NCBI GenBank assembly: GCA_035433205.1
Contig: DAORUN010000003.1
Location: 4,574-68,573, forward strand
Direction of reading: 5' to 3'
From: Thermoflexales bacterium
GTDB lineage: Bacteria > Chloroflexota > Anaerolineae > J036 > Brachytrichaceae
DNA length: 64,000 nt
Shown here: positions 1-64,000 of the stretch, one piece after another
Layout of the letters: every line of letters begins with the position of its first letter
Position numbering within the stretch: position 1 is the first letter of the stretch
Notes under the pieces: model-generated
What the model saw: the letters and a program-made list of their open reading frames with translations, nothing else
The model's database searches: none
What the model was told of the DNA's origin: nothing
Program-made: the position numbers and the translations under genes

Positions 1-1000
1 AAAACCCAAAATTGCCAAACAACTGAGCCAGCCATGCGGGCAAACCGGGCACAACCGTGCGCAACAAAACCGCCACCATGTTAAATGGATGGGTCATCAT
101 CCAGACGATTTGCTCGCCTGGGTAGGCGTCTGTCAAAATATCCCAGTAGTCGTTTAGATGGGCGGTGGCTTTGTTCCAGCCCAGCGCGGCGATCAGACCC
201 GTCCCGGCGATCAACCCGAACGCCATCCAAAAAGAGCGGTTTTTGGGGAACACCGGCGATGCGATGAGCAGCGCGAAGGGCAAGACCAAGTAGGCTTGTT
301 TTGCCAGCGCCACAAACACGCTCACCGCCAGAAGGGCAGGCAGCGCGCGCGCTTTTAATTTGTGGCGCGGGTCAAATGCCAGCCTAAGCGCCATCGCCAA
401 AAGCAAAAGCGCAAATGCATTGGTGAGGGAATCTGCGGAGAGCGAGGCGCGCTGGGTGGCCGCAGCCGTGCCTAGCGAGAGAAACACAAACAGCCACTTG
501 TAAATTGGCGCAATGCGTATGGCCAACGCGGTGATGGCAACCGCAACGAGCATGGTGGCCAGCCGCGCCAGATACATCATCACCAGCGGAGACGCGCCCA
601 ATCCCCGCCCGATCAAGATGACCAGCGAGGCGGGCAAATACACGGTTGGAAAATAGAAAGTGGCGTTGTTTTTGAAAAATGAAACCTGCGCGGGGGTAAG
701 CGGGTCGCCAAGATGCGCCATGATCTCTTGCGGGCTGGCTTTGTTGTTTACATCGCAGGCGGCGGGGTAGCCGTATTTTGTGTGCAGCGCAATGATGCTG
801 TCTGGGATGATGCTGCCGCCAAATGCCCCTTCTTTTGGCGAGACGATCACTCCTTGCGAGATTTCGTAGGCGCGCGCGTAATGCGAGATTTCGTCTGGCG
901 CTTTTAGCGGCGGGGTGAGTATGCAAAGCAGCAACCCGGTGATGAGGCCGACGAGCGCAAAAAAAGTGTGTGGCGATGAGGAAGAATTGCCTTTGATCAC
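1..1000 (-). CDS. DUF2142-like polytopic membrane protein (GT-C-like), truncated by window edge
   Basis: Minus-strand frame is open from GTG at 1000 (2 nt after the stop of the upstream gene) to position 1. It is absent from the ORF track because no stop lies in the window. My translation VIKGNSSSSPHTFFALVGLITGLLLCILTPPLKAPDEISHYARAYEISQG... shows a TM helix followed by the PDExxHxxRA-type motif I associate with DUF2142, then several hydrophobic helices. Confidence 0.55.
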   Translation of the reverse strand, partial: MIKGNSSSSPHTFFALVGLITGLLLCILTPPLKAPDEISHYARAYEISQGVIVSPKEGAFGGSIIPDSIIALHTKYGYPAACDVNNKASPQEIMAHLGDPLTPAQVSFFKNNATFYFPTVYLPASLVILIGRGLGASPLVMMYLARLATMLVAVAITALAIRIAPIYKWLFVFLSLGTAAATQRASLSADSLTNAFALLLLAMALRLAFDPRHKLKARALPALLAVSVFVALAKQAYLVLPFALLIASPVFPKNRSFWMAFGLIAGTGLIAALGWNKATAHLNDYWDILTDAYPGEQIVWMMTHPFNMVAVLLRTVVPGLPAWLAQLFGNFGF

Positions 1001-1002
1001 GA

Positions 1003-3066
1003 TTAGCGTTGAATTTTGTAAATCACGGCATCGCCATTTTCAAACACGTTTTGGCTGATGGCGCTGAGATTGGGCGAGGGTGGGGCATTGCGTTTGTCTA
1101 CGAACAAATAACGCACACCAAACTGGTCGCGCATCACCGCCAGCGCTTGCGGGTCGGCTTGCACAAACACGCGGTCGTTTAACGCCTTGCGTTCTGGGAA
1201 GGGTTGGACGCGCAGTTGCTCCACGTCTTTGTAGCCCAGGCGGTGCGCCTCGTTGGAGTATGCCCAGCCTTCCAGAAAGACGCTGCGCTCGGCAAAGGCC
1301 GCGGCGTAAAAATTGTGCGGGGTGGGGATGATGTAAATCGTTTTGTCAATCAGCGCCGTGTTCACTGCGATCACATCGGCTGGGTTTGTGTTTTGGCGTA
1401 GCCAGGTGTAAGCCGCATACATGCCTGGGGTAAGCTGCGTGCTTTGGGTGTAGACGGGTTGGCCGCTGCGCCATTTGCTAAAGTTCAGCCGCGCGTCAAA
1501 TGGGGCGTCCATCCCTGCAAGGAGGATGAGCGCGAGGACTGGCGCGAGAGCCGCCCGCGCCCAACGCGTGTGCGCGCCGCGTCGCGCGGCCTGCCAGAGT
1601 TCCATCACCCCAATGGCCGCCAAAACGCACGCGGCGGGCATGGCGTAATACAAAAATAAAATCTGGCCGTAATTGGGGTAATCCAACATCAAAAAGGCGG
1701 CAAACCCCGCCAAAATTACGCCCAGCAAAAGCGCGTTCTGCTGGGTGATGGCGCGTGGGCGGGCGAGCAATGCGGCTATGCCAGCCACGTGTGCGGGCGC
1801 AAACCCAATTATTGCCGGGATGGCGAAGGCCAGCGCGGGCAGAGCGGGAAGTTTTTGCCGCCATTGCGTCACCGCTTCCATCCGCCAGAGTGATTGCAGC
1901 GGGGCAATGCTTGCGCTGCGATCCATGTCTTTGTAAATGACAAGAAAGAACACCAGCAAAATGATGACCGAGAGCGCCCATGCGGCAAAGGCGGGCAGAA
2001 CGGGCATGGGCGTTGGGGAGGCGCGTTTTAGCAGCGCTTGCAACATTTGGAACGCGAGAAAGAGCGTCAGCCCGCCGGTGACGACCGGCAAAGCGGAAGC
2101 CTTTGTGCCACCCAGCCCAATCAGCAAAAGCGCCAAGACGAGCAGATGTGAGCGTAACCCCGCTTTCTTCTGGATCATCTCTACCAAAACGATGAAGATG
2201 GCGAGCGTCATCACCAAACCAAGCGCGTAACTGCCAGAGATGTGCAAATAGCCAATGCCCCAATTGCCAAATAACGCTGGCTCGCGCACATCCAGATCGC
2301 CCTCGCCCAAAAACAGCCCAAACACAACCGCAAGCAGGCCGATGGCGCTTTTGCCGCTGGCGGCTTTGCCCAACGCAAAATATTGAACTGGCAGGAGCGC
2401 AATCAATGGCAGGATGTAAAGCCGCAACGCCACCGCAGGCAGTGGAATGCCAAATACTTGCGTGGCGGCGGCCATGTCAAAAAACTGGTTAAAGTAATAG
2501 CTAAGCGGATTGCCGGAGATATGCGGGTCGGTGATGGGTACTTGGTGCAACGCTTGCGCGGCCAGGCTGATGGAATACGGGTAATCCACAAAATACGTCA
2601 CCCCGCTCACGGTTCCGGGCAGAGGTGATGGCAGGTAGAACGCAAAGACAAAATAAACGAGCAAAACCAAACTGGCCAACGCCAGCAACACCGGGATGAT
2701 GGCGTTTGATTTCCGCGGCGCATCTGGAGATGGCTTTGGCCTGCGCCGCAAAACAAGTATGCCGCACGCGGCGATGATGAGAACGGGGTAGGCGAGGAAC
2801 AGCGGACGTGCGCCCAATTGCGCCGTTAGGCTGAAGGCCAATGTTTCCAGCACAAAGCCCAGCGCCCAACCAATGGCGATGGCGCGGGCGTTTAGCGCGC
2901 GGCTGGGCCAAATGGCAAAATAGAGCGCCAGACCCGGCCCCAGCGAGAACACCGCGCAAAACACGAGATAGGCCAGCGCATCACGCGCGGTTACGCCTGC
3001 CCAGATTGCCATACCCAGCGCGGCGCAGGCAAACAATGTGTGCGGGGCATACTTCAAGAGGCGCAT
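1003..3066 (-). CDS. Large polytopic membrane protein with C-terminal extracytoplasmic domain (GT-C-like, function unassigned)
   Basis: 687-aa ORF with an ATG start. About 500 aa of repeated hydrophobic helices precede a soluble tail (...YAAAFAERSVFLEGWAYS...GVRYLFVDK...). The tail resembles the region preceding the propeller in the 4742-8044 protein. Spacing to both neighbours is 2-7 nt. Confidence 0.6.
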   Translation of the reverse strand: MRLLKYAPHTLFACAALGMAIWAGVTARDALAYLVFCAVFSLGPGLALYFAIWPSRALNARAIAIGWALGFVLETLAFSLTAQLGARPLFLAYPVLIIAACGILVLRRRPKPSPDAPRKSNAIIPVLLALASLVLLVYFVFAFYLPSPLPGTVSGVTYFVDYPYSISLAAQALHQVPITDPHISGNPLSYYFNQFFDMAAATQVFGIPLPAVALRLYILPLIALLPVQYFALGKAASGKSAIGLLAVVFGLFLGEGDLDVREPALFGNWGIGYLHISGSYALGLVMTLAIFIVLVEMIQKKAGLRSHLLVLALLLIGLGGTKASALPVVTGGLTLFLAFQMLQALLKRASPTPMPVLPAFAAWALSVIILLVFFLVIYKDMDRSASIAPLQSLWRMEAVTQWRQKLPALPALAFAIPAIIGFAPAHVAGIAALLARPRAITQQNALLLGVILAGFAAFLMLDYPNYGQILFLYYAMPAACVLAAIGVMELWQAARRGAHTRWARAALAPVLALILLAGMDAPFDARLNFSKWRSGQPVYTQSTQLTPGMYAAYTWLRQNTNPADVIAVNTALIDKTIYIIPTPHNFYAAAFAERSVFLEGWAYSNEAHRLGYKDVEQLRVQPFPERKALNDRVFVQADPQALAVMRDQFGVRYLFVDKRNAPPSPNLSAISQNVFENGDAVIYKIQR

Positions 3067-3073
3067 GGGTATA

Positions 3074-4651
3074 TCACGGGGCGCAGCCTGAATCCAAATT
3101 GAAATACAACGCCCCGCCGATTTGCGCCGACTGGCTGAGCGGTTTGAGGTTTAGCCCTTTTTGCCAATCTGGTTTTGCCTCGTCGTAGAGCAGCACGTAT
3201 TTGGATTTGAGCGGCGTTTGCACCGTGTCTGTGCCCAGCGGGTTGTGCGCGTATGAGAACGCCACCCCAGCCGGCAGGGCGGTGAAATAATATGACTTGA
3301 AGAATGGCAAATGCTGGTTTGCCATGAGGGTGTTGCACCACGCAGGCGCGCCGGGCGTGTAATGCACATCGGCGGCTTTTATCATGCGGTCAAACTCTGG
3401 GGTGAGCGCGGTTGAAACCGGGAACTCTTTTAGCACGTAATCGGCGTATAGGCGGCGGAAGGCCTGAATGCTGGCGATGTTGGTCACGATCATGATGACC
3501 GCCAGAATGCGCCAGAGTTTGCTGGTCTTTTCGGTGGCGACGAAGAACAAGGCGAATAACAACAACGGCGAAGCCATCACCCGCTGGCCCTGATAAAACA
3601 TATACAACGCGGTGATGGCGACGAAGGTGAGCGCCCCGCCCAGCGAGAACAACGCTTTTGCCAGTGCGCTGGGGTCGCGGCCATTCCGCAACCATTTGAC
3701 CAGTTTTACGATGCCCATGACCAACAACGCCAGAACAGCCAGAATCACGTGTCCTGCCAGAACAAATGTGGTTACCGCCAGCCCTTCGCCTGTGCGGGCC
3801 TCGGCCCATGCGGCGGAGATGGTTGCAGACAGCGCGTTGATTTGCGCGCTGGCAATGCTGGCCGGGCTGCCAGAGCCTTTGATGATGTCATAGGCGGGGG
3901 CAATGTTTGGGAAAGGCGCGACCAGATATTGAAACTGCAAAAAGATGCCCGCGCCGATCACGAGCGCCATCGCCAAAAAGCCAATGAGTTTGGGCCAGCG
4001 CGTGGCGGGTTTGGCGCAGACCAGGCAAGCCCAAACCGCAATCACCGGCGCCCAGCTTGGGCGGGGCAGGCTGATGAGAACCAGCGCGGCCAACGCCAGC
4101 CACACCCAAATTTGCCCATCCGTTTTTTTTATGCGCACGAACAGACCGGCAATCAGGATTGCCATCGCCAGATGCGTGCCATCCATGATGCCAACCGGCA
4201 GGTAAAACATGATTGGCATCCACGTGACGACCAGCGCGGTGACAACCAGCGCGCGCCGAAGGCTGAGCTGCGCCAGAAAGAGAAACGCCAAAAAGCACAG
4301 CGTGAGAAAGACAAAATTCCACAAATGGATGGAGTAGGGCGCCCATCCCAAAACCAGGGCGATGGGGCCGAACAAAAGGGCATACCACGGGCCGTAGTTT
4401 CCGTAGTTGGAGGCGGGTAGTTTGGCGAGCTGTTCGTTTACGCTGTAATTGCCGTTTCCAAACCCAACATGGGCAAAGCTTAGCCCTTGATGCCAATAGC
4501 CAATGCTGTCATTCCAACTGGGCTGGGCAGAAAATAATGTTGTGCGCCCAAGAATGGCAAGGATGAGCAGGTTAAACAGCGCGGGCAGGAGCGCCAGAAT
4601 CATCAGTTGCCACCATGCTGGGCTATGTTCTTTTGTATTCGCAGTTCGCAT
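3074..4651 (-). CDS. Polytopic membrane protein with soluble C-terminal domain (function unassigned)
   Basis: The ORF-track start at 4690 is TTG. The first ATG at 4651 gives MRTANTKEHSPAWWQLMILALL..., followed by many TM helices. The start is uncertain between 4651 and 4690. Confidence 0.55.
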   Translation of the reverse strand: MRTANTKEHSPAWWQLMILALLPALFNLLILAILGRTTLFSAQPSWNDSIGYWHQGLSFAHVGFGNGNYSVNEQLAKLPASNYGNYGPWYALLFGPIALVLGWAPYSIHLWNFVFLTLCFLAFLFLAQLSLRRALVVTALVVTWMPIMFYLPVGIMDGTHLAMAILIAGLFVRIKKTDGQIWVWLALAALVLISLPRPSWAPVIAVWACLVCAKPATRWPKLIGFLAMALVIGAGIFLQFQYLVAPFPNIAPAYDIIKGSGSPASIASAQINALSATISAAWAEARTGEGLAVTTFVLAGHVILAVLALLVMGIVKLVKWLRNGRDPSALAKALFSLGGALTFVAITALYMFYQGQRVMASPLLLFALFFVATEKTSKLWRILAVIMIVTNIASIQAFRRLYADYVLKEFPVSTALTPEFDRMIKAADVHYTPGAPAWCNTLMANQHLPFFKSYYFTALPAGVAFSYAHNPLGTDTVQTPLKSKYVLLYDEAKPDWQKGLNLKPLSQSAQIGGALYFNLDSGCAP

Positions 4652-4679
4652 CGGTGCGGCTATTTTAGAGGAAGGAAAT

Positions 4680-4742
4680 ATTGAATGCAAAATACTGAAT
4701 GCAAAACTCGGAAATTAGCATTCTGCGAATTTTGAGTTCAAT
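4680..4742. repeat. Degenerate tandem-unit hairpin (TGAATGC type)
   Basis: TGAATGCAAAA is repeated at 4682-4692 and 4696-4706. An imperfectly complementary arm GCATTCTGCGAATTTTGAGTTCAAT lies at 4718-4742. Intergenic between two membrane-protein genes. Confidence 0.5.
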
Positions 4743-7700
4743 TACGGGTTGTTCGTGTAAACAATGCGGCGGATCTGGCCCTTTTCTGGCGTGGAGGTGA
4801 AAAGCACATACCAGAGGTTGCCATCTGGCCCCTGCAAAATTTGAGATTGGCCGGACGTGGCGGTCTCGCGCGTCTCAAACAGCAGCGGATGGATGCTGTG
4901 CGTTTCGCCATCCTGAATGCGCATATAGCTGATTTTGTCCCAGTTGTAGTCTGCAAACACCAGCGCGCCTTGCAAATAGGCCGGGTAATTTGTGCCGGTA
5001 TATACCGCGCCCATGATGACCGACTCGCTGCGCAGATGTTTGTATGAATATATTGGCGCTTCAATCACTTGGTTGCGCACGGCGTAAAGCGGGTCGCACA
5101 GGGCGCGAACGCGGGCATTGTTTGTCTCGGCGAAGGCGGTCATGATGGCGTTCTCGGCGTTGTTGCCTTCAAAGCACGGCCAGCCAAAGTTTTTTCCGGT
5201 GCCCATATTGATCTCTTCCCATGTCACCTGGCCCACGTCGCCAATATAAAGTTGCTCGGTAACCGGGTGGAGCAGGAAGCGGAATGGGTTGCGCAAGCCG
5301 TAGCTCACGGTCTTGGAGCGATTGCTGTTCGGGTTGCCATCATAGAACGGATTGTCTGGATAGCCCTCACCGGTTTCTGGATTGATGCGCACGATTCTTC
5401 CTGCCAGGCTATCCAGCGATTGCGCGCGGACGGCGCGCAGATCTGTGCCCGCCAAGCCGCCCTCGCCAATGCTGACCCAAAGCGAGCCATCCCTGGCAAA
5501 CAAGACCGTGCCGCCTGCGTGGGTCAGGCTGTCTTCGCCAATACAATCTTGTAAATAGCCGGTTGTTTCGGAATAACACGACTGTTTGGTCTGGTCAAAT
5601 GTGTCATCCACATTGCCGATATTTGCCAGAACGCTGTTTTTGCCCAACAAAATTTTGCGCGCATCCGGTGTCATGCTGGCGCGATTTGGATTTTGCGGAT
5701 CAACCTTGATCCGTTCCAGACGGCTGACGCGCGACCCCATCCCATCTGGTTCAACACCGGGTGGGTCATACACGTAAAACACGTAAAGATAAGGATTTTC
5801 TGGAAAATTGGGGGCAAGCGCAAACCCCAAAACGCCGCGGTCAAACGTGTTATTAACGTCGTCAGAAAGATCCATAAACGGTTCTGGCAGCAACGCTCCG
5901 TTCTGGTAGATCAAAAACTTGCCGCTTTTCTCGGCGATGAACAACCGCCCGTCTTTGGCGAATTGCATCGTTGTCGGCTCGGTCAGCCCGTCAATCACCA
6001 GCTCAGATTTGAAAACAAAGGGCTTGCCGTCTTGTTCGGAAATGGGTTTTGGGAGCGGATATTTGTCGAAAAGGCTCACCTCAAAAATATCGGCGTCATC
6101 GTTGGTATACAACGGCGAGACAACCGGATACAAGCTGGGTGGCACCGGCTGGCCGTGCAGCCGGTCAATGTAAAGATACTTTACGCCGTAGGCATTGTGC
6201 ATTTGCTTGAGGGCCTCTGCGTCGCCATCTTCAAAAACGGCGGTTGCCAATTGCTGGCGCGCCGGGCTGGGCGCCCCGCCCAGGAAAGTCCTGCGCTCTG
6301 CAAAGGCAGGGTAAACCCCGTCCATGCTGGCTGGGCGGTCATCTATGCGGTTGGTGGCAATCACATCTCCGGGGGAGGAGTGTTCGCGTAGCCACCGCAA
6401 ACCCATATACAACGAGCTGGACATGCCCGCATTTGATGTTTCGTAAGCCAGATCGCCCGTTGCAATTTTGAGGAGGGGTGGGGCGAGCGAAGTGATGGGC
6501 GTGATGGCAAATCCTGCCAGCGCCAAAACGCCACAGCCCGCAAGCAGGGCTTTTTTGGCAGATGGGGCGGCTGCGAAATTTTTATCTGCCATTTGGCGAA
6601 GACCCGAAGCCGCCAGCGCCGACCCGGCCACAAAGCCAAAATTAAACGCGGTCAGCGAACCCGCATCGGTGGCGGGAGACGGAACGAGCGCGACAACCGC
6701 GCCAACGACAAACATGACCGCAAGCGCCATCAACGCAGGCGGGATGGGTTTTGCGCGGCTTAGCGCCCATGCCCCGCCAATAATTTGCAACGCCGAGCCA
6801 GCCAGCATAACCACCAGCGTTAAAGCGGGTGGAATTTGCATGGCGGCGCGTTGCGCAGACAAAATCCCCGAATAAAAAATGAGCAGACTAATGAAAGCCA
6901 GCGCCAGCCACAACGCGGCGGGTGTGTTTAACGCGCGGTCGCGGTGGTAGCTCAGGGCCAGAATGCAGGCTGCGCCAACTGCCAGCATGAAGATTGGTTG
7001 CGGGTCGCAACTGGCGCATACGCCCATCAATAACACGATGACGAGCCAATGCGGATTGCGGGCAGAGATTCCATCGGCCTGAACAGAATGTAAAAATTCA
7101 ACCAGAAGCGCGGCAAATAAAATCTGGGCCAGCAAATACGATGGGTTTGACCAGAGCGAGGAAAATCCCGACTGAATGCCAGCCAGCCCTGGCAAAACAA
7201 TTTGCCCCACAAACAAGATCAGGAACGTGGCGATTAAGCCCGAACTGCGTTTGCCATCCACGGCTTTGCCAGCCGCATAAAGCAAAAAAAGCAGGCACAA
7301 CCCGCAGGCGATTGGGTTTAGCCGCAACACGATCTCGGCGATGGGCACGTTTGTTGTATCTGCCGCCGCCGCCAGATGGAACAAGCTGCCCGGCGCATGA
7401 ACAAGCGCCGTCCCCGCCAGTTGCGGGTTCATGACTGGAAAGTGCGCCAACGCCTCGGCGGTGAAGCCGATATGCTGGAGCAGGTCGTTGTTGAGCGCCG
7501 CCTGGCTGAACGTGCCGGGCAGCGGCTGTGTCAGAAACATGCCGATGTAAAAATACAAAATGAACGCAGCCGCCATCAGCGCAAATAGGACGATGCATGT
7601 GTCTTTGGAAATATCCGCGCCCGAGCTTGCGTTTTTTGCGTCATTTGCGCGCGGGGCGCGTTTCCAGAGCGTTAACGCCGAAATGAGGATGACGGGCGCG

Positions 7701-8044
7701 GGATACGCGGCAAAATAGTCGCGCAAGTTCAAGGCCGCGCACACAAAATAAAAAACCGTCGCCAGCGCAAAGCCGGTCGCCCATCCCACGCCAATCAGCC
7801 GGGAGCGGGAGACCGAATTTTTGGATAACGCCTTGTAAAGCAAGCACCCCGGCGCGATGACGAAGACGGCCTGATACAGCGTGTATTTCAGAATATCCAG
7901 TGGCGGAAGATACGCCCGCCAGAGCACAATCAAAACAACAAAAATGAAAACAAGAACAGATAAAAAGGGCTTCCAGCGCAGTTGCTTGAATCTTGATTCT
8001 TGCTGTGCGCGAATATGAGAGCCTTCTTTCGGAGGGTTGGCCAC
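4742..8044 (-). CDS. Fusion protein: N-terminal polytopic membrane (GT-C-like) domain plus C-terminal soluble glucose/sorbosone dehydrogenase-type beta-propeller
   Basis: 1100-aa ORF with a GTG start. The first ~640 aa are hydrophobic helices plus a periplasmic-type linker domain. The C-terminal ~420 aa (ELVIDGLTEPTTMQFAKDGRLFIAEKSGKFLIYQNG...FDRGVLGFALAPNFPENPYLYVFYVYD...GGTVLFARDGSLWVSIGEGG...NFGWPCFEG) match the SGDH/PQQ-dependent sugar dehydrogenase family signature. Confidence 0.7.
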   Translation of the reverse strand: MANPPKEGSHIRAQQESRFKQLRWKPFLSVLVFIFVVLIVLWRAYLPPLDILKYTLYQAVFVIAPGCLLYKALSKNSVSRSRLIGVGWATGFALATVFYFVCAALNLRDYFAAYPAPVILISALTLWKRAPRANDAKNASSGADISKDTCIVLFALMAAAFILYFYIGMFLTQPLPGTFSQAALNNDLLQHIGFTAEALAHFPVMNPQLAGTALVHAPGSLFHLAAAADTTNVPIAEIVLRLNPIACGLCLLFLLYAAGKAVDGKRSSGLIATFLILFVGQIVLPGLAGIQSGFSSLWSNPSYLLAQILFAALLVEFLHSVQADGISARNPHWLVIVLLMGVCASCDPQPIFMLAVGAACILALSYHRDRALNTPAALWLALAFISLLIFYSGILSAQRAAMQIPPALTLVVMLAGSALQIIGGAWALSRAKPIPPALMALAVMFVVGAVVALVPSPATDAGSLTAFNFGFVAGSALAASGLRQMADKNFAAAPSAKKALLAGCGVLALAGFAITPITSLAPPLLKIATGDLAYETSNAGMSSSLYMGLRWLREHSSPGDVIATNRIDDRPASMDGVYPAFAERRTFLGGAPSPARQQLATAVFEDGDAEALKQMHNAYGVKYLYIDRLHGQPVPPSLYPVVSPLYTNDDADIFEVSLFDKYPLPKPISEQDGKPFVFKSELVIDGLTEPTTMQFAKDGRLFIAEKSGKFLIYQNGALLPEPFMDLSDDVNNTFDRGVLGFALAPNFPENPYLYVFYVYDPPGVEPDGMGSRVSRLERIKVDPQNPNRASMTPDARKILLGKNSVLANIGNVDDTFDQTKQSCYSETTGYLQDCIGEDSLTHAGGTVLFARDGSLWVSIGEGGLAGTDLRAVRAQSLDSLAGRIVRINPETGEGYPDNPFYDGNPNSNRSKTVSYGLRNPFRFLLHPVTEQLYIGDVGQVTWEEINMGTGKNFGWPCFEGNNAENAIMTAFAETNNARVRALCDPLYAVRNQVIEAPIYSYKHLRSESVIMGAVYTGTNYPAYLQGALVFADYNWDKISYMRIQDGETHSIHPLLFETRETATSGQSQILQGPDGNLWYVLFTSTPEKGQIRRIVYTNNP

Positions 8045-8068
8045 GATGGAAAAGATTATACGCCTTGC

Positions 8069-9052
8069 TTATGGCGCATTTGGCAAAACGCGCAGCGCGG
8101 CGACGATTTGCGCCGTGTATTTTGCGCGTCCAGAATCATTCAAATGGTAAATCGTGTCATAGAAATCAGACGCGGGCAACAGGCTTTTTGGCGGCGACCC
8201 GGTGATTGTCATTTTGGCGTCGCGCTGGATGGTTTGATAAAGCGCATCCAGCAAAGCGCGATTGCCGGCGTCGTTGGTGTAAAGCTGTTCTGGAATGACG
8301 GGAAACGCCAAAATCGCGGTTGCCCCGCGCGATTTTGCGAAGTCCGCAAAGTCATTTAGGGCGGCAATGCTGTCTGGGTCAAACGTGAGATTCTCTTGAT
8401 ACGAAAGTTTGAGCGCGTTAATTTTGTCTGCGCCCAAGCCGGGTTTGCCCAAATGCGCCACGTAATCGCCGTGCGCGTTGAACCCCTCGCGAAAATATTC
8501 AACTTGCTGGCTGGTGGCGGGCTGGGGCGGGGTTTTGCGGGTGATGGCGTTCCCCAAGGCTTTTTGCTCTGCGTTCCAAATGGCTGTTAGCGCGTGAAGG
8601 TGCGTTGTGGCGGGAAGATACGCCATGCTTTGCGGAAAACTCACTTGCACCAGCGTGGCGATGGCGTCATCGGAGCGCCGTGTTTCGCGGTAATAGAGCT
8701 GATATTCTGGCGTGATGTAAATCACATCGCCCGCGCGGATGTATGGCCTGACCTCATCCAGCATGACCCGCAGACCCAGCCCGGCATACAAACCCATGTT
8801 CACCACTGGGCGGTTCAGGTTGTTCTGAATTTTCTCGCTATCCACGCCCAACGCCAGCCCAGACCCGCCCACCAGCACGATTTTTGGCGAGGCGGTTTTT
8901 GCGAGCAGGGCGTGCTTTTGGTTGGTCGCAGACAGGTAATCTGCCTCGCTAATGCTGATGGCGGGCGGGATGAGGCGCATCAGCCCCAGCATGGTGAGGA
9001 TGACGGCCATGAGCAGGGCCAGGGTTTTTGCGGCGAACTTTGTGGCTGACAT
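8069..9052 (-). CDS. Membrane-anchored SGNH/DltD/AlgJ-like protein (putative O-acyl transfer partner)
   Basis: An N-terminal signal anchor is followed by IVLVGGSGLALG (candidate nucleophile Ser block) and a C-terminal FYDTIYHLN (D-x-x-H block), as in DltD/AlgJ-type SGNH-like proteins. An MBOAT gene lies in the same locus. Confidence 0.5.
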   Translation of the reverse strand: MSATKFAAKTLALLMAVILTMLGLMRLIPPAISISEADYLSATNQKHALLAKTASPKIVLVGGSGLALGVDSEKIQNNLNRPVVNMGLYAGLGLRVMLDEVRPYIRAGDVIYITPEYQLYYRETRRSDDAIATLVQVSFPQSMAYLPATTHLHALTAIWNAEQKALGNAITRKTPPQPATSQQVEYFREGFNAHGDYVAHLGKPGLGADKINALKLSYQENLTFDPDSIAALNDFADFAKSRGATAILAFPVIPEQLYTNDAGNRALLDALYQTIQRDAKMTITGSPPKSLLPASDFYDTIYHLNDSGRAKYTAQIVAALRVLPNAP

Positions 9053-9055
9053 GTT

Positions 9056-10510
9056 TTATTTGCCCAGATAAATGGATGCGCCTTGATATTCAAAAATCAG
9101 CTCAGTTGGTTTGCTGGTGAGCAGCTGAATGGGGTGGCCTGCATTGGTTGCCACAAAAAATTCGCGCCCGGTTTTGTTTTCATTTTGCGGCCCAATTTCA
9201 GAATGCAATTGCCACAAATAAAAATACACCGGCCAGTCCTCCGGGGTTTTTATGGTTAGCTTGTCGCTCGGTGTCATCGCTTTTGCAAGCTGGGCGGCAA
9301 TGGCAGGGGCCTGCGCAAACACGCCAGTGTCTGGGTAGCGGGTGATGGCGTTTGTTTGAGCCAGCATCACCGCGAATAGAGCGCAACCCGCGCAGGCCGC
9401 GCCCCCCAGCGCGAGGCTCGTCCCCGGCCAGCGATCCATCAGCCATGCAAAGCCGCCATCTGCGGTGATGAACACAAATGGAATGAGGTAAATCCAGGTG
9501 CGCGGGAACGGTGTTGCGTGTTGCGCAATCAGCGCCAGCGCGGAACCAATCAGCATGCATGGCAAAAGCAGGGCCGCGGCAAGGCGCTGGGTTTTAATCG
9601 CCCGCGCCAAACCCATCAGCAAAAAAGCCAGCAACAAAACAAGGGCGGGGATGGGAACATCACGGGTGAAATCGTTAAATGTGTATTGCAGTTGCACCGG
9701 CATCAATCTAAAAAATTCCGGCCAGGGCAGGGGGCGCACAAACTCGTTGGACGTGATGGCCGCAATGCTTTTTGTGGCGTAGATCACTGGCAAATAAAAC
9801 GCGGCGGTGAACAAGGCCGAAAGAACGCCGCATGGCAAAACAAATCCCAGCAACACGGGTTTAAGGGCGCGGTGTTTGATGAGCAAAAGCGCTGTCAGCC
9901 AAAGATAAATGCCCGCGACTGGAAATAAAAATGAGGGCATAGTCAGCATCCCCAGCGCGGCCACCATTGCCATGCCAACAAGCTTGATTCGCATAGGCAT
10001 CTGGTGATAGCCGTATGCTAACCATGTGAGAACCAACGCAAACACAACGACCATCGTGTAACCACGCGCGTTTGTAGCATACAAAACCAAATACGGAAAG
10101 ACCGCCATTGCCAGCGCGGCAAAAACGCCGGAATTTGAACTTCCCATCAAGCGGCAAATGCGGTATATCAACGGGATGGCTAAAACGCCCGCGGCAAATG
10201 CGGGCAGGCGCAAGGCGGCGGGCGCGGCGCTTGCCTGCGCCACAACTTTTACCAGCGCCGTGTGCAGAACGTGATTATTTGGCAGGGTGTAGCGAAACAC
10301 ATCCAGCCAACTGCCATTGACATATTTCAGAAAGGTATACGCCTCGTCGTAACGCATGGGCTGCGCCAAAAAGTAAACCCGGAGGGTAATCCCGATGAGC
10401 AATGCCGCGAGAATCGGGATCAACCAGCCGAAGGCGCTTTTTTTGGCGAATGAATTTCCGGGCGAAATGGATGACATGACGAATTTATTTTGCCGCGAAA
10501 ATAACGCCAT
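9056..10510 (-). CDS. GT-C family membrane glycosyltransferase (ArnT/PMT, GT39/83-like)
   Basis: 484-aa polytopic protein. The first extracytoplasmic loop carries PMRYDEAYTF, a DE-type motif typical of GT-C enzymes. An alternative ATG at 10477 would remove the 26-nt overlap with the upstream gene. Confidence 0.6.
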   Translation of the reverse strand: MALFSRQNKFVMSSISPGNSFAKKSAFGWLIPILAALLIGITLRVYFLAQPMRYDEAYTFLKYVNGSWLDVFRYTLPNNHVLHTALVKVVAQASAAPAALRLPAFAAGVLAIPLIYRICRLMGSSNSGVFAALAMAVFPYLVLYATNARGYTMVVVFALVLTWLAYGYHQMPMRIKLVGMAMVAALGMLTMPSFLFPVAGIYLWLTALLLIKHRALKPVLLGFVLPCGVLSALFTAAFYLPVIYATKSIAAITSNEFVRPLPWPEFFRLMPVQLQYTFNDFTRDVPIPALVLLLAFLLMGLARAIKTQRLAAALLLPCMLIGSALALIAQHATPFPRTWIYLIPFVFITADGGFAWLMDRWPGTSLALGGAACAGCALFAVMLAQTNAITRYPDTGVFAQAPAIAAQLAKAMTPSDKLTIKTPEDWPVYFYLWQLHSEIGPQNENKTGREFFVATNAGHPIQLLTSKPTELIFEYQGASIYLGK

Positions 10511-12023
10511 CGGCGTAACTGGATGCGCGCGCGGTGGGGCAGCCCGTTGTGAATTGTTTTTGATCTGGGAACATGGGGCGGTCGTTTATGGCGTTATAAA
10601 AAACAACGGCGGCCTTGCCAGACACGGTTTCATCACACATTACCCGCATTTCCAGATCAAAACCTTCATTTTGTTTTTTGGTCACGCCATCATAAATGAG
10701 CGGCAACGCAGCCGAGCGCTTTGCTTCCATTTGAAAATTGATATGGTCAAAACCATTCGAGTAAATCTTTGTTCCAGAGGTGATGGAATGCGCGGCGGCA
10801 TACGTTGGCGAGTCTGTCCATTGCGTTGCGCCATAACCCCATCCCGTTTTTTGCATGGTCCCCAGCTTGGTTGATGCGACCCGTGCGTTGAGAAATGCGG
10901 ATGCGGGCAGCAGCGCCAAAAACGCCAGGGCAATGATTGGTTTATGGGTCGCCCTGGCCACATTTCTGGTTAGCGCTACTGCCGCCAGAATGAGGGCCAC
11001 ATAAACAGGTAGAAGGATGCGCGAGTCTACCGGGGTGGTGTTGTCAAAAAAAGAAATGGACACCGCCAAAAAAGGCACATAAACCACAACAAACAAAAGC
11101 GCCATCAAAGGGATGGCCAAGTTAGCGGCGCGGGCGCGCGTGAAAGCCTTTTTTTGTTTGAGCATGAAAAGCCCCAGCCCAAACAACGCGCAAACAAGCC
11201 CTAGAAAAACAAGTTGCTGGTTAAATGACAAAATGCCCGGCAAAATGTAATTGCTCATCGTGCGGATGAAATCATAAATGTGCTGGCTGGTGATGAGATG
11301 CACGGCAAATGTGCGGTCAGTGGCCTGGCTGGCGCGCAAAGTGTTATACATGCCCCAAATGGCAAGCGGGGTGATGGCCGCCGCGCCCGCCGTGATCACC
11401 TCGCCCCATTTTTTGCGCGGCGGGTTTTTGCTCAACACCCAAAGTGTGAGCAGCAGCGGCGGGATGAGTGTCGCCCCGATATACCGTGTGACCGCCGCAA
11501 GTCCCATCGCGAAAGCGGCCAGCGCCAGAACAACCAATTGACCTTTTCGAAAATACAACGCCAGCAGGCAAAACCCCGCCAGCATGAACGTGAGAAATGG
11601 TGGTTCCGACCACGCCATGACGTGATTTTCCAAGATGGGGAATGAAAACAAAAAGAGGGTCAGCCCAACCAGCACTGCCCAAACGCTGTTTCGGGCGCTT
11701 GCCCGCAATGCCAGCCCCATCAGCACCGTGTTTATGCCCATGAGCGCCACATGCAACAGACGCGTGGATGGATACACCATGCCCGGTTGCAGCGCGTTTG
11801 AAATGGCGATGAGCGCCGGGTAAACGGGCGGAAAATGTGTGGCGGGGTTGCCCCATTGGGTGAACCCCTGTCCCATCTTTACGCCCAGCGCGGTTTCGAT
11901 GTAGACCACCGAGTCAATGGATATGCCCGTGCCGTGCGTGGTTGCCCAATACACCAAAGCAGATGACGCAAATGCGGCAACCAGAATGAGTGATACCGCG
12001 ATGATGTTTTTTTTATCAGTCAT
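10485..12023 (-). CDS. GT-C-like polytopic membrane glycosyltransferase
   Basis: The ORF-track start at 12038 is TTG. The ATG at 12023 (MTDKKNIIAV...) lies 4 nt after the MBOAT stop. An ISIDSVVYIETA motif follows TM1, then >10 helices and a soluble C-terminal domain. Confidence 0.55.
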   Translation of the reverse strand: MTDKKNIIAVSLILVAAFASSALVYWATTHGTGISIDSVVYIETALGVKMGQGFTQWGNPATHFPPVYPALIAISNALQPGMVYPSTRLLHVALMGINTVLMGLALRASARNSVWAVLVGLTLFLFSFPILENHVMAWSEPPFLTFMLAGFCLLALYFRKGQLVVLALAAFAMGLAAVTRYIGATLIPPLLLTLWVLSKNPPRKKWGEVITAGAAAITPLAIWGMYNTLRASQATDRTFAVHLITSQHIYDFIRTMSNYILPGILSFNQQLVFLGLVCALFGLGLFMLKQKKAFTRARAANLAIPLMALLFVVVYVPFLAVSISFFDNTTPVDSRILLPVYVALILAAVALTRNVARATHKPIIALAFLALLPASAFLNARVASTKLGTMQKTGWGYGATQWTDSPTYAAAHSITSGTKIYSNGFDHINFQMEAKRSAALPLIYDGVTKKQNEGFDLEMRVMCDETVSGKAAVVFYNAINDRPMFPDQKQFTTGCPTARASSYADGVIFAAK

Positions 12024-12027
12024 CGTG

Positions 12028-13521
12028 CTAGAACGCAAAATAAATAAACTCGTTGTTGCCCTCGGTTGCCATTCGCCCCAAAATAATAATCGCCATGATG
12101 CCGATGTAATACACCGCCCAGCGCAGCGTTGCCGGCTGGCGGTTCACCATGTCAATGATGGAGCCTCGGCGTTCCTGGATTAAGTCCACCAGCAGCAATA
12201 CGCCAATGAGGGCGAACAACGCCGCAAGAACACCATACCCGCCGAGCGGATCAAACATTTGGCCGCGCGTCGTCGCGTTCAGCAGGCCGCCCCATCCGCT
12301 GAACAAATGCGTCACCACGTAAACCGCCTCGTTCAGATTCCTGGCGCGAAAGAATATCCACGCGAAAGTTGCCAGCCCAAAGGTGAACAAAACGCGCAAA
12401 ACCGTCCATACTCGCGGGTGCTTGGCGATGCCGATGGCGTCTACCAGTTTGCGCCGAGCCTTCTCGGTCAACATTTCAATCACCCGGAAGGTGCCATGCA
12501 AAACGCCCCAAATTACAAAGGTCCAGTTTGCGCCGTGCCACAACCCGCTCACCACAAATACAATAAACACATTCAAAATGCGCCGCGCGGGCGAGACGCG
12601 GTTGCCGCCCAGCGGGATGTAAAGATAATCGCGGAACCAGGTTGAAAGCGAGATGTGCCAGCGCGACCAAAAATCGCCAATGCCAGTGGCGAAATACGGA
12701 TGGTTGAAGTTCTTCATCAACGTAAACCCCATCACCTCTGCCGAGCCAATGGCGATATTGGAGTAGCCCGCGAAGTCGCAATAAATTTGAAAGGCATACA
12801 AAATCATGGCGATGACCAGCGTTGGCCCGGCGAACTTCATTGGGCCGGTTGGGTCGGAAGCCAAACTGCCGCCCATCACCGCGTTCACCGTTGGCGAGAT
12901 GCGATCCGCGATCACAACTTTCATAAAGAAGCCCCACGCCATCATTTTTAGCCCGCGCGTAATGCGGTCGTAATCAAACGTGTGCTTGTCTCGCATTTGG
13001 CTGAGGAGGTTCTGCGGGCGCTCAATTGGCCCCGCCACCAGTTGCGGGTAGAACATCACGTATAACGCAAAAATGCCAAAATGCTTTTCCACCGGTTGCC
13101 GCCCGCGATAAACCTCAATCGTGTAGGCCATGGATTGAAAGGTATGAAAACTCAGGCCGATGGGCAAAAGAATATTGAGCAAATAATTTTTGCCAGCGGC
13201 GGCGTTTCCCAGCGCTCCAAAAATAGATTCCACGCCAAAGTTCCAATACTTAAACACCGCCAGCACGCCAATGTTGGCCACCAGGCTCAACCCCAGCATC
13301 CATTTGCGCTTTTTCCCTTCGGACTGGGCGATGAGAATCCCCGCGATGTAATCTATGCAAATGGTGAAACCCAAAATGAGAATGTATTCCCATTTGTAGG
13401 CCATGTAAAAGATGCAGCTCGCGACCAGCAGCCACACCCAGCGCGCCTTTTGCGGCAACACAAAATACCCAATCGTCACAATTGGGAAGAACAGCAGGAA
13501 TTCAAAGGAATTGAATAGCAT
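12028..13521 (-). CDS. MBOAT family membrane-bound O-acyltransferase (AlgI/DltB/PatA-like)
   Basis: MLFNSFEFLLFFPIV N-terminus, WHISLSTWFRDYLYIPLGGNR and SGLWHGANW (catalytic His block). These are classic MBOAT signatures. Confidence 0.9.
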   Translation of the reverse strand: MLFNSFEFLLFFPIVTIGYFVLPQKARWVWLLVASCIFYMAYKWEYILILGFTICIDYIAGILIAQSEGKKRKWMLGLSLVANIGVLAVFKYWNFGVESIFGALGNAAAGKNYLLNILLPIGLSFHTFQSMAYTIEVYRGRQPVEKHFGIFALYVMFYPQLVAGPIERPQNLLSQMRDKHTFDYDRITRGLKMMAWGFFMKVVIADRISPTVNAVMGGSLASDPTGPMKFAGPTLVIAMILYAFQIYCDFAGYSNIAIGSAEVMGFTLMKNFNHPYFATGIGDFWSRWHISLSTWFRDYLYIPLGGNRVSPARRILNVFIVFVVSGLWHGANWTFVIWGVLHGTFRVIEMLTEKARRKLVDAIGIAKHPRVWTVLRVLFTFGLATFAWIFFRARNLNEAVYVVTHLFSGWGGLLNATTRGQMFDPLGGYGVLAALFALIGVLLLVDLIQERRGSIIDMVNRQPATLRWAVYYIGIMAIIILGRMATEGNNEFIYFAF

Positions 13522-13554
13522 TTTTTCAAGTGCAAGATACGCTTCGCACGCAAC

Positions 13555-13584
13555 TTTCTTATTTCTTATCTCTTATTTCTTCAT
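13555..13584. repeat. AAGAAAT-type repeat arm (TTTCTTATTTCTTATCTCTTATTTCTTCAT)
   Basis: It shares TTTCTTATTTCTT with the arm at 14750-14769 and is the reverse complement of the arm at 14673-14697. It overlaps the stop and last codons of the GT4 gene. Confidence 0.6.
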
Positions 13585-14662
13585 ACATTTTCAGCAACGC
13601 ATCCGAGTTTTTGCCCCAGTCTGCGCGGGCTTCGGCAATTTGGCGGTTGGTTTGGCGGATGGCCTCACGGCGGGCTTCGTCCAGCCGCGCGGCTTGCAGC
13701 ATCCATCGCGCCACATCTTCGCTGTCACCCTTGCGGGCCAGCCAGCCATTCTCATCGTGCCGAACCCACTGCGCGTTGCTAGGCACATCGGTCACAATCG
13801 CGGGCAGCCCGGTCGCCATCGCCTCCAGCAAAGATACCGATGAGCCATCATTGTAAGAGCAACTGGCATATACATCCGCATTCTGAAAGGTCGTCCCAAT
13901 CTGGGCGTTGTTGATTCGCCCGGGCAGCGCGATGGCCGTCGCCAGATCATGCTTTTGGATGAAGCGGTGAACTTCGTGAGCCATTGTTCCATCCCCCGCC
14001 AGAACCAGCCGCAACCGCGCGTCTTGCCCCCGCGCCAGCGCAAACCCGCGCAGCAAAACATCAACCCCATAAATCGGTTCCCACGAACGGGTGGATAAAA
14101 ACGTGATTGTTTGGGAGTTGGCAGGCGCGGGGCGGGCGGGGTGGGGCGGCGCAAATTTTTTAAGGTCAATGCCCCAGGGAAATTCCAGGATGCGCAGCGC
14201 GGGCGCAAACTCCGCGATCTTTTGATGCACCACCTGCGAATCGCACAACGCGCTTGCGGCGCGATCCAGCGCGAAATGGGTGGCCCAGCGCCACTCGGCA
14301 TCGCGCTCGGCGTCCTCCAGCATGTCTGATGCCCATGACATGATGACCAGCGGACGAAAGCCAGACAAGGCAGCCATAAGCCCGCAAGTTTGCACTGGCC
14401 CGGCCTGAATCACATCGGGTTTCACCTCGCGGATCACGCGCAGCAAATCTTCCATCAAGGGCAGCGCGTCTCGCGGCGCATCCAGCGCGGCGCGGGTTCC
14501 ATCCCACAAAACAAGATGCGCCCCCGCTGGCAGCGGGCGCGTCTCGTGAATGGCGATGTTGCCAGCCCGCGCGTGCCACACCTCGTGCCCGCCATCCACC
14601 ATTTTGCAGATGAAGCGGTGGTCGTGGCTGGTGTAGCCCCGGCTGATATACAGGATGCGCAT
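13559..14662 (-). CDS. Glycosyltransferase family 4 (GT-B fold)
   Basis: The ORF-track start at 14674 is TTG. The ATG at 14662 gives MRILYISRGY.... The C-terminal EAMATGLPAIVTDV...ENGW block is the E-x7-E type GT4 motif. Confidence 0.8.
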   Translation of the reverse strand: MRILYISRGYTSHDHRFICKMVDGGHEVWHARAGNIAIHETRPLPAGAHLVLWDGTRAALDAPRDALPLMEDLLRVIREVKPDVIQAGPVQTCGLMAALSGFRPLVIMSWASDMLEDAERDAEWRWATHFALDRAASALCDSQVVHQKIAEFAPALRILEFPWGIDLKKFAPPHPARPAPANSQTITFLSTRSWEPIYGVDVLLRGFALARGQDARLRLVLAGDGTMAHEVHRFIQKHDLATAIALPGRINNAQIGTTFQNADVYASCSYNDGSSVSLLEAMATGLPAIVTDVPSNAQWVRHDENGWLARKGDSEDVARWMLQAARLDEARREAIRQTNRQIAEARADWGKNSDALLKMYEEIRDKK

Positions 14663-14672
14663 GATGTTCTGC

Positions 14673-14769
14673 AAATAAGAAATGAAGAAATAAGAAACTT
14701 TCCGCGGGCAACATTTTTGAGAAGCAGAAAATTTGCCCCCCGGATTCTCTTTCTTATTTCTTCATTTCT
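14673..14769. repeat. AAGAAAT-type long hairpin (20-bp perfect stem, 52-nt loop with inner GC stem)
   Basis: 14678-14697 AGAAATGAAGAAATAAGAAA is exactly complementary to 14750-14769. The loop contains GGGCAA...TTGCCC. It lies between the lysC stop and the GT4 start. Confidence 0.8.
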
Positions 14770-14776
14770 CTTTTCT

Positions 14777-16216
14777 TTATCCAATCATCGCGTGAGCAGC
14801 GCGGACGGCGTTTTTGGCATCCTCGCCGCCAACCACCACGCTGATTACGCACTCGCCCATGCCCTGCGCGATGGACAAAATGTTGATGCCAAGCTCGCCC
14901 AGCGCAGAGAAGACTTTGCCGCCCACCCCCGGCGTATCGGCAATGCCGTTGCCCACGCAAGTGATGATGGCCGCGTTCTCGTGCGTGTTCACGTTGTCAA
15001 TATCACCTTCGCTAATCTCGCGGTCAAACTCGCGTTGCAATTCCGCCACCACTTTGGCCGATGACAATTGCGGCACCACCAGACAAATATTTTGTTCCGA
15101 TGAAGCCTGAGTAATCATAAACACGCTGGTGCCGGTGCGGGCCACGCTGGTAAACGTGCGCCCGGCAATGCCCGGCACGCCGCGCATTCCAGCGCCGGTC
15201 ACGGTCACCACGCACACTTTTTCCAGCAGGGTGATGGCTTTCACGGGCGAGCTGTTTCGCTCTCCGTCTTTCGTGATCAACGTGCCGGGGTGATCTGGGT
15301 TGAATGTGTTTTTCACGCGCAGGGGAATGTGCTGCTCAATCAGCGGCGCAATCGTGAGCGGGTGAAGCACCTGCGCCCCAAAGAATGCCAAGCCAGCCAT
15401 CTCGGCCTGCGAGAGCACATCCACCGTTTTGGCCGATGGCTCAATGCGCGGGTCGGTGGTCAGCACGCCATTCACATCGGTGTAGTTCAACACAATGTCG
15501 GCATCCAGCGCGGCGCCCACGATGCTGGCGCTGTAATCACTTCCGCCGCGACCCAGCGTGGTCGGAATTCCCTTCGGCGTGCTGCCAATAAAACCGGTCA
15601 CAACCGGCACAACGCCTTTTTGCAAAAGCGGGGTCAGCCGCGCCCTGGTCATTTGTTTGGTGATGTCCATCAGAGGGGCGGCGTTTTGGTAATGATCGTT
15701 TGTGATCACAAATTCCGTGGCATCCAGGCTGATGGCGTCGGTGCCCTTGCTGCGCAGCGCCGCCGCCAAAATTCGCGCGGCCATTCGCTCACCCAGCCCG
15801 CTAATCGCGTCCAGCGCGCGCGGGGTGATCTCGCCCAGCACTTTTACGCTTCCGCACAAAGTCTCAAAGCCATCCAGCAATTGCTCAATCTCCGCGCTAA
15901 TTTCCGCGCGTTCATCCTCGTTTTCAATCACGGCCTTGATGGCATTTTCGTGCTTGGCCGAGAGTTCTCGCCGGATGCGGCGATACGTTTCACCATCGCC
16001 ATCGGCGGCGGTTTTGGCCGCGTTCAAAAGCGAATCGGTTACCTTGATTTGATCTGCTGGGGCCTTGTTGCCTGGCAGGGGCTTGCCCATTGCCGAGGTG
16101 ACGACCACCACGTGATCCCACGTGTGCGTGGCCTGTTTGACGATTTCGCACACCTGCTGCATCGCCTCTGCGCTGCCAACGGATGTGCCTCCGAATTTAA
16201 GAACTGATGATGACAT
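14777..16216 (-). CDS. lysC: Aspartate kinase
   Basis: MSSSVLKFGGTSVGSAEAM kinase N-terminus, a TLGRGGSDYSA motif and C-terminal ACT-type repeats. The 21 extra codons of the tracked ORF (to 16279) are encoded by the GAATTCT hairpin and were trimmed. Confidence 0.9.
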   Translation of the reverse strand: MSSSVLKFGGTSVGSAEAMQQVCEIVKQATHTWDHVVVVTSAMGKPLPGNKAPADQIKVTDSLLNAAKTAADGDGETYRRIRRELSAKHENAIKAVIENEDERAEISAEIEQLLDGFETLCGSVKVLGEITPRALDAISGLGERMAARILAAALRSKGTDAISLDATEFVITNDHYQNAAPLMDITKQMTRARLTPLLQKGVVPVVTGFIGSTPKGIPTTLGRGGSDYSASIVGAALDADIVLNYTDVNGVLTTDPRIEPSAKTVDVLSQAEMAGLAFFGAQVLHPLTIAPLIEQHIPLRVKNTFNPDHPGTLITKDGERNSSPVKAITLLEKVCVVTVTGAGMRGVPGIAGRTFTSVARTGTSVFMITQASSEQNICLVVPQLSSAKVVAELQREFDREISEGDIDNVNTHENAAIITCVGNGIADTPGVGGKVFSALGELGINILSIAQGMGECVISVVVGGEDAKNAVRAAHAMIG

Positions 16217-16228
16217 GATTTTGATTAC

Positions 16229-16296
16229 TGAATTCTGAATTCTGAATGCCGATTGCTGAAAACTTTCTGAATTCAGCATTCAATATTCAGAATTCA
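16229..16296. repeat. GAATTCT-type hairpin (21-nt arms, 19/21 complementary)
   Basis: TGAATTCTGAATTCTGAATGC (16229-16249) pairs with GCATTCAATATTCAGAATTCA (16276-16296). It lies between the HD-protein stop and the lysC start. Confidence 0.8.
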
Positions 16297-17496
16297 AACC
16301 GCTCCCTCCTGATGGAGCGCGTGATACAAATAAGAGCTGGGCCAGGCATCGCGGCCAAAAAATTTGCCCAGGGTGGCAATTTGTTGCCGAAACAAGTGCC
16401 GCGTAAACACCCGCGTGATGCTGATGCCGCGCTCGGCGTCATCCACCACCAGATGAAATTCTGTTACCGATGGAAACAGCGCGAACACGGCGCTCATTGC
16501 CACATACATGCGCGAGAGATATGTGTTCAGCAAACTGGATTGAAACAAAAATAAATATTCAATGTTGGCTTCTTCGTAAAGCTCCGTCCATGCTTCGGGG
16601 TAACGCACCCGCCCGGTTCGTTTGAGCAAACTAGAGAAAAACTCCAGATGATCCTGGCTGTATTTAGCCCGAAAATCTACCCGCCAGCCAAACACGCCTT
16701 TGCCCGTGTCTCGCCAAATGACCGAATTTGCCACCAGCAAGTTCATCAACACGTGCAAATCTTGCACTGCCTCTGGCACGTTGGATTTTAGGCTGACCCG
16801 TTCAAAACTCACATCGGTTTTGTCTGCAATGATGAGCGCGAGTGTGGATGAGCCGAGATGGGCAAAGCCAGTTTGCATTGAGGCGAACTCCACCTCGTGA
16901 AAGACAATGACTTCCATCACGCCCAAAAAATGCTCAAAGACCTGCGGGTCGGAATCATAATTCTCTAAAATTTGCGAGGCGATGTAAATGCCAAATAGAC
17001 CATGCAGTTTGCGGCCAATCAAGTTGCCCATGTCATGCAGCAAGCCGCCAATCACCAGCTCGCGGTCTTTTTTGTCGGTGCTGGGGATGGGGTCACGCTG
17101 GCGCAAAAGCTTGAGCGCGTTCAAGGTCACGGTAGACACGTGCAGCTTGCCATGCGCGTTAAACCCGGTCGGGGTTTCGCTGTCCAGCGCAATTTGCTGC
17201 AAGTCCATCACAAACCCCAAATGGTCAAGCAGGTATGCATACAAATCATCTGTGCCCAGATTCATCAACGCGTTAAAGTCAAATTTAAGCCGCAGTTTGG
17301 ATTCTGGTGTGAGCAGCTTCTGAATGGCCGCATCTTCCACGTGATTGCGGCGTAAAAAGCCAAGCATTCGCTCTCCGGTTTCTGCCCGGCGCAAAACGTG
17401 ACCGTTGCTCACCTGTTCTCGCGCGAAAACAATAAATTTTTCCGGCAGGTGAAACTGCGGATATCGTTGTTTTAGCGCGTCCAGAATCTTATCCAT
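16294..17496 (-). CDS. HD-domain protein (putative metal-dependent phosphohydrolase), function unknown
   Basis: 400-aa ORF with an ATG start. HGKLH ... GGLLHDMGN provides the H...HD signature. I recognise no other domain. Confidence 0.55.
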   Translation of the reverse strand: MDKILDALKQRYPQFHLPEKFIVFAREQVSNGHVLRRAETGERMLGFLRRNHVEDAAIQKLLTPESKLRLKFDFNALMNLGTDDLYAYLLDHLGFVMDLQQIALDSETPTGFNAHGKLHVSTVTLNALKLLRQRDPIPSTDKKDRELVIGGLLHDMGNLIGRKLHGLFGIYIASQILENYDSDPQVFEHFLGVMEVIVFHEVEFASMQTGFAHLGSSTLALIIADKTDVSFERVSLKSNVPEAVQDLHVLMNLLVANSVIWRDTGKGVFGWRVDFRAKYSQDHLEFFSSLLKRTGRVRYPEAWTELYEEANIEYLFLFQSSLLNTYLSRMYVAMSAVFALFPSVTEFHLVVDDAERGISITRVFTRHLFRQQIATLGKFFGRDAWPSSYLYHALHQEGAV

Positions 17497-17533
17497 GACC
17501 CAAAGATGTGAGTATAATCGTTAAAGGTTTTGA

Positions 17534-17605
17534 GTCCCTGTAGCTCAATGGATAGAGTGTCGGCCTCCGAAGCCGCAGGTCGCAGTTCGAGTCTGCGCAG
17601 GGACA
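17534..17605 (+). tRNA. tRNA-Arg (anticodon CCG)
   Basis: Hand-folded cloverleaf. Acceptor GTCCCTG/CAGGGAC, D arm GCTC..GAGT, anticodon loop CT-CCG-AA, T arm CGCAG-TTCGAGT-CTGCG, discriminator A. CCA is not encoded. Confidence 0.85.
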
Positions 17606-17666
17606 TGCCCAGGCGCCTGGCGCGCTTTGCCCAATTTGTTGGGACGCGCGCCGGGCGCTGAATATT

Positions 17667-18689
17667 ATGCTCTACCTCTTTCATGGTCCAAACACCCTTA
17701 ACCGCGATGAAGATATTGCGCGGATGAAAGCCGGTCTGGGTGATGAGACCGTCATCTCGCTCAACTTTACTGCGCTGGATGCAATCGCCACGTTCAAAGA
17801 GATTCAAGCCGCCTGCGATGCGATGCCATTTTTGGCAGACCGGCGCATGATTGTGGTGCGTGGCTGGCTGGGCAAGGCAGGGCAGGGGCGCAAAAAAAAC
17901 GCGAAGGAATCTGAGAATGATCCAATATCGCAATTGGCGAAGTATTTGGAGGAATTGTCGGACACCACCGAGTTGATTTTGGCCGAAGATGGTGTTTTGC
18001 CCGACGCGCATCCCATCAGCAAAGCCACCGCCGCGTTGAAAAAAAACAACCGCGCCGAGGTGAAATTATTTGAGTTGCCAGCCGACCCGGTGAAATGGGC
18101 GATTGAACGCGCCAAGGCAAAAGGCGGCATATTGGGCCGCGAGGCGGCGGTGGCTCTCACCACAAAATTGAACCGCGGCAACAAAAACGACCGCGATCAT
18201 TTTGATGAGGATAGCCGGATGTATTTGCTCAAGCTGGATACCGAGCTGGAGAAGCTGGTGTCTTTTGCCAATGGCCGCGAAGTGACCGCGCGAGATGTTG
18301 AGGCGCTGGTGGCGGGCGAGGATTCGGCGGATATTTTCAAATTTGTAGATGCCATCAGCCAAAAAGAAACCGGCGCGGCCATGAGCGAAATGCGCATGAT
18401 TTTGGCGCGTGGCGAGTTCCCGCTGATTGTGCTCACGCACATTGCGCGGCAAACGCGGCTGCTCATTCAGGCCAAAGAAAATGCCAAACTCACGCCAGAT
18501 GCGTTCGCGCAGGCGATTGGGGTGCATCCATTTGTGGCGAAGAAAGCCATGCAGCAGGCTGGGCGTTTTAGTATGCCTCAGTTGGAACGGGCGCACATCG
18601 CCTGCATGGAGGCTGATGTCGCCATCAAAACAGGCCAAATGGAAGATGTGGCCGCGCTTGAGATTTTGGTGGCGGAGTTTTGCAATTGA
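17667..18689 (+). CDS. holA: DNA polymerase III delta subunit
   Basis: 340 aa. MLYLFHGPNTLNRDEDI N-terminus, size and helical C-terminal domain are typical of HolA. Confidence 0.75.
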   Translation: MLYLFHGPNTLNRDEDIARMKAGLGDETVISLNFTALDAIATFKEIQAACDAMPFLADRRMIVVRGWLGKAGQGRKKNAKESENDPISQLAKYLEELSDTTELILAEDGVLPDAHPISKATAALKKNNRAEVKLFELPADPVKWAIERAKAKGGILGREAAVALTTKLNRGNKNDRDHFDEDSRMYLLKLDTELEKLVSFANGREVTARDVEALVAGEDSADIFKFVDAISQKETGAAMSEMRMILARGEFPLIVLTHIARQTRLLIQAKENAKLTPDAFAQAIGVHPFVAKKAMQQAGRFSMPQLERAHIACMEADVAIKTGQMEDVAALEILVAEFCN

Positions 18690-18743
18690 AAGAGCCTGAA
18701 AGTCTTGCCTGACAGTAATCAGGGTGAGACCTTCAGGCTCTTC
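18688..18743. terminator. Bidirectional terminator-like nested hairpin between convergent holA and glgP
   Basis: GAAAGAGCCTGAAAGTCT pairs with AGACCTTCAGGCTCTTC (about 15/17). An inner CCTGA-cagtaa-TCAGG stem is present and a T-rich tract follows. Confidence 0.65.
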
Positions 18744-18751
18744 CCTTTTGT

Positions 18752-20911
18752 TTATTTGACCGCTAGCGGCGCATACAGCTCGTTCGCGTATTGCTTCAGC
18801 ATTCTGCGGGTGCTGAATGCCGGGGCGCACGTGGCGATGGATTCCTTCATCGCCTCAATCCAGTCGTGCGGCACACCGTGATCGTCCTGGTCGTAATACA
18901 TCGGCACAAGGCTGTTCTCCAACGTGGAATACAACGATTCGGCGTCGGCTTCGTCTTGCGCCTCCAAATCGGTGTAATCCTGCTCGGTGCCAATGGCCCA
19001 GCCGTTCTTTCCGTTAAACGCCTCCGGCCACCAGCCATCCAACACGCTAAAGTTCAGCGCGCCGTTCAGGGCGGCCTTCATGCCGCTGGTGCCGCTGGCC
19101 TCATACGGGCGGCGCGGCGTGTTCATCCACACATCCACACCCTGCACCAGCGCGCGGGCGACGGTCATATCGTAGTCCTCAATAAACACCAGCCGCCCGC
19201 CCGTGTCGGCGTTCTTGATCATGCGATACAAATCCTGAATCAGCCGCTTGCCCGGCTCATCGTTCGGGTGAGATTTGCCCGCGTAAATGATCTGCACCGG
19301 CATGGCAGCGTTGTTAATGATTTTGAGCAGGCGATCCACATCCCGCAAAATCATGGTGGCGCGTTTGTAGGTTGGGAATCGCCGCGCAAAGCCCAGCGTC
19401 AGCATGTTCGGGTCAATGAGCACGCCGCTGGCAACCGTTTGCACCGGGTGCACGCGATGGGTGAGCCACTTGCTGCGCGCCCGCTCCACCATGAAGTTTT
19501 GCAGGCGGCGCTTGTAATGTTTGTGAACTTCCCAAAGCTCAATATCCGGTATCTCGTAAACCTTCTTCCACATCTCAACGTCATCAATGCGGTTCTGCCA
19601 GTCGCGGCCCAGATACTCGTTATATAAATTCCGCATTCGCCGCGCAATCCAGGTGGGCGCGTGAATGCCATTTGTCACATAGCTGATGGGCGGCGGGAGG
19701 TCTTCGTCGCGCCCAACAAACATCCACTTCCACATTTCGTTGGCAACCTTGCCATGCAGCTTGCTCACGCCGTTGGCTTTGCCCGCCATGCGCAAGGCCA
19801 GCACGGTCATGCCGTAATTGCCCTCGTGCAGCGCAAGATTCATAAACTCCTCGCGGCTCATCTTGAGTTCATCCCAAAAGCCGTTCAGTTGGCGCTCAAT
19901 CTGCCACACCGCAAACTGGTCGTTGCCAGCGGGCACGGGCGTGTGGGTGGTAAACACGGTGCTCTTGCGGATGTGCTCCTGAGCCTCGTTGATATTCATC
20001 CCTTCGTTTTGCACCAGTTCACGCGCTCGCTCCAGCGTGCTGAAGGCCGGGTGTCCTTCGTTCATGTGCCACACGGCGGGGTCGTAACCCATCTCACGGA
20101 TGGCTTTTACGCCGCCCATGCCCAGCAAAATTTCTTGCGCAATGCGCGTCTCTGGGTCGGGGTTATACAGGCGCATGGTCAACGCCCGCACCGATTGCGA
20201 ATTCTCCGGCAAGTTGGTGTCAATCAAATACAGCGGCACGCGGCCCACCTGCGCCTTCCACAAGTGAAAGAAAAATTCGCGGTGCCCAACTTCCAGTTTA
20301 AGCGTGAGTGGCTTTTTATCCTTGCCAAGCACGCGCGTCACCGGCATGTCATCAAAATTGTTGGGCGGGTAATCCGCTTCTTGCCAGCCGTCCTCAGAAA
20401 TCCGCTGGGTGAAATAGCCCAACAGATAGAGGAAGCCCATGCCCACCATCGGTATGCCCAGATCGCTGGCTTCTTTCAAGTGATCGCCCGCCAAAATGCC
20501 AAGGCCGCCTGCATACAGCGGCAGCACCGCGTTCAGGCCAAACTCGAAAGACATATACGCCACCGGCCCGCTCCACTCGCCATACGTTTCGTGAAACCAG
20601 GTGCCGTTGTTTTTGCTGTCTGGTTTGGCGGTGGCTTTGCGCATATACGCGCTCAACTCGGCAATCACGCCATCGTAAGCATCCAAAAATTCTTTGTCTT
20701 TGTATGCGGCGATGAGTTTGTCGCGCTGCACGCGCTTGAGAAACTTGACAGGGTTCCCGTATGTTTGTTGCCACAACACGGGGTCAATGTGCATGTATAG
20801 CCGCCATGCCTCTGGGTGCCATGTCCACCACAGATTGTAGGCCAGCTCGCCCAGCCGGTTCACGCGCTTTGGCAGCGAGCTGACCAATGATTCAACTTCT
20901 AACTCTTTCAT
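18752..20911 (-). CDS. glgP: Alpha-glucan phosphorylase (GT35)
   Basis: YMSFEFGLNAVLPLYAGGLGILAGDHLKEASDLGIPMVGMGFLY and a later GTSGMKAALNG (PLP-Lys block). The tracked start at 20917 is TTG and the ATG at 20911 was used. Confidence 0.9.
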   Translation of the reverse strand: MKELEVESLVSSLPKRVNRLGELAYNLWWTWHPEAWRLYMHIDPVLWQQTYGNPVKFLKRVQRDKLIAAYKDKEFLDAYDGVIAELSAYMRKATAKPDSKNNGTWFHETYGEWSGPVAYMSFEFGLNAVLPLYAGGLGILAGDHLKEASDLGIPMVGMGFLYLLGYFTQRISEDGWQEADYPPNNFDDMPVTRVLGKDKKPLTLKLEVGHREFFFHLWKAQVGRVPLYLIDTNLPENSQSVRALTMRLYNPDPETRIAQEILLGMGGVKAIREMGYDPAVWHMNEGHPAFSTLERARELVQNEGMNINEAQEHIRKSTVFTTHTPVPAGNDQFAVWQIERQLNGFWDELKMSREEFMNLALHEGNYGMTVLALRMAGKANGVSKLHGKVANEMWKWMFVGRDEDLPPPISYVTNGIHAPTWIARRMRNLYNEYLGRDWQNRIDDVEMWKKVYEIPDIELWEVHKHYKRRLQNFMVERARSKWLTHRVHPVQTVASGVLIDPNMLTLGFARRFPTYKRATMILRDVDRLLKIINNAAMPVQIIYAGKSHPNDEPGKRLIQDLYRMIKNADTGGRLVFIEDYDMTVARALVQGVDVWMNTPRRPYEASGTSGMKAALNGALNFSVLDGWWPEAFNGKNGWAIGTEQDYTDLEAQDEADAESLYSTLENSLVPMYYDQDDHGVPHDWIEAMKESIATCAPAFSTRRMLKQYANELYAPLAVK

Positions 20912-21064
20912 AATCAATCGTATCTCTCCTTAAATCAGTTGAGCCAACTTTTGGTCAACCCGCGCAATTCTACATGCCCCGTGATTGCAAAGCCAAATTT
21001 GCGCTTTGGGTGAGTGTTTATGTAATTCCGAGCAGGAAATTTTTGCCGGCCCATACTTTGCACT

Positions 21065-21070
21065 TAGAAT
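21065..21070 (+). promoter_or_regulatory. Candidate -10 box (TAGAAT) 6 nt upstream of the DUF58 ATG (possible leaderless mRNA)
   Basis: TTGCCG-16 nt-TAGAAT-6 nt-ATG, read directly from the sequence. No SD motif. Confidence 0.3.
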
Positions 21071-21076
21071 TGCCCC

Positions 21077-21958
21077 ATGCTTTCGGAGTCGTTCCTCAAA
21101 TCGCTGGTGGGATTGCGCCTCGCGTCAACGCGGCGTCAACGCGGCGCGTTGATGGGTGAGCGCCGAAGCGCGCGGCGCGGTCGCTCGATTGAGTTTGCCG
21201 ATTACCGCAATTACACCCCTGGCGACGACCCGCGCCGCGTGGACTGGAACATTTACGCCCGTCACGAAAAGGCTTACATTAAATTATTTGAGGATGAAGA
21301 AGACACCGCCGTGAGTATTTTGCTGGATGTGAGCAAATCTATGCGCTGGATGGCCGAAGATGAGACCGCGCCGCAAAAGATGGAGCGCGCCGCGGAGATT
21401 GCGCTCTCTCTGGCTTTCATCGCCCTGTCTGGCGGCGACCGTTTGGTGATGGAGTTGAGCAGCGGCGCGCGCATTGGCCCCCGGCGCGGCGCGGGCGCGA
21501 TGGCGCATTTTGCCAGCGCGGTCTCGCGCGAGCTGACCCGCGCCGATGCGACCTCAATGCCCATCAACACGTGGTTGCGCCGTTACGCCGCCACATCGCC
21601 GCCCGGCATGTGCTTTGTTGTGTCCGATCTTTTGGATGAAACCGGATACCAGGACGGTCTCAACGTCCTCGCCACCAGCCGGGCCGAGGTGAGCGTGGTG
21701 CAAACACTTTGCCCCGATGAACTTGCGCCGCGTTTTGAGGGCGATGTGCGCTTGAAAGATGTGGAGACCGGCGCCGCCCGCGATTTGAGCATGGATAACG
21801 CCACGTTGCGCGATTACGCCCAGCGCCTCAAGATTTTTACCGATGAAGCCCAGGCGTTTTGCCAGCGGCGCGGCGGGCGATATTTTCTCGCGGACACGTC
21901 CCAATCTACCGGCGATATTGTGGCCCGCGACTTGCGCCGGCAGGGGTGGATTGTGTAA
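21077..21958 (+). CDS. DUF58 domain protein (vWA-like, Bat/MoxR-associated family)
   Basis: GERRSARRGRSIEFADYRNYTPGDDPRRVDWNIYAR is the canonical DUF58 signature. Confidence 0.8.
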   Translation: MLSESFLKSLVGLRLASTRRQRGALMGERRSARRGRSIEFADYRNYTPGDDPRRVDWNIYARHEKAYIKLFEDEEDTAVSILLDVSKSMRWMAEDETAPQKMERAAEIALSLAFIALSGGDRLVMELSSGARIGPRRGAGAMAHFASAVSRELTRADATSMPINTWLRRYAATSPPGMCFVVSDLLDETGYQDGLNVLATSRAEVSVVQTLCPDELAPRFEGDVRLKDVETGAARDLSMDNATLRDYAQRLKIFTDEAQAFCQRRGGRYFLADTSQSTGDIVARDLRRQGWIV

Positions 21959-21964
21959 CGCGTA

Positions 21965-21986
21965 GCGCCCGGAGCGTTCCGGGCGC
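21965..21986. repeat. CGCCCGGAGC-family hairpin
   Basis: GCGCCCGGA-gcgt-TCCGGGCGC, a 9-bp stem between the DUF58 and BatA-like genes. Confidence 0.6.
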
Positions 21987-21994
21987 CAAGAAAC

Positions 21995-23833
21995 ATGAAC
22001 ATCCTCAACCCTCTCGCCCTTTTGTTTGCGCTGCTGGCCGTGCCAATTGTGCTGCTTTACCTGCTGCGTTTGCAGCGGCGCGAACAAAGCGTATCCAGCA
22101 CGCTGCTTTGGCGGCAATCTACGCTAGACCGCGAAGCAAACGCCCTCTGGCAAAAGTTGCGCCCCAACATTTTGTTGTTTTTGCAATTGCTCACCCTGGC
22201 GTTTTTGGTGTTCGCGCTCATTCGGCCATACATCAACCAGCCGGGCCAAACCCCGGCCCGCACAATTGTTTTGTTAGACGCCTCGGCCTCGATGTTGGCC
22301 GAAGATGTGCCGCCCACGCGCTTTTCCGCCGCAAAAAAACAGGTGAGCAACCTGATTGACGACCTTGGCGCAAACGACCAGCTTGCCCTCATTTTGATGG
22401 GCGCATCGCCCCGCGCGTTGAGCGGTTTTAGCGCCAGCAAAGCCGAGCTGGCCGCCGCGCTTGATGCCGCCCAGCCCGCGCTGGAAGCCGCAAACTGGGG
22501 CGCGGCCATCTCATTGGCGCAGGCCATCGCGCAGGGGGATGAGAACACGGCTTTTGTCGTTGTGAGCGATGGCGCAAACGCCGATGACGCGAAACTCCTC
22601 ACCGGCAATGTTAAATTTATTCCGGTGGGCGCAAACGGCGAAAATGTTTTTATCAGCGCGTTCACTGTGCGCCGAACCGTGCGCGGGCTGGCCGCGTTTG
22701 TGCGCGTGAACAACTCTGGCAAGAGCGCGGCCAGTGTGCTGGTCTCGCTCCGTTCTGGTGATGCCTTGCTGGATGCCCGGACGCTGGATGTTCCCGCGGC
22801 TGGCTCGGCCACATGGACGCAGAACGACCTTGACCCCGCGCTGCCCCATCTGACCGCGCGAATTGACCAAACCCCAAACGCCGCCCAGGATAATCTTGCC
22901 GCCGATGACGCCGCATATGCCATCAACCCGGTGACCAGCATACGCCGCGCGTTGCTGGTCACGCGAGGCAACCGCTTTTTGGAGCAAGCCCTTGGCGCGT
23001 TGCCGGGGCTGCAGGTCACGCGCGTGGTGCCATCGGTGGATGGGTTGACCGCCGGGCAAGATTTGTCTGGCGCGGTCTACGATTTGATTGTGCTGGATAA
23101 CATCACCGCCACGCTGCCATCCAACGCAAATGTGTTGATGATTGGGGCGGGGGCGCAGTTTAGCAGCACGGGCGTGTTTAGCAACACAGGCTTTGTTCGC
23201 GCCGAGGCAAGCCCCATCGCCCAGAATGTGGATTGGCGCGGCGTAAATGTGCTGGAAGCGCAACATCTTGCGCCGCCCGCATGGTTGCAGCCGGTCATTC
23301 AGGCGCAGGGTGGGGGGCTGGTTTTTGCGGGGGATGGCGCATCCGCCGGGCTTGGCCGCGTGGTCGCCCTTCCGTTTGATCTGTTCAAAAGCGACCTGCC
23401 CTTGCAAATTGCGTTTCCGGTTTTGGTGGCTAATTCGGTGGATTGGCTTTCGCCCGCGCAAGGTCTTGCGCTGCCAGCCAGCGTCAAACCGGGCGAGGTG
23501 ATCGCCTTGCCCGGCGGGTCTCAGGTTGTTTTGCCCGCAGGCGCAAGCATGGCCGCGCCAGATGGCGTTTTTGCCGATACGGCTCAGCCGGGCATTTACG
23601 CCGTGCAAACCCCGCGCGGGCGGGGCTACTTTGCGGTTAATTTTTTGGATGCGCGCGAGTCTGACACGACGCCACAACCCAACTTGCAATTTGCCAACGC
23701 CAACGCGCAAACGCAAACCGCGCAAGGCTTGTCTCAGCGCGAGTTGTGGAACATCCTCGCCGCCCTCGCGCTTGTTTTATTGACGATTGAGTGGTGGGTC
23801 TACCAGCGAGGGTTGAGGACGCGCAAAGCCTAA
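21995..23833 (+). CDS. BatA-like membrane protein with N-terminal aerotolerance-type TM domain and vWA domain
   Basis: MNILNPLALLFALLAVPIVLLYLLRLQRRE N-terminus, a VLLDASASM MIDAS-like block and a C-terminal TM helix. Confidence 0.7.
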   Translation: MNILNPLALLFALLAVPIVLLYLLRLQRREQSVSSTLLWRQSTLDREANALWQKLRPNILLFLQLLTLAFLVFALIRPYINQPGQTPARTIVLLDASASMLAEDVPPTRFSAAKKQVSNLIDDLGANDQLALILMGASPRALSGFSASKAELAAALDAAQPALEAANWGAAISLAQAIAQGDENTAFVVVSDGANADDAKLLTGNVKFIPVGANGENVFISAFTVRRTVRGLAAFVRVNNSGKSAASVLVSLRSGDALLDARTLDVPAAGSATWTQNDLDPALPHLTARIDQTPNAAQDNLAADDAAYAINPVTSIRRALLVTRGNRFLEQALGALPGLQVTRVVPSVDGLTAGQDLSGAVYDLIVLDNITATLPSNANVLMIGAGAQFSSTGVFSNTGFVRAEASPIAQNVDWRGVNVLEAQHLAPPAWLQPVIQAQGGGLVFAGDGASAGLGRVVALPFDLFKSDLPLQIAFPVLVANSVDWLSPAQGLALPASVKPGEVIALPGGSQVVLPAGASMAAPDGVFADTAQPGIYAVQTPRGRGYFAVNFLDARESDTTPQPNLQFANANAQTQTAQGLSQRELWNILAALALVLLTIEWWVYQRGLRTRKA

Positions 23834-23854
23834 AGGTCTCGCAGACTTTTAGGC
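23828..23854. terminator. 27-nt hairpin GCCTAAAGGTCT-CGC-AGACTTTTAGGC at a convergent gene pair
   Basis: 12-bp stem with one G-U pair. It overlaps the BatA-like stop and lies 2 nt before the stop of the PyrF-like gene. Confidence 0.7.
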
Positions 23855-23855
23855 T

Positions 23856-24566
23856 TTAAGAAAATTGTTCCCTGAGCGCCAGCGCTTTTTTGCGGGCATC
23901 CTCGGCAAAATTCATCGTGCGGCTGGCATACAAAATCTCCGCGCCAACCGCGCACAGCGGGCGCAAGCCGTCTCTTAGGGTCGTGTGCGTTTTTGCAAAC
24001 GCGCGGGTGGCCGATGGGTGAGCCGCGGCATTCATCACCAGCCAGGGCGTGCTCAGGTCAAACGAGAGCAAAGATTCCGGCTTGGCCGCAGATACCCATC
24101 CGCCATATTCCTTGACGCCTTTATCCGAGATGGTTCCGGCTGGATAAAAATAAAATTGATTCGCATAGGCATTATTTTTATCCAAACTAGACCTAAAAAA
24201 GCTAATACCTAAAGTCAAGGCATCACATTTCATTTGCTCAAACACGCCGCGCAAAAAATACGATCCTGCTTCAATTTCGCCCAGCCGCGCATCACAAATG
24301 AGGGGCAGATCATGTGGCACAGCCCGCACAATGCGTTCCAACGCCACCATCCCCGCCGCACCTTCGGCCAAATAATACGCAGGATTGATGACATACCCGC
24401 ACACCACGTCTTGCGTCGCTTCAATAATCGCCCGCGCAAACGGCAACATCGGCTCATCGTATTGCTGGATGGAGATTGGCGAGTTCGCGGGCACAATATC
24501 CAGGCTTACGCACAAACAAGAGTTGTTTTTGCGCTGGGCGGCAAGGGCTTTTTCTCGGAAGGTCAT
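23856..24566 (-). CDS. Orotidine-5-phosphate decarboxylase-fold protein (type-2 PyrF-like, divergent active site)
   Basis: The N-terminal NNSCLCVSLDI resembles the LxVGLDP block. The expected DAKRGDI block reads CDARLGEI, and the expected KPN/KIN block reads VINP. Confidence 0.5.
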   Translation of the reverse strand: MTFREKALAAQRKNNSCLCVSLDIVPANSPISIQQYDEPMLPFARAIIEATQDVVCGYVINPAYYLAEGAAGMVALERIVRAVPHDLPLICDARLGEIEAGSYFLRGVFEQMKCDALTLGISFFRSSLDKNNAYANQFYFYPAGTISDKGVKEYGGWVSAAKPESLLSFDLSTPWLVMNAAAHPSATRAFAKTHTTLRDGLRPLCAVGAEILYASRTMNFAEDARKKALALREQFS

Positions 24567-24575
24567 GGTTTTGTT

Positions 24576-24620
24576 AGGACGATGGACGATTGATCGTCTA
24601 TGGTCTATCGTCCATCGTCT
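24576..24620. repeat. GGACGAT-type hairpin
   Basis: GACGATGGACGAT (24578-24590) is complementary to ATCGTCCATCGTC (24607-24619). Confidence 0.75.
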
Positions 24621-26208
24621 AGTTTGGTAAATAATAGCTCACGATTATTCCCCCCGAAAACGTTTTTTGCTCCACCAGCGTGTAGCCTTTAACTTGCGAG
24701 AATTCATCAACAATTTTTTGTTTCCACACATTTTTATTTTGCATATCGTTGGTGGCATACAAGGGTGAATCAGATGAGATTTTGATCGTGGTGATTTGCG
24801 CGCCCGGGTTAGCCAACGCCCACGCCTGCACCCGCTGAATATCCGTTCCATCGCCGGGTGGGGCATCATATTGGATGGGTTTTCCGCTTTGCGCAAACGC
24901 CGCCACCGGGCGCAAACGCCACTCAAAATACGGCGGCCCCAGCTCGCCAAACGTCCCAATGATGAGCAGCGGGCGCTCTGGCTTTTGCCAGACGTAAATC
25001 TGGTCGGCGGCCCCGCGCAAGCCAAAAGCCACATCCCCCGCCCAAACCGGTTGCAGGCGTGGCAGCCATGTTACCCAGCCAACCAGCGTGAGAATTGCCA
25101 GCAAAACAATCAGGCTGATGTGAGCGGTCTGGCTTTTGCGCCATTGCCCGACATCTTGCCAAAGCTGCGCCGCGCCAATGCCCGCCAAAAGCCACAACGA
25201 TGGAAATATCGGCGTGATGTAACGCGGCGCTTTGAGTTGGTGAATTGTGGCAAGCGCAAAACCAATCGCAAAAAATAACGCCAACAAACGCGCACCCGCG
25301 CTTCTCACACGCACAACCGCGTAGCCCGCGCTCAACAAGGCCAGCGCCGCCAGCCAAGGCGATGGCATCAGCCAATCTGCCGCAACGCGAACGTAAAACA
25401 AAAGGTTTTGCTCGCTCCAAAATGGGTAGCCCGAATCCTCATTGGACACAAAAAACGCAAAATCGCGCCACTTGATCTCGGTCTTAACCACATCTTGCGC
25501 GCCAAAAAACCAGAACAACACGCCCGCGATGAGCGGCAGATACAAGACAAAAAAAGTAATCGCAAGCCGCCCGGCGCTTTCCTCTTTCTCGCGCCACAAA
25601 CGAACGCGCTCGGCCACATCCACCAAACCGATGGCCGCCAACGCAAACGCCGCATAGTTGTATTTGGTGAGAAACAGACAAAACAACCCCGCGCCCGTGA
25701 GCGCAAACCAAAATGCGCCACGTTTCTTGAGGGCGTGCAGAAAGACTGCAAAGACGCAAAAAACGACAAACGCCACCGGTGTCTCCTGCATGGCCCAGCT
25801 TGCGGTAAACAGCCAGCCCGGCGCAGTGAGCGAGATCAGCCCGCCAACCAGCGCGGCAATGGGCGCGAGGCGGCGATCAATCTGCCACGCCAGCACACAC
25901 CCCATCAGCAAAGTGAGCACGAGCATGGCGTAAGCAAACAATCTTGCGCCGTTGTCTGTTACGCCAAACAAAGCCAAAAACGGCGCCTGCAAATACGAGA
26001 ACCCCGGCGGCCAAAGCGTTTGCATGTTGGTGTTCACCCAAAGCTCATGCCAATCCAGCCGCGTGATATCTCGCAAAATGTAATATCCCTCAAGGCTGTG
26101 CGCGGCCTCGTCAAAATTCAGCGGCGGCGCGGGCAAAATCAGCCACGCATACACCTCGCGGCCAACGACCAGCGAGAGTAAAACGAGGATAAGCGCAACC
26201 ACGCTCAT
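24619..26208 (-). CDS. GT-C family membrane glycosyltransferase (ArnT-like)
   Basis: Trimmed to the ATG at 26208 (MSVVALILVLL...). PLNFDEAAHSLEGYY follows TM1 (DE motif), then many helices. The tracked N-terminal 88 aa are basic and low-complexity and overlap the divergent gene. Confidence 0.6.
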   Translation of the reverse strand: MSVVALILVLLSLVVGREVYAWLILPAPPLNFDEAAHSLEGYYILRDITRLDWHELWVNTNMQTLWPPGFSYLQAPFLALFGVTDNGARLFAYAMLVLTLLMGCVLAWQIDRRLAPIAALVGGLISLTAPGWLFTASWAMQETPVAFVVFCVFAVFLHALKKRGAFWFALTGAGLFCLFLTKYNYAAFALAAIGLVDVAERVRLWREKEESAGRLAITFFVLYLPLIAGVLFWFFGAQDVVKTEIKWRDFAFFVSNEDSGYPFWSEQNLLFYVRVAADWLMPSPWLAALALLSAGYAVVRVRSAGARLLALFFAIGFALATIHQLKAPRYITPIFPSLWLLAGIGAAQLWQDVGQWRKSQTAHISLIVLLAILTLVGWVTWLPRLQPVWAGDVAFGLRGAADQIYVWQKPERPLLIIGTFGELGPPYFEWRLRPVAAFAQSGKPIQYDAPPGDGTDIQRVQAWALANPGAQITTIKISSDSPLYATNDMQNKNVWKQKIVDEFSQVKGYTLVEQKTFSGGIIVSYYLPN

Positions 26209-26258
26209 CCTCAACCCATTACTTTGCACTTTCAACTTTCCGCTTTGCACTTGGTTAG

Positions 26259-26264
26259 TATACT
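26259..26264 (+). promoter_or_regulatory. Candidate -10 box (TATACT) 8 nt upstream of the YfhO-like ATG
   Basis: TATACT-ggccgcag-ATG in a 64-nt divergent intergenic region. No SD motif. Confidence 0.3.
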
Positions 26265-26272
26265 GGCCGCAG

Positions 26273-28495
26273 ATGTTTAGTTCACGCCCGCGCCTGCTCT
26301 CGCTCGCGCCCATCTTTTTTTTGATGGCGTTTTGGCTGGCTTTTTTTGCGCCAGTTATCGCGGGCAGCGCCATGTTTGAGCCAGGCGATTTCACCCTGCA
26401 ATTTTTGGCGTTCCGGCGCATCGCGTTTGAGCAATTCGCGCAAGGGCATTTGCCTGTTTTCACCGAGTGCATTTATTCCGGTTATCCCTTTCAGCAAGAC
26501 CCGCAAGCGCAAGTGCTTTACCCGCCCGTTCTGGCGTTCATGCTGATGGGTCGCGGGCTGGGGTGGGGCACGTATCCTCTGCAAGCCTTGCAATGGGAAG
26601 TGATGCTTCACACTCTGATGGCGGCCATCGGCATGTTTGCCTTTTTGCGCGAGCTAAAACTTTCTCGCATTCCTAGCGTGGCAGGTGCATTAACTTTTGC
26701 ATTTGGTGGCTATCTCACCAGTTACCCCATTTTGCAGACCGCCATTTTGGAAACAGCCGCGTGGCTGCCTTTGCTCATGCTGTTTTTGCATCGGGTGGTG
26801 ATGGATTCTCGGTGGGTCAGGCCTGCGCTGGCCGCCGCGTTGGTCGGTGCAATTTCGTTCACCGCGGGTCATCCGCAAACCTTGATGATCATGGTGTATG
26901 CCTGCGCCCTCGCGTTTGGCTGGTGGGCCAAAGAAACCGCACTGCCCGCCGCAAAGGCCATCCCCCGCGCCGTGTTTGTGATGCTATTTCTGGTCGCGTT
27001 CTCTGCCGCGCAACTCATCCCCTCGCTCTCGTTCATGCTCGGTTCCACCCGCGCCGGGCTGAATTACGAAACGGCTGGCGGCGGGTTTGGCTTGCATGAT
27101 ATCGCCCAATTTCTCATCCCCCGCGCGTTGGCAAACTGGTCTGCGCTGTACGTTGGGGTGGTGGGTTTAACTTTGGCGTTCCTAGCGCTCCGGGCGGTCA
27201 AAGCGCCCGGAGCGCTAAAACAAGCGACCGGGGCACTTACCAAACTCTTCATTTGGATGGCGCTTGGAGCGCTTGTCATCTCGTTTGGCATCAACGCATT
27301 TGGATTTGACATGGCCTACCTCGCCGCGCCCGGCTACCGCCAGTTCCAAAGCCAGGCGCGCCACGCACTGGTGATTGCCTTCGCGCTGGCGGCGCTGGCG
27401 GCGCTGGGTTTGCAAACGCTCATGACCTCCTCGCGGCGGCCTCGCGTGTTCAGCCGCGCGCTGGTTGTTGCGGCGATTGGGCTGGCGCTCATCCCGGCGG
27501 TTTTGTATTTTGGCGCAAAACCCATCGGCAACCTCTCGCCAGATGCGCCCCCCATCATTGCGCGGCTGTTTGTGCAAGCCGCGCTGTTTTTGGCGCTGGC
27601 ATGGGTTTTGGCCCGCCCGCGCCCGCTGGGCTGGGCGCTTCTCGCGCTGATGGCGCTTGACCTGCTCATCGCCCAGCAGACGGCCTCAACCGTACCATTT
27701 CGTGACCCCTTCCCGCCAAACAGCTTACTAACCGCAATTCCTAAAACGGATGAGCGCATCAACAACCATTTTGGTTTGCCACTGAACTATGGGTGTCTCA
27801 ATGGCCTCAATGAAATTGGCGGCGGATCACCCATCGTGCTGGCGACTTACAAGGAGTTTTTAGCGCGAACGCCAGAGGAAGTGCTTGCCAAACTGCTCAA
27901 TGTGCGCTATGCCGTTACGTGGCGCGGGGGGATGGGCACAGATAGCGGCGCGGTGATTCCATCCCACAAAATTGGAGAAGGCAAGCTGTATGACACGCCG
28001 GTGAACACCTTTGCGCTAGACTGGGAGCCGCGCCCCGGTTTTGCGTGGGTGGCAAGCAAAGTGACCGCCGTTTCTTTGCCCAATGAGATTTATGCGCGGA
28101 TGGCGGATAAATCGTTTGACCTGTTTAACGAGGTAATTGTGGAACAAAAAGACCTAACAGGTTTCCAAAACCTGTTAGGTCTCAGCAAAAATGTTGGCGT
28201 GGAGGGCAAAAGCGCGGGTTACATCAAAATTGCGGCCTCGCTGGATGCGCCCGGCATTTTGGTGGTGAGCGAGGCCTGGCACTGGAACTGGATCGCCCAA
28301 GTGGATGGCGCGGAAGTCAAACCCATTTTGGCCGATGGCGCTTTGATTGGCGTTCCGCTCGGCGCGGGTCATCACACGGTTGAGTTGAGCTACCGCCCGC
28401 TGGACTTGTGGGTTGGGGCAGGGGTAAGCGTGTTGGCGATATTAGCTGGTTTAATTTTGTTAGCCAGAAAGCCTAAAAGTCTGCGAGACTTTTAA
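26273..28495 (+). CDS. YfhO-family polytopic membrane protein (putative glycosyltransferase)
   Basis: The N-terminal FFAPVIAGSAMFEPGDFTLQFLAF...GHLPVFTECIYSGYPFQQDPQ and the C-terminal VVSEAWHWNWIAQVDGAEVKP...GAGHHTVELSYRP resemble YfhO family ends. More than 12 TM helices. Confidence 0.6.
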   Translation: MFSSRPRLLSLAPIFFLMAFWLAFFAPVIAGSAMFEPGDFTLQFLAFRRIAFEQFAQGHLPVFTECIYSGYPFQQDPQAQVLYPPVLAFMLMGRGLGWGTYPLQALQWEVMLHTLMAAIGMFAFLRELKLSRIPSVAGALTFAFGGYLTSYPILQTAILETAAWLPLLMLFLHRVVMDSRWVRPALAAALVGAISFTAGHPQTLMIMVYACALAFGWWAKETALPAAKAIPRAVFVMLFLVAFSAAQLIPSLSFMLGSTRAGLNYETAGGGFGLHDIAQFLIPRALANWSALYVGVVGLTLAFLALRAVKAPGALKQATGALTKLFIWMALGALVISFGINAFGFDMAYLAAPGYRQFQSQARHALVIAFALAALAALGLQTLMTSSRRPRVFSRALVVAAIGLALIPAVLYFGAKPIGNLSPDAPPIIARLFVQAALFLALAWVLARPRPLGWALLALMALDLLIAQQTASTVPFRDPFPPNSLLTAIPKTDERINNHFGLPLNYGCLNGLNEIGGGSPIVLATYKEFLARTPEEVLAKLLNVRYAVTWRGGMGTDSGAVIPSHKIGEGKLYDTPVNTFALDWEPRPGFAWVASKVTAVSLPNEIYARMADKSFDLFNEVIVEQKDLTGFQNLLGLSKNVGVEGKSAGYIKIAASLDAPGILVVSEAWHWNWIAQVDGAEVKPILADGALIGVPLGAGHHTVELSYRPLDLWVGAGVSVLAILAGLILLARKPKSLRDF
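28151..28181. repeat. Perfect 14-bp palindrome inside the YfhO-like CDS
   Basis: GACCTAACAGGTTT-cca-AAACCTGTTAGGTC. It encodes ...KDLTGFQNLLGLS... in frame. Confidence 0.8.
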
Positions 28496-28497
28496 GC
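28471..28497. terminator. 27-nt hairpin GCCTAAAAGTCT-GCG-AGACTTTTAAGC (inverted copy of the 23828 element)
   Basis: Its reverse complement differs from the 23828-23854 element at 2 of 27 positions. It spans the overlapping stops of the convergent YfhO-like and MshA-like genes. Confidence 0.7.
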
Positions 28498-29748
28498 CCT
28501 GCCAATCTCTCCATAAATCGCCAGCAATTTGTCCACAATTTTGTTCCAATCAAAATCTTCGGCGTAGCACGCGGCGGCGTGACCCATGCGGCGGCGCACC
28601 ACCTCATCGCCCAGCAGGTGATCCATCGCATCGGCCAGTTTGACCGGGCTTTTGACCGGCACACGGATGCCGGTTTTGTTGTGCTGAACCAGCTGGCTCA
28701 GCCCGCCCACATCCGAGGCGATGACCGGCGTGCCGCAGGCCATCGCCTCCAGCGCAACCATGCCAAACGATTCGTAATGCGAGGGCATGACCAGACAATC
28801 GGCGGCGGAGTAATAAAAATGCAGCGCGTCCTGGTCGCGCGCGCCAAGGAACACCACGAGGTCCTTCAGCCCCAGCGATTCGCGCAAGGCGAATAGCCGC
28901 GCCATCTCCGCGTTTTGGCGCTGACCCTCTTCGCTGGGGTCGCCGCCGATGATGGACACACACATCTTGTCAAAATCCCACGAAAGTTCGCCTCGCGCGT
29001 GGCGTTCTCGCAAAACGGCCACCGCGCGGAGCAGCGAATCGGTGCCTTTCAGCGGCTCAATCCGCCCGGCGAACAGAACCATTTTGTGCTCTGGCGGTAT
29101 GCCGATGACCGACTTGGCATAGTCCTGGTCAATGGGGTGAAAGCGCGAAGTGTCTACGCCGGGCGGCACAATGCGAATGCGCCGCGACCCCGCGCCGTAA
29201 AACCGGATGAGTTGGGTGCGCTCCACGCTGGTGTTGGCCGTGATCAAATCAGCGCGGTCGCACAAATGACATTCGTTTTGCAGCCGCAATTCCGATTCGC
29301 GGTCTTCGGGCCGCTCGGCGATTTGGTTTTTTAGCTCGGCCAGCGTGTGAAAGGTCTGCACAAATTTTGTGCCCCAGCATTCGCGCAGGGCATCGGCCAC
29401 CAGACCAGACAGCCAGTAATGCGCATGGATGACATCGTATTGCAAATTATTTTTGCCCGCAAACTCGCACATCCATTCGGTGAAGGCCGGCACGAGCGCG
29501 TAGAGATCATTCTTTGGCACAGGCGCTTCCGGGCCAGCCGGAACGTGAATCACCCGCGCGTCTGGCGCGATGCGCGGGTCAATTCGCAAAGAGTGCGAGC
29601 CGTTGCTGCGCGTAAAAATATCCACCTTGTGCCCGCGATGCGCCAGCGCCCGCGCGGCCTCGCGCACAAACACATTCATGCCGCCGGTGTCTTTGCCGCC
29701 CAGCGTTGCCAGCGGCGAGGTGTGCATGGAGATAAACGCGATGCGCAT
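28492..29748 (-). CDS. GT4 glycosyltransferase, MshA-like (D-inositol-3-phosphate glycosyltransferase family)
   Basis: MRIAFISMHTSPLATLGGKDTGGMNVFVREAARALAHRGHKVDIFTR closely follows the MshA-type N-terminal signature. The C-terminal ESFGMVALEAMACGTPVIAS block is also present. Confidence 0.75.
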   Translation of the reverse strand: MRIAFISMHTSPLATLGGKDTGGMNVFVREAARALAHRGHKVDIFTRSNGSHSLRIDPRIAPDARVIHVPAGPEAPVPKNDLYALVPAFTEWMCEFAGKNNLQYDVIHAHYWLSGLVADALRECWGTKFVQTFHTLAELKNQIAERPEDRESELRLQNECHLCDRADLITANTSVERTQLIRFYGAGSRRIRIVPPGVDTSRFHPIDQDYAKSVIGIPPEHKMVLFAGRIEPLKGTDSLLRAVAVLRERHARGELSWDFDKMCVSIIGGDPSEEGQRQNAEMARLFALRESLGLKDLVVFLGARDQDALHFYYSAADCLVMPSHYESFGMVALEAMACGTPVIASDVGGLSQLVQHNKTGIRVPVKSPVKLADAMDHLLGDEVVRRRMGHAAACYAEDFDWNKIVDKLLAIYGEIGRA

Positions 29749-29775
29749 GATGGATATTTTTACGCGGTTTGCGCT

Positions 29776-31143
29776 TTACTTGTCGCCTTCCGCCTCGCAA
29801 ATCTGCCAGAATTTCTTCCATGCGCGGCCGCTCACTTCTTTACCTTTCGCGGCAATCTCGGCCTCATCCAGGGTGAGGAGTTTTCGGTCGGCCATGAGCA
29901 CGCGCCCGCCCACAATCGTGTGCGTCACCATCCCGCCATCCATGCCAAAGACCATGTGCCACGGCACGTTATCTTTGTGAATCTCGGTGAACGGATGGTA
30001 GTCCATCAAGATCACATCGCCCGGTGAGCCAGCCGCAAGAACGCCGGTGGTTTGCGGGAAGAACATTTGCGCAATTTTGGCGTTGTTCTGATACACCATG
30101 CCCGTGATTTTGTCCGCGCCCATCGCGCGTGGGTCCAGCGCGGTGACTTTATGCAGTTTGTCGCAAATGGTCATCTCGGCAAACGCGTCGTTGCTAAAGC
30201 CATCGTTGCCCAACCCCACGCAAATGCCGCACTCCAGCATGGTTTGCACGCGGGCCGCGCCCACGCCGTTGTTCATGTTGCTGCGCGGCTGGTGCATCAC
30301 TTTTGCGCCTGCGGCTTTTACCAGCTCCATCTCGGCCTCATCAATGTGAATGCAATGCGCCAACATGCTTTTGCTGTTGAGCGCATTGTGCCTGGCCAGC
30401 CGCTGCACCGCCCGCATGTTGTGGTGTTTGATGGCCTCCAGTTCGTCTGCGTTGTCTTCTGCGACATGGATGTGCAAAGGGATGCCCAGCTCGTTGGCAA
30501 GCCCGGCGCAGGTGTCCAGCGTGGCATCGCTCACGGTAAACTGCGCATGCACGCCAAAAGCCGCCGCCAAATTCTGAATTCTGAATTCTGAATTCTGAAT
30601 TCGTTTTGCAAATCGAACATTTTCTTCAATACCGCGTTTTGCGCCGTCCATGCCGTTGCGGTCGGTCACTTCGTAACACAGCCCGGCGCGCAGGCCGCTG
30701 GCCGCCACCGCGTCGGCAATTGCATCCAAAGAGCCTTCGATGGCATCCGGGCTGGCGTGATGGTCAATAAGGGTGGTTGTGCCGTGTTTGATGGCGTCTA
30801 CCAGGCATACCAGCGCGGAGTATTTGCTGCCTTCAATATCCAGAGCGCGATCCAACCGCCACCACAATTTTTGCAAAATTTCTACAAAGTTTTTGGCGGG
30901 CGCGCCCGGGATGTAAAGCCCTCGCGCAAAAGCGCCATAAAAATGGGTGTGCGAGCAGATGTTGCCCGGAAGAAGATACTTGCCCCCCGCGTCAATCGTG
31001 GTTGCGCCTGCGGGCGCGGCGATGAGGCCCTCGCTAATCTGGGCGATCACGCCGTCCGTTATCAACAGGCTGCCATCCCGAACGACGTGGTTGGGCTGGG
31101 TCATGGTGATGATGTTTGCGTGGGTTATGAGCAAGTTGGACAT
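29776..31143 (-). CDS. Amidohydrolase superfamily, SsnA/chlorohydrolase-like aminohydrolase
   Basis: Trimmed to the ATG at 31143 (MSNLLITHANIITM...). LLPGNICSHTHFYGAFARG is a metal-binding HxH block. It contains the in-frame GAATTCT repeat that encodes RIQNSEFRIQN. Confidence 0.7.
   Translation of the reverse strand: MSNLLITHANIITMTQPNHVVRDGSLLITDGVIAQISEGLIAAPAGATTIDAGGKYLLPGNICSHTHFYGAFARGLYIPGAPAKNFVEILQKLWWRLDRALDIEGSKYSALVCLVDAIKHGTTTLIDHHASPDAIEGSLDAIADAVAASGLRAGLCYEVTDRNGMDGAKRGIEENVRFAKRIQNSEFRIQNLAAAFGVHAQFTVSDATLDTCAGLANELGIPLHIHVAEDNADELEAIKHHNMRAVQRLARHNALNSKSMLAHCIHIDEAEMELVKAAGAKVMHQPRSNMNNGVGAARVQTMLECGICVGLGNDGFSNDAFAEMTICDKLHKVTALDPRAMGADKITGMVYQNNAKIAQMFFPQTTGVLAAGSPGDVILMDYHPFTEIHKDNVPWHMVFGMDGGMVTHTIVGGRVLMADRKLLTLDEAEIAAKGKEVSGRAWKKFWQICEAEGDK
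30569..30603. repeat. Five tandem GAATTCT-type heptamers inside the SsnA-like CDS
   Basis: AAATTCT GAATTCT GAATTCT GAATTCT GAATTCG. Read on the minus strand it encodes RIQNSEFRIQN in frame. Confidence 0.9.
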
Positions 31144-31197
31144 GGACGCAATCGTATCAGAACGCAGAATTGTGTTCTGCATTATCATTGGCCCGCA

Positions 31198-32229
31198 ATG
31201 AAAAATGTGATGATTACCGGTGGCGCCGGATTTATTGGCTCTAACTTTGTGCATTACGCACTGGAAAAACACCCCGACTGGAAGGTGACGGTGTTTGACA
31301 AGCTCACTTACGCAGGCAATTTGGACAATCTCAAAAGTTTAGATGAGAAGTTCAAGGGGCGATATAGCTTCGCGCATGGCGATATCGCCGACCGCGAAAC
31401 TGTGTTTGGCGCGGTGCGCGATAACGGGATTGACCTCATCATCAACTTTGCCGCAGACACGCACGTAGATCGCTCGCTCATGGAGCCGGGCACGTTCATC
31501 ATGACCGATGTGTATGGCACATACATCTTGCTGGAGGCCGCCAAAGAGTTTAAGGTGGCGCGGTATCACCAGATCAGCACGGATGAGGTGTATGGCGACT
31601 TGGAATCGGGCCGGGCAGATGAGAACACGACCGTGCTGCGCCCCAGCAGCCCATATTCGGCCAGCAAAACCGGCGGTGACCTGATGTGTCTGGCGTATCA
31701 CCGTTCGTTTGGCGTGCCGGTTACCATTTCGCGCGGGTCAAATAACATTGGGCCGTATCAGTATCCAGAGAAGGCCGTGCCCCTGTTCATCACCAACGCC
31801 ATTGACGATATTCCGCTCCCGCTGTATGGCGACGGGCTTCAGCAGCGCGATTACCAGTATGTGATGGATCACTGCGAGGGCATTGATATGGTGATTGAGA
31901 AGGGCAAACTGGGCGAGGCGTATAACATTGGCAGCGGGGTGGAAACCCGCAACATAGACATGATTCACGCCATTCTGGATTTGCTGGGCAAGCCAAAATC
32001 GCTCATCCAGCCGGTGAAAGATCGCCCTGGTCACGACCGCCGTTATGCGATTGACCACGCCAAACTGGCTGCGCTGGGGTGGAGCAGCCGCAACCCGTTC
32101 GCGCAAGCCATCGAGAAAACCGTGCGCTGGTATGTGGATAACGAATGGTGGTGGCGCAAAATTAAATCCGGCGCGGAATATCAAAGCTATTACAAAAAGC
32201 AGTATGCCGGGCGGGAAGTAAAAAACTGA
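31198..32229 (+). CDS. rfbB: dTDP-glucose 4,6-dehydratase
   Basis: MKNVMITGGAGFIGSNFV Rossmann N-terminus, YSASKTGGD catalytic YxxxK and the PGHDRRYAID tail. The tracked ORF start at 30757 is an antisense-overlap extension. Confidence 0.9.
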   Translation: MKNVMITGGAGFIGSNFVHYALEKHPDWKVTVFDKLTYAGNLDNLKSLDEKFKGRYSFAHGDIADRETVFGAVRDNGIDLIINFAADTHVDRSLMEPGTFIMTDVYGTYILLEAAKEFKVARYHQISTDEVYGDLESGRADENTTVLRPSSPYSASKTGGDLMCLAYHRSFGVPVTISRGSNNIGPYQYPEKAVPLFITNAIDDIPLPLYGDGLQQRDYQYVMDHCEGIDMVIEKGKLGEAYNIGSGVETRNIDMIHAILDLLGKPKSLIQPVKDRPGHDRRYAIDHAKLAALGWSSRNPFAQAIEKTVRWYVDNEWWWRKIKSGAEYQSYYKKQYAGREVKN

Positions 32230-32232
32230 CAA

Positions 32233-32295
32233 GGATGTAGAGGATGACAGGGATGATGCGATTTCCAAGTCATCCAAGTCATCGAAGTCATCCCC
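32233..32295. repeat. Tandem 9-nt-unit hairpin (GGATGAnnn / GTCATCnAA)
   Basis: GGATGTAGA GGATGACAG GGATGATGC ... GTCATCCAA GTCATCGAA GTCATCCCC, between the rfbB stop and the rnz start. Confidence 0.7.
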
Positions 32296-32298
32296 TTC

Positions 32299-33216
32299 AT
32301 GTTTGAACTCACTTTCCTCGGCACAGCGGCCTCGGTGCCGCTCATCAAACGCGGATTGAGCAGCGCGGTGGTGGCGCACGATGAATACCGCATGATGGTG
32401 GATTGCGGCGAAGGCACGCAACGCCAGGTGCTGATGTCTGGCCTCGGTTTTCGGCGGCTGGAGCATATCTTTATCACTCACAGTCACCTCGACCACATTT
32501 TGGGGCTGGGCGGCATGTTGTCTACGCTGGGGCAATGGGAATCGGTGGAGCGGTTGACCATTTACGCCGGAGCCACCGCCTGTGAGAAGATCGCAGACCT
32601 CGTCACCAAAGTTGTTTTTCGCGGGGCGCGCCCGCCGGTGGCCATTGAGATGAAACCCGTTCAGCCGGGGGTTGTGCTTAAGGCCGAGGATTTTGATGTG
32701 GTGGCTTTCCCCGTGCGCCACCGCGGCCCAGATTGTTTTGGATACGTGTTTCAGGAGCATTCGCGCAGGCCGTTTTTGAATGACAAGGCTACCGAGCTGG
32801 GCGTGCCGCTTGGCCCGGAGCGCAAAACATTAATCGCCGGAAAACCCATCACCCTGAGCGATGGCCGAATTGTGCAACCCAATGACGTGCTGGGTGAGTT
32901 GCAGCGCGGGAGCAAACTGGTGATGACCGGCGATACGGGTGACACAGAGAGCCTTATCAAAATTTGCAAAGATGCCGATGTGCTGGTGACCGAAGCCACA
33001 TATTTGGCCGAAGATATTGGCCTTGCCCGTGATTATGGGCACAGCACAGCGGCAGAGGCCGCCACGCTGGCAAAAAACGCCGGGGTGGGGCAGCTCGTGC
33101 TCACACACATCTCTGGGCGTTACCCAGAAAACGTAATTGAAGCCGAAGCCCGCGCCATTTTTCCTAACACGGTTGTAGCGCGTGATTTTGATAAATTCAA
33201 GATCCGCGCCGCCTAG
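32299..33216 (+). CDS. rnz: Ribonuclease Z (metallo-beta-lactamase fold)
   Basis: MFELTFLGTAASVP, VDCGEGTQRQ and ITHSHLDHILGLGG motifs. 305 aa. Confidence 0.85.
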   Translation: MFELTFLGTAASVPLIKRGLSSAVVAHDEYRMMVDCGEGTQRQVLMSGLGFRRLEHIFITHSHLDHILGLGGMLSTLGQWESVERLTIYAGATACEKIADLVTKVVFRGARPPVAIEMKPVQPGVVLKAEDFDVVAFPVRHRGPDCFGYVFQEHSRRPFLNDKATELGVPLGPERKTLIAGKPITLSDGRIVQPNDVLGELQRGSKLVMTGDTGDTESLIKICKDADVLVTEATYLAEDIGLARDYGHSTAAEAATLAKNAGVGQLVLTHISGRYPENVIEAEARAIFPNTVVARDFDKFKIRAA

Positions 33217-33335
33217 CGTTCATTTTTGCGAGACATTCCGCAAAAACTGATAGCTTTTTAGGGCCAACCTCTATATGATTGCCGTGTCCAATCGCATTTT
33301 GTCTGGATTAGGGATAAACATAGGAGGAAGTTCAA

Positions 33336-35042
33336 ATGAACAAAACACGAACTAAAAGTAATTTTTCGCGCTTGGCAGTAGCTGCTTTTGCGTTGGTTTT
33401 TGTGGCTTGTACCGCCGTGCCAGCCAGCAGCCCTGCAGGCGTCAACGCGCCATCAAGCAAGGGAGGCCCAGTTATTGGCCCCGAAGAAACACCTGTGCCA
33501 GAATACGGTGGTGATCCATCGCTCAAGGACTTGGGAAATGGCATCTCGGTCGGCACATCGGTGCATAACGACTCATCCAAGCCGTTGCGTGATATTGAAC
33601 CCATCACCCCTGGACCAAAATCTGATAAGCCCCAGATTGAGAAGGAAAACCCGCCGTTGCCTCTCAAGGATCACATTGATAAAGACGATGAGGTTTTGCA
33701 AGACAGCTTTGGCAACACCATAAACGCAGTCAATGCGATGGTGATTGGCGCCGGCTTTCAGGGCATTAACCAGGCGGGCGGATGCGGCAACTGCGCCCCG
33801 CCAGATACAAACGGCGATGTTGGCCCCAATCACTATGTGCAAAGCGTGAACTCATCGTTTGCGGTGTATAGCAAGACCGGCACAAAGTTGTATGGCCCGG
33901 CCAACATCAACACGTTGTGGAGCGGCTTTGGCGGCGCCTGCCAGACCCGCAACGATGGCGACCCGATTGTGCTTTACGATTCCATGGCCGACCGCTGGTT
34001 GGTGAGCCAGTTCACGGCCGCGTCGCCGTATTACGAGTGCGTGGCGATCTCGCAGACTGGCGACCCGCTGGGGGCGTGGTATCGCTATGCCTTCCAGCTC
34101 AGCACAACCGACTTCCCTGATTACCCGCATTTGGGTGTGTGGCCGGACGGGTATTACATGAGTGTGAACATCTTCCTAAACGGGTCATCGTATGGCGGCC
34201 CGCGCCCGTATGTGTTTGACCGCGCCAAGATGCTGGCCGGGCAGCCTGCCACCTTCCAGACCACCAGCGCGGCGCTGGGCAGCGGCGTGAATCCCATCAT
34301 GCCCGCCGATCTGGATGGCGCTACATTGCCCGCCACCGGCGCGCCAAATGTGTTCGTGGGTTTTGGCAGCACCATGAAGTTGTATAAATTTGCCGTGAAC
34401 TGGACGACGCCATCGGCCACAACCTGGACGCAGCACGCCACGCTCGCGCCGGCTGGCTTCACCGCGTTGTGCACCACCGGGCGCAACTGTGTGCCCCAGC
34501 GCGGCACAGCCCAGAAGCTGGATGGGTTGGGCGACCGGCTCATGAACCGCGTGGCTTACCGCAATCTGGGAACGTCTGAGTCTCTGCTGGTTTCCCACGC
34601 GGTGATGGCTGGCTCCAGCAAGCGCACGCAAGCTGCGGCCATGCGCTGGTATGAGATTCGCAACCCGGCAGCCACACCTTCTATCTACCAGCAAGGCACT
34701 TTCTCGCCAGACACAACCTGGCGCTGGATGGGCAGCGTGGCGATGGACAAGAACGGCGGCATTGGCTTGGGATACAGCGCATCAAGCGGCACCCTTTATC
34801 CTTCAATTCGCGCAACGGGCCGCTTGGCGACGGATGCGCTTGGGCAGATGACGCAAGGCGAAAGCTCGCTTTATGCTGGAACAGGGTTCCAGAATGGTGT
34901 CAACCGCTGGGGCGATTACTCCAACTTGAGCATTGACCCGGTGGATGGATGCACCTTCTGGTTCACTACTGAATACAACAACAGCGGCGGCTGGGCATGG
35001 AGCACTTACATCGGCTCCTTCAAGCTGCCAAACTGCCAGTAA
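33336..35042 (+). CDS. Secreted lipoprotein, function unknown
   Basis: A strong SD (AGGAGGA) lies upstream. The signal peptide has the lipobox LVFVAC, followed by a Pro/Ser-rich linker and a ~450-aa domain (DVGPNHYVQSVNSSFAVY...DGDPIVLYD...) that I cannot assign. Confidence 0.6.
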   Translation: MNKTRTKSNFSRLAVAAFALVFVACTAVPASSPAGVNAPSSKGGPVIGPEETPVPEYGGDPSLKDLGNGISVGTSVHNDSSKPLRDIEPITPGPKSDKPQIEKENPPLPLKDHIDKDDEVLQDSFGNTINAVNAMVIGAGFQGINQAGGCGNCAPPDTNGDVGPNHYVQSVNSSFAVYSKTGTKLYGPANINTLWSGFGGACQTRNDGDPIVLYDSMADRWLVSQFTAASPYYECVAISQTGDPLGAWYRYAFQLSTTDFPDYPHLGVWPDGYYMSVNIFLNGSSYGGPRPYVFDRAKMLAGQPATFQTTSAALGSGVNPIMPADLDGATLPATGAPNVFVGFGSTMKLYKFAVNWTTPSATTWTQHATLAPAGFTALCTTGRNCVPQRGTAQKLDGLGDRLMNRVAYRNLGTSESLLVSHAVMAGSSKRTQAAAMRWYEIRNPAATPSIYQQGTFSPDTTWRWMGSVAMDKNGGIGLGYSASSGTLYPSIRATGRLATDALGQMTQGESSLYAGTGFQNGVNRWGDYSNLSIDPVDGCTFWFTTEYNNSGGWAWSTYIGSFKLPNCQ

Positions 35043-35054
35043 AACATGCTGGAT

Positions 35055-35087
35055 ATTGGGTATTGGGTAGGCGCTCAAATACCCAAT
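35055..35087. repeat. ATTGGGT-type hairpin
   Basis: ATTGGGT ATTGGGT A ... TACCCAAT, just after the lipoprotein stop. Confidence 0.65.
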
Positions 35088-35091
35088 GTCC

Positions 35092-35156
35092 TTTTACATC
35101 AACCGCGCAACCAGTGCGAGCCATTGCTCCAACTGAGTTGCGCGGTTGATGTAAAA
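35092..35156. repeat. 20-bp perfect-stem hairpin upstream of tRNA-Leu
   Basis: TTTTACATCAACCGCGCAAC (35092-35111) is exactly complementary to GTTGCGCGGTTGATGTAAAA (35137-35156). 25-nt loop. Confidence 0.8.
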
Positions 35157-35167
35157 TAAACCCACAC

Positions 35168-35249
35168 GCGCTGGTGGTGAAATTGGCAGACACGCCATCT
35201 TGAGGGGGTGGTGCCGCAAGGCTTGCAGGTTCAAGTCCTGTCCAGCGCA
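35168..35249 (+). tRNA. tRNA-Leu (anticodon GAG)
   Basis: Hand-folded. Acceptor GCGCTGG/CCAGCGC, anticodon arm CCATC-TTGAGGG-GGTGG, long variable arm TGCCGCAAGGCT, T arm GCAGG-TTCAAGT-CCTGT, discriminator A. Confidence 0.85.
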
Positions 35250-35255
35250 TAATTA

Positions 35256-35293
35256 AAACCTCACAGGTCTCGCAGACCTGTGAGGTTTGTTTT
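35256..35293 (+). terminator. Rho-independent terminator after tRNA-Leu
   Basis: AAACCTCACAGGTCT-CGC-AGACCTGTGAGGTTT followed by GTTTT. It shares the GTCTCGCAGAC core with the 23828 and 28471 elements. Confidence 0.8.
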
Positions 35294-35302
35294 AGGAGTT
35301 TC

Positions 35303-37207
35303 ATGCTCACCCCAGTTCCCTTCACCAAGGTCAAATTCACCGATTCATTCTGGGCACCACGAATCCGCACCAACCGTGCCGTTACGCTCCCCATCGAATA
35401 CAAAATATGCGAGGAGACCGGGCGGCTGGGCGCGTTTGACTGGCGCAAGGGGCAGCCTCATGAGCCACATTGGTTCTGGGATAGCGATGCCGCCAAGTGG
35501 ATCGAGGCCGCATCCTACGCGCTGGCGGATGAACGCGACCCGCAAGTTGAAGCGCAAATTGACGCATACGCGGCCAGCCTCATCCGCAATCAGTTGCCAG
35601 ATGGTTACGCCAACTCGCGCTTCATCAATGTGGAGCCGGGCGCGCAATGGGCAAACCTGCGCGATGCCCATGAAATGTATTGCGCAGGCCATATGATTGA
35701 AGCAGCGGTGGCGTATTTTGAGGCGACCGGCAAGCGCGAGTTACTGGATGCGATGTGCCGCTATGCGGATCACATGATTGCCACATTTGGCCCAAACCCC
35801 GGCCAAAAGCGCGGATATTGCGGCCATCAGGAAATTGAGCTTGCGCTGATAAAACTTTATCGCGCCACCGGCCAGCGCAAATATCTTGACCTCGCCGCAT
35901 TCTTTATCAACGAGCGCGGACAAGGAACCAGCTTGCTTCACCCAGACAAGCCCGGCGCGCATGAACATTTTTATGATGTTGAGGCCAAAGCGCGAAACGC
36001 AGACCCAAGAGATTACTGGGCGAAGAATTACGAATATCTTCAGGCGCACAAGCCCGTGCGCGAGCAAACCGAGGTGGTTGGGCACGCTGTTCGCGCCATG
36101 TATATGCTTTGCGCAATGGCCGATTTGTCTGCCGAACTAAAAGATGACACCTTGCTCCACGCCTGCGAGGCGCTCTGGACACATTTGACCACGCGCCGGA
36201 TGTATGTGACCGGCGGCATCGGCTCTGGTGGTGCGAATGAGGGCTTTACCGCCGATTACGATTTGCCCGATGACACCGCATATTGCGAAACCTGCGCGGC
36301 GGTTGGGCTTGTGTTTTGGGCGCATCGCATGTTGCAGCTCACAGGCCAATCAAAATATGCCGACGTGATGGAACGCGCGTTGTATAACGGCGCGCTCGCG
36401 GGCATTTCGTTGGATGGGGCCGCGTTTTTCTATGCCAATCCCCTCAGCAGCGCGGGCAATGTGCTGCGGCAAGCGTGGTGGGACTGCGCCTGCTGCCCGC
36501 CAAACATTGCGCGGCTCATCGCCAGCGTATCGGGCTACCAATACTCCTCTTCGGGAGATGGCATTTGGGCGCATCTTTACGCGCAGGGCGAGGCCGAAAT
36601 GCGGGTGGGCCAAACGCCCGTGCGCGTAAGCCAGACCACAAATTATCCGTGGGATGGCGCAATTGCGCTTCGGTTGTCTCTGGAAAAACCTGCTGCCTTC
36701 GCTGTGCATCTTCGCATTCCAGACTGGTGCGATGGATTTCGGATATCCATCAACCAAAAACCAATAGCCAACACCCAATTGCAAGACGGCTATCTTGTTC
36801 TCTCTCGCCTCTGGGCCGATGGCGACACGATTGAGCTTGAGCTGAACATGCCCGCGCAATACGTGTATGCCAACCCAAACGTGCGTCAGGCGCTGGGGCA
36901 GGTGGCATTGCAACGTGGCCCGCTTATGTATTGCGTGGAGCAGGCCGACAATGGGGCGCAACTAGATCGCATCATTTTGCCATCTGTGCCAGATGGGTTT
37001 GCCGCTGCGCACGAGCCGGGTTTGCTGGGCGGCGTGACCGTTTTGCGTGGCGATGCCATCGCGCTGGATGAATCTTCGTGGGGTGGGGCGCTTTACCGCC
37101 ATGCCGCGCCATCGGCCAGCGCCAAACAAATTACTGCTGTGCCCTATTACGCGTGGGCTAACCGCGCCCCCGGCGAAATGCGCGTTTGGCTGCGAGCGCA
37201 GCCTTAG
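35303..37207 (+). CDS. Glycoside hydrolase family 127 (beta-L-arabinofuranosidase-like, DUF1680)
   Basis: MLTPVPFTKVKFTDSFWAPRIRTN N-terminus and the WWDCACCPPNIARL cysteine cluster are typical of GH127. An SD (AGGAG) lies upstream. Confidence 0.8.
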   Translation: MLTPVPFTKVKFTDSFWAPRIRTNRAVTLPIEYKICEETGRLGAFDWRKGQPHEPHWFWDSDAAKWIEAASYALADERDPQVEAQIDAYAASLIRNQLPDGYANSRFINVEPGAQWANLRDAHEMYCAGHMIEAAVAYFEATGKRELLDAMCRYADHMIATFGPNPGQKRGYCGHQEIELALIKLYRATGQRKYLDLAAFFINERGQGTSLLHPDKPGAHEHFYDVEAKARNADPRDYWAKNYEYLQAHKPVREQTEVVGHAVRAMYMLCAMADLSAELKDDTLLHACEALWTHLTTRRMYVTGGIGSGGANEGFTADYDLPDDTAYCETCAAVGLVFWAHRMLQLTGQSKYADVMERALYNGALAGISLDGAAFFYANPLSSAGNVLRQAWWDCACCPPNIARLIASVSGYQYSSSGDGIWAHLYAQGEAEMRVGQTPVRVSQTTNYPWDGAIALRLSLEKPAAFAVHLRIPDWCDGFRISINQKPIANTQLQDGYLVLSRLWADGDTIELELNMPAQYVYANPNVRQALGQVALQRGPLMYCVEQADNGAQLDRIILPSVPDGFAAAHEPGLLGGVTVLRGDAIALDESSWGGALYRHAAPSASAKQITAVPYYAWANRAPGEMRVWLRAQP

Positions 37208-37216
37208 CGCTCCAAA

Positions 37217-37247
37217 CAGATCAGACCGCTCCGAGCGGTCTGACCTG
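37217..37247. terminator. Hairpin between convergent GH127 and VOC genes
   Basis: TCAGACCGCT-ccg-AGCGGTCTGA, a 10-bp stem extended by CAG/CTG. Confidence 0.6.
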
Positions 37248-37250
37248 TAA

Positions 37251-37790
37251 TCACTTCTTCCGCTTAAACAAAATCTCGTAGGTGCGCATGGCCCCGGCCA
37301 GCGCGTTGCGCGGCTCTGTTTTTTTGGCGGTTGGGGTGATGGCTTTTGCGCCGCTTTGCCAATTGCTCCAGACAAACAGGCCCTCGCGCGGTGGCTCGCC
37401 CAGCATGGCGCGTAACTCCACCGAGTTGCCATCTGGATCAAGAAAATAAATGGCCGCCGCGGGCAACCACCCAATGACATACGGTTCATCGGTGGTGTTT
37501 CCAGCAAAATCCATCGTGGCAACGCCACGCGCGCGTAACCGAAGTGGCGCCGAGACCACATCCCCAATTTCTGCGTTCAGCGTGATTTGCGAGGTGGCGA
37601 TGAACGGCGAATTGCCCGTGCCCCATAATGCCAGTGTGAAGTCTTTGGTTTTGCCCAGCCACATCACAGCCATGTTTTGCGCGGGGTCTTCTTTGGCAAG
37701 TTCCAACCCAACGATATCGCGGTAAAACGCAACCGCCCGCGCTACATCCCGCACTTGCAAACTGGCTTCGCCCAAACCAAGAATTGACAT
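37251..37790 (-). CDS. VOC (glyoxalase/bleomycin-resistance/dioxygenase) family protein
   Basis: ILGLGEASLQVRDVARAVAFYRDIVGLEL is a VOC beta-alpha-beta-beta-beta module start. 179 aa. Confidence 0.7.
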   Translation of the reverse strand: MSILGLGEASLQVRDVARAVAFYRDIVGLELAKEDPAQNMAVMWLGKTKDFTLALWGTGNSPFIATSQITLNAEIGDVVSAPLRLRARGVATMDFAGNTTDEPYVIGWLPAAAIYFLDPDGNSVELRAMLGEPPREGLFVWSNWQSGAKAITPTAKKTEPRNALAGAMRTYEILFKRKK

Positions 37791-37797
37791 GGTTAAA

Positions 37798-37876
37798 GTG
37801 TAACCTGTAACGTGTAAAAGGTAACGGCGAGATGCGCTAATCAGCGCCCCATTAAACCTTACGTATTACAAATTAC
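37798..37876. repeat. GTAACnn-type tandem-unit element with inner GC hairpin
   Basis: GTAACCT GTAACGT GTAAAAG GTAACGG ... GCGCT-aatc-AGCGC ... CCTTAC GTATTAC AAATTAC. The 3' arm overlaps the last codons of ptsI. Confidence 0.55.
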
Positions 37877-39590
37877 TCAAATAATCCGTTACCGCGCGGG
37901 TGGAGGGCAGACTCATGGCATGTTGCGCCACCGCAACGCACTCCTGGCGCGAGAGTTTGCGCATGGCCTGCTTATGCGCCGGGATGCTGGTGGGCGACAT
38001 GCTGAACTCATCCATGCCCATGCCCAGCAAAAGCGGCGCGGCCAAAATATCGCCGCCCAGCTCGCCGCAAATACCGCACCATTTGCCATGCGCGTGAGCC
38101 GCCTCAATGCTCATTGCGATGAGTTTTAGCACCGCCGGGTTATACGGGCTGGCGAGTTTTGCCACTTTGGCGTTGCCGCGATCCACCGCCAGCGTGTATT
38201 GGGTCAGGTCATTTGTGCCAATGCTGAAAAAATCCACATGTTGCGCAAAATGATGCGAGAGCAGCGCCACACTGGGCACTTCGACCATGATGCCAAACTG
38301 CATCTTCTCGGCAAACGGCACGCGCTCGGAGCGCAATTGTTCTTTGGCATGCTCCAGCAAAGCGCGCCCTCGCTCCACCTCCATCATGTTGCACACCATT
38401 GGCAGCATAATCCGCAAATCGTGTTTGATGGAGCTGTCATCGGCGCACGCTCGCAGCAAAGCGCGGAACTGCGCCAGATAAATATCCTCGCGCCCATCCA
38501 CCATACGGATGGCCCGCCAGCCCAAAAATGGGTTGTCTTCTTTCTCAATACTCAAATACGGCACATCTTTATCGCCGCCCACATCCAACATGCGCACCAC
38601 AAATGGCCGCCCGTTCAGCACCCGCGCAATATCGTGATAAATCTCGACCTGTTCGTCCTCGGTGGGCATGGTGTCTCTGTCCATAAACAGAAACTCGGTG
38701 CGAAACAAGCCCACGCCCTCCGCGCCGTTATCAATTGCCTGGATGGCATCCTTGAGGCCGCCAATATTTGCAACCGTTTCCACGCGGTGGTTATCGGTGG
38801 TGATGGATGGCTGGTGCGCCAAAACCTGCGCCGATGCCCGCGTGCTCAGCCATTTACCGCGCTTGTCTTGCGCGGCGTTCAACTGCGCCTGATCTGGGGC
38901 TAACGTCAATGTGCCCAGATCGCCATCCAGCACGGCCAATTCACCCGGCTCAACCCCATCCAACGCAGAAATAGCCGCGCTGACTACCGCCGGAACGCCC
39001 AAGCCGCGCGAGAGAATTGCCACGTGCGATGTTGGCCCGCCGCGCATGGTGCAAATACCAAGCACGTTTTCGCGCTCAAATTGAATCGTGTCGCTGGGGG
39101 TCAAATCCAGCGCCACAATAATGCTGGGCTGGGTGAGTGTGCTTATATCATCGGTGCGCCCCAGCGCGTTGCGCGTGAGCCGTCCGCCCACATCGCGAAT
39201 GTCGGCGGCGCGAGCGCGAAAATATTCGTCATCCAGCGCCAGCAACATCTCGGCATATTGCTCGGTGGCCTGGTTGATGGCTACCTCGGCGGGCAGGGCA
39301 TCATTCGCCACCCCGTTTTTGATCGCGCCGATAAATTCCTCGTCCTCCAGAAATAGCTGGTGCGCTTCAAAAATGGCGGCCTGCTCTGCGCCAACGCGGG
39401 CGATGGCGCGCGCATGGAGTTCAATCAATTGCGCCCGGGTCTGGCCAATGGCCGCGTCTACCCGCGCCCACTCCACCAGCGGGCCTTCGCTGGCGCGGGT
39501 TGTCTCTTGCACATCCACGTGCCGAAAAACCCACACCGGCCCAACAGCCACGCCCGGCGCGGCGGCGATGCCTTGAAATTGATTTTCCAT
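37866..39590 (-). CDS. ptsI: Phosphoenolpyruvate-protein phosphotransferase (PTS Enzyme I)
   Basis: GIAAAPGVAVGPVW, GGPTSHVAILSRGLGVPAVV (active-site His) and the C-terminal FFSIGTNDLTQY...CGELGGD. The tracked start at 39599 is GTG and the ATG at 39590 was used. Confidence 0.9.
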   Translation of the reverse strand: MENQFQGIAAAPGVAVGPVWVFRHVDVQETTRASEGPLVEWARVDAAIGQTRAQLIELHARAIARVGAEQAAIFEAHQLFLEDEEFIGAIKNGVANDALPAEVAINQATEQYAEMLLALDDEYFRARAADIRDVGGRLTRNALGRTDDISTLTQPSIIVALDLTPSDTIQFERENVLGICTMRGGPTSHVAILSRGLGVPAVVSAAISALDGVEPGELAVLDGDLGTLTLAPDQAQLNAAQDKRGKWLSTRASAQVLAHQPSITTDNHRVETVANIGGLKDAIQAIDNGAEGVGLFRTEFLFMDRDTMPTEDEQVEIYHDIARVLNGRPFVVRMLDVGGDKDVPYLSIEKEDNPFLGWRAIRMVDGREDIYLAQFRALLRACADDSSIKHDLRIMLPMVCNMMEVERGRALLEHAKEQLRSERVPFAEKMQFGIMVEVPSVALLSHHFAQHVDFFSIGTNDLTQYTLAVDRGNAKVAKLASPYNPAVLKLIAMSIEAAHAHGKWCGICGELGGDILAAPLLLGMGMDEFSMSPTSIPAHKQAMRKLSRQECVAVAQHAMSLPSTRAVTDYLSNL

Positions 39591-39601
39591 TCTTTGCACT
39601 T

Positions 39602-39871
39602 CTAATCAAAATTGCTTTCAATCAACCCGCGCAAAGCGGCAATGGCTTCTTCTTCGCGTTCGCCAGTGGCGATCACCTCAATCCGCTGACCCTTAACCAC
39701 GCCTTGTGTCAAAACCATCACCATGCTTTTGGCGTTCACCGCTTTTTTATCGCGGTCCAGGTTGCGCAGGGTGATGGCGCACGGGAAGGATGTGGCGGCC
39801 TTGACAAATGTTGCGGCTGGCCGCGCGTGCAGCCCGGCCTCGTGATTAACGGTGAGTATTGCGGTTGCCAT
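39602..39871 (-). CDS. ptsH: Phosphocarrier protein HPr
   Basis: 89 aa. GLHARPA (His15 block) and NAKSMVMV (Ser46 block). Confidence 0.9.
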   Translation of the reverse strand: MATAILTVNHEAGLHARPAATFVKAATSFPCAITLRNLDRDKKAVNAKSMVMVLTQGVVKGQRIEVIATGEREEEAIAALRGLIESNFD

Positions 39872-39881
39872 GTTTTTACAA

Positions 39882-39914
39882 AGCGCCCGGAGCAGTTGAA
39901 CCGCTCCGGGCGCT
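39882..39914. repeat. CGCCCGGAGC-family hairpin inside the PTS gene array
   Basis: AGCGCCCGGAGC-agttgaacc-GCTCCGGGCGCT, a 12-bp perfect stem between the oxidoreductase stop and the ptsH start. Confidence 0.75.
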
Positions 39915-39921
39915 AAATGTT

Positions 39922-41205
39922 TTATAACGCGTCCTGCTCGCGGCGCAGTTTCACAATTGTCTGGGTTTCGTTCAAATCAATATCGGCGTAGCGGATGGGC
40001 TGGCCTTTGGCGACGGCGTGTTTTATCACCCCGCCCACCGCCAGACCCAGCGGCAACTGATCACCCTTGCGGGCCACATCCGCCCGTTCAATCATCCCGT
40101 AAACGGTGAACCCGCCCAACGCGTCAACTTTGTCGCCGGGGTTCAAATCGCGTTTGGCGTAGGCAATCGTCTCGGCCACAAACGGGTGCTCGGTGGCGAG
40201 CGTGGCCTCGCCGTAAATCACCGCCCGCACAATTGACATTGGCGTTTCAAGGTTGGCCAGGTGATACGGGCGATACAACGCCCAGTTATTGCCATGCCCA
40301 TTCAGCCGCAAATACTTCAGGTCTTTGATGATTTTGGGCTGGTCGGTGGTGATGATGACAAATACGCCGGGCGCAACGCTGCCCACCGCGTAATCCACCA
40401 CTTTTGTGCCTTTCAAAATGCCGCCCTCGCTCTGAGGAACAAACACTTTGGCCAGGTCCTTTACTTCGCAGGCTGGGCCATGCGCCCCGGTGATTTCTGG
40501 CGGAAACCCCAGGCCGTTGCCAATCGAGGTCATCTCCACCATTGTCTTGGTGCCATCCACAAACGAGCACAGCATTTTGGGGCTCATTTGTTGCTCGGCG
40601 GCGCGGGCGGCGCAGGTGTCTGGCGTGGCGGTGCGGTCAAGCGGGTTGTTCTTGCCCTTGCCCACCATCACGATGTCAAACCCAAGCACGTCGGCAAAAT
40701 CGTAAATTTCCTTGATCGCGCCCGGCTCATCGCCCGCGGCCAGCGAATAAATAACGCCAGCTTCTTTGGCCTTGCGGTTCAAAATATAGCCAACGGTCGC
40801 ATCGGTCTCCACATTCATGTTAATGATGTGCTTCCCCGCCTGAATGGCCGCCAGACAAACTTTTGCGCCAACCTCCGGCACGCCAGTCGCCTCCACGATC
40901 ACGTCCACATTTTCAATTCGCGCCATCTCATCGGCGTTATTCATTGCCACACGCCCGCTTTGGCGGATGTGATCTGCGGCGGCTTTGGCATCGTTGATTT
41001 CCTTCACGCTGGCCTTTACCGAGGCTTCTACAAAGCTGGCCGCGGGGCGCCCGGGCACTACATCGGCCACCGCCACCACCTGCGCGCCTTCCATCCGCTC
41101 AATTTGGCTGATGAGACCCGTGCCCATTTGGCCCGCGCCCACCAACCCCACGCGAAGAGGACCTTGCTTTGCCGCGCGTTCGCGCAATTTGTCTTTTAAC
41201 GCCAT
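39922..41205 (-). CDS. NAD(P)-binding oxidoreductase with C-terminal SAF-like domain (homoserine-dehydrogenase-like, COG4091-type)
   Basis: LRVGLVGAGQMGTGL Rossmann N-terminus, 427 aa, with a C-terminal beta-clip-like region (DLNPGDKVDALGGFTVYG). It lies 6 nt downstream of srlB. Confidence 0.55.
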   Translation of the reverse strand: MALKDKLRERAAKQGPLRVGLVGAGQMGTGLISQIERMEGAQVVAVADVVPGRPAASFVEASVKASVKEINDAKAAADHIRQSGRVAMNNADEMARIENVDVIVEATGVPEVGAKVCLAAIQAGKHIINMNVETDATVGYILNRKAKEAGVIYSLAAGDEPGAIKEIYDFADVLGFDIVMVGKGKNNPLDRTATPDTCAARAAEQQMSPKMLCSFVDGTKTMVEMTSIGNGLGFPPEITGAHGPACEVKDLAKVFVPQSEGGILKGTKVVDYAVGSVAPGVFVIITTDQPKIIKDLKYLRLNGHGNNWALYRPYHLANLETPMSIVRAVIYGEATLATEHPFVAETIAYAKRDLNPGDKVDALGGFTVYGMIERADVARKGDQLPLGLAVGGVIKHAVAKGQPIRYADIDLNETQTIVKLRREQDAL

Positions 41206-41211
41206 GATTTT

Positions 41212-41577
41212 TTATTTCCCTCCCAAAATTGCAAACCGCATTCCCACATCCACATTGGGTAATGGCTGCGCTTCCACGCATACATCGCCGGGCAATTCAA
41301 CCTCGGTTTCTCCGCTTGCCTTTAACACCAAATGCCCCAAATTAGATAAATTGGAATTCGCAACCGGCCCAACCGCCAGCACTTTCAAGTGAGTCTCACC
41401 CAAAACAACCACATCCCCAGGCGCAATTTCGCCACGCATGGGCGAACCTTTATGCACCACGGCCACTTCGGCCAGTTCATCCGGGGCGCCTTCGCCAAAA
41501 AACACCAGCACCCCGGCGCTTACAAATTCTTCGAGCAGGCTGCCTATGCCAGTGACCGTGCGTTCATATTTGACCAT
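41212..41577 (-). CDS. srlB: PTS glucitol/sorbitol-specific EIIA component
   Basis: 121 aa. MVKYERTVTGIGSLLEEF...VFFGEGAPDELAEVAVVH parallels the SrlB N-terminus and His block. Confidence 0.8.
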   Translation of the reverse strand: MVKYERTVTGIGSLLEEFVSAGVLVFFGEGAPDELAEVAVVHKGSPMRGEIAPGDVVVLGETHLKVLAVGPVANSNLSNLGHLVLKASGETEVELPGDVCVEAQPLPNVDVGMRFAILGGK

Positions 41578-41585
41578 ATTGGCCT

Positions 41586-41957
41586 CTATGCTGGTGTAAT
41601 GTCATCCAGCCGCACGCCAGAGCAAAAATACTGCTCGGTGATAAATCGGAACAACGGGCCAGAGGGCGAGGTGGGATAAATATCAATCGTCAACACCTTC
41701 TTCATGGGGTAAACACCCACGCGGGCCGTGCCGCCGCAATCAATGATGACGCACGCCATCGCCTCAAACGCCACCTTGGTCTTAAAGCCATCCACCGCCT
41801 CGCAGCCGGTCAGGTCGGCAATTTTTTGCGCAAGGGGATGAATCCCGCCACCGGTCACCGAGACCACCTTGTCCTTGCCCGGTTTCGGGTCAATCAAAAA
41901 CGGGCCGCCCCATCCCTTTGGGCCTTTAACCACTTTTACTTTTTTATATTCAGCCAT
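41586..41957 (-). CDS. srlE: PTS glucitol EIIB domain (N-terminal half of SrlE) as a separate gene
   Basis: The ATG at 41957 is preceded by AAGGAG. KGPKGWGGPF...IIDCGGTARVGVYP matches the SrlE N-terminal domain, including the phospho-Cys block, as I recall the E. coli protein. Confidence 0.8.
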   Translation of the reverse strand: MAEYKKVKVVKGPKGWGGPFLIDPKPGKDKVVSVTGGGIHPLAQKIADLTGCEAVDGFKTKVAFEAMACVIIDCGGTARVGVYPMKKVLTIDIYPTSPSGPLFRFITEQYFCSGVRLDDITPA

Positions 41958-41971
41958 TTTTCTCCTTATTG

Positions 41972-42040
41972 ATTGCATTGATTGCTAGTTGCTGGCTGCC
42001 AGCGGGTTAACCACTAGCAATCAGCAACTAGCAACTAGCC
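41972..42040. repeat. AGCAACT-type tandem-unit hairpin between the two srlE halves
   Basis: TGCTAGTTGCTG (41983-41994) is complementary to CAGCAACTAGCA (42022-42033). The 3' arm reads ACTAGCA ATCAGCA ACTAGCA ACTAGCC. Confidence 0.75.
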
Positions 42041-42045
42041 ATTAC

Positions 42046-42585
42046 TTAAGCATACAGCCCAATGCTGGCAACCCACGCAATAATTACCGAGATTGGCCCG
42101 GTAATAAGACGCGAGAACAGCACGGCGGGCACGCCCGTCTCCACTGTCTCTGGCTCGGCTTCGCCCAGCGCCAAACCCACTGGGATGAAGTCGCAGCCCA
42201 CTTGCGGGTTGATGGCGAACAGCGCGGGCAGCGCCAGCGATGGCGCAATCTTGCCCTGGCCGATTTGCACGCCCAGCAACGTTCCAATCACCTGCGCGAT
42301 GACGGCGCCCGGCCCCAGCAGCGGCGAGAGCACCGGCAACCCGATGATGAGCGACATGATGATCAAGCCAATGGGGTTGTTGGCCAGACCAGACAGCGCG
42401 TTGGCAAGCCAGTTGCCCACACCCGTCTTCAGAATAATGCCAATGACCAGCGAGATGAAGGCCATAAACGGCAGAACGTTCTTAATCACCTGATCAATGC
42501 TATCGCGGCCAGACTGATACAACACGCCGACTACGCGACCAACCGAGCGACCAATCTTTTCCAGCAATTTTGTAAGTGCTTGCAT
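42046..42585 (-). CDS. srlE: PTS glucitol EIIC2 membrane domain (C-terminal half of SrlE) as a separate gene
   Basis: [23 protein letters not shown]...[16 protein letters not shown]...[21 protein letters not shown] matches the SrlE C-terminal membrane domain. An SD (AGGAG) lies upstream. Confidence 0.8.
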
Positions 42586-42616
42586 GATTTTGTATTTCTC
42601 CTGTTTAGATCAGGCA

Positions 42617-43159
42617 TTACGCCGAAGCTGGTGTTCTGTTGGCAGACATGCGGTTGTAAAGCCATTCTGTTACCAAACCACGAATGAAGATGACGACAAA
42701 ACCTACGAGCATGTAGCGCACGGCCAGATCGCCCAGCGCCAAACCCTTGTCTGTGATGCCCTTGGCAATGCCAGCCCACACAAACAACTCACCTGGGTTG
42801 ACATGCGGGAAGATGCCCAGCGGCGGGTGCACAAACGACACAGCCGCATCATAAAACGCGGGCTTCAGGCGCTCTGGCAAAAAGCGACCCATCGTATACG
42901 CCATTGGGTTGGTGAAGAAGAACACCGCCACAAACGGCAGAATTGTGTAGCGAACCAGCGTTGGCAGAATGCCCGGCTTGCCCGCGTAGCGGCCAATGCC
43001 TTCAATGCGCTCTGTGCCAATCAACGCGATCAACGCATTCACGGCTGTCATCAGCACGATGAGCAAAGGAATGATGCCGGAGACGAGGCTGACGAAAACC
43101 TCGCCGCCTTTCTGGAAAAGACCGATAAAGTCGGTAGCAAGTTGTGCTAGAAAACCCAT
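42617..43159 (-). CDS. srlA: PTS glucitol EIIC1 component
   Basis: FIGLFQKGGEVF...NPMAYTMGRFLPE...FPHVNPGELFVWAGIA are SrlA signatures. An SD (AGGAGG) lies upstream. Confidence 0.85.
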   Translation of the reverse strand: MGFLAQLATDFIGLFQKGGEVFVSLVSGIIPLLIVLMTAVNALIALIGTERIEGIGRYAGKPGILPTLVRYTILPFVAVFFFTNPMAYTMGRFLPERLKPAFYDAAVSFVHPPLGIFPHVNPGELFVWAGIAKGITDKGLALGDLAVRYMLVGFVVIFIRGLVTEWLYNRMSANRTPASA

Positions 43160-43276
43160 TACGAACCTCCTGAGAGACGAAAATTATTGTGATTGATTAA
43201 GTTATTTCTCTTAGGTCGCGCAATCCGCTCCTGGCGTTCGCCGCGCGTGCGACGCCGTGTTAAAAAAACAATATTC

Positions 43277-43786
43277 TTAAGTTACAGGCAAAACCACCTC
43301 CTGAGCAAAATGCCCCACGTCGGCGGTCTTGCTTTCCCCGCTTCTTTCTTCATTGGATGCAACAACGTTGACCGGCTTTCCCACTTCAACGGGTTTATCT
43401 AAGTGATCACGCAAATACTGCGCGGCGGCGCAGGCCGCGCCCCATACATTTTTGCCCACGCCTTTGGGTATCTCGCCGCCAGCCCAAATATCATCCACAT
43501 GCAGCCCAATCATTTGTTTGATGGGTTTAAGACTGGCAAAAACCGTAATGCCGCTGAGTTGCTCGGCGGTCTTCACGTTCAGCCCCTCATCCAACACAAG
43601 CACAACATACGTGCGGGTGCGAACGCGATTGCCGCTCATGCCGGTGGCGGTCAGACCGGTCTTGCGCAATTTGGCAATGCGCCCGTAATACCGCCTCATC
43701 TGCATAAAAGACAGCCCAAATTGCAGCAGCCACATCACACCAAGCGCAATGCCCAGCACCACCCAGTTTTCGCTGTTATTTGTCAT
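43277..43786 (-). CDS. gutM: GutM-like glucitol operon activator (with C-terminal extension)
   Basis: An N-terminal TM helix is followed by LQFGLSFMQMRRYYGRIAKLRKTG...TYVVLVLD...GITVFA, which resembles GutM. 169 aa versus the ~120 aa typical for this family. An SD (GGAGA) lies upstream. Confidence 0.65.
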   Translation of the reverse strand: MTNNSENWVVLGIALGVMWLLQFGLSFMQMRRYYGRIAKLRKTGLTATGMSGNRVRTRTYVVLVLDEGLNVKTAEQLSGITVFASLKPIKQMIGLHVDDIWAGGEIPKGVGKNVWGAACAAAQYLRDHLDKPVEVGKPVNVVASNEERSGESKTADVGHFAQEVVLPVT

Positions 43787-43812
43787 TCGTTCTCCGTGTT
43801 ACTTTTCGTCTT

Positions 43813-43860
43813 AGCGCTCTGGGCGTTCAGCCGAACTTGTTCGGACACGCCCGGAGCGCT
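43813..43860. repeat. CGCCCGGAGC-family nested hairpin between E2 and gutM
   Basis: AGCGCTCTGGGCGT ... CCGAAC-tt-GTTCGG ... ACGCCCGGAGCGCT. The outer arms are 13/14 complementary. Confidence 0.7.
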
Positions 43861-43872
43861 GGTCGGCGTTTT

Positions 43873-45219
43873 TTAACTCAACATCACGCCCGGATTCTCA
43901 ATCGCCTTGCGCAGGTCCTTCATAAACAGCGCGGCCACTGCGCCATCAATCACGCGGTGATCAGCGCTCAGACGCAAGGTGGCGATGGGGCGCGCGACCG
44001 GCTTGCCCTCTGCATCTGGCACAAACTTTTGCGCGGCCCGGCCCACCGCCAAAATGGCGCACTCTGGCGGGTTGATGATGGCGGTGAAGCGGTCAATCTC
44101 GTGCATCCCCAAATTGGAGATGGTGAACGTGCCGCCGCTTAACTCATCCATCTTGAGTTTGTTTTGCTTGGCCCGCGCGCCCAAATCTGCAATTTCGGCC
44201 GCGAGCTTTCGCAACCCTTTGTTCGGCGCGTCTTTAATCACCGGCACAATCAGGCCATCCTCCAGCGCCACCGCCATACCGATATTGATCGCCCGCATAA
44301 GCAAAATGCGGTTGTTGTCCACATCCAGCTGGCTGTTAATCCGAGGATGCCGGCCCAGCGCCCACGCACATGCTTTCACCAAAAGCGCGGTCACGCTCAC
44401 CTTTGGTTCGTCCTTCGCCGCGCTTTTATTCAGTTCCGCCCGTAGCGTTTCCAGCGCGCTCATATCCACATCCGCGTCAAACGTGACATGCGGCGCGTCT
44501 TGGGCGCTTTTTTGCAGCCGCGCGGCAATTGTGCGGCGCATGGCGTTCATGGGCAAAGCCGTAAACGCATCTTCTGTTTGGGCCGATGGCTTTTGCGCCG
44601 GGGCTGCCGCCTGTTTTGCAGATGAAGCCGCGGCGAGCACATCGCCTGCCTGAACACGGCCATGTGGCCCGCTGCCAGCCACATCACCCAGCCCAATGTT
44701 TTCCTCGCGGGCAACCCGCCGCGCGGCGGGTGTGGCGCGTTCGCGCGGGTCTGGCAGGGCGGGGGAGGGTTGCGAGTTGGCGAAATTCTCCACGTCCTCG
44801 CGTGTGATGCGCCCGCCCGCGCCGCTGCCACGCACTTTTTGCAAATCCACGCCCAAATCTTGTGCGGCGCGTTGGGCCACGGGCGTTGCCATCAGCACAG
44901 CGGCCAGCGGGGCAGGGGATGGAGTTTCGGCAGAGGCAGCTTGTGGCGCGGGAGATGGAACCGCGCCTGTTGGGGCCGCCTCGCCGGGTTTAAGAATCCA
45001 GGCGATGATTTGCGTCACCGGAATCACATCGCCTTCCCTGGCCGAGATTGCGCTCAGCGTTCCGCTGGCTGGCGCTTCAATCTCCATGTTGATTTTGTCG
45101 GTTGTGACCTCGGCAATTGGGTCGCCTTCTTTTACCGCCTCGCCCTCTTGCTTGATCCAGCGCACAAGCTCGCCGCTTTCTTGCGTAAAGCCGAACTTGG
45201 GCATGATGACTTCTTTCAT
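43873..45219 (-). CDS. Dihydrolipoamide acyltransferase (E2) of a 2-oxoacid/acetoin dehydrogenase complex
   Basis: Lipoyl domain (EVTTDKINMEIEAP), Ala/Pro linkers, a peripheral-subunit-binding domain (GSGAGGRITREDV) and the catalytic DHRVIDGA. Trimmed to the ATG at 45219, directly after the E1beta stop. Confidence 0.85.
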   Translation of the reverse strand: MKEVIMPKFGFTQESGELVRWIKQEGEAVKEGDPIAEVTTDKINMEIEAPASGTLSAISAREGDVIPVTQIIAWILKPGEAAPTGAVPSPAPQAASAETPSPAPLAAVLMATPVAQRAAQDLGVDLQKVRGSGAGGRITREDVENFANSQPSPALPDPRERATPAARRVAREENIGLGDVAGSGPHGRVQAGDVLAAASSAKQAAAPAQKPSAQTEDAFTALPMNAMRRTIAARLQKSAQDAPHVTFDADVDMSALETLRAELNKSAAKDEPKVSVTALLVKACAWALGRHPRINSQLDVDNNRILLMRAINIGMAVALEDGLIVPVIKDAPNKGLRKLAAEIADLGARAKQNKLKMDELSGGTFTISNLGMHEIDRFTAIINPPECAILAVGRAAQKFVPDAEGKPVARPIATLRLSADHRVIDGAVAALFMKDLRKAIENPGVMLS

Positions 45220-45220
45220 C

Positions 45221-46207
45221 CTAGTAGGCCCCCTGCGCAAGCTTGCGCGCCTCGCGCACAATGTCATCTACCTGAGGCACAGCCGCGCGTTCCAGGTTGC
45301 GGTTGTATGGAATCGGCACATCCAACCCGGTCAGGCGGCGGATGGGCGCATCCAAATAATCAAACGCCTCGCTAGATGCGATTCGGGCGGCCAGTTCGCC
45401 GCCATATCCACCCGTGCCAACAGCCTCGTGCACAATCAACACACGCCCGGTTTTCTTCACACTTTCAAAGATGGGTTTTTCATCCAGCGGGTTAAGCGTG
45501 CGCGGGTCAACCACCTCAAGCTCAATCCCTTCGGCCTTTAGTTTTTCTGCCGCCTCCAGCGAGCGCCCCACCATGATGCTGGTGGCGATGACCGTGACAT
45601 GCTTGCCTTCTCGCGCAATTTTGGTCTGGCTCAGCGGCACGCGATACATTTCTTCTGGCACGGGGCCTTTGGTTTTGTAAAGCAGCTTGTGCTCAATAAA
45701 AATCACCGGGTTGGGGTCATCCAGCGCGGCCAGCAAAAGGCCCTTCGCGTCATACGGGTTGCTGGGCATCACCACTTTTAACCCAGGCACATGCACAAAC
45801 CAATTCTCAAGGCTCTCGCTGTGCTGGGCCGCCGCGCCGGTGCCGCTGCCGCCGGGCATACGCAAAACCATCGGCACGGTGGCGTTGCCGCCAAACATAT
45901 ACCGAATCTTTGCGGCCTGCAAAACCAACTGTTCCATGCTCAGCGTCACAAAATCCATAAACTGAATCTCGCCAATGGGCCGCATTCCTGCCAGAGATGC
46001 GCCAATGACCGCGCCGGTGATGGCCGCCTCGCTGATGGGCGTATCAATCACGCGCTCCTCGCCAAACTCGTTCACCAAACCAGCGGTTACGCCAAACGCG
46101 CCGCCATAAATGCCGATATCTTCGCCAATCAAAAACACGCGCGGGTCGTTGCTCATGGCCTGGCGCATGGCCTCGCGCAAAGCTTCGCCGTAAGTAATCT
46201 CACGCAT
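45221..46207 (-). CDS. 2-oxoacid dehydrogenase E1 component beta subunit
   Basis: [32 protein letters not shown] is a typical E1beta N-terminus. Its ATG overlaps the E1alpha stop (ATGCGTGA). Confidence 0.9.
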
Positions 46208-47138
46208 ACACACCCTCCATCACATCTTTAACATCCGGCTCAGGGCTTGCTTCCGCGAAGGCCACTGCGGCATCAATTCGTTTGTTGGCTTCGGCGCGGG
46301 CTTCTTCAACCTGCGCATCACTCCACCCCAATTCCTTTGCGTAGCGGGGGATGGGGTCACGACCCTGCCACTCGGCCAGCTCCTCGCGCGTCCGGTAAAG
46401 CTGGCGGTCGCTCTTGCTGTGCCCGCGCCAGCGATAAGTTTGGCATTCCACCAGCACCGGCCCACGCCCGGCGCGGCAATCGGCTGCCGCCTCGGCAATG
46501 GCGTCATACACGGCGGCGACCTCGTTGCCATCTACCGTAATACCGCGCACGTTATACGCCACCGCGCGGTCGCTAATTCTTGCCACGTTGGCAGACTTTT
46601 TAATCGCCATGCTCATGGCGTATTGATTGTTCTCGCATACATAGATGATGGGCAGCTTCCAAATGCTCGCCATGTTCATGGATTCGTGGAACGCGCCTTC
46701 GTTCGAGGCCCCATCACCAAAAATAACCGCGCACACCTGGTCTGTTTTGCGCAGCTTGATGCTGAGGCCAACACCCACCGCCAGCGGCAACCCGCCGCCC
46801 ACGATGCCGTTTGCGCCCAGGTTGTTTGTGGCTACGTTGGCAATGTGCATGCTGCCGCCGCGCCCGCGGCAATAGCCCGCCTCGCGGCCCATGAACTCGG
46901 CCATCATCAGGTTTACATCGCTGCCTTGCCAGGCAAGACAATGCCCGTGACCACGATGGGTATTGAGCAGATAGTCGCCCTCGCGCAAGGCGTTGGAAAC
47001 ACCAACCGCGGTGGCTTCTTGCCCAATGCTCAGGTGCATCGTGCCGTGCACTTTGCCCAGAGCAAACAGCTCTTCTGCGCGTTGTTCAAATGCGCGGATG
47101 AGCATCATCGTGCGCAAATAACTTTCTTTTAGCTCCAT
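46200..47138 (-). CDS. 2-oxoacid dehydrogenase E1 component alpha subunit (TPP-dependent)
   Basis: [35 protein letters not shown] is the TPP-binding block. 312 aa. Confidence 0.9.
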
Positions 47139-47142
47139 GTCT

Positions 47143-48135
47143 TTATTTCTTTCCTATCATTCCCAAAACAGAAGATGCGGCGATTTCGTCGGTGACCAGC
47201 GCATTGATGATCTTGCCGCGCAAGGCCGCGTTGATGATGGCGGTTTTGGCCGGGCCGCCCGCCACGCCCAATCTCAAAGGCGCTTTTTTAATGCTGTCAA
47301 TGTCTATGCCAATGGTTCGATGGACCAATTCGCTTTCCACCAGCTTGCCTTTGTGGTCAATGTGTAATCCGCAAATATCGCCCACCGCCCCGCGCTTTAC
47401 CAATTGGTTCATTTGCGTTTTTGTGATGAAGCCTTCCAAAAGCAGCGATGAATATTCCGAGTCCACGCTGCCCATGCCCAAAATGAGCAAATCTGCCTTG
47501 CGGGCCAGCAGCATGTTTTGGCGAATGTGGCGGTCACTTAGCAGAGCAGCTTGCGCTTGCGGGCTTTCCACCACCAGCGGGGCAGGCAAAATTTCGTATT
47601 CGCCCGCAAAGGCGCGGGCCATGCGGCGGGCAATTTCTGGCCCATCATTCTCGTGATGACTTGCGCCCAGCGAGCCAATAAGTTGCAAAACCTTTACGCC
47701 TTTTTTTGGCGATGGCCGCAGAGATGACACCGTTTCTGCCAGCGTCACACCCCACGAAACGCCTACGATCATCTCGTCTTTAACCAGTTCGTCAATAAGA
47801 CTTGCGGCCACAATGCCCAAGCGATGCAAAATCTCGGCATAAAGCGGGGAGTTGTGCGCCAGCACGCGCACATGCGCAAGGTTGAAGGCGCTCTTGAGTT
47901 CGCTTTCCAAATCCAGCCTGCGCTGAATTGGGTGATTGATCCGCACTTCAACAATCCCGCGTTCGCGCGCTTCTGTGAGCAGCCGGGAAATCATGGATCG
48001 CGAATACCCCATGCGTGTGGCGATTTCGCTCTGGCCCAATTGAGTTTCGTAATACATTTCAGCAACGCGCGCAAGACGCTCGTGCTGTTCCAAAGTCAGC
48101 CCGTTTCCATTTTGCGAGTGATTCGCCGAGTTCAT
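47143..48135 (-). CDS. SorC/DeoR-type sugar-binding transcriptional regulator
   Basis: An HTH ([44 protein letters not shown]) plus a sugar-phosphate-binding C-terminal domain. The tracked start is TTG and the ATG at 48135 was used. Confidence 0.8.
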
Positions 48136-48185
48136 GGGGCGGGAATATAACCCCGAAAACACATTGATGCACAAAATTGAAAAAG

Positions 48186-48201
48186 ATTCACCAATGTGAA
48201 T
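48186..48201. promoter_or_regulatory. Palindrome ATTCAC-caat-GTGAAT in the AT-rich divergent region upstream of the SorC-type regulator gene (possible operator)
   Basis: Inverted repeat, followed by a further TGTGAAA half-site at about 48208. This is the most AT-rich stretch in the window. Confidence 0.25.
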
Positions 48202-48293
48202 TTATGTGTGAAATTTTTAACAATTAAAAATTAATGCCGTGACGGGTTGTGCTTTGTCAGGTGTTTGGGTTTGCGCGTGTTACGATTCCAGTG

Positions 48294-48992
48294 ATGACAC
48301 CCGCGCAAAAACCGCGCATTGGCACACTTGGCGAACGCTCGCTTCATGCTGCTCTCAAACGGCATTTGGCAAAACCGGGCGATGATGTGGAATACCCGCT
48401 GGATGGCTATGTGATTGACATCCGGCGCGGGGACAAACTTATTGAGGTGCAAACCACTGGGTTTTCATCGGTGCGCCGCAAATACCGCGATCTTGTTACG
48501 CGCCACCGCATGCACGTCATCCATCCCATCGCCATTGAGAAGCATATTATTTGGCTGGATGAAGATGGCGCGATTGAGCGCAAGAGCAAAAGCACAGCCA
48601 AACGCAGCGCGGCCAATATCTTTGATGCGCTCACGGGCTGCCCAGAGATTATTTGCTCGCCAAACTTTACGCTGGAGGTGTTGCTGGTGCGAGAAGAAGA
48701 AGTGCGCCAACGGGTTGTGCCGCGCCAGCGCCGCCGCTGGAACCGCGATTGGAAGCCCGTGGATCACCGGCTGATAGAAATTGTGGAACGCCGCGCCTTT
48801 CGCGCGCCGGGCGACTTGCTCTCGCTTTTGCCGGATGGGTTGCCGGATCAATTCACCAACGCCGACTTGGTGAAGCTCGGAAAAATTTCGCGCCACCTGG
48901 CTCAGCGGGTCACGTATTGCCTGCGCAATTGCGGCGCCATCAGCGTGGCGGGCAAAAAGGGCAAGGCGGTTTTGTATGAGAGCAAACGCTGA
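48294..48992 (+). CDS. Hypothetical protein, possible PD-(D/E)XK nuclease-like fold
   Basis: MTPAQKPRIGTLGERSLHAALKRHL...GYVIDIRRGDKLIEVQTT is a D...E-x-Q/K-like spacing reminiscent of CoiA/restriction-endonuclease-like cores. The C-terminal half is basic. The assignment is weak. Confidence 0.4.
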   Translation: MTPAQKPRIGTLGERSLHAALKRHLAKPGDDVEYPLDGYVIDIRRGDKLIEVQTTGFSSVRRKYRDLVTRHRMHVIHPIAIEKHIIWLDEDGAIERKSKSTAKRSAANIFDALTGCPEIICSPNFTLEVLLVREEEVRQRVVPRQRRRWNRDWKPVDHRLIEIVERRAFRAPGDLLSLLPDGLPDQFTNADLVKLGKISRHLAQRVTYCLRNCGAISVAGKKGKAVLYESKR

Positions 48993-48996
48993 CTTC

Positions 48997-49617
48997 TCAG
49001 GCGGCCGCGCGGAGATTTTTGGCGACTGTTTCTGGATGCGCCGCCTTGGTCAAAGTGGAGCCAATCACAATCACGCGCGGCGCATATGGGCGCAACTCGG
49101 CAATATTCTCTTGCGTAACGCCGCCCGCGATTGAAAGCGGCGCATGAGAAATGCCCGCCAATTGGCGCAAAAGCGGGTGGGGCAAGGGGCGCGGGGTCAC
49201 GTCCTCATCCGCATGAATCCCCAACACATCTGCGCCAAATGCCGTGAGTTCGCCAGCGCGGCGCACCTTGTCCTCCACGCCAACCACATCGGCCACAACA
49301 CATTTTCCGCGGGCGTGGGCGGCCGCAATCACCGCGTGAATGGTGGCATCGCCCGCGCAACCCAGCACGGTGATGAAATCTGCGCCCGCATCCAGCGCCA
49401 GCTCCGCCTCATAACGCCCCGCGTCAAATGTTTTCATATCGGCCAGCAAAATCTTGTCTGGGCCGATGGCCTCGCGCAGGGCGCGAACAGCGGCCATCCC
49501 TTCGTGTTTGATGAGAGCCGTGCCCGCCTCAACCACATCCACAAACGGGGCGATGCGTTTGGCAAACGCCACCGCTTCTGGCAGCGTAAACGTGTCTAGG
49601 GCGACTTGGAGAAGCAT
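48997..49617 (-). CDS. 3-hexulose-6-phosphate synthase / 3-keto-L-gulonate-6-P decarboxylase family (OMPdecase superfamily)
   Basis: Trimmed to the ATG at 49617. MLLQVALD...VDVVEAGTALI...LADMKTFDAG...GADFITVLG...IAGGV...VIVIGSTLT follows the HPS/KGPDC pattern. 206 aa. Confidence 0.75.
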   Translation of the reverse strand: MLLQVALDTFTLPEAVAFAKRIAPFVDVVEAGTALIKHEGMAAVRALREAIGPDKILLADMKTFDAGRYEAELALDAGADFITVLGCAGDATIHAVIAAAHARGKCVVADVVGVEDKVRRAGELTAFGADVLGIHADEDVTPRPLPHPLLRQLAGISHAPLSIAGGVTQENIAELRPYAPRVIVIGSTLTKAAHPETVAKNLRAAA

Positions 49618-49624
49618 GGCTGGT

Positions 49625-49684
49625 GGACGATAGACCATGGACGATGGACGATTAAAGGCCGCATATCGTCCATCGTCCATCGTC
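49625..49684. repeat. GGACGAT-type hairpin (16-bp stem)
   Basis: ATGGACGATGGACGAT (49637-49652) is complementary to ATCGTCCATCGTCCAT (49665-49680), followed by TTTTT. It lies between the GS-like and HPS genes. Confidence 0.8.
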
Positions 49685-49687
49685 TTT

Positions 49688-51094
49688 TTAGTATCTCCAC
49701 AAGTGCGCGTTTTGCTCGGCGAGGAAAGACATATCCTTGAACGTGGCGGCTTCTTTGCGCTTGATGGCAAGATAAGTCTCGACCATTTGTTCACCCATCG
49801 CCTGAGACAAAACCGGATCGGCGGCCAGCGCGTCACACGCTTCGCTCAATGTGGCGGGCAACGGCGCAATGTTCCGCGCGGCGCGTGTCTCTTCGTCCAT
49901 TTGGCTGGGCGATACGCTGAGCGCGGTGGTGTGCGACTGGTGGGTCTGAATGCCATCCAACCCGGCCGCCAAAACAGACCCCAGCATGAGATACGGATTT
50001 GCGCTGGCATCGGCCAGCCGGTATTCCAAATTGGCGCTGGTTTTTGCGCTAGACCACGATTGCGGGGTGATGCTGATGGGCACATCGCGGTTGTCGTATC
50101 CCCACGCGCCAAACGGCGCTGGCCCGGCGTTCCCGGTCAACCGGCGTTGCGAGTTGGCCGAGGGACACGACACGGCGGCGAGCGCGTTGATGTGGCGCAT
50201 GAGGCCGCCAATGAAGCCCATGCCATCCTCATACAGCCGCAGCGTTTCATCCTCGTGATGCGAATCGGTGAACATCACATTGCGCCCATTGCGATCCCAC
50301 AAACTGATGTGCGCGTGCAAGCTGCTGCCCGGCTGATTCTCAAATGGCCGAGCCATAAAAGTGGAATACCAGCCATGCGTCCATGCCACCGCGCGGATGG
50401 CCTCGCGGGCCAGCACAACCTGGTCGCAGGCGGTGAGGGGATCCGTGACGCGCAGAGTAATTTCCTGCTGGCCGCCGCCCATTTCGGGGTGGTAATGCTC
50501 CACCGCAATCCGCTGGTCGTCCAGCGTGCCAATAATTTCGTTGATGACTTTTGCGGCGACCGTCATGCCCATCCCGGTGGCATAGCCGCTTTCGTCCACG
50601 GGCACAAACCCGCCATCCGAGCCGCGCACCGCAAAATAAAACTCCAACTCAAAACCCACCTGCGCCTTGTATCCAGAATCGGCCAGGTCGGCCATCATGC
50701 GTTTGAGGAAGGAGCGGGCGCACAGCGGCGAGGCCTGGGTGTCCATGTCCACCACGTCGGCCATCATTGCGCCAGTGTTTGGCGCGTAAGTCGCTACTCG
50801 GAAGGTGTTGAGATCGGGCAACATGCGGGCGCGCCCGGTGAGGTTGGGCATGGCTTGCTGGTCATTCACCGTCAGCCCCAGCGAGTGCAGCGGGATGCTG
50901 GCGCCATCAATCGCGGTGCGGCGCAGCGCATCCAAATGAATGGCCCGCCCGCGCACGATATTGGCGAGGTCTGTCCACAAACAACGCACCAGCCGCACGC
51001 CGGCATCGCGCGCCTCGCGCATCACGTAATCGGATGATGCGGATTTGTTCCGCAAAAAGTCGGACGAGCCGGGTGATGGTGTTTCTTCTCGCAT
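49688..51094 (-). CDS. Glutamine synthetase family protein (type-I-like gamma-glutamyl ligase; substrate unassigned)
   Basis: GFELEFYF, HPEMGGGQQEI, GSSLHAHISLW and NLEYRLADASANPYL blocks. Trimmed to the ATG at 51094. Confidence 0.75.
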   Translation of the reverse strand: MREETPSPGSSDFLRNKSASSDYVMREARDAGVRLVRCLWTDLANIVRGRAIHLDALRRTAIDGASIPLHSLGLTVNDQQAMPNLTGRARMLPDLNTFRVATYAPNTGAMMADVVDMDTQASPLCARSFLKRMMADLADSGYKAQVGFELEFYFAVRGSDGGFVPVDESGYATGMGMTVAAKVINEIIGTLDDQRIAVEHYHPEMGGGQQEITLRVTDPLTACDQVVLAREAIRAVAWTHGWYSTFMARPFENQPGSSLHAHISLWDRNGRNVMFTDSHHEDETLRLYEDGMGFIGGLMRHINALAAVSCPSANSQRRLTGNAGPAPFGAWGYDNRDVPISITPQSWSSAKTSANLEYRLADASANPYLMLGSVLAAGLDGIQTHQSHTTALSVSPSQMDEETRAARNIAPLPATLSEACDALAADPVLSQAMGEQMVETYLAIKRKEAATFKDMSFLAEQNAHLWRY

Positions 51095-51195
51095 GGTATT
51101 TGTTTTCAAGGGGCAGGCCGTCCTAATCAGCCAGACCCTTCGCATTGGTCATCATTCTATAACCAAGTAATTGAATTGTGTAAGAATATGAAGCA

Positions 51196-51876
51196 ATGAT
51201 TACGCGCAAGGGCATAACTCAGCATTTTTCGGCGGATGGGTTTGTGCAAGGCGATGAACGCTGGCAAGTGGCGCGGTTTGCAAACGGCGTGGTGCGTCTG
51301 GATGCGGAGGTGACCCGCATTGCGCCATTCCCAGAACCGCGCCAGGAGTCGTTTAGTCTCACCTTGGCGGTCCGGGCGTGTCCCAACAAGTTGGGCGAAC
51401 CGCCCGGACCGCTATTCAGGGCGCTGGTTCCCGGCCAGCGCGAGGCGCGGATGAGCGTGGTGGACAACCGCGCCATGTTTTGCTGGCAACACGGCCACGA
51501 AACGCATCGCGCAGAAAAAGCGTGGGGTGATGAAAACGAGATTGATTACAACTCGCCGCTGTTTATGACCGCCTTGATTTGGCAGAGCGCCCTCGCGCCC
51601 GGACAAACCCGCGCGTATACCCGCGCCCAACTGGATGCGCTCACATTTGAGCCGCATTTTGCCCTGCAAACCCTGGCGCGGCTGGAGGACGAAGATCATG
51701 AGACACGTTTTGGCATAATGCGGCTGGCGCATTACGTGCAAACTCCTGCAACCTCTCAGCCCCATCCCCAAAAAGAAAGCGCGCATTTTTGGTGTGATGA
51801 GGATGGCATTGTGTTTGACTTGATTTCGCATAATGGCGCGAGGCAAGTGTTAACCGCGGTAAGTTTCCCCGAATGA
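51196..51876 (+). CDS. Hypothetical protein
   Basis: 226-aa ORF with coding-like composition. It lies 22 nt upstream of the ABC permease gene. I recognise no motif and no Walker A. Confidence 0.4.
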   Translation: MITRKGITQHFSADGFVQGDERWQVARFANGVVRLDAEVTRIAPFPEPRQESFSLTLAVRACPNKLGEPPGPLFRALVPGQREARMSVVDNRAMFCWQHGHETHRAEKAWGDENEIDYNSPLFMTALIWQSALAPGQTRAYTRAQLDALTFEPHFALQTLARLEDEDHETRFGIMRLAHYVQTPATSQPHPQKESAHFWCDEDGIVFDLISHNGARQVLTAVSFPE

Positions 51877-51898
51877 GCGCGACGTTGGGTAGCGCATA

Positions 51899-54310
51899 AT
51901 GCTCTCTATGATTTCGCCTCGTTGGCGCAAGGTGTTGCGCGATTTGAGTTCCAGCAAACAGCGCACGCTGCTGGTGGTGTTGTCCATCGCGGTGGGCGTG
52001 TTTGCGGTGGGCACGGTGTCGGGCGCATCGCACATGATTGCGGATGAGTTGAACCGCGCCTACGCGGCCACCAACCCATCGAACGGCCGGGTATACGCCA
52101 CGCCCGTTGACGATGATTTTATTGACGCCGTGGCCCGCATGGATTCCATCCGCAATGTTGAGGGCGTGTATGCGCTGGGAGCGCGGGTGCAACTGGGGCC
52201 TGCCAGCCAGGGCGATAACCCATCTGCCGATTGGCGGGATATTACGCTTGAGGTGCGCCGTGATTTTAACGATCTCTCGGTGAATGTGTTTTACCCGAAC
52301 AGCGGCGACTTTCCGCCGCCAGAACGGACGATGGTGATTGAGCGGGCCGCGTTCGAGACGCTGGGCGTCCCGCTGGGCGAGAAAGTGACGCTGCTCATGG
52401 CAGATGGCAAGATGCACGACATCAAAGTGGTGGGGACAGTGCATGATTTGGATAAACCCGCGCCCATCTTTGGTAACCGCATTTACGGATATATTAATTT
52501 TGACACGCTGGAATGGCTGGGTTACAAGCGCGGGTATAACCAGATTGCGTTCGTGGCCGCGCAAAACCCGCAAGATGAAGCGCACATTCGGGATTTGGTG
52601 GATGACATCAGCGACCGGGTGAAGGCCGCAGGTGGGCGGGTGACCGGAAACCGCGTGCGGCTGGTGCATTCCGCGCTGGATCAGGTGAACGCCATGATTT
52701 TGATCCTGAGCGTGATCGGCTCGCTTTCGCTGTTCCTTGCCAGCTTTTTGGTGGTCAACACCATGCTCGCCATCCTCACCCAGCAGGTGCGGCAAATTGG
52801 GGTGATGAAAACCATTGGGGCGCGCAACCAGCAGATCACAGCCATGTATTTGATGATGACGCTGGCTTTCGGGTTCCTTTCGCTGTTTGTGGCGGTGCCG
52901 CTGGGCGCGCTGGCAGCGTGGGGGCTGGCGTTGTATGCGGGCAATGCATTGAACTATGACCCGCGTTTGCTCATCCAGCCAGATACGATTCAACTTGAGA
53001 TTTTGGTGGGGTTGTTCGCGCCGGTGCTGGCCGCGCTGGCTCCTGTGCTCAGCGGGGCGCGGGTGACCGTGCGAGAAGCCATCTCGACCTACGGCCTGAG
53101 CAACGAGGCGGCGGCCAAGTCTAAACTGGTGCATCTCTCGGCGCGGCTTTCGCAAATTTTCCCGCGCCCGCTCATCTTGTCTTTGCGCAACACATTTCGG
53201 CGCAAGGTGCGGCTGGCGCTCACTCTATTCACGCTCACGCTGGCCGGGGCCATGTTCATGAGCGTGCTGCATGTTCAGGCTTCGCTCAATCAGGTGGTGG
53301 ATATTGCGTTTGATTATTGGAAATATGATTTTGGCTTGAATTTTGCCCAGATGCAGAGCATTGAGCGGGTGATTGCCGAGACCAAAACTTTTCCAAATGT
53401 AAAAAATGCCGAAGTGTGGATCGGCGGAAACGCCACGCGCATTCGACCAGATGGCGTGGAAAGCAAAGGTTACCAGGTGATGGCCGTTCCCCCAGATTCG
53501 CCGCTCATCAAACCATCGGTCACATCTGGGAGATGGCTATTGCCAAGCGACACAAACGCCATCGTGCTAACAGCCACCACGCTTAAAGATGACTCTGATA
53601 TTGCGGTGGGCGATGACATCACTTTGAAAATTGACGGGCGCGAACGAATTTGGCATGTGGTGGGCGTGGTGCGCACGGTGGGCGATAACGGGCGGTTTTA
53701 TGTGCCGCAAAATTTTTACGCCGAGTTGATTCACGCCCAGGGGCGTGGCAATTCGTTGGCGGTGGTGACCGACGAGGGCAGCGCGGATGAACAAGCATCC
53801 AGCCTGGCGCAAATGCAAGAGCATTTTGCGCGGTTGGGGATGATCGCGGGCGGGTCATTCACCATGTCGGTGCAAAAGGCCAACGCGCTGGGGCAAATCA
53901 ACATCCTCATTTTTTTCATGCTGCTGATGGCTATTTTGCTGGCGGTGGTTGGCGGGCTGGGGCTGATGGGCGCGATGAGCATCAATGTGGTGGAGCGCCA
54001 GCGCGAGATTGGCGTGATGCGGGCCATCGGCGCGTCCAGCGGCTCGCTCATGCAAATCTTCATCATCGAGGCCGTCATCATTGGCGCGTTAAGCTGGGTG
54101 GCGGGCGTGATTCTGGCGTTCCCGCTGGGTCAGTTTATGAGCGACGGGGTGGGGCAGGCCATTTTACAAACCACGCTGGTTTACACGCTTGCCCCGCGCG
54201 GCATCGCCATTTGGCTGGGGTTGGTGCTGGGTATTGCCGCGCTGGCCGCGCTTTTGCCCGCCCTTCGCGCCACACAGCTTAGCGTGCGCGAGGTGCTGGC
54301 GTATGAGTAA
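51899..54310 (+). CDS. ABC transporter permease with two FtsX-type domains (MacB/YbbP-like)
   Basis: PRWRKVLRDLSSSKQRTLLVVLSIAVGVFAVG N-terminus. There are two repeats, each with a large extracytoplasmic domain plus a 4-TM FtsX module (REIGVMRAIGAS block). Confidence 0.8.
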   Translation: MLSMISPRWRKVLRDLSSSKQRTLLVVLSIAVGVFAVGTVSGASHMIADELNRAYAATNPSNGRVYATPVDDDFIDAVARMDSIRNVEGVYALGARVQLGPASQGDNPSADWRDITLEVRRDFNDLSVNVFYPNSGDFPPPERTMVIERAAFETLGVPLGEKVTLLMADGKMHDIKVVGTVHDLDKPAPIFGNRIYGYINFDTLEWLGYKRGYNQIAFVAAQNPQDEAHIRDLVDDISDRVKAAGGRVTGNRVRLVHSALDQVNAMILILSVIGSLSLFLASFLVVNTMLAILTQQVRQIGVMKTIGARNQQITAMYLMMTLAFGFLSLFVAVPLGALAAWGLALYAGNALNYDPRLLIQPDTIQLEILVGLFAPVLAALAPVLSGARVTVREAISTYGLSNEAAAKSKLVHLSARLSQIFPRPLILSLRNTFRRKVRLALTLFTLTLAGAMFMSVLHVQASLNQVVDIAFDYWKYDFGLNFAQMQSIERVIAETKTFPNVKNAEVWIGGNATRIRPDGVESKGYQVMAVPPDSPLIKPSVTSGRWLLPSDTNAIVLTATTLKDDSDIAVGDDITLKIDGRERIWHVVGVVRTVGDNGRFYVPQNFYAELIHAQGRGNSLAVVTDEGSADEQASSLAQMQEHFARLGMIAGGSFTMSVQKANALGQINILIFFMLLMAILLAVVGGLGLMGAMSINVVERQREIGVMRAIGASSGSLMQIFIIEAVIIGALSWVAGVILAFPLGQFMSDGVGQAILQTTLVYTLAPRGIAIWLGLVLGIAALAALLPALRATQLSVREVLAYE

Positions 54311-54319
54311 CCCAAGTTA

Positions 54320-55138
54320 TCAGACTTCCTCGCCAAAGCGCGCGCTGAAATGCCGAAACACGAAGAACCCAACGAGCAAGACGAGGACGGATGTGAGCGC
54401 GGTGCGCACCCAGAAATCCAGAGCGGTAACCCGCCCGTGATACATCAACTCTTGATACACGTTGACCAGCGAGGCCATGGGGTTGAGGCGGCGCACCCAT
54501 AACCCCACATCAAACTTCAGCCCAAACAAGTCCACCAACCGCGGGCCAACCGTGCTGATGTCATACCAAATTGGCGTGAGGAAGAACAGGGCCAGCATAG
54601 ATAGGTCTATGATGAATTGCGTATCGCGGTAAAACACATGCAAGGTGGAAAGCAGCAGCGCCAGCCCAATGCACAGCATCACCTGCATAAGGATAACAAT
54701 CGGAACCAGCGCCAGCGTCCATTGCAAAGGATGGCCAGAGATCACCGCAACCAAAACAAACATGGGCAAGGCCAGCAAAAAGTTCACCGTTTGAGAAAGC
54801 ACCGCGGAGATGGGGAGCAGGATGCGCGGGAAGTAAACCTTTTTGACCAGCGCGCCATTTGCCACCACGCTGCCCGTGCCAGTGGTGATTGCCGCGCTAA
54901 AAAAGTTCCAGGCCAGCAACCCAGACAAAATAAACACATGGGCGCGGGGAATGTTGGATGGGTTAAGCACGGTGAACGCGAATGTCATCACAATCATCAT
55001 GCCCAGCGGCTGCAAAAATGACCAAGCCACACCCAGCACAGAACGCTGGTAGCGGGTCTTGAGGTCGCGCGTCACCATCATTTGCAAAAGATGGCGGTAG
55101 TTCCATATTTCGCGCAGTTCCGATTTAATGTTTTGCAT
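54320..55138 (-). CDS. ABC-2 type polysaccharide/teichoic-acid export permease (Wzm/TagG/KpsM-like)
   Basis: LREIWNYRHLLQMMVTRDLKTRYQRSVLGVAWSFLQPL is the canonical ABC-2 N-terminus. Six TM helices. Confidence 0.8.
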   Translation of the reverse strand: MQNIKSELREIWNYRHLLQMMVTRDLKTRYQRSVLGVAWSFLQPLGMMIVMTFAFTVLNPSNIPRAHVFILSGLLAWNFFSAAITTGTGSVVANGALVKKVYFPRILLPISAVLSQTVNFLLALPMFVLVAVISGHPLQWTLALVPIVILMQVMLCIGLALLLSTLHVFYRDTQFIIDLSMLALFFLTPIWYDISTVGPRLVDLFGLKFDVGLWVRRLNPMASLVNVYQELMYHGRVTALDFWVRTALTSVLVLLVGFFVFRHFSARFGEEV

Positions 55139-55146
55139 CTTTGATT

Positions 55147-55211
55147 GACGGGAGACCGAAGACGGAGGACGGTTTCAGCCGTCCCCGGTCTCCTGTCTTC
55201 CGTCTTTTTTT
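55147..55211. repeat. GACGGAG-type tandem-unit hairpin with T-tract
   Basis: GACGGGA GACCGAA GACGGAG GACGG-tttcag-CCGTCCC CGGTCTC CTGTCTT CCGTCTT TTTTT. The GT4 stop lies in the loop and its last codons lie in the 3' arm. Confidence 0.7.
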
Positions 55212-56377
55212 ATTACAGCTTCATACATCCCCTGCATTACCTTTGCCGATTGCTCCCAGCTAAAATTCTGAATGGCGCGGCTGCGCAGGCGCTGGCCCAA
55301 TACCCGGCCAGATTCCGGCTGGGCGGCCAAAGCGAGTATACGCTGAGCCAAAGCCGCTGAATCGCCGAGCGGGGAATACGTTCCGTCTTCTCCAAGATAT
55401 TCGCGCTGGCCGGCGGTGTCAAACGCAACCGTCGGCAAAGCCATCGCCATGTAGTTAAGAACCTTTCCGCTGCCCTCGGTAAGCGAAAGTTTTGGCGCAA
55501 TGGCGATATCGCCCAAAGCCAGCATCTCTGGCATATTTTCATACGGCACGCGCCCGCCAAAAACCACATCACCCAAAACGCCCGCGGCTTGCGCCCGCAT
55601 CGTCCATTCGTCTACGCCGGGGTAGCCCAGCACCAGCCAGCGCAAGGCCGGGTTGATGGGTCGCGCAATGGCCGCGGCCTCCAAAATATGCTGAATGCCT
55701 TGATGCCGCGCGAGCAACCCCAAATACACCACCACCGGGGCATCGGGCGAAATGCCAAACTGGGCGCGCAGCTCGGCGCGGCGAGCTGCGGTTATCACAT
55801 CTGGGCGCACGGCGCGCGTGTTCACCCCATCTGGCAAATGGGCGATGGGTTTTGCGGGCCAATTTTTTTGCAGCGTTGCGGCGGCGTTTTTTGTGCTGGC
55901 AAAGATGGCCGCAGGCATGGCCTCGGCCCGGCGCTCCACCCATCGCCAAAAGCGCTGGCGTTTTCCGTTGTCTCGCAAAAACCTGTGATGCAGCATTTCA
56001 TCCGTCAGGCTGCCCTGATAATCGAAAAACACTGGTTTGCGCCAAACACGCCCCAGCGCCCCGCCAATCAACGCGCCCTCATGCAGATGGGCGTGGATCA
56101 GGTCAAAATTTTCGCTCGCCAATGTTTGCGCCAATTTGAGCGCCAGCAACACATCAAACGCATATTTGTGCCGCGATGAACCGACCTCGTAACTGGCATG
56201 GTATGGGGTGGGGCGGGTGCGAATCACGCGCACATCTGGCACGTTGTTGCCCTTGAAATACGTAACGATGGATACGCGATGCCCCAGCGCTTGCAATGCC
56301 CGTGCTTCCTCCAAAATTCGCACATGGCAGCCGTAATCGCCAAAAAATGACGTGGGGGCCAGGCTGAGGATGTTCAA
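55175..56377 (-). CDS. Glycosyltransferase family 4
   Basis: LSLAPTSFFGDYGCHVRILEEARALQALGHRVSIVTY N-terminal GT-B domain and a C-terminal LTEGSGKVLNYMAMALPTVA block. There is no ATG near the N-terminus. A TTG at 56377 (or 56401) is the presumed start, so it is uncertain. Confidence 0.7.
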   Translation of the reverse strand: MNILSLAPTSFFGDYGCHVRILEEARALQALGHRVSIVTYFKGNNVPDVRVIRTRPTPYHASYEVGSSRHKYAFDVLLALKLAQTLASENFDLIHAHLHEGALIGGALGRVWRKPVFFDYQGSLTDEMLHHRFLRDNGKRQRFWRWVERRAEAMPAAIFASTKNAAATLQKNWPAKPIAHLPDGVNTRAVRPDVITAARRAELRAQFGISPDAPVVVYLGLLARHQGIQHILEAAAIARPINPALRWLVLGYPGVDEWTMRAQAAGVLGDVVFGGRVPYENMPEMLALGDIAIAPKLSLTEGSGKVLNYMAMALPTVAFDTAGQREYLGEDGTYSPLGDSAALAQRILALAAQPESGRVLGQRLRSRAIQNFSWEQSAKVMQGMYEAVIKKDGRQETGDG

Positions 56378-56392
56378 AATGCAACGAGAAAT

Positions 56393-56454
56393 AAGAAGCA
56401 AGAAACAAGGGAATTTGCGCGCAATTTGTGATTATTCCTCATTTCTTGCTTTTT
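56393..56454. repeat. AAGAAAT-type nested hairpin
   Basis: AGCAAGAAA (56397-56405) is complementary to TTTCTTGCT (56442-56450). Inner GGAAT/ATTCC pairing and the TTGCGCGCAA palindrome are present. The 5' context reads GAGAAAT AAGAAGC AAGAAAC. Confidence 0.7.
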
Positions 56455-57413
56455 TCGGGGTCAATTTGTTTTGCCAGTTTTTGACCCATAAACATGCCCA
56501 AAATGGATGGACGAGAGACGGCGGTGGCAGGGGTGGCGGGCTTGGCGTCGCGGCCCTTTTGCCATGCGTTCAGCCAGTCGGCGCGGCGTTCGCCAGCCAG
56601 GGCGATGAGTTCCTCGGCGGCTTTGGCGTTGCCGGCGCTCACCGCATCTCGCAGCGCCATCAACCCCAGCATGACCTGGTTAAGCCAGTGGACACTGGCC
56701 TCTTTTTGCTCAATCAAGGCGCTGGCTATGCTGGGCGGGTGAACATCCTCAACTGCTTTTGTGGTTTTGGCGAAAGATGCCCCGGCCAGCCATGTTCGCT
56801 CGCGCCAGGCTTCATCGCCAGAAACGGCGGCCATGTAAGCGGCCAGCACGGCAGATGGGATCGCGTCCACGCTCAGGCGCAGGCCGTCGTGTTCGGCGGC
56901 GTCCATAAACACGGTGTGCGCCTGGGCAGAATCGGCCAAAGCCGCCAGGGTGTTGATGGAATCAATCGGTGTGCCGTGGCGCGGCGCAATAAACCAAACC
57001 GCGCCTTTGAAAGTTTCCTTGCCGGGTGGGTCGTCGCTGGCGAGCGGGTTGATTGAAATATCGCAGTTGATGTAGCTCACGTTGGCGGGCAACAACCGCG
57101 CCGCGCCATTCAGCGGGCCTAGCGCCGCGCCGCTGGCATCTACCACAATGGTGTTCTCGGCAAGATATTTGCCAATGGCATGCAGCGTTGTTTCCACCTC
57201 GTTTTGCGGGATGGCGAGAAAGACCAGAGCCGCATCTTCGCAAGTGGCAGGCAAGTTCCAGTTTGTTTTGTCAATCGCCTTGATCTGCTCGGCGTTTTTG
57301 GCGGCATCTGGGTCTTTATCGTGCCCAACCACCTCGGCATCTTTGAATGCCGCTTTCACCGCGAACCCAAGCGCGCTGCCCAGCCATCCGCAACCAACAA
57401 GTGCAATTTTCAT
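56439..57413 (-). CDS. Prephenate/arogenate dehydrogenase-family protein (divergent)
   Basis: MKIALVGCGWLGSALG Rossmann N-terminus and an AAEHDGLRLSVDAIPS block (compare EHD...SHLPH). The usual HPMAG His block reads CDISINPLA. Confidence 0.45.
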   Translation of the reverse strand: MKIALVGCGWLGSALGFAVKAAFKDAEVVGHDKDPDAAKNAEQIKAIDKTNWNLPATCEDAALVFLAIPQNEVETTLHAIGKYLAENTIVVDASGAALGPLNGAARLLPANVSYINCDISINPLASDDPPGKETFKGAVWFIAPRHGTPIDSINTLAALADSAQAHTVFMDAAEHDGLRLSVDAIPSAVLAAYMAAVSGDEAWRERTWLAGASFAKTTKAVEDVHPPSIASALIEQKEASVHWLNQVMLGLMALRDAVSAGNAKAAEELIALAGERRADWLNAWQKGRDAKPATPATAVSRPSILGMFMGQKLAKQIDPEKSKK

Positions 57414-57417
57414 AATC

Positions 57418-57466
57418 AATTACGAATTACGAATTACGAATTACGCATGATTAGTAATTCGTAATT
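57418..57466. repeat. AATTACG-type tandem-unit hairpin
   Basis: Four exact AATTACG copies (57418-57445) are followed by TAATTCGTAATT (57455-57466), which is complementary to any two adjacent units. Confidence 0.85.
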
Positions 57467-57468
57467 AT

Positions 57469-58128
57469 TTAATATCCCAACAAAATTTGCGCCATCAAGG
57501 TTGATGGCCTTGAAATTAACGAGCTAAACAGGGTGGGGATAAGATACGAAAGTCCAAAAAGAATAAGAAAGCCGTATTGAGAAATAAAGGCGAATACGCC
57601 ATCCATCTGCGGGGGCAAATACGCCCACAAAATCTTAGAGCCATCCAATGGGGGGATGGGTATGAGATTGAACAGCATGAGTGAGAGGTTGATGAAAACC
57701 GCCAGCACACACACTTGCTGCAACCACGCAGGCGCATCTGGCGCAAGGCCCAACACGCGAAAGATTAACCCAAACAAGACAGCGAGCAAAAAATTAGAGA
57801 CCGGCCCGGCCAGAGCCACAATTGCCATGCTGGTGCGGTAATTTCCGCGCAAGTTCATGGGGTTAACAGGCACGGGCTTGGCCCAACCCAGCCCAAGGAA
57901 CATCATCATTAGTGTGCCCACCACATCCAAATGTTTAATTGGGTTGAGTGTTAGGCGCCCCTGCAAACGCGCAGTGTCATCGCCCAGTTTGGTGGCTGTC
58001 CACGCATGAGCGAATTCGTGGACGGGAAAGCAGATCAGCAGCAGGATCAAAAGTGTGGCCGCGATGGACAACACACGCATTTGATCGCCAGAGCGAACCG
58101 CGCTTTCTAAAAGTTGAATAAATCCCAT
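57469..58128 (-). CDS. Site-2 protease family (peptidase M50) membrane metalloprotease
   Basis: HEFAHAWTA (HExxH) in TM1 and a later LFNLIPIPPLDGS block. Confidence 0.8.
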   Translation of the reverse strand: MGFIQLLESAVRSGDQMRVLSIAATLLILLLICFPVHEFAHAWTATKLGDDTARLQGRLTLNPIKHLDVVGTLMMMFLGLGWAKPVPVNPMNLRGNYRTSMAIVALAGPVSNFLLAVLFGLIFRVLGLAPDAPAWLQQVCVLAVFINLSLMLFNLIPIPPLDGSKILWAYLPPQMDGVFAFISQYGFLILFGLSYLIPTLFSSLISRPSTLMAQILLGY

Positions 58129-58163
58129 AAAGCAAAGTGATTATAATCATTCAAGACCCCGGC

Positions 58164-59285
58164 ATGAAACGCATCGTCTTGCTTTATAACAATGCAGGTG
58201 GCGGGCACAAAAGCGCCGCGCTAGCGATCGCTCAGGGCATCCGAGAAGTAGCGGGAGGGAAGTTTGACATCTCGCTGGCGAATGCCTTTGACCGATTGCC
58301 TTTTCCGTTTGACACAGCGGAGAAGGACTATCCACGTCTGGTTAATTACGGGCGGCCGTTTTATTCCTTCACATTTAAGGCCACCAACGGGCGGCGCAGG
58401 GTTGTGGCGCTGCGAAAAGCCTTCGAGCCAATTACAGATGAAATGGCCGCCAGCATTGTGAGCGAACACCCGGCAGATTTGTATATTTCGTGTCACCCGG
58501 TTTACAACCAATACATGCCAGAAAAAATTCGGGAGATGGGGTCGCCCGCAAAATATATGAACGTGGTCACCGATCTGGTGACCGGACATTTGTTTCACTA
58601 TTCGCCAAAAGTAGAACTGTGCATTGTGCCAACCGAAGGCTCGCGCGAGAAAGCCATTGAGGCGCTGGTGCCTCCTGAAAAAATTCTGGTGTGCGGCCAG
58701 CCAGTCTGGCCAGATTTTCAGCGGCGCATGGGCAACCGCGAGGAAACCCGCCAGGCGCTTGGGCTTTCCAACGACCTGCCAGTGGTTTTGCTGATGGGTG
58801 GCGGCGAAGGCATGGGGCGCATTGGCATCACCGCGCGAGAAATTGCGTTCAGCGGCCTTCCCATCCAACTGGTTATTGTGTGCGGAAAGAACACCAGCCT
58901 AAAACGCGATTTGGAATTTATCAACCCGCGCGTGGCCGCCATGCGCGTGCTGGGATTTGTCAACACCATGCCAGAGCTAATGGGCGCGGCGGACATCCTT
59001 GTGACCAAGGCTGGCCCAGGCACCATCTGCGAGGGGTTTATCGCCGGGCTGCCAATTCTTTTGTTTGACGCGGTGCCGGGGCAGGAAGAAGGCAACGTGG
59101 ATTACGTGGTGGACAACGGCGCAGGGGCATGGTGTCCCAACCCGTTTTTGGTCACGCGCCAGCTTAAACACTGGCTGGCCGATGAGGCCGTGATGGCGCA
59201 AATGAAGGCCGCCGCGCTGCGTCTGGCGCGGCCAAATAGCACCATAGACATCGCCAAAGCGGCGATTGCGCTCATCTCTAAATAA
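58164..59285 (+). CDS. GT28-family glycolipid synthase (MGDG synthase/UgtP-like)
   Basis: MKRIVLLYNNAGGGHKSAALAI N-terminus and a C-terminal LVTKAGPGTICEGFIAGLPILL block. The tracked GTG at 58137 was trimmed. Confidence 0.75.
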   Translation: MKRIVLLYNNAGGGHKSAALAIAQGIREVAGGKFDISLANAFDRLPFPFDTAEKDYPRLVNYGRPFYSFTFKATNGRRRVVALRKAFEPITDEMAASIVSEHPADLYISCHPVYNQYMPEKIREMGSPAKYMNVVTDLVTGHLFHYSPKVELCIVPTEGSREKAIEALVPPEKILVCGQPVWPDFQRRMGNREETRQALGLSNDLPVVLLMGGGEGMGRIGITAREIAFSGLPIQLVIVCGKNTSLKRDLEFINPRVAAMRVLGFVNTMPELMGAADILVTKAGPGTICEGFIAGLPILLFDAVPGQEEGNVDYVVDNGAGAWCPNPFLVTRQLKHWLADEAVMAQMKAAALRLARPNSTIDIAKAAIALISK

Positions 59286-59336
59286 GCGCTAAGCGTTGAG
59301 TGATTTGGGCATATCCGCAACTCGGCGCTTAGCGCT
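59285..59336. terminator. Hairpin between the convergent GT28 and acidic-protein genes
   Basis: AGCGCTAAGCG ... CGCTTAGCGCT, an 11-bp stem with a 30-nt loop. A T-rich tract follows. Confidence 0.6.
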
Positions 59337-59344
59337 CATTGTTT

Positions 59345-59761
59345 TTAGTCCTCGTCGTCCATCAAATCGTCATCATCATCGTCATCCCAGATGAGGTCAT
59401 CATCTTCCTCGTCTTCATCAAAATCTTCCTCATCGTCATCATCTTCACCGAGGTCAAGGGATAGGTCGTCGTCCTCCTCTTCTTCCTCCTCATCCTCAGC
59501 TTCTTCCAGATCCTCCAGACTTTCCAACTCGTCGTCTTCGTCTGACAGAAGATCATCGTCCTCCTCCTCGTCATCGTCCAAATCGTCGAGTTCATCCAGT
59601 TCATCATCGTCCTCGGTCTTGCGAGCGCGACGCATAATGATGGCCTGAGCCTCGGCGATGGCCTGGGCAGAGAAGATGGTGGTGGCAGGCAGCGGTAGTG
59701 TTTCTTCGGCGGGTAACGCCGCGTTAAGGTTTGTTTTTTTCACAATGTCAAGTGTGTTCAC
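59345..59761 (-). CDS. Small protein with extreme poly-acidic C-terminal tail, function unknown
   Basis: The GTG start is preceded by GAGGAG 6 nt upstream. About 50 ordinary residues are followed by ~88 residues composed almost entirely of D/E with some L. Confidence 0.6.
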   Translation of the reverse strand: MNTLDIVKKTNLNAALPAEETLPLPATTIFSAQAIAEAQAIIMRRARKTEDDDELDELDDLDDDEEEDDDLLSDEDDELESLEDLEEAEDEEEEEEDDDLSLDLGEDDDDEEDFDEDEEDDDLIWDDDDDDDLMDDED

Positions 59762-59858
59762 AGTTTACTCCTCAGAGTCAAAGACCTAAACAAATACGCT
59801 TGTGTGTTGATTGAGATTATACGAGGATGTCAAGACCCATGCTAATATCCTTATCGTT

Positions 59859-60968
59859 ATGCGCGCAGCAATTTTGCACGATTGGCTAAATCAGCTTGGC
59901 GGCGCGGAGGAAGTGCTGGAGGTTTTGCACGGCATGTATCCATCCGCCCCGATTTTAACCAGCATTTATGACCGCGCCCGAATGCCGCAGGCGTGGCAAA
60001 GCTGGGATATTCGCAGTTCTTGGATGGATCGCTTACCCGCCGTGCATCGCCGCCACCAGCCGTATTTGCCGCTGTTTGCGCTGGCCTGGGCCATGCGCCG
60101 CACCCCGCCAGATGCCGACCTTGTGCTGAGCAACAAAAGCGGGTTTTGCATTGGCGCACGCACGGGCAACACGCCGCACGTGTGTTATTGCCTCGCGCCT
60201 TCGCGTTACGTGTTTGATCTGCAAGCTTACGCCGCCAACGAATCCATCCCCAAACCGGCCATGCCCGTTTTGGCCGCGCTAAACATTGGGCTGAGGCGGT
60301 GGGAGCGGGCGGCGGCTCAGCGCGTGACGCAGTTTGTGGCGATTTCCTCAGAAATCCAGAACCGCATCAAAAAATATTACGGCCGCGATTCGGTCATCAT
60401 TTACCCGCCGGTGGATGTGGACAAATATTGGCGCAAGGCCGCGCAACCGGGCGGGGTGGGGGATGGGTTTTTCCTGATTGTTTCGCGGCTGCTTCCCTAC
60501 AAACGCATTGACTTGGCGATTCAAGCTTGCAACCAGCTTGGGCTTCCGCTGGTGATTGCGGGCGCGGGCCGAGATGAGGCGCGGCTGCGGGCGATGGCCG
60601 GGCCAACGGTCAAATTGCTGGGGCGGGTGAGCGATGAAACTTTGGCCGAGCTGCTCAACGCGTGCCGCGGGTTTATCTTCCCCGGTCTGGAGGATTTTGG
60701 CATCGCGCCTATTCATGCCATGGCTTGCGGCAAGCCCGTGATTGCCTTCGCGGGGGGCGGCTCGCTGGACACGGTGAAGGATGGCGTGACCGGCATTTTG
60801 TTTGACAATCTAAGCGCCGATTCGCTCGCGGCGGCCATCCGCAAATTTTCTGATGTAACATTTGCGCCCGATTTGATTCGCGGCCATGCGGAACAATTCA
60901 GCGTGGCGCGTTTTGAACGAGAGTTGGTTAAAATAATTTCCGAGACGTTACGCAAAGCCGGAAATTAG
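59859..60968 (+). CDS. Glycosyltransferase family 4
   Basis: MRAAILHDWLNQLGGAEEVLEVL N-terminus and the EDFGIAPIHAMACGKPVIA block. Confidence 0.8.
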   Translation: MRAAILHDWLNQLGGAEEVLEVLHGMYPSAPILTSIYDRARMPQAWQSWDIRSSWMDRLPAVHRRHQPYLPLFALAWAMRRTPPDADLVLSNKSGFCIGARTGNTPHVCYCLAPSRYVFDLQAYAANESIPKPAMPVLAALNIGLRRWERAAAQRVTQFVAISSEIQNRIKKYYGRDSVIIYPPVDVDKYWRKAAQPGGVGDGFFLIVSRLLPYKRIDLAIQACNQLGLPLVIAGAGRDEARLRAMAGPTVKLLGRVSDETLAELLNACRGFIFPGLEDFGIAPIHAMACGKPVIAFAGGGSLDTVKDGVTGILFDNLSADSLAAAIRKFSDVTFAPDLIRGHAEQFSVARFERELVKIISETLRKAGN

Positions 60969-61056
60969 CGCAGTTAGTCATATCTCACCGCAGAGACGCA
61001 AAGGCACAAAGGGATTTCTAAGAAAACAATCCTCAGCGCCTGTGTGCCCCTGCGGC

Positions 61057-61062
61057 GAATAT
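61057..61062 (+). promoter_or_regulatory. Candidate -10 box (GAATAT) 9 nt upstream of the topA ATG
   Basis: GAATAT-ccaaatttt-ATG. No SD motif. Confidence 0.25.
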
Positions 61063-61071
61063 CCAAATTTT

Positions 61072-63549
61072 ATGGAAGCATTTTGTTTTAAATGCCGGGG
61101 CAAACACGAGTTGCTCAATCCCCGGCCAATTTTTTTTGAGAACGGCTCGCCTGCTACGCAGGGCACGTGCTCCAATTGCGGCAACGAAAAGGTGTTCAAG
61201 ATGGGCCGCACGCCAGAGCATGAGGGCCTGACCCCGCCAGAGCGCAAGCCGCGTGAGCCAAAGCCGAAGGCCGAGAAAGCGCCATCCAAACGAACAGCCA
61301 AAGGCAAGCAGGCTGCCACCAGCGCCAAAAAGGCCGAGGGCAAAAAGGCGCTGGCGATTAAGGCCGGGCATCATGGCAGCGCCCCGCTGGTGATTGTTGA
61401 ATCACCCACCAAGGCCAAGACCATTGGCAAGTTTCTGGGCAGCAAATATCGCGTCAAGGCTTCGGTGGGGCATATCCGCGATTTGCCCAAGAGCCGGCTG
61501 GGCGTGGATGTAGACAATGATTTTGCGCCCACATACATTGTGCCAATGGCAAAGAAAGCCACGGTCAAAGAGCTAAAGCAGATCGCCGCAAACGCCAGCT
61601 CGTTTTGGCTGGCCACCGACCCCGACCGCGAGGGCGAGGCGATTTCGTGGCACTTGAAAGAGGCGTTGGCCGACCAGATTGGCGATAAACCCGTTCACCG
61701 CGTGGAGTTTCATGAGATTACCAAAGAGGCGATTGACCATGCCTTTGCCAACCCGCGCCAAATTGATGGCAATCAGGTGAACGCTCAGCAGGCGCGGCGC
61801 ATTTTGGATCGGTTGGTGGGTTACAAACTCAGCCCGCTGCTGAGTGACAAGTTGAGCATGCGCGGCCTGAGCGCGGGGCGGGTCCAATCGGTGGCGCTGC
61901 GTTTGGTGGTAGATCGCGAGCGCGAGATTCAGGCGTTTGTGCCGGTTGAGTATTGGACGATTGAAGCCGAGCTGGAGAAGCAAGATAAACAGTCGCGCTC
62001 GTTCCGCGCCAAACTTTACAAACTGCGCGGGCAAGACCCTGACCTCGGCAATGAGGCAGACGCCAGCCAGGTTGTGAGGGAGCTTGAGGGCGCGGCTTAT
62101 CGCGTGGAAAATGTGGAGACGCGGCCTCAGCAACGCCGCCCAACCGCGCCATTCACCACCAGCACCATGCAGCAAGAAGCCAGCCGCAAGCTGGGTTTTA
62201 ACGCGCGCCGCACAATGGGCGCGGCGCAGGGTTTGTATGAGGGCGTGGATGTGGGGGAGGGGACGGTTGGCCTCATCACGTATATGCGCACAGACAGCGT
62301 GAATGTGGCCGAGAGCGCCCAGGCCGAAGCGCGGCAATTCATCACCGAGCGATATGGCGCGGAGTTTATGCCAGACGCGCCGCCCAAATACACCTCGCGG
62401 GCCAAGAACGCCCAGCTTGCCCACGAGGCCATCCGCCCAACCAGCGCGTTTAGAACGCCGGAGATGCTGAAGAATTTTCTGGAGCCGGATCAGCTTAAGC
62501 TATACGATTTGATTTGGCGCAGGTTTGTGGCCAGCCAAATGGCAAATGCGGTGTTTGATGTGACCCGTGTGGACATAGACGCGCACCCAACCGCGGCTTC
62601 ATCGGCACAGGTTTACCAGCCTCTGGCCTTGTATTGGTTCCGCGTGAGCGGGTCGGTGGTCAAGTTCAGCGGCTTTTTGCGGGTGTATGAAGAAAGCCAT
62701 GATGAAGGCGACAAATTGGATGAAACCGAGCAAGCCGAACAAGACAAGCGTTTGCCGGAGATGAGCGCGCTGGAGCTGCTTGATCTCATCCAACTGCACG
62801 CCGACCAGCACTTTACCCAACCGCCGCCACGCTACACCGAGGCCAGCCTGGTAAAAGTGATGGAAGAGTTTGGAATTGGGCGGCCCAGCACGTATGCCAC
62901 CATCATGACCACGATTCAGACGCGCAATTACGTGCGGCGGCAAGGCAAAACGTTGTTCCCAACCGAGCTGGGTTTTAAGGCCAACGACATGCTGGTGGGC
63001 AACTTTGCGCGATACATTGATGTTGGTTTTACCGCGCACATTGAGGATGAATTGGATGACGTTGAAACTGGCGCGCGCGAGTGGGCGCCGGTGCTTCACG
63101 AGTTCTTTGATCCGTTTCGGAAAGCCGTGGAATTGGCCGCGACCACCATCCCCAAAGCGGAGAAAGTGTTGGAATTAACAGGCGAGATGTGCCCGGATTG
63201 CGGGCATCCGCTGGCATATCGCACGGGTCGGTTTGGCAAGTTCATTGGCTGCACAAATTTTCCGGCTTGCAAACACATAGAGCCAATTGCGCTGCCCGGC
63301 GTGCGTTGCCCCAAATGTGGCGGCAAGCTGGCCGAGAAACGCGCCAAGAAGGGCGGGCGCGTGTTCTATGGCTGCACAAATTATCCAAACTGCGATTTCA
63401 CCACCTGGAGCAGACCCATCCCCATGGCTTGCCCAACTGGCGATGGCGGCTTGATGGTGGAAGCGGGGAAGGGCAAAGCCAAATGCCTGCATTGCGAACA
63501 GACATTCGAGATCCCGCAAGACGAGCCTGCGCAATTGCCATCGGCATAA
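61072..63549 (+). CDS. topA: DNA topoisomerase I with N-terminal Cys4 zinc-ribbon and Lys-rich extension
   Basis: LVIVESPTKAKTIGKFLG Toprim start, TDPDREGEAISWH, the active-site region GLITYMRTDS and three C-terminal CxxC...CxxC fingers. The N-terminus MEAFCFKCRGKHE...GTCSNCGNEKVF is a DUF5679-like ribbon. The tracked GTG at 61042 was trimmed to the ATG at 61072. Confidence 0.9.
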   Translation: MEAFCFKCRGKHELLNPRPIFFENGSPATQGTCSNCGNEKVFKMGRTPEHEGLTPPERKPREPKPKAEKAPSKRTAKGKQAATSAKKAEGKKALAIKAGHHGSAPLVIVESPTKAKTIGKFLGSKYRVKASVGHIRDLPKSRLGVDVDNDFAPTYIVPMAKKATVKELKQIAANASSFWLATDPDREGEAISWHLKEALADQIGDKPVHRVEFHEITKEAIDHAFANPRQIDGNQVNAQQARRILDRLVGYKLSPLLSDKLSMRGLSAGRVQSVALRLVVDREREIQAFVPVEYWTIEAELEKQDKQSRSFRAKLYKLRGQDPDLGNEADASQVVRELEGAAYRVENVETRPQQRRPTAPFTTSTMQQEASRKLGFNARRTMGAAQGLYEGVDVGEGTVGLITYMRTDSVNVAESAQAEARQFITERYGAEFMPDAPPKYTSRAKNAQLAHEAIRPTSAFRTPEMLKNFLEPDQLKLYDLIWRRFVASQMANAVFDVTRVDIDAHPTAASSAQVYQPLALYWFRVSGSVVKFSGFLRVYEESHDEGDKLDETEQAEQDKRLPEMSALELLDLIQLHADQHFTQPPPRYTEASLVKVMEEFGIGRPSTYATIMTTIQTRNYVRRQGKTLFPTELGFKANDMLVGNFARYIDVGFTAHIEDELDDVETGAREWAPVLHEFFDPFRKAVELAATTIPKAEKVLELTGEMCPDCGHPLAYRTGRFGKFIGCTNFPACKHIEPIALPGVRCPKCGGKLAEKRAKKGGRVFYGCTNYPNCDFTTWSRPIPMACPTGDGGLMVEAGKGKAKCLHCEQTFEIPQDEPAQLPSA

Positions 63550-63580
63550 TTGTTTTGTCAAATTGCAAGCGCCTGCTTGC

Positions 63581-63621
63581 AAAAACCAAGCGGGTCAAGA
63601 ATTTTGACCCGCTTGGTTTTT
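63581..63621 (+). terminator. Rho-independent terminator of topA
   Basis: AAAAACCAAGCGGGTCAA-gaatt-TTGACCCGCTTGGTTTTT. It is preceded by a smaller TTGCAAGC...GCTTGCAA hairpin at 63562-63581. Confidence 0.85.
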
Positions 63622-63751
63622 GCCTTAACTTTTGTTTATGAGTGGGGGCAGATAATTTGACTTGGGTTGGCAAAAGGATAAAATTCCGACTTCCAAAACC
63701 CGATTCAAGATGTTTGGTTTTGGCGCATTATTTCTTAAGGGAGTTCATCAG

Positions 63752-64000
63752 ATGAAACACACACGCTTACTTTTAGCTTTTTTTATCTCTATTTCAATAT
63801 CTGGCAGCGCTTATGCGCGCGAGACATTGGAGCCATCGCCGATGCCACAAGGCCCAGAAACCTTGATCGCGGATTCGGGGTTTCGCCCGGCAGATAACGG
63901 ATTTCAATTCGAAAACTACTCAAACAACATCCCCGGTTTGATTAATTTGACCGTGGCTGAAATGCGGCGCATGTTTGGAGATCGCGTTTGCGGCAGTTTG
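63752..64000 (+). CDS. Secreted hypothetical protein, 5' fragment running off the window
   Basis: The ATG is preceded by AAGGGAG. MKHTRLLLAFFISISISGSAYA is a signal peptide. The frame is open to the window end. Confidence 0.45.
   Translation, partial: MKHTRLLLAFFISISISGSAYARETLEPSPMPQGPETLIADSGFRPADNGFQFENYSNNIPGLINLTVAEMRRMFGDRVCGSL

Follow-up and report, generated by a model that had tools for sequence, protein, structure and literature searches.

Six GT-C glycosyltransferases from five sequence families and an MBOAT with its conserved partner in a nine-gene array of a Thermoflexales bacterium

Three-component GT2/flippase/GT-C systems are widespread (PMC11127046), and a role as polymerase or transferase for the cell-wall polysaccharide of lactococci has been proposed for DUF2142 proteins (WpsI/WpsJ; PMC12599335, PMC9746298). 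The Thermoflexales bacterium (Chloroflexota) considered here possesses, in the 64-kb stretch of DNA that was analysed (the window), an array of nine genes (g1 to g9 in ascending coordinate). The ORF list and translations place all of them on the minus strand at 1-14674, with intergenic spacing from -26 nt (g7/g6) to +51 or +90 nt (g4/g3, set by the start codon), as in the original prediction of nine co-directional genes with spacers of -26 to +90 nt. The array is bordered on the right by an aspartate kinase gene (14777-16279) and on the left by convergent genes for a GalE-like epimerase and an SDR protein, located on contig L001, which is 99% identical and supplied the sequence past the left end of the window. 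The same array recurs at 99-100% identity in four independent assemblies, one of them the Thermoflexales MAG GCA_035426445.1. The window also holds two further GT-C genes (PMT_2 and YfhO), 10 kb from the array, and an MGDG-synthase-like gene.

GT-C glycosyltransferases of the array

Six of the nine array proteins are GT-C glycosyltransferases, identified by Pfam (g1, g6 and g7), by AlphaFold and Foldseek (g2 and g3) and by paralogy with g2 (g4), so that the original description of all six polytopic proteins as GT-C-like is borne out. They span five unrelated sequence families (DUF2142, g2/g4, g3, PMT_2 and PMT), and three of them (g2, g4 and g3) fall in two families for which there is no Pfam or NCBIfam model. 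The profile searches suggested with the original prediction matched PF09913, PF13231, PF02366, PF07995, PF03062 and PF00534 across the array, g2 and g3 being without a Pfam family; the structure predictions and fold comparisons suggested alongside them matched g2 and g3 to solved GT-C enzymes including ArnT, AftA and AglB.

The DUF2142 polytopic GT-C-type membrane protein g1 (1-1000; PF09913, E 1.1e-40) is represented in the window by the N-terminal 333 of its 456 residues, the gene continuing past the left end; the full length of 456 aa is found in L001 and in L067-L070, and orthologues in two relatives, L063 and L066, are 66-73% identical. The PMT_2-type glycosyltransferase g6 (9056-10510; 473-484 aa, about 11 TM helices) matches PF13231 above the gathering score (E 1.4e-6; 29.1 bits against a cut-off of 26.1), as does the PMT-type glycosyltransferase g7 (10485-12038; 512-517 aa) with PF02366 (E 1.1e-7; 32.2 bits against 22.7); g7 also weakly matches the LA_3751/LA_3752 family and has no relationship to g6 detectable by BLASTP. 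Each of the three carries an acidic motif in its first outer loop: PDE in g1 (as PDE..H, directly after TM1), YDE in g6 (after TM1) and IDS in g7.

The 687-aa g2 (1003-3066) combines about 14 TM helices with an extracytoplasmic alpha/beta domain at the C-terminus, gave no match in Pfam and NCBIfam searches, and belongs to a rare family, with only 14 homologues found by a word-indexed search. Its AlphaFold model (pLDDT 84.6, pTM 0.89) has the GT-C fold: all 18 Foldseek matches in the PDB with E <= 0.01 are GT-C enzymes (E 1.7e-7 to 7e-3), namely STT3, AglB, PglB, DPY19, AftA and ArnT, STT3 and AglB supplying the seven best, and the C-terminal domain alone matches the globular domain of AglB-S2 (3VU0, probability 0.98, TMt 0.55). 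D161, R215, W555, R594 and D657 are invariant in the family, D161 (15 of 15 sequences) being located in the first outer loop.

The 1100-aa g4 (4742-8044) is a fusion. Its N-terminal module (about aa 1-660; 6065-8044) is a divergent GT-C paralogue of g2 (BLASTP: 28% identity over 689 columns, E 8e-48); the kinship first suspected from a similar soluble domain is thus stronger than supposed, extending beyond that domain to about 660 residues. Equivalents of D161, R215, W555, E593, R594 and D657 are retained in g4; K322 is replaced by D and the EGWxYS loop of the family is absent, losses by which catalysis may be altered. The C-terminal module (about aa 661-1100; 4742-6064) is a glucose/sorbosone-dehydrogenase-type beta-propeller, predicted to be extracytoplasmic, that matches PF07995 (GSDH; E 5.4e-36) over aa 687-1080 (4805-5986). 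It keeps the catalytic-position His (THAGG, residue 842) and an RNP motif (residue 918), and its closest PDB relatives are the PQQ sugar dehydrogenases 2ISM, 3A9G and 2G8S together with HHIP. L075 and the partial L066 share the fusion at 80% identity.

For g3 (3074-4690; alternative starts at 4651 and 4603, giving 509-538 aa by start codon), Pfam, NCBIfam and PDB sequence searches, profile searches included, gave no match, and a full phmmer search found 753 representative homologues. Its AlphaFold model (pLDDT 88.9, pTM 0.91) again has the GT-C fold, with ArnT as best Foldseek match (5EZM, E 1.3e-5, TM 0.46), followed by AglB (5GMY, second), ALG9, STT3, AftA and PMT; the high-probability matches are GT-C enzymes, and transporters turn up among the weak ones (probability < 0.2). 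Among 45 g3-family sequences, the first loop contains a near-invariant D61 and an invariant E86.

The acyl-transfer pair and the GT4 gene

The MBOAT membrane O-acyltransferase g8 (12028-13521; 497 aa) is DltB/AlgI-like (PF03062, E 4.5e-31), with DltB as its closest PDB match (6BUG, E 3.7e-29) and the MBOAT His motif ([20 protein letters not shown]) at residue 288; its score against the TIGR04091 model of DltB, 162 bits, is below the cut-off of 375. The 327-aa g5 (8069-9052), held in the membrane by one N-terminal TM helix, is a putative extracytoplasmic acyl-transfer partner from an unnamed family that adjoins MBOAT genes. All 72 of its homologues are annotated "hypothetical". Searches of g5 itself against Pfam, NCBIfam and PDB profiles gave no match, and PF16822 (ALGX) matches weakly in 5 of 47 family members; the SGNH/DltD-like assignment of g5 is therefore tentative, whereas the remaining gene-by-gene assignments proved essentially correct by Pfam, structure prediction with Foldseek, and paralogy. 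Invariant residues of the family are G62-G63-S64, N85, D109, E116, G195-D196 and H303. A g5-family gene directly follows an MBOAT gene in three independent lineages (L071, L072/L073, L074 and L077-L079), with two tandem copies, 54% identical, in L072/L073 (Nitrospirota). This makes g5 a conserved MBOAT partner, and because the arrangement recurs in other phyla, g8 and g5 are taken to form an acyl-transfer pair.

In the array, the pair is split by the inserted g7 and g6, with junctions of 3-11 nt. Since these two genes sit so tightly between the MBOAT gene and its obligate partner, all nine genes of the Thermoflexales species are almost certainly, to judge from the gene layout, read as one transcript. 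The first gene of the array is g9 (13559-14674, with an ATG start at 14662, the end point given originally; 367-371 aa), which encodes a cytoplasmic GT4 (GT-B) glycosyltransferase (PF00534, E 3.5e-26; PF13692, E 3.9e-23) whose translation contains no TM helix; its orthologue in L074 is 55% identical and directly follows aspartate kinase.

Conservation of the array in relatives

The array is a mosaic, and its genes are not conserved together as a set of nine. Where relatives share 54-56% identity, the orthologous locus reads HD-protein-AK-GT4-MBOAT-g5 and then continues with an ABC importer; it contains no GT-C gene, and g5 lies immediately next to MBOAT. Closer relatives (two or more other lineages, 60-80% identical) keep the g5-g4 adjacency and the g4-g3-g2-g1 order, and conservation of this GT-C block is confined to them; the synteny sought by the original prediction is therefore present for these genes but not for the nine-gene set. 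Across 60 genome loci, the g2 family occurs without homologues of g1, g3 or g5-g8.

The array has no Wzx/Wzy, Wzm/Wzt, polyprenyl-phosphate GT2, flippase, initiating phosphotransferase or exporter, in agreement with the absences originally listed. Nor did Pfam find such a gene among 40 larger ORFs in the rest of the window, with the exception of a distant ABC-2 membrane protein (54320-55138), and the 10 kb beyond the left end contain no polyprenyl-phosphate GT2, flippase, initiating phosphotransferase or exporter; donor supply in this bacterium is accordingly an assumption. In L063 and L066, g3-g2-g1 (with g4 ahead in L066) lead into a GT2 that carries two TM helices at its C-terminus and is best matched by ArnC (2.9e-56) and PgfS, with a WecD-like GNAT behind it; a WecE-like transaminase (3e-107) comes next in L066, whose contig extends far enough to show it. 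Counterparts of these ArnC-like GT2, WecD-like and WecE-like genes were not found in the window. The g2 homologue in Dormibacterota and Actinomycetota loci adjoins a GT2 50-60% identical to that of L063, frequently with WecE-like genes, and in Solirubrobacterales it lies among GT2, methyltransferase and Acyl_transf_3 genes. The polyprenyl-phosphate GT2 directly downstream of DUF2142 in relatives, with its WecD-like and WecE-like neighbours, places the system within the known GT2/flippase/GT-C scheme, as a variant, and not outside it.

Proposed role and alternatives

Taken together, the array probably encodes machinery, most of it extracytoplasmic, for assembling or decorating a cell-surface glycan and then O-acylating it. 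The lipid-carrier-dependent elaboration and acylation first envisaged is thereby the best-supported reading, shorn of the notion of nine genes as one conserved unit and of the suggested sheath. Established knowledge of GT-C enzymes and MBOAT systems suggests the following steps. Polyprenyl-phosphate-linked sugars would be made on the cytoplasmic side before being flipped outward; their synthase in the Thermoflexales bacterium would be encoded elsewhere in the genome and in the two closer relatives would be the ArnC-like GT2, where the WecE-like and WecD-like genes would make a 4-acetamido-4,6-dideoxyhexose. Outside the membrane, each GT-C protein would add its own sugar or lipid-linked oligosaccharide to the growing glycan, by way of an acidic residue conserved in its first outer loop; the propeller of g4 may hold or modify the acceptor glycan, as carbohydrate-binding modules do in Emb, AftD and GT136 enzymes. 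From the MBOAT g8 an acyl group, acetyl being the likeliest, would pass through the membrane to g5, which would place it on the glycan, and g9 would make a cytoplasmic precursor or primer. In evolutionary terms the array would be a composite of an older GT4-MBOAT-g5 module and GT-C genes added later.

That same history allows a second reading, which we consider unlikely: that the old module acylates one polymer, that the six GT-C genes were inserted later for other glycans, and that the tight array reflects gene accretion, without a shared product, in a genome with many GT-C genes, such as the PMT_2 and YfhO genes 10 kb away. The lack of GT-C genes at the 54-56%-identity loci could indeed mean that the modules serve different polymers, and both the MBOAT-g5 pairs of other phyla without these GT-C genes and the g2 family without other array genes are consistent with this. 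Against it stand the insertion of g7 and g6 within the acyl-transfer pair, with the co-transcription that this implies, and the g5-g4 adjacency and g4-g3-g2-g1 order kept in other lineages.

Protein glycosylation, in which secreted or S-layer proteins would be O-glycosylated by g6 and g7 and g2 and g4 would move lipid-linked glycans to protein, so that the acceptor is not a polysaccharide, is improbable. Pmt O-glycosylates proteins in Actinobacteria, and g6 and g7 match the PMT_2 and PMT models; these matches are marginal, however, and both models also span ArnT-like lipid and glycan transferases. The STT3 and AglB structures that lead the matches of g2, the AglB-S2 likeness of its C-terminal domain and the second rank of AglB for g3 point the same way. 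Yet an STT3 Pfam match is absent, g2 and g4 contain neither WWDYG nor W.[DE][YFW]G, and DPY19, AftA and ArnT come within 2-4 orders of magnitude of the oligosaccharyltransferases in E-value, all at TM about 0.4, so that the fold match of g2 is a generic GT-C one; moreover, g2-family genes lie among genes of polysaccharide type.

Action of the GT-C proteins and the MBOAT pair on a membrane glycolipid or lipoteichoic-acid-like lipoglycan in place of a wall or capsule polysaccharide, modelled on ArnT (lipid A), PimE/MptA/Emb (LM/LAM) and DltB/DltD (LTA), is highly improbable: ArnT is the top structural match of g3 and DltB the best match of g8, glycolipid anchors are often products of GT4 enzymes, weak matches come from several NCBIfam models of glycolipid synthases and the window contains the MGDG-synthase-like gene, but the array lacks DltA, DltC, DltX and LTA synthase, the DltB score of g8 is far under the family cut-off, and g3 resembles ArnT at the level of fold only, with 11% identity.

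Gene content of the array and its GT-C proteins

The nine minus-strand genes at the left of the window appear to work like known systems of polyprenyl-phosphate-dependent extracytoplasmic glycosylation combined with acylation by an MBOAT protein and its partner. Numbered by ascending coordinate, so that g9 is transcribed first, they are g1 (DUF2142; start at 1000, cut off by the left edge of the window, and 456 aa long in L001, a 99%-identical JGI contig that reaches further), g2 (1003-3066), g3 (3074-4690), g4 (4742-8044), g5 (8069-9052), g6 (9056-10510), g7 (10485-12038), g8 (12028-13521) and g9 (13559-14674). The ORF list and the measured junctions, which range from a 26-nt overlap (g7/g6) to a gap of +51 or +90 nt (g4/g3, depending on the start codon), agree with the original prediction of nine co-directional genes with spacers of -26 to +90 nt. 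The array comprises exactly nine genes, because an aspartate kinase gene (14777-16279, minus strand) lies upstream on the same strand and, in L001, convergent GalE-like epimerase and SDR genes lie beyond g1, together with ABC-ATPase genes. The same array is present in four independent assemblies, including the Thermoflexales MAG GCA_035426445.1, and the base composition of the window shows neither an island-like anomaly nor a sign of foreign origin.

Pfam matches above the gathering score identify g1 (PF09913, DUF2142, E 1e-40), g6 (PF13231, PMT_2) and g7 (PF02366, PMT), those of g6 and g7 being weak; with the propeller of g4, the MBOAT of g8 and the GT4 of g9 (E 3.5e-26), six assignments made originally from the sequence alone are backed by Pfam. 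The g2, g3 and g5 proteins have no match in Pfam or NCBIfam. Seven to 14 transmembrane segments are indicated in g1-g4, g6 and g7 by hydropathy (helix maps for g2 and g3 come from structural models), and all six proteins carry one or more acidic residues at the loop position of the GT-C catalytic Asp/Glu, on a topological side that is predicted; the motifs right after the first transmembrane helix are PDE in g1, YDE in g6 and IDS in g7.

The g2 and g4 proteins are paralogues, as had been proposed, and their homology (28% identity, E 8e-48) is not limited to the similar soluble domain noticed at first but spans the entire membrane-plus-soluble module of about 660 residues. The g2 family is rare, with 14 matches among 5.8 billion proteins in a word-indexed search; an exact-sequence look-up of g2 returned no match. 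An AlphaFold model of g2 built on a 15-sequence alignment (pLDDT 84.6, pTM 0.89) was compared with solved structures by Foldseek, and all 18 matches at E <= 0.01 were GT-C enzymes (STT3, AglB, PglB, DPY19, AftA and ArnT; E 1.7e-7 to 7e-3), those ranking under these 18 being noise. Residue D161 is invariant in all 15 g2-family sequences, g4 included. Two family members, P0006 (985 aa) and P0007 (1013 aa), are extended at the C-terminus by about 250 aa of repeat units, each about 60 aa long, which are missing from the other aligned members.

With three close matches in an indexed search, g3 was a near-orphan at first sight; a full phmmer search raised the number to 753 cluster representatives, of which 534 lie at E <= 1e-10. 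No Pfam domain was found in any of 45 aligned family members, cluster look-ups gave only 'hypothetical protein' without taxonomy, and a distant family locus (L160) had no informative neighbours. The AlphaFold model of g3 (pLDDT 88.9, pTM 0.91) has high-probability Foldseek matches to GT-C enzymes, best to ArnT (5EZM; E 1.3e-5, TM 0.46), then to AglB, ALG9, STT3, AftA and PMT, and in the first loop of the family D61 is near-invariant and E86 invariant. Some g3-family proteins (P0105, P0126, P0133, P0134, P0136, P0143 and others) have N-terminal extensions of 130-250 aa without a Pfam match, and that of P0159, likewise without a match, reaches 690 aa.

Together, the profile matches (g1, g6, g7), fold matches (g2, g3; TM-scores to GT-C enzymes about 0.36-0.46), paralogy (g4) and conserved loop acids confirm the predicted presence of six GT-C-like membrane proteins. 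By sequence they fall into five unrelated families, and for two of these neither Pfam nor NCBIfam has a model. BLASTP found no similarity between g6 and g7 or between g3 and g2, and because family-to-family hhalign gave a probability of 1.7%, the g3 and g2 families are not detectably related. Single-sequence PDB searches with g6 and g7 found no match, and profiles of the g2, g3 and g5 families had no meaningful match among PDB sequences.

The C-terminus of g4 (residues 687-1080) matches the glucose/sorbosone dehydrogenase model PF07995 (E 5.4e-36) over positions 1-322 of 332. HHIP proteins share the fold of these propellers. The g4 domain resembles soluble PQQ-dependent glucose/sorbosone dehydrogenases and HHIP propellers over its whole length; the His of its THAGG motif aligns with that of LHSGG at the catalytic position of 2ISM, and the RNP motif is kept. 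It differs from them in being fused to a GT-C membrane enzyme, with a putative PQQ- or glycan-binding role, and it scores 51 bits with TIGR03606 against a cut-off of 434. The propeller is predicted to be extracytoplasmic, since it comes after the C-terminal GT-C domain, and it may either bind the acceptor, as carbohydrate-binding modules do in Emb, AftD and GT136 enzymes (the last being GT-C enzymes with an extra C-terminal glycan-binding module; PMC11127046), or oxidize it.

Putative acylation pair and composite origin of the array

The g8 protein is an MBOAT (PF03062, E 4.5e-31) with the conserved catalytic His motif at residue 288; its best NCBIfam model and its best solved structure are both DltB, the score with TIGR04091 being 162 bits against an equivalog cut-off of 375. 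This score, the absence of DltA and DltC from the array (which also has no AMP-ligase or carrier protein) and the lack of a DltD model match for g5 led us to reject a Dlt D-alanylation system. The g5 protein has one N-terminal transmembrane helix and belongs to a family of 72 proteins, all annotated as 'hypothetical', with the invariant positions GGS64, N85, D109, E116, GD196 and H303. The SGNH/DltD-like fold originally proposed for g5 is putative: matches to ALGX (PF16822) are weak and confined to five of 47 members (best E 0.00096); NCBIfam searches with these 47 gave noise only, and the family profile found no solved SGNH, DltD or AlgX structure.

A g5-family gene directly follows an MBOAT gene in L071 (a 234-kb contig), in L072 (where there are two tandem copies, 54% identical, and one protein of the contig is listed by NCBI under Nitrospirota) and in Thermoflexales-like relatives. 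Because this order recurs in several separate lineages, the two genes form a conserved module, which by analogy with DltB/DltD, AlgI/AlgJ/AlgX and PatA/PatB would be a trans-membrane acyl relay. The likeness lies in an MBOAT with its His motif, closest to DltB, and in a partner with a single N-terminal transmembrane helix, invariant Ser, Asp and His residues (S64, D196, H303) and adjacency to MBOAT genes across phyla. In contrast to DltD, AlgJ and PatB, g5 matches no such model or solved structure at the sequence or profile level, and unlike in the known systems two GT-C genes, g6 and g7, sit between g8 and g5 in this species.

The orthologous locus of relatives at 54-56% identity (L074, L077-L079) encodes an HD-domain protein, aspartate kinase, GT4, MBOAT, g5 and an ABC importer, with MBOAT and g5 adjacent and no GT-C genes. 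Closer relatives (60-80% identity) have the g4 fusion after g5 (L075) and keep the g3-g2-g1 block (L063 and L066), preceded in L066 by the tail of g4. Synteny is thus conserved for GT4-MBOAT-g5 in the more distant relatives and for g5-g4 and g4-g3-g2-g1 in the closer ones, and not for all nine genes as a unit. Since relatives carry only such parts, the array is best read as a lineage-specific composite, in which two PMT-type genes have been inserted into an older GT4-MBOAT-g5 module and a g4-g3-g2-g1 block has been joined to it. These synteny data give real support to the alternative that independent modules merely lie side by side, which partly overlaps with our reading of one glycosylation and acylation system and which we judge unlikely without discounting it.

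The tight junctions, including those of the two GT-C genes wedged between the MBOAT gene and its partner, argue for co-transcription of the array in this species. Promoter-like sites occur at the level of shuffled sequence and terminator-like sites somewhat above it, with no clear operon boundary found in the scan. Aspartate kinase and GT4 genes are same-strand neighbours both here (13559-16279, with a gap of about 100 nt) and in L074 (1252-3787, with a gap of 10 nt; 55% identity), and the HD-domain protein upstream of them is also kept (62% identity); we see no evident reason for the linkage of the kinase with the GT4.

Putative donor sugars and the predicted pathway

In the closer relatives L063 and L066, the DUF2142 gene is directly followed by a gene for a GT2 of 309-312 aa (two C-terminal transmembrane helices; best matched by ArnC, 2.9e-56, and PgfS), then by a gene for a WecD-like N-acetyltransferase and, in L066, whose contig reaches far enough, by one for a WecE-like transaminase (partial sequence, matching at 3e-107). 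These would be a polyprenyl-phosphate sugar synthase and enzymes for a 4-acetamido-4,6-dideoxyhexose. The GT2 is exactly the gene class that the original prediction listed as missing. Neither the window nor L001 contains any of the three genes, and Pfam scanning of the array and 40 other window ORFs found no GT2, flippase (GtrA, ArnE/F, MATE or Wzx type) or initiating transferase, bearing out the reported absence of Wzx/Wzy, Wzm/Wzt, polyprenyl-phosphate GT2 and initiating phosphotransferase genes from the array.

A genome scan with a 7-sequence g2-family alignment, used because the 15-sequence alignment was too divergent, located 60 loci encoding family members at 25-39% identity, mostly in Solirubrobacterales and other Thermoleophilia, with some in Dormibacterota, one in Acidobacteriota and one in Chloroflexota. 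Homologues of g1, g3 and g5-g8 are missing from all 60. A GT2 gene 50-60% identical to that of L063 and a WecE-like gene are present at many of them: the GT2 gene directly adjoins the g2-family gene at five loci (L008, L010, L017, L019, L021) and is nearby at two (L030, L041), and g2-family genes lie directly beside ArnC-like GT2 genes in Dormibacterota and Actinomycetota. The GT2-WecD-WecE cassette is itself very widespread, with at least 561 relatives in metagenome contigs (60-71% identity), usually without the g2 family; in 80 fetched GT2 loci (L080-L159), WecE is adjacent in 55 and a GNAT gene in 41, and homologues of g1-g8 are found in none. The sole match from the same sample (L158, 62% identical) was rejected as the GT2 of this organism, to which it is not assignable. 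Gene order thus suggests that the g4-g3-g2-g1 block is coupled elsewhere to a polyprenyl-phosphate donor cassette, and the neighbouring ArnC-like GT2 genes (L063, L066 and the g2-homologue loci) point indirectly to putative polyprenyl-phosphate- or -diphosphate-linked donors for the GT-C enzymes.

Like every functional statement past fold and family, the mechanism is one that we infer, here from established GT-C and MBOAT biochemistry: polyprenyl-phosphate sugars would be made in the cytoplasm by enzymes encoded elsewhere in this organism and flipped to the outer face, where the six GT-C enzymes would add them to an acceptor; g8 and g5 would O-acylate the product; and g9 would supply a cytoplasmic precursor. 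Because the DUF2142 proteins WpsI and WpsJ are proposed to polymerize or attach lipid-linked oligosaccharide outside the membrane, as polymerase or transferase of lactococcal wall polysaccharide (roles that are predicted, not biochemically shown; PMC12599335, PMC9746298), g1 may handle an oligosaccharide rather than a single sugar.

Systems that combine a polyprenyl-phosphate GT2, a flippase and a GT-C enzyme include GtrB/GtrA/GtrC, ArnC/ArnEF/ArnT, CsbB/GtcA/YfhO and Citrobacter GT136 (PMC11127046). The array resembles them in the conserved acidic first loop of its GT-C proteins, in the ArnC-like GT2 that follows the GT-C block beside 4-amino-sugar genes in L063 and L066, as in the Arn pathway, and, with GT136, in a GT-C enzyme (g4) whose extra C-terminal domain may bind glycan. 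It differs in its six GT-C genes, where those systems have a single one, in having two GT-C families that neither Pfam nor NCBIfam models, in the lack of a GT2 or flippase gene among its own and the scanned window ORFs, and in an added domain that is a dehydrogenase-type propeller and no known carbohydrate-binding module. Assembly from polyprenyl-phosphate sugars is best known from mycobacteria, where arabinogalactan and lipoarabinomannan are built by EmbA/B/C, AftA-D, PimE and MptA/B. Common to that assembly and, by prediction, the array are several different GT-C enzymes acting in series on one polymer outside the membrane with polyprenyl-phosphate sugars; large C-terminal extracytoplasmic domains also occur in both, and AftA is among the structural matches of g2 and g3. 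Unlike the Emb and Aft enzymes, to which they have no sequence-level relation, the array proteins belong to a Chloroflexota host, and no genes for DPA or PPM synthesis were seen. Lactococcal and streptococcal cwps/rgp loci likewise include a polytopic DUF2142 protein, sometimes beside a bactoprenol GT2 (PMC12599335, PMC9746298), whereas the array has no rhamnan genes, Wzx or WpsH-like co-polymerase. O-antigen (Wzx/Wzy or ABC), teichoic-acid and alginate systems were rejected because their defining genes or motifs are missing, in keeping with the mismatch to these textbook layouts noted originally.

Glycosylation of proteins by the array would account for the PMT matches of g6 and g7 and for the top structural matches of g2, its C-terminal domain included, which are the oligosaccharyltransferases STT3, AglB and PglB. 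However, g2 and g4 have no STT3 (PF02516) match at E <= 0.01 and no WWD or W.[DE][YFW]G motif of the WWDYG type, and the fold match of g2 (identity 11-13%) is no more specific than to GT-C enzymes in general; both were rejected as STT3/PglB/AglB oligosaccharyltransferases, the likeness being at the level of fold only, and we consider protein glycosylation improbable. A lipid or lipoglycan as the target is very improbable. Extracytoplasmic assembly of an acylated glycan from polyprenyl-phosphate sugars is the most probable reading.

Several features of the array are new: six GT-C enzymes are combined in it; neither Pfam nor NCBIfam models two of its GT-C families or its MBOAT-partner family; a GT-C enzyme is fused to a propeller; and the g2 family has a testable genomic link to the ArnC/WecE/WecD cassette. 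A literature search yielded no paper on the locus or on the families that lack a model, and the envelope glycans of Chloroflexota are, to our knowledge, poorly characterized. The array challenges no current concept; six stacked outer-face glycosyltransferases suggest a wider use of polyprenyl-phosphate-sugar assembly for complex wall polymers, and the practical value lies in better annotation, candidate enzymes for glycoengineering and an entry point to Chloroflexota envelope glycans. A more far-reaching and, in its four parts jointly, doubtful reading is that g2 and g4 represent an undescribed GT-C family of Thermoflexales, Thermoleophilia, Dormibacterota and a few others, without a Pfam, NCBIfam or solved relative; that this family would be the dedicated outer-face transferase for the polyprenyl-phosphate-linked 4-acetamido-4,6-dideoxyhexose from the ArnC-like GT2/WecD/WecE cassette; that it may have been recruited in Thermoflexales, with g3, DUF2142 and the propeller fusion, into a pathway of several GT-C enzymes that parallels arabinogalactan/LAM assembly in mycobacteria; and that the product of this pathway might be a major heteropolysaccharide in the envelope of these filamentous monoderms. 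A bolder variant would make g2 a new type of oligosaccharyltransferase acting on proteins.

Other genes of the window

A second glycan group, 10 kb from the array, encodes a PMT_2 GT-C protein of 617 aa (24619-26472, minus strand), a YfhO-type GT-C protein of 740 aa (26273-28495, plus strand), whose predicted start lies within the preceding ORF, and a GT4 (28492-29748, minus strand). With the PMT_2 and YfhO-type proteins added to the six of the array, the window encodes eight GT-C proteins in 64 kb. In the ORF at 30757-32229 (plus strand), which overlaps an amidohydrolase gene on the opposite strand, a GDP-mannose-4,6-dehydratase/epimerase-type domain covers only the part after the first 150 residues or so; the true start of the gene is probably near 31200.

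ARAGORN found genes for tRNA-Arg(CCG) (17534-17605), the sole one of the two also found by an Rfam gathering-threshold scan, and tRNA-Leu(GAG) (35168-35249). A mechanically called ORF (17472-18011, minus strand) that overlaps the tRNA-Arg gene is probably spurious. The tRNA-Leu gene is immediately followed by a gene for a GH127 beta-L-arabinofuranosidase (35303-37207, plus strand; E 2.7e-108). PTS Enzyme I (37866-39599) and a glucitol/sorbitol PTS set (EII-GUT, EIIBC-GUT and GutM; 42046-43786), all on the minus strand, adjoin genes for a DRL-type oxidoreductase and a SorC-type regulator (47143-48174); a sorbitol PTS seems unusual for a Chloroflexota. Another loose cluster, of genes for the envelope or glycolipids, comprises an ABC-2-type membrane protein (54320-55138) and a GT4 (55175-56401) on the minus strand, and an MGDG-synthase-like GT28 (58137-59285) and another GT4 (59811-60968) on the plus strand.

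Follow-up and report, generated by a model that had tools for sequence, protein, structure and literature searches.

Fast-changing heptamer hairpins are wedged between the genes of one uncultured Chloroflexota bacterium, and probably also lie in frame within its housekeeping genes. Our preferred reading, to which we give slightly better than an even chance, is that they are slippage-driven self-complementary microsatellite cassettes which lodge where they are tolerated and fold into stable stem-loops between cistrons; each cassette would comprise a short array whose unit is 7 nt long (sometimes 8 or 9 nt), an unrelated loop, and the complementary array. The window, by which we mean the whole stretch analysed, is 64,000 nt of the Thermoflexales bacterium (Chloroflexota) assembly GCA_035433205.1 (contig DAORUN010000003.1, positions 4,574-68,573, forward strand), and element coordinates are positions within it. 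Three features go beyond the initial annotation of this DNA: a polarity rule, cassette turnover between strains, and in-frame copies inside genes.

Heptamer hairpins are enriched in the window

The initial annotation described hairpins with stems of tandem 7-nt units at more than a dozen junctions, and we find them at 13 gene junctions. A comparison with dinucleotide-shuffled sequence, which the annotation had suggested and which we ran on the window, supports their enrichment: i) Tandem Repeats Finder reports 15 tandem arrays of period 7, whereas 40 shuffles average 1.7 and never exceed 4; ii) an ungapped inverted-repeat scan reports 25 strong hairpins (shuffle mean 4.3, maximum 8); and iii) 7 of these 25 have 7-periodic arms by a strict test (lag-7 self-identity of at least 70%), against 0 in 20 shuffles. 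No signal comparable to that at lag 7 was found at lags 4-6 or 9-11 in the arms of the window hairpins.

The 14 intervals originally listed fared unevenly. Nine are clear tandem-unit hairpins (14673, 16229, 24576, 32233 with its 9-nt unit, 35055, 41972, 49625, 55147, and 57418), one is a loosely periodic hairpin, and two are weak; the remaining two, at 13555 and 30569, are solo arrays, neither having a complementary partner inside 60 nt, and the latter lies within the coding sequence of an amidohydrolase and not, as had been stated, at a junction. A hairpin at 59281 was absent from that list. GC-rich inner stems, also claimed earlier, are present at 14673, 37798, and 56393, and cassettes in the window span ~40-105 nt (Table 1). 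A further family in the window, GCGCTCCGGGCG, is REP-like and not part of the heptamer hairpins.

Table 1. Repeat elements of the window and their surroundings (folds in kcal/mol; PDH, prephenate dehydrogenase)
Positions	Strand	Element	Location	Lag-7 identity	Remarks
4680..4742	.	weak imperfect hairpin	spacer between GSDH-like gene and next gene		RNA fold -14.8; in 5' arm TGAATGC alternates with AAAATAC (14-nt period); one SNP in strain L092
13555..13584	.	solo (TTTCTTA) x3.9 array	overlaps stop codon of glycosyltransferase gene 13559-14674		inverse array 1.1 kb away, at 14673
14673..14777	.	(AAATAAG)n ... (TTTCTTA)n hairpin	fills aspartate kinase to glycosyltransferase spacer		perfect 20-bp outer stem plus inner GC-rich stem; fold -42 to -47; 5' arm 8 nt longer in strain L091
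16229..16296	.	(TGAATTC)n hairpin, 33-nt arms, 2-nt loop	between HD-domain gene and aspartate kinase	0.75
24576..24620	.	RGACSAT-family hairpin: GGACGAT x2, then ATCGTCT ATGGTCT ATCGTCC ATCGTCT	abuts stop codon at 24619; start codon at 24566, 10 nt off	0.89
30570..30602	.	perfect (AATTCTG) x4.7 array, 33 nt	in frame in MTA/SAH-deaminase-like amidohydrolase coding sequence		read as RIQNSEFRIQN; T>A in eight strains makes array a palindrome; length constant across strains
32233..32295	.	nonamer variant (GGATGAnnn)3 ... (TCnAAGTCA)3	fills epimerase to metallo-beta-lactamase gene spacer
35051..35091	.	(ATTGGGT)2 hairpin, then TTTT	3' of gene 33336-35042 (+), 5' of tRNA-Leu	0.79	one unit fewer in strain L112
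37798..37876	.	loosely periodic (GTAACnn) hairpin, weak case	between PtsI gene and glyoxalase-like gene		inner GC stem (GCGCTAATCAGCGC); sense-strand fold beats antisense by 9
41972..42040	.	(TTGCTAG/TTGCTGG)n hairpin	between two glucitol PTS EIIB/C genes	0.71	sole case with clear Shine-Dalgarno (AAGGAG) after hairpin
49625..49685	.	RGACSAT-family hairpin, 4+3 units	fills 70-nt glnA to pyrF spacer	0.89
55147..55211	.	GACGGRR-family hairpin	upstream glycosyltransferase stop codon in loop, so one arm codes the C-terminal tail	0.76	T7 run on antisense strand
56393..56454	.	AAGAAnC / GTTTCTT hairpin, arms loosely periodic	PDH / glycosyltransferase spacer		inner GCGCGC stem
57418..57466	.	(AATTACG)4 ... 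(CGTAATT)2 hairpin	fills 55-nt M50 peptidase gene to PDH spacer	0.95
59281..59340	.	(TAAGCGC)2 hairpin, 21-nt stem	convergent junction	0.61	GTTTTT next; probably doubles as terminator

Junction placement and termination

The claim that the hairpins are found at junctions of every orientation, tandem, convergent, and divergent, did not survive inspection: in the window 12 of the 13 junctions are co-directional, 1 is convergent, and none is divergent. Within apparent operons 0-5 nt separate the stop codon from the hairpin and 3-12 nt separate the hairpin from the next start codon, a Shine-Dalgarno sequence being usually absent. That most lack a U-tract, as had been remarked, holds on the sense strand, where one follows only the 35051 and 59281 hairpins; 10 of the 12 co-directional cases have none, and four carry a T-run on the antisense strand instead. 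Most of the elements are not canonical terminators. Of 12 cases compared, 9 fold more stably on the sense strand, which is not significant, and no excess of G-U over A-C was found among sense-strand stem mismatches (3 versus 9, few cases).

We consider it distinctly unlikely that these are ordinary intrinsic terminators or attenuators whose stems happen to be repetitive. Hairpins do lie directly 3' of stop codons, two of them ahead of the sense-strand T-runs just mentioned, and the same window has non-periodic perfect palindromes at convergent junctions (18690, 23825, and 37216) which look like bidirectional terminators; however, such a role sits poorly with the missing sense-strand U-tracts, with the position so close to the next start codon, and with the presence of cassettes inside the UvrA and LeuRS coding sequences, and it accounts for neither the 7-nt periodicity nor the polarity described below.

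Unit-step instability between strains

Thirty-five contigs of this species, drawn from no fewer than 15 independent assemblies, carry the same elements and together tile the window at identities of at least 97% (99.5-99.9% in the ten tabulated), and an assembly artefact is thereby excluded. The elements make up 1.4% of the window and contain 16 of its 25 strain indel records, several of the 16 tracing to one replaced allele (in strain L115); SNP density is 0.039 inside elements versus 0.010 outside. Clean whole-unit 7-nt steps between strains are seen at 57418 (where L083 and L090 carry three units, not four), 49678, and 35063, and a step at 14698 combines +7 with an extra 1-nt change. At 49625, L081 and L089 carry an additional ATGGTCT which yields a perfect 4+4 stem (-56 kcal/mol), while L115 has another hairpin altogether, of the GACGGRR family (units GACGGGA/GACGGAG), between identical flanks. 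At 32233, eight strains share a second allele with 4+4 rather than 3+3 units, 9-nt steps in both arms together, many substitutions, and unchanged flanks. Arrays thus gain and lose whole units between strains, bearing out the slippage-prone architecture proposed at the outset, and the two arms can change together; moreover, the cassette sequence can differ wholly between strains or close relatives while the flanks remain intact.

Orthologous junctions in relatives

A junction that carries a cassette in the window can lack one at the orthologous position of a close relative, consistent with lineage-specific gain. In the window a hairpin occupies the 55-nt spacer between the M50 peptidase and PDH genes; relatives with 83%, 74%, and 69% PDH identity have spacers of 2, 9, and 16 nt, respectively, and no hairpin there. 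Upstream of topA, L001 shows an overlapping TAATG in place of the hairpins present in the window and in L003. Unit families, on the other hand, are kept across these relatives at two junctions: AAGAAAT-family arrays recur between the PDH and glycosyltransferase genes in the relatives with 83% and 74% PDH identity, and a GACGGnn-family hairpin occupies the glycosyltransferase to ABC2 transporter gene junction (55147) in the relative with 69%. That a unit family stays in place at corresponding junctions even where protein identity falls to 69% speaks for vertical persistence.

Unit families and polarity

As the initial annotation had noted, the same units appear at distant loci of the window (GGACGAT at 24.6 and 49.6 kb, TGAATTC at 16.2 and 30.6 kb), and the families are dispersed, with many loci in this species and others well outside it. 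RGACSAT dimers match 11 times where 2.3 are expected, and RGACSAT hairpins occur in >119 metagenome contigs with unrelated loops and flanks; 11 of these contigs fit the tetranucleotide signature of the window (r = 0.92-0.98), one pair representing the same locus. A count of 35 heptamer hairpins in 181 kb, most of them on ten signature-matching contigs, is made up mainly of RGACSAT and GACGGRR, the two multi-copy unit families in this species; recurring units are found in contigs of 39-70% GC. Copies have only the unit in common, loops (2-54 nt), flanks, and arm lengths all being unrelated. The purine-rich arm is nearly always 5' (purine-first 29 versus 3; 7 versus 0 in the GACGGRR family), and variant units are mirrored between arms in 70% of cases versus 62% expected, too weakly for the arms to be simple fold-back copies.

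The polarity invites an explanation by DNA-break repair, in which a slippage-prone or unit-templated polymerase would add the same purine-rich repeat to both 3' ends before joining, leaving an array, junction filler, and the complementary array. Such scars are the only idea considered here that predicts a fixed purine-first order; they also predict loops of arbitrary sequence and length, weakly correlated arm lengths and unit variants, a small unit vocabulary common to genomes, and cassettes arising de novo in coding sequences or tight spacers without target duplications. We nonetheless regard this as improbable: the argument is purely inferential, with no enzyme to assign, and we know of no bacterial precedent for such repeat addition; many window units, such as TGAATTC and AATTACG, are not purine-rich; and hairpin-guided evolution better accounts for the joint change of both arms at 32233 and for the restoration of a mirror unit at 49678.

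In-frame copies within genes

Contigs assigned by tetranucleotide signature and a shared sample series, not by assembly continuity, probably to the same genome or species as the window carry cassettes in frame within genes. UvrA has two, both of which align to gaps in the 2r6f structure; LeuRS also has two, one of which clearly adds ~10 residues net over 1h3n and the other of which lies in a variable segment; further in-frame cassettes lie in genes which, from their sequence alone, we take to be ABC-F-like and PurB-like. UvrA has four variable insertion sites in this clade, and at site C two alleles (L158 and L244) from genes with 92% nucleotide identity drop to 42% in the hairpin alone, both still folding at -47 to -58 kcal/mol. 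Cassettes occupy permissive sites of two kinds, stop-to-next-start gaps of a few bases and variable stretches of housekeeping proteins, in which the cassette is translated in frame; copies in coding sequences cannot act as intercistronic elements.

These in-frame copies recall Rickettsia palindromic elements (PMC10969869), and raise the question of whether the cassettes are non-autonomous mobile elements, like these or like MITEs and REPINs, whose unit arrays or folded hairpin would be recognised by a transposase encoded elsewhere. Unit families shared by many loci in one species and by the metagenome contigs, a hairpin between M50 and PDH that three relatives lack, and the exchange of one cassette for another between intact flanks would all suit mobility. 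We think it unlikely, however, for several reasons: i) nothing but the unit is common to the copies, and neither a terminal inverted-repeat consensus nor a target-site duplication was seen at ~10 sites inspected, so that the REP/MITE likeness originally suggested does not hold up; ii) the gene calls covering the window include no transposase or Y1/RAYT gene, the RAYT or IS200-type enzyme once proposed thus not being encoded there, and their sole recombinase is an integrase just past the window end; iii) vertical persistence at orthologous junctions argues against it; and iv) unit-step polymorphism is typical of microsatellites.

REP/BIME elements bind gyrase and IHF, and the hairpins might likewise be DNA-level protein-binding or cruciform sites, or nucleoid-organising sites. 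Several stems are equally good on both strands, the G-U signature is absent, stem potential survives complete sequence turnover even inside genes, and the unit vocabulary is limited and recurrent; but no protein is known to bind these heptamer hairpins, the coexistence of many different units in one genome argues against a single sequence-specific binder, and a 7-bp period is out of step with the helical repeat of B-DNA. We judge this very improbable.

Relation to known repeats

Among known repeats, the inverted GGGAATC heptamer pairs of Xanthomonas, the STRR repeats of cyanobacteria, and Rickettsia palindromic elements come closest. Extra length in helix P12 of the RNase P RNA was reportedly traced by Vioque in 1997 to STRR arrays. 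E. coli REPs can stabilise upstream mRNA; whole-unit length variation is, as far as we know, not a described REP feature. The initial view that the architecture matches no described family was too strong, since convergent pairs of heptamer arrays are reported in Xanthomonas and heptamer arrays in cyanobacteria, Beggiatoaceae, and Chloroflexus; we found no published description of the many-unit, gene-invading paired form.

In Xanthomonas, GGGAATC arrays are paired convergently in 70 of 186 cases in X. campestris and 75 of 183 in X. axonopodis (Rehm et al. 2015, PMC4692102). As here, two nearby convergent arrays of one heptamer can form a stem-loop, sites are mostly intergenic with the single or paired state conserved, and the G-rich array comes first, matching our polarity; however, Xanthomonas has essentially one G-tract unit, read as quadruplex-forming (PMC4692102), whereas in the window unrelated units number at least 10 and most lack G-tracts. 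The phylum also differs, and the window cassette fills the stop-to-start spacer exactly. The STRRs of Calothrix, Anabaena, and Nostoc are likewise dispersed intergenic tandem heptamers, often near start codons, with a vocabulary particular to each lineage (bioRxiv 10.1101/2022.06.06.494920; PMC4692102), but few Nostoc GGGGAYT arrays are paired (PMC4692102) and the units differ from ours. The TAACTGA repeats of marine Beggiatoaceae form 2-6-copy arrays, mostly just 5' of start codons, and recur in distant taxa by no evident transfer mechanism, but they comprise a single unit and are nearly all direct, with one inverted case in 170 sets (MacGregor 2015, PMC4679880). Within the same phylum, Subirana and Messeguer 2019 (PMC6749651) described (GATAGRA)n of Chloroflexus aurantiacus as satellites, that is, tandem arrays, with many copies per genome; our AGACGAT variant, rotated to GATAGAC, is one base from GATAGRA. 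Rickettsia palindromic elements lie between genes and in frame in unrelated metabolic and housekeeping genes, adding peptide, but are ~150 bp long and form full-length sequence families with a conserved peptide (PMC10969869), whereas only the 7-nt unit is shared here. REPs and REPINs with RAYT transposases are also short extragenic palindromes at many junctions, but have a conserved consensus and an associated RAYT gene and are not built of tandem units (PMC3116915).

Origin and function

We infer an origin and function for the cassettes. Slipped-strand mispairing would lengthen and shorten the arrays, and the arms would be kept roughly matched either by repair or template switching guided by the folded hairpin or by selection for pairing. 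Three things are left unexplained by slippage alone: the purine-first polarity, the finding of the same units in contigs of 39-70% GC, and the arising of a cassette with both arms complete within a coding sequence. In transcripts, junction copies would fold into very stable stem-loops (about -15 to -56 kcal/mol) that lie directly between cistrons and lack a U-tract, and we therefore expect their main effect to be on mRNA, where they could protect or process the upstream 3' end or couple translation of the neighbouring cistrons; they are probably not efficient terminators. Their persistence may partly reflect self-renewal and not benefit to the cell. The cassettes are a Chloroflexota version of a heptamer-repeat habit known in cyanobacteria, Xanthomonas, Beggiatoaceae, and Chloroflexus.

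Heptamer arrays and hairpins in the window

The genes in the window (56% GC), most of them on the minus strand, are of ordinary housekeeping or carbohydrate-related kinds; the topoisomerase I of the window finds its closest match (70% identity) in a Thermoflexales MAG, and the best 80 relatives of this protein are all from Chloroflexota. Tandem Repeats Finder reports 15 period-7 arrays in the window, compared with 1.7 on average and 4 at most in 40 dinucleotide shuffles; period 8 gives a single row where the shuffles predict 2.2, and periods 6, 9, and 12 are elevated, as coding sequence would give. An inverted-repeat scan finds 25 strong hairpins (shuffle mean 4.3, maximum 8), and in seven hairpins the arms reach 70% identity or more at lag 7, which none does in 20 shuffles; no signal like that at lag 7 was found in the window at lags 4-6 or 9-11. 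The initial annotation, which had proposed a dispersed family of junction hairpins built of tandem 7-nt units, thus stands up to a shuffled control for both arrays and hairpins. Nine of its 14 intervals are clear array-armed hairpins, and a tenth, at 56393, is a hairpin with loosely periodic arms; the cases at 4680 (a 14-nt alternation) and 37798 (loosely periodic) are weak, and those at 13555 and 30570 are solo arrays rather than hairpins. One further hairpin, at 59281-59340, had been overlooked.

Fourteen of the resulting 15 elements are intergenic or lie at gene ends, the solo array at 13555 overlapping a stop codon. Heptamer hairpins occupy 13 of roughly 49 gene junctions, of which 12 are co-directional, one convergent, and none divergent, at odds with the earlier impression that all three junction types are used alike. 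A search of the whole window against Rfam 15 at gathering score matched tRNA alone.

Anatomy of the junction hairpins

In the sense orientation, a junction hairpin begins 0-5 nt past the upstream stop codon and ends 3-12 nt ahead of the next start codon; at 55147 the hairpin loop contains the stop codon, and only at 41972 is a clear Shine-Dalgarno sequence left. Fold energies lie between about -15 and -56 kcal/mol. On the sense strand, the hairpins at 35051 and 59281 alone are followed by a T-run, which is missing at 10 of the 12 co-directional junctions, bearing out the claim that most elements have no U-tract; at four other junction hairpins the T-run is on the antisense strand. Judged by sequence, most junction hairpins appear not to combine the GC-rich stem and the U-tract on the transcribed strand that mark an intrinsic terminator. 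Stem mismatches on the sense strand are G-U in 3 cases vs A-C in 9 (an automatic strand call, and just 10 hairpins), and the sense fold is more stable than the antisense fold in 9 of 12 cases, a difference that is not significant.

Other repeats and TopA in the window

Two further palindrome families were seen (see table). A separate GC-rich, REP-like family with arm GCGCTCCGGGCG has 14 matches vs 1.6 expected; two of its pairs lie inside called coding sequences (a YfhO-like gene, 26273-28495, and an ORF, 51196-51876), and strain contig L081 has a 3-nt indel at 51362, adjoining the second of these pairs. The perfect-palindrome family AAACCTnnnAGGTCT - 3 nt - AGACCTnnnAGGTTT has 5 matches vs 0.14 expected; one copy lies within the YfhO-like coding sequence, and the others, at convergent junctions and beside tRNA-Leu, are likely to be bidirectional terminators. 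The 260-nt spacer around tRNA-Leu holds three hairpin types in a row. TopA itself begins with a DUF5679 zinc-ribbon and a Lys/Ala/Pro-rich linker ahead of the Toprim domain, and its N-terminal MEAFCFKCRGKH/MEAYC..KCRGKH motif is kept in the eight closest relatives examined (L001-L008).

Positions of palindromes, arrays, and genes with in-frame hairpins (window positions unless a contig is named)
Feature	Sequence	Position	Remark
REP-like palindromes, arm GCGCTCCGGGCG	window	21966-21985, 27185-27215, 39882-39914, 43814-43859, 51367-51412; also 17646, 3346, 48802	
AAACCTnnnAGGTCT/AGACCTnnnAGGTTT palindromes	window	28150-28182, 35256-35288	
Related to AAACCTnnnAGGTCT/AGACCTnnnAGGTTT	window	18690-18742, 23825-23857	
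tRNA-Leu and its hairpins	window	35092-35156, 35168-35249	perfect 20-bp-stem hairpin before, AAACCT palindrome after the tRNA gene
TopA, DUF5679 zinc-ribbon and linker	window	61072-61400	N-terminal
Glycosyltransferase gene	window	13559-14674	between inverted arrays
AAGAAAT-family arrays around that gene	window	13555-13584, 14673-14697	inverted, 1.1 kb apart
Third AAGAAAT-family array	window	14750-14777	
(AAGAAAT)n array	L238 (83% relative)	2300-2362	contig end falls within it
UvrA gene	L158	6619-9696	2 in-frame hairpins
LeuRS gene	L148	3-2591	2 in-frame hairpins
ABC-F-like gene	L143	4832-7042	2 in-frame hairpins
PurB-like gene	L138	2143-3555	1 in-frame hairpin
G-rich heptamer hairpins	L146 and L193	L146: 99-203, 2867-2970; L193: 11726-11784	GGGATTA/GGGACTA and TGGGGTT

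Variation among strains

MAGs GCA_035426025.1, GCA_035426445.1, and GCA_049290055.1 carry this species. Exact-protein look-ups in ENA, NCBI, JGI, and Logan gave 35 contigs belonging to 15 or more independent assemblies, which tile the entire window at a mean depth of 7.3 and are 99.5-99.9% identical to it in ten contigs checked. The elements are present in all of them, so that an assembly artefact is excluded. Across the panel, SNPs occur at 667 positions of the window, along with 25 indel records; 16 of the 25 indel records fall inside the 15 elements, whose share of the window is 1.4%, with several of the 16 deriving from one replaced allele in contig L115. SNP density is 0.039 in the elements and 0.010 in the rest of the window, and the called lengths of neighboring genes vary between strains as the cassettes (array, unrelated loop, complementary array) shift start and stop calls.

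Unit copy number does change between strains, as the initial annotation had supposed it might, and in 7-nt steps: i) at 57418, AATTACG occurs four or three times; ii) at 35055 (step at 35063), ATTGGGT occurs twice or once; and iii) at 49678, one allele has an additional ATGGTCT, which again mirrors the variant AGACCAT and completes a perfect 4+4 stem of -56 kcal/mol. The 5′ arm at 14673 has an allele longer by 8 nt (7 plus 1; step at 14698). At 32233, two alleles of 3+3 and 4+4 nonamers differ by 9 nt per arm and by many substitutions, both arms having changed in parallel.

At 49625, L115 carries another hairpin, of GACGGGA/GACGGAG units, that spans exactly the stop-to-start spacer between identical flanks, with no additional SNPs in adjacent bins. 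Several explanations were considered and set aside. A recombination tract around replaced alleles finds no SNP excess in the adjacent 500-nt bins; the loops of the L115 allele and the other GACGGRR copies differ everywhere; the common variant ATGGTCT of 24576 and 49625 is no evidence of direct copying between them, because the same variants recur in unrelated metagenome contigs; and strict fold-back copying is rejected as sole origin because variant units are mirrored between arms in 70% of cases vs 62% expected, a weak excess.

The glycosyltransferase gene flanked by inverted AAGAAAT-family arrays, with a third such array close by (see table), may carry the trace of a rearrangement, or of an older hairpin at which the gene was inserted.

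Gain and persistence in relatives

Local gene order is kept in relatives whose prephenate dehydrogenase (PDH) is 83%, 74%, and 69% identical to that of the window, allowing individual junctions to be followed. The spacer from the M50 peptidase gene to the PDH gene is 2, 9, and 16 nt without a hairpin in these relatives and 55 nt with the AATTACG hairpin in the window, so that this hairpin is a recent gain. The next junction, from PDH to the glycosyltransferase, has arrays of the AAGAAAT family in the window, the 83% relative, and the 74% relative, and a GTGTAAn hairpin in the 69% relative; the GACGGnn hairpin between the glycosyltransferase and ABC2 transporter genes is retained in the 69% relative. 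The junction upstream of topA holds a non-periodic hairpin in the window, one of ATTGGAG units in L003, and one of GTGTAAT units in the 69% relative; L001 has no hairpin there, its genes overlapping as TAATG.

Spread beyond the window and polarity

A metagenome scan with the pattern (GGACGAT)2, a gap of 1-31 nt, and (ATCGTCC)2 found the RGACSAT hairpin in at least 119 contigs; the matches listed range from 39 to 70% GC, and all share the unit variants GGACGAT, AGACGAT, and AGACCAT in unrelated loops and flanks. Period 7 dominates these loci (419 kb), with 288 rows vs 64 for period 8 and 70 for period 9. Eleven of the longer RGACSAT contigs correlate with the window at 0.92-0.98 in tetranucleotide composition, compared with 0.96-0.98 for the window against itself and at most 0.87 for other Chloroflexota; from this signature, and from a sample series common with the strain panel, we regard them as further pieces of the same genome or of a sister genome. 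(The GC-rich REP-like motif had been tried as a marker of same-species contigs, proved not specific, and was replaced by tetranucleotide correlation.) Two of the eleven, L158 and L192, cover one locus; ten of the eleven contigs and the window together (181 kb) contain 35 heptamer hairpins, mostly of the RGACSAT and GACGGRR families, several within a few kb of one another, with 27 at junctions and 8 in coding sequences.

A single metagenome contig, L121 from soil, could be placed by its protein, whose named relatives are Roseiflexaceae, Chloroflexi, and Anaerolineales MAGs. The trait is patchy within Chloroflexota, since the topA surroundings of 80 other Chloroflexota species (1.28 Mb) hold no perfect dimer of any of 13 units, and dense period-7 arrays near topA occur mainly in L002 and L003, the second- and third-best TopA matches. 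GAGGACT and GAGTCCT hairpins were also seen in L026 (JBLNDL010000099.1), a contig labeled as a Sphingomonadaceae MAG whose TopA is 56% identical to that of the window; it may be mis-binned.

The arms have a consistent polarity. Of the period-7 hairpins found independently of the search pattern, 29 have a purine-rich and 3 a pyrimidine-rich 5′ arm, compared with 69 vs 28 among non-periodic hairpins; GACGGRR pairs are purine-first in 7 of 7 cases, and no reversed RGACSAT pair was found in any sequence examined. As the structure is palindromic, the purine-first rule is valid on both strands. A control on viral contigs gave 1 match vs 0, numbers too small to weigh. Freedom from stop codons in all frames was dismissed as a special property of the common units, being true of half of all heptamers.

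In-frame copies inside genes

Eight hairpins lie within long open reading frames of contigs assigned by tetranucleotide signature, the contigs concerned probably belonging to the genome of the window: seven in UvrA, LeuRS, and two genes we take from their sequence alone to be ABC-F-like and PurB-like (see table), and one in another gene. Such cassettes add peptides of roughly 13-35 residues to conserved proteins, and the peptides are rotations of a translated unit (DDGRWTM, RPSSIVH) with variable linkers between. In the L158 UvrA, an RGACSAT hairpin encodes ERDDRPQTMDDGQPSSSIVHRPSS and a GACGGRR hairpin encodes SETEDGGRKTAKSVARPPSSV, both aligning with gaps in the Geobacillus UvrA structure 2r6f; in the L148 LeuRS, one hairpin adds about 10 residues net compared with 1h3n, and the other lies in a variable segment. 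An alignment of 18 UvrA homologs has four variable insertion sites, seen across Thermoflexales- and Anaerolineae-like MAGs, where the inserted peptides look like translated repeat arrays, and UvrA measures 983-1088 residues in this clade vs 952-958 in the closest outside relatives.

A second uvrA sequence, L244, is 92% identical to L158 at the nucleotide level and retains the first hairpin with few SNPs, but at the second site (site C) an octamer-array hairpin, TGACACGG, stands in place of the heptamer hairpin; identity falls to 42% at this site only, and both alleles fold at -47 to -58 kcal/mol. Thus unit length can change in place while the stem is kept. Within the window, the solo array at 30570-30602 is a perfect 33-nt (AATTCTG) x4.7, read in frame as RIQNSEFRIQN in an MTA/SAH-deaminase-like amidohydrolase; a one-unit slip would shift the frame, and the array has the same length in all 10 strains, in eight of which a T>A change turns it into a palindrome. 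It was rejected as a net insertion, as it lies in a variable segment with none clear relative to the 4f0r structure.

Comparison with known systems

The initial annotation had not recognized the architecture from described repeat families, but it is not new in kind, because dispersed heptamer arrays and convergent inverted pairs have both been described. In many bacteria, few long microsatellites are as over-represented as heptamers (Mrazek 2007, as relayed in PMC4679880 and PMC4692102), and dispersed arrays are known from cyanobacteria (PMC4692102; bioRxiv 10.1101/2022.06.06.494920) and Beggiatoaceae (PMC4679880). Like such heptameric SSRs (STRR-like), the window elements are over-represented head-to-tail 7-nt copies, polymorphic in unit steps, and mainly intergenic. 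Chloroflexus aurantiacus has (GATAGRA)n arrays (PMC6749651), a unit one base off a rotation of AGACGAT. Among the closest parallels are the convergent inverted heptamer pairs of Xanthomonas (PMC4692102): the 13 window hairpins are likewise convergent opposite-strand arrays close together, their polarity agrees, and persistence at orthologous junctions is also seen, two junctions keeping their unit family in relatives at 69-83% identity. Unlike the Xanthomonas unit, with its G-tract capable of forming a G-quadruplex, the window units ATTGGGT and the GACGGGA variant have a single G3 run each in one or two copies, too few for four G-tracts, and no other window unit has a G run of 3 or more. Telomere-like G-rich hairpins resembling the G-tract units of Xanthomonas and Nostoc were seen in two metagenome contigs, L146 and L193, that also hold RGACSAT hairpins (see table).

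A REP/MITE-like reading, also proposed at the outset, fares less well. REP/REPIN elements have a conserved palindromic consensus of 20-40 nt, whereas the window has at least 10 unrelated units, with loops and flanks unrelated even within one unit family, and no RAYT (Y1 transposase) gene is found among the gene calls covering the window. MITEs have terminal inverted repeats, a conserved interior, and target-site duplications; window-type cassettes vary in length by the unit, and about ten inspected sites revealed neither a duplication nor conserved ends. Rickettsia palindromic elements similarly insert in frame into unrelated genes (PMC10969869), but they are about 100-150 bp long and conserved in full-length sequence and peptide, whereas here the unit alone is conserved.

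Our literature search found no match to an RGACSAT-type unit in a bacterial context, and no description of many unrelated units per genome, exact stop-to-start filling, cassette replacement between strains, a general polarity rule, a wide metagenomic spread such as that of RGACSAT, or in-frame copies in housekeeping proteins.

Origin and significance

We conclude that the elements are paired self-complementary heptamer microsatellites which gain or lose whole units, sit at permissive sites, and are replaced fast while the stem is kept; this description is well supported. As to how the cassettes arise and act, we infer that slipped replication would resize the arrays, that hairpin-guided repair, or selection, would keep the arms matched, and that at junctions very stable U-less stem-loops bridging stop and start codons would act at the RNA level, although the copies in coding sequences mean that an intercistronic role is not the whole story.

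Slippage does not predict the purine-first polarity. It also leaves unexplained why genomes that differ widely in GC have a common vocabulary, why arm variants mirror each other only weakly, and how whole cassettes come to stand in tight spacers and in coding sequences with no target duplication, and these features keep two other accounts alive. One is that the cassettes are mobile elements; the varied units and the inspected insertion sites speak for something other than a REP or a MITE, and we consider a mobile origin unlikely. The other, that they form by extension of broken ends during repair, would accommodate the four features, and seems to us very improbable. Returning to slippage and repair, we raise as a tentative and rather doubtful proposal that passive slippage alone is insufficient, and that Chloroflexota (at least Thermoflexales-, Anaerolineae-like, and Roseiflexaceae-like soil lineages) might harbor undescribed, self-renewing palindromic microsatellite cassettes, defined by a small purine-rich heptamer vocabulary (RGACSAT, GACGGRR, and others) and a fixed purine-first polarity, which colonize stop-to-start junctions and permissive in-frame segments of essential proteins, turn over completely between close strains with an always stable stem, and are generated or maintained by a dedicated sequence-specific activity. 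Such an activity would follow from the polarity, the vocabulary shared across GC, and the complete cassettes without target duplications; a candidate would be repeat addition at DNA ends during break repair.

Cassettes of this kind may break short-read assemblies. Heptamer repeats were first reported in cyanobacteria, and the species of the window offers a tractable natural experiment on their origin and role: a single genome holds dozens of cassettes with many units, at least 15 assemblies reveal unit change, parallel arms, and replacement, and relatives at 69-83% identity reveal gain and long persistence at the same junctions. What goes beyond the systems we found described is the purine-first rule, the presence of one unit family in at least 119 metagenome contigs, and the in-frame copies in UvrA and LeuRS; the generating activity, if real, would be a new kind of genome-shaping mechanism.

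Follow-up and report, generated by a model that had tools for sequence, protein, structure and literature searches.

The SsnA gene and the heptamer repeats of the window

The window analyzed here, a stretch of 64,000 nucleotides from a member of the Thermoflexales (Chloroflexota), contains on its minus strand a gene for an SsnA-type amidohydrolase of 455 aa (29776-31143) that hosts a tandem heptanucleotide array, (GAATTCA)n on the coding strand, at positions 30569-30603. The window letters at these positions read AAATTCT GAATTCT GAATTCT GAATTCT GAATTCG, and Tandem Repeats Finder delimited the tract to 30570-30602 with a period of 7, 4.7 copies (AATTCTG), 100% matches and a score of 66. The coding strand runs AAA CGA ATT CAG AAT TCA GAA TTC AGA ATT CAG AAT TTG and is translated without a stop codon into K RIQNSEFRIQN L, with the 4.7 perfect units encoding residues R181 to L192 (RIQNSEFRIQNL). 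The initial annotation had described a GAATTCT-type array inside this coding sequence that is read through as RIQNSEFRIQN without a frame break, and both the letters and the translation bear this out. When one mismatch was allowed, 11 copies of the 13-mer GAATTCTGAATTC were counted in the window, while shuffled sequences led to an expectation of 0.02 occurrences. The 455-aa product matched the NCBIfam model NF005540 ('putative aminohydrolase SsnA') over its full length with 500.3 bits (cut-off 444) and scored 455.2 bits against TIGR03314, just under the cut-off of 455.5. As the invariant His/Asp columns of the orthologue alignment are also retained and a structural model was obtained, the gene is classified by its sequence as an intact, putative aminohydrolase of the SsnA family.

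The RNA fold of the tract (-15.4 kcal/mol, z = -1.3) was equalled or surpassed by 12 of 200 shuffled sequences, and the SsnA copy is a single arm that forms no significant palindrome. Twelve independent assemblies contain the identical 35-nt tract, with a single A/T polymorphism in the spacer as the only difference, and the tract is therefore not an assembly artefact. As a restriction site, GAATTC shows no strong avoidance in the genome (482 sites observed versus 583 expected).

The GAATTCT unit also builds an intergenic two-arm hairpin, (GAATTCT)n-loop-(AGAATTC)n, which is located at 16229-16296, where the start of lysC at 16216 is preceded by a gene with its end at 16294. The two opposed arms of this hairpin yield a predicted fold of -27.5 kcal/mol (z = -7.05), in agreement with what had been proposed for this site, and the unit common to both loci identifies the SsnA tract as an in-frame copy of the family that forms intergenic hairpins. 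The stop-to-stop frame of lysC (aspartate kinase; 14777-16216, minus strand) continues to 16279 through one hairpin arm and reads ...SAFRIQNS... upstream of MSSSVLKFGGTS, which we take to be the canonical aspartokinase start. The spurious FRIQNS extension that had been noticed at the N-terminus of this open reading frame is therefore present. Additional repeats were detected in the window. A heptamer hairpin at 49624-49684, with a TGGACGA arm, a loop and an ATCGTCC arm, does not lie in a convincing coding frame and belongs to the ACGATGG family, the same family that occupies the SsnA loop of the relative L081. A perfect AATTACG array of 4.0 units (57418-57445) belongs to the heptamer family with the largest number of arrays in the genome (69). 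An intergenic hairpin built of 9-nt units (32230-32300) is found between the stop codon of an epimerase gene and the start of a Lactamase_B gene, and its arms differ by one unit each from those of a strain at 99.2% identity. Finally, the neighbouring GT4 gene is followed by a hairpin in L081 but not in the window.

The SsnA loop in the model and in other lineages

An AlphaFold2 model of the window SsnA protein (pLDDT 86.5, pTM 0.89) contains a helix at residues 161-183, a loop at residues 184-191 and a strand at residues 192-198, and the block 181-190 was predicted with a pLDDT of 70. The model places the tract in the final turn of helix 161-183 and the subsequent loop, which leads to a beta-strand with the invariant His199 at its end; the segment thus maps to a helix end and loop of lowered confidence. 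The topology of the (beta/alpha)8-barrel, taken together with the predicted model, suggests that this segment lies opposite the active site, on the other face of the barrel.

The segment comprises 12 aa in the window protein versus about 10 aa in the orthologues and in the nearest solved homologue, 4f0r. The species set used for comparison includes no other member of the genus, and its nearest orthologues are approximately 70% identical at the DNA level. The loops of the orthologues vary in length and sequence and are mostly encoded by non-repetitive DNA. The tract is not a clean insertion; the initial annotation itself had listed orthologue segments of the same length in non-repetitive DNA as evidence to the contrary, and the segments found are close to this (about 10 versus 12 aa). 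The repeat has overwritten an SsnA loop of normal length and constitutes no net insertion.

The same loop is occupied by different repeats in related lineages. L081, at 94.9% nucleotide identity, carries an in-frame AGACGAT/ATCGTCC hairpin of 69 nt with two arms (-44.9 kcal/mol, z = -6.1), and 19 contigs contain this identical L081-type allele. A relative at 88% nucleotide identity has four AGACGAA units in the loop, while a 23-nt remnant and a frameshift were found in L086 (JGI 3300045290; 91% identity). The frameshift is located exactly in the loop and splits the L086 gene into products of 199 aa and 258 aa, although this allele was observed on a single contig of 1.8 kb and may be an assembly error. 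The L084 allele contains the left flank CGAATT of the window tract but lacks a GAATTC array. At the site of RIQNSEFRIQN, the sister lineages display unrelated peptides of 13 to 23 aa. Unrelated heptamer arrays also occurred at residues 182-189 in 9 of 158 distant SsnA orthologues, and the tree of the orthologues requires at least eight independent gains of heptamer arrays in this loop. A nearly identical AGAATCC array is present in P0006/L184, but common descent with the window array was rejected because these arrays do not group as sisters in the tree; this likeness is treated as convergence or as the result of a shared unit pool.

Unit-number variation of the window tract was not found among the 12 assemblies (at least 99.5% identical or near-identical), which were compared at the consensus level. 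The comparison with strain L085 (GCA_035426445.1; 99.9% identity) covered 6.7 kb only. The constant unit number in 12 of 12 assemblies leaves the idea of a contingency switch, which had been raised for this short tract of 4.7 units, without support here, and the sole frameshifted allele is a different tract in a relative at 91% identity.

Heptamer arrays throughout the genome

A total of 514 perfect heptamer arrays were detected in the genome, and these could be assigned to 67 unit families, about 15 of which are the main ones. The preference for a period of seven is evident from arrays with at least 2.5 units (412 arrays of period 7 versus 10 of period 8 and 13 of period 9). Most heptamer arrays are two-arm intergenic hairpins. 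The GAATTCT family accounts for 33 arrays, which elsewhere in the genome form intergenic hairpins with variable loops, often with one perfect and one degenerate arm, and no consensus extends past the 7-nt unit into the loops and flanks of these copies.

Arrays are depleted in coding sequences, as 72 of 492 arrays (15%) were found in coding frame versus 62% of random sites; these genome-wide counts are approximate, since coding and non-coding DNA were distinguished by a crude codon log-odds test. The families that are open in both orientations place 67 of their 256 arrays in coding DNA, versus 5 of 258 for families in which one or both orientations contain a stop codon (odds ratio 18, p = 3.6e-17). 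A TGA occurs on one strand of GAATTCT, and in SsnA the array has the open orientation, the only one that is free of stops. About 70 arrays are translated in frame in LigA, UvrA, ThrRS, PriA and other proteins, many of them as complete hairpins with both arms, which supports the proposal that repeats of this kind enter coding DNA. Among the array hosts, UvrA, LigA, ThrRS and a carboxyltransferase were confirmed by Pfam. In LigA, the repeat encodes 16 aa that are a true insertion in comparison with E. coli LigA (entry 4glx). The only Y1_Tnp gene of the genome (C51:19145-19672) is flanked by GAAATCGCGCCTTGCGGGCGTAA and not by heptamer arrays, and a RAYT transposase was therefore dismissed as the driver of these repeats.

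Origin of the tract and related repeat systems

The SsnA tract is probably a coding-strand member of a lineage-specific set of dispersed, STRR-like heptanucleotide repeats that is tolerated in a permissive loop. These repeats would normally reside in short intergenic spacers, as hairpins with opposed arrays of one 7-nt unit as arms, and would also arise or land in genes, where selection would retain only those copies that are in frame, free of stops and situated in structurally permissive loops. In SsnA, (GAATTCA)4.7 would have overwritten a loop of normal length. The tract may be one state of a heptamer tract that gains and loses units by slipped-strand or template-switch events, and the other units and the one frameshift seen at this site in sister lineages would be further states. 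The peptide RIQNSEFRIQN presumably has no role of its own and is likely to be neutral. The enzyme is expected to stay intact because the loop is predicted to lie on the face opposite the active site. A regulatory role of the tract is probably absent as well; the finding of different 7-base repeats in the loop of close relatives argues for tolerated repeat DNA and not for an on/off switch. By itself, slippage accounts neither for the occurrence of each of about 15 specific units at dozens of unlinked sites nor for the different families at one site in sister lineages. The recurrence of units and the family swaps at one site are compatible with the import of pre-formed units as well. It is conceivable, if doubtful, that the arrays are generated by a DNA-writing or template-switching process that is active in this lineage and specific to it, and that repeatedly rewrites permissive protein loops over the time in which species diverge, swaps families at one site, changes both arms in concert and sometimes breaks genes. 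In that case, residues 181-192 of SsnA would be targeted repeatedly instead of simply tolerating the repeats.

The presence of identical unit families at many unlinked loci would also be expected from a mobile palindromic element (RPE- or MITE-like), whose hairpins would reach new sites through copying by an enzyme or through hairpin-templated synthesis and which would have left one arm in SsnA after insertion and trimming. Several observations are in line with such an element, including the different families in the SsnA loop of sister lineages with the complete 69-nt hairpin of L081, the hairpin that follows the GT4 gene in L081 and not in the window, and the 9-nt-unit hairpin whose arms changed by one unit each between strains. 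The near exclusion from genes of families with a stop in the second arm is likewise expected for a two-armed insert. A mobile element is nevertheless unlikely, as the copies share the 7-nt unit only and differ in loops and flanks, no target-site duplication was seen and the repeat that borders the sole Y1 (RAYT-type) transposase is a different one. The window tract is moreover single-armed without a net insertion, and its left flank CGAATT, which is also present in L084 without the array, suggests growth from local sequence.

A phase-variable locus, at which the gain or loss of a single 7-nt unit toggles SsnA at high frequency, was considered because the unit lies inside the coding sequence and is not a multiple of three, so that a change by one unit would shift the frame. 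The L086 gene split exactly in the loop could be an example of such an event, and heptamer repeats drive phase variation in Haemophilus influenzae (PMC8262952). Even so, this explanation is very improbable for a cytoplasmic metabolic enzyme whose tract has equal length in all 12 assemblies of the population, with 19 contigs sharing one L081-type allele and with the L086 frameshift in a different tract on one possibly misassembled contig. Contingency loci have long tracts whose many units result in a high slippage rate, and the 4.7 units in SsnA are below such a length. It can scarcely be credited that the repeat is a selected feature, with the peptide or an mRNA hairpin of GAATTC palindromes functioning in SsnA as an interaction surface or in translational pausing. 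The constant tract length and the ability of the array to self-pair (-15.4 kcal/mol) would agree with a function, but the fold is no better than that of shuffles, unrelated peptides are found in sister lineages and the loops of distant orthologues are unrelated and non-repetitive. Recent common ancestry would, in addition, lead to such conservation among assemblies that are at least 99.5% identical.

The SsnA tract shows that an ordinary-looking enzyme gene can hold pure simple-sequence DNA within its reading frame. The SsnA loop has been repeatedly rewritten by different heptamers, with four alleles in one genus-level clade in addition to the gains across orthologues, and these alleles provide a natural series for the analysis of heptamer origin by slippage versus copying and for gauging the sequence freedom of the alpha-to-beta loops of TIM barrels. 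The filtering of repeats is visible in this genome, where the rule for stop codons and orientation is quantitative. If the DNA-writing reading were true, the loops of housekeeping enzymes would genuinely be diversified by this process. For genome annotation, heptamer tracts can yield spurious N-terminal extensions (lysC), split genes (L086) and be confused with domains or phase-variation switches.

Nothing specific to Chloroflexi was found in a literature search on heptamer repeats, STRR or palindromic elements carried in frame. STRR heptamers are known from Calothrix and Nostoc, a GGGAATC repeat occurs in Xanthomonas, and an excess of heptamers was noted by Mrazek et al. 2007 (summarized in PMC4692102). 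The arrays described here likewise consist of tandem 7-nt units in several families per genome with dozens of dispersed copies, mostly intergenic and near gene ends, some intragenic, with inverted pairs able to form stem-loops and with length and sequence that differ between close relatives (PMC4692102). A tandem 7-nt unit, dispersal in multiple families, an excess of period 7 and, by the crude classifier, a predominantly intergenic location were all found in this genome. In contrast to the STRR of cyanobacteria and the repeats of Xanthomonas, these arrays occur in a member of the Chloroflexota, their units are rich in AT or GA and do not form G-quadruplexes, about 70 arrays are translated in housekeeping enzymes, often as complete two-arm hairpins, and one protein loop presents an allele series of different units. 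REP/BIME with RAYT transposases are also small, dispersed, hairpin-forming repeats at gene junctions (PMC3733652), but the GAATTCT hairpins have no GTAG or CGTC head, their arms are tandem arrays, and the single Y1 transposase is associated with a different repeat. With the SSR-based contingency loci, such as the heptamer tracts of H. influenzae hmw1A (PMC8262952), the tract shares a unit that is not a multiple of three at a position where a unit change alters expression. It differs from them by its shortness, the lack of length polymorphism in 12 assemblies and its host, a housekeeping-type hydrolase, and it is one of hundreds of arrays without a link to surface or variable genes.

The Rickettsia palindromic elements (RPE), reportedly described by Ogata et al. 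in 2000, are 100-150 bp long and have a conserved full-length consensus. In both systems, a repeat of non-coding type, whose family is also intergenic, is carried in frame by essential or enzyme genes without destroying the protein, to which it adds a segment or in which it substitutes one; this segment lies at the surface in the RPE and, as the barrel topology suggests, may do so in SsnA. The SsnA copy differs from the RPE in its taxon, its length of 35 nt, its single arm and the lack of a net insertion, and it shares nothing but the 7-nt unit with other copies. A two-arm palindrome is present in the L081 hairpin (z = -6.1) and a net insertion in LigA (+16 aa). The analogy to the RPE drawn in the initial annotation is therefore apt at the level of the genome, with its many in-frame arrays and full two-arm hairpins, and does not extend to the single-armed SsnA copy, which is not a clean insertion. 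Both STRR-type heptamer repeats and Rickettsia-like in-frame carriage are known kinds already, and the SsnA tract is a variant of these.

The heptamer tract in the SsnA gene

The tract under study lies in an open reading frame on the minus strand (29776-31143) whose 455-residue product scored 500 bits against the NCBIfam model NF005540 'putative aminohydrolase SsnA' (cut-off 444) and 455.2 against TIGR03314, just under the cut-off of 455.5. At 30569-30603 the window reads AAATTCT GAATTCT GAATTCT GAATTCT GAATTCG, and Tandem Repeats Finder assigned 4.7 copies of a period-7 unit with 100% matches to 30570-30602. The coding strand remains open as AAA CGA ATT CAG AAT TCA GAA TTC AGA ATT CAG AAT TTG and is translated as K-RIQNSEFRIQN-L. 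With at most one mismatch, the 13-mer GAATTCTGAATTC occurs 11 times in the window versus 0.02 expected. The same unit builds a genuine two-arm hairpin at 16229-16296, flanked by lysC and by a gene that ends at 16294, with a predicted fold of -27.5 kcal/mol (z = -7.05). The stop-to-stop frame of lysC (14777-16279, minus strand) passes through one arm of this hairpin and adds 21 codons in front of the likely start MSSSVLKFGGTS (ATG at 16216), which we take to be the canonical lysC start and which is preceded by ...SAFRIQNS.... Every part of the observation made in the initial annotation was thus confirmed, namely the in-frame array in an SsnA-like gene, the hairpin of the same unit and the spurious FRIQNS extension of lysC. 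The hairpin arm ahead of lysC is a trap for start-codon calling.

The expectation that the tract is an insertion relative to orthologues was largely not borne out. It follows the conserved ...ENVRFA in a variable segment that is 12 residues long here and about 10 residues in most orthologues (22-sequence alignment), and the aligned segment of the nearest solved homologue, an MTA/SAH deaminase (4f0r), is of equal length. The loop DNA is non-repetitive in most of 61 species-level orthologues, many Caldilineaceae have KRLQANPNPKLGA at this place, and family-level relatives carry non-repetitive loops of 6-14 residues. Because these segments are of nearly equal length and mostly encoded by non-repetitive DNA, the repeat has overwritten the SsnA loop instead of being added to it, and the segment is only about 2 residues longer as a result. 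An AlphaFold2 model of SsnA (pLDDT 86.5, pTM 0.89) predicts a helix at 161-183, coil at 184-191 and a strand at 192-198 followed by the invariant His199; pLDDT falls to 70 in block 181-190. In the (beta/alpha)8-barrel of amidohydrolases, alpha-to-beta loops lie on the face opposite the catalytic strand ends, and this topology would place the tract loop opposite the catalytic face.

Allelic turnover of the loop and its neighbourhood

The most informative result is the series of alleles in relatives, for which nucleotide identities to the window were computed without the loop. Nine contigs with at least 99.5% identity (L085, L087-L094) share the 35-nt tract, as do the near-identical L104 and L105, the latter in a contig with an N gap. 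The sole difference within the tract in several of these assemblies is an A/T polymorphism at the first spacer base (30596, Q or L); the T version locally converts one unit into the opposite-strand form GAATTCT. At 94.9% identity (L081-L083), the loop is instead encoded by AGACGAT AGACGAT GGACGAC AGACGAT, aaaaaatgac, GGATCGT CCATCGT CCATCGT CCATTGT CCATT. This 69-nt two-arm hairpin of the ACGATGG family (-44.9 kcal/mol, z = -6.1) is translated as KTIDDGRQTIKNDGSSIVHRPLS, and the L081-type protein is carried by 19 contigs. L084 (88% identity) contains CGAATTGC AGACGAA AGACGAA AGACGGA AGACGG. The window and L084 have the 5' flank AAACGAATT and the 3' ATTTGG in common, a hint that the GAATTC array arose in a tract that was already there, either by growth from it or by replacement of units inside it. 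In L086 (91% identity; 560-700; JGI 3300045290, Ga0493735_046884) a 23-nt remnant, AAGACGATCGTCAATCGTCTCTT, shifts the frame, and two overlapping ORFs of 199 and 258 residues were called; this frameshift, on a single 1.8-kb contig, marks either a genuine pseudogene or a misassembly at a hairpin.

The same turnover is found in the neighbourhood of SsnA. The adjacent GT4 gene is followed in L081 (4825-4963), a relative at 95% identity, by a GTGTAAG/TTACACG two-arm heptamer hairpin that is missing from the window, where nothing more than a short, simple stem-loop stands 3' of the gene, at about 28400-28490; this repeat hairpin is polymorphic for presence and absence. Between the epimerase stop and the Lactamase_B start, an intergenic hairpin of 9-nt units (32230-32300) is one unit shorter in each arm than its counterpart in a strain at 99.2% identity, and accounts for 12 of the 38 mismatches within the 6.7 kb compared. 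The two arms therefore change together, and much more rapidly than the sequence around them.

Perfect heptamer arrays of at least 14 nt were also searched in the ORFs of 158 more distant SsnA genes. They clustered at two places (window-protein numbering): residues 182-189, with 11 arrays of 8 unrelated units in 9 genes, and residues 50-54, with 5 arrays in 3 genes. AAATCCA-type arrays lie in the second loop of three distant orthologues (L010:3175-3205, L013:3184-3203, L018:3193-3229), whose flanking spacers contain this unit as well. At the protein level, 14 of 112 homologues showed a 7-residue periodicity in the tract loop. With the loop columns left out of the tree, the loop-repeat trait needs 12 changes, at least 8 of them forced by well-supported branches. 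In L184 (201-1553; P0006), which shares 65% of its amino acids with the window protein, the loop is encoded by AGAATCC x4 + AGAATTC, which differs from the window unit by a single base. L184 is not sister to the window clade, and the likeness may reflect either convergence or a shared unit pool. In L185:201-1607 (P0009), the loop is 20 residues longer and made of CAAACGT and AAATCTC arrays.

Heptamer arrays across the genome and a stop-codon filter

The assembly containing the window (G000; 3.43 Mb, 210 contigs, 57% G+C) has its nearest species genomes among Thermoflexales or Anaerolineae MAGs at 58-65% protein identity, and the 90% protein cluster includes a member with the name 'Thermoflexales bacterium'. 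Perfect arrays of at least 2.5 units number 412 for period 7, 10 for period 8 and 13 for period 9. With a 17-nt minimum, 514 perfect heptamer arrays in 67 unit families were detected, the largest being AATTACG (69 arrays), AAGACGG (47), ACGATGG (37), AAGGGTG (37), AAAGTGC (34) and AATTCAG, equivalent to GAATTCT (33). An inverted partner lies within 80 nt for 256 of 442 non-coding arrays. The usual GAATTCT layout is (GAATTCT)n, a variable loop and a more degenerate inverted array. The unit families are lineage-specific, because a 20-nt GAATTCT pattern with 18 copies here is present in just 2 of 200 other genomes of the class; short matches were found in two further family members. The single Y1 (IS200/RAYT-type) transposase gene (C51:19145-19672) has direct copies of GAAATCGCGCCTTGCGGGCGTAA on both sides; the 9-mer GAAATCGCG has 51 and 35 copies on the two strands of the genome, and may represent a separate REP-like family.

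With a crude codon log-odds classifier, for which long ORFs served as the training set, 72 of 492 arrays fell in a frame that is open and coding-like, versus 62% of random sites. A simple stop rule decides which unit families enter genes: coding arrays make up 67 of 256 for families that are stop-free in both orientations and 5 of 258 for families with a stop in at least one (odds ratio 18, p = 3.6e-17). Stops are not the whole filter, since AAAGTGC and AAAATGC are open both ways, yet none lie in genes. (AAGACGG)n encodes the peptide KTEDGRR and its inverse PSSVFRL, while (GACGATG)n gives DDGRWTM and its inverse HRPSSIV. Both arms are in frame in many hosts, including, by motif, PriA (C1:3816-6522), ClpB (C90:156-2826), aconitase (C5:38084-40874), MnmA, MetH (C18:7-3856) and LeuRS (C10:47269-49681), and, by Pfam, LigA (C170:3482-5045), a carboxyltransferase, ThrRS (C72:10447-12871) and UvrA (C49:3677-6770). 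Compared with E. coli LigA (4glx), LigA contains a 16-residue insert, TEDGGRSLDDGRWTMD. About 45 housekeeping proteins outside the window carry in-frame arrays, frequently both hairpin arms, with stereotyped peptides (...KTEDGRR...LPSSVFR..., ...DDGRWTM...SSIVHRP...) and in several cases at least two heptamer-coded segments. Since one strand of GAATTCT contains TGA, translation cannot run through a two-arm hairpin of the family. The SsnA tract is the sole coding copy among the 33, single-armed and in the open orientation, while the remaining 32 lie in short spacers adjoining gene ends. Such a lone copy is what would be left if repeats arose at any site and were then filtered by selection.

Origin of the tract and relation to known repeats

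The SsnA tract is probably tolerated simple-sequence DNA that persists because it preserves the frame, contains no stop and falls in a permissive loop, and that gains and loses units through strand slippage or template switching. It was proposed in the initial annotation that gain or loss of one 7-nt unit might toggle SsnA as a contingency switch. One unit more or less would indeed shift the frame, and one relative has a frameshifted allele. However, the tract is short (4.7 units), its length does not vary among the population's 12 assemblies, 19 contigs carry an identical L081-type allele, the host is a cytoplasmic hydrolase and the tract is one among hundreds of similar arrays, which makes a switch highly improbable. 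Copying of pre-formed hairpin elements would explain the shared unit families and family swaps better than slippage does, but is unlikely given that there is neither a consensus element nor target duplications nor a linked enzyme, the only Y1 transposase being flanked by another repeat.

Cyanobacteria (STRR), Nostoc and Xanthomonas are known to have an excess of heptameric simple sequence repeats that fall into several families of units in one genome, favour intergenic positions and sometimes form inverted pairs (PMC4692102). No description of a heptamer repeat system in Chloroflexota was found in the literature. In construction and distribution the present system is one of STRR-type heptameric repeats, in a phylum that is new for them. 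The suggested likeness to Rickettsia palindromic elements holds for their consequence, in-frame carriage in enzymes, but not for their defining size and consensus, and the SsnA copy shows neither palindromy nor net insertion.
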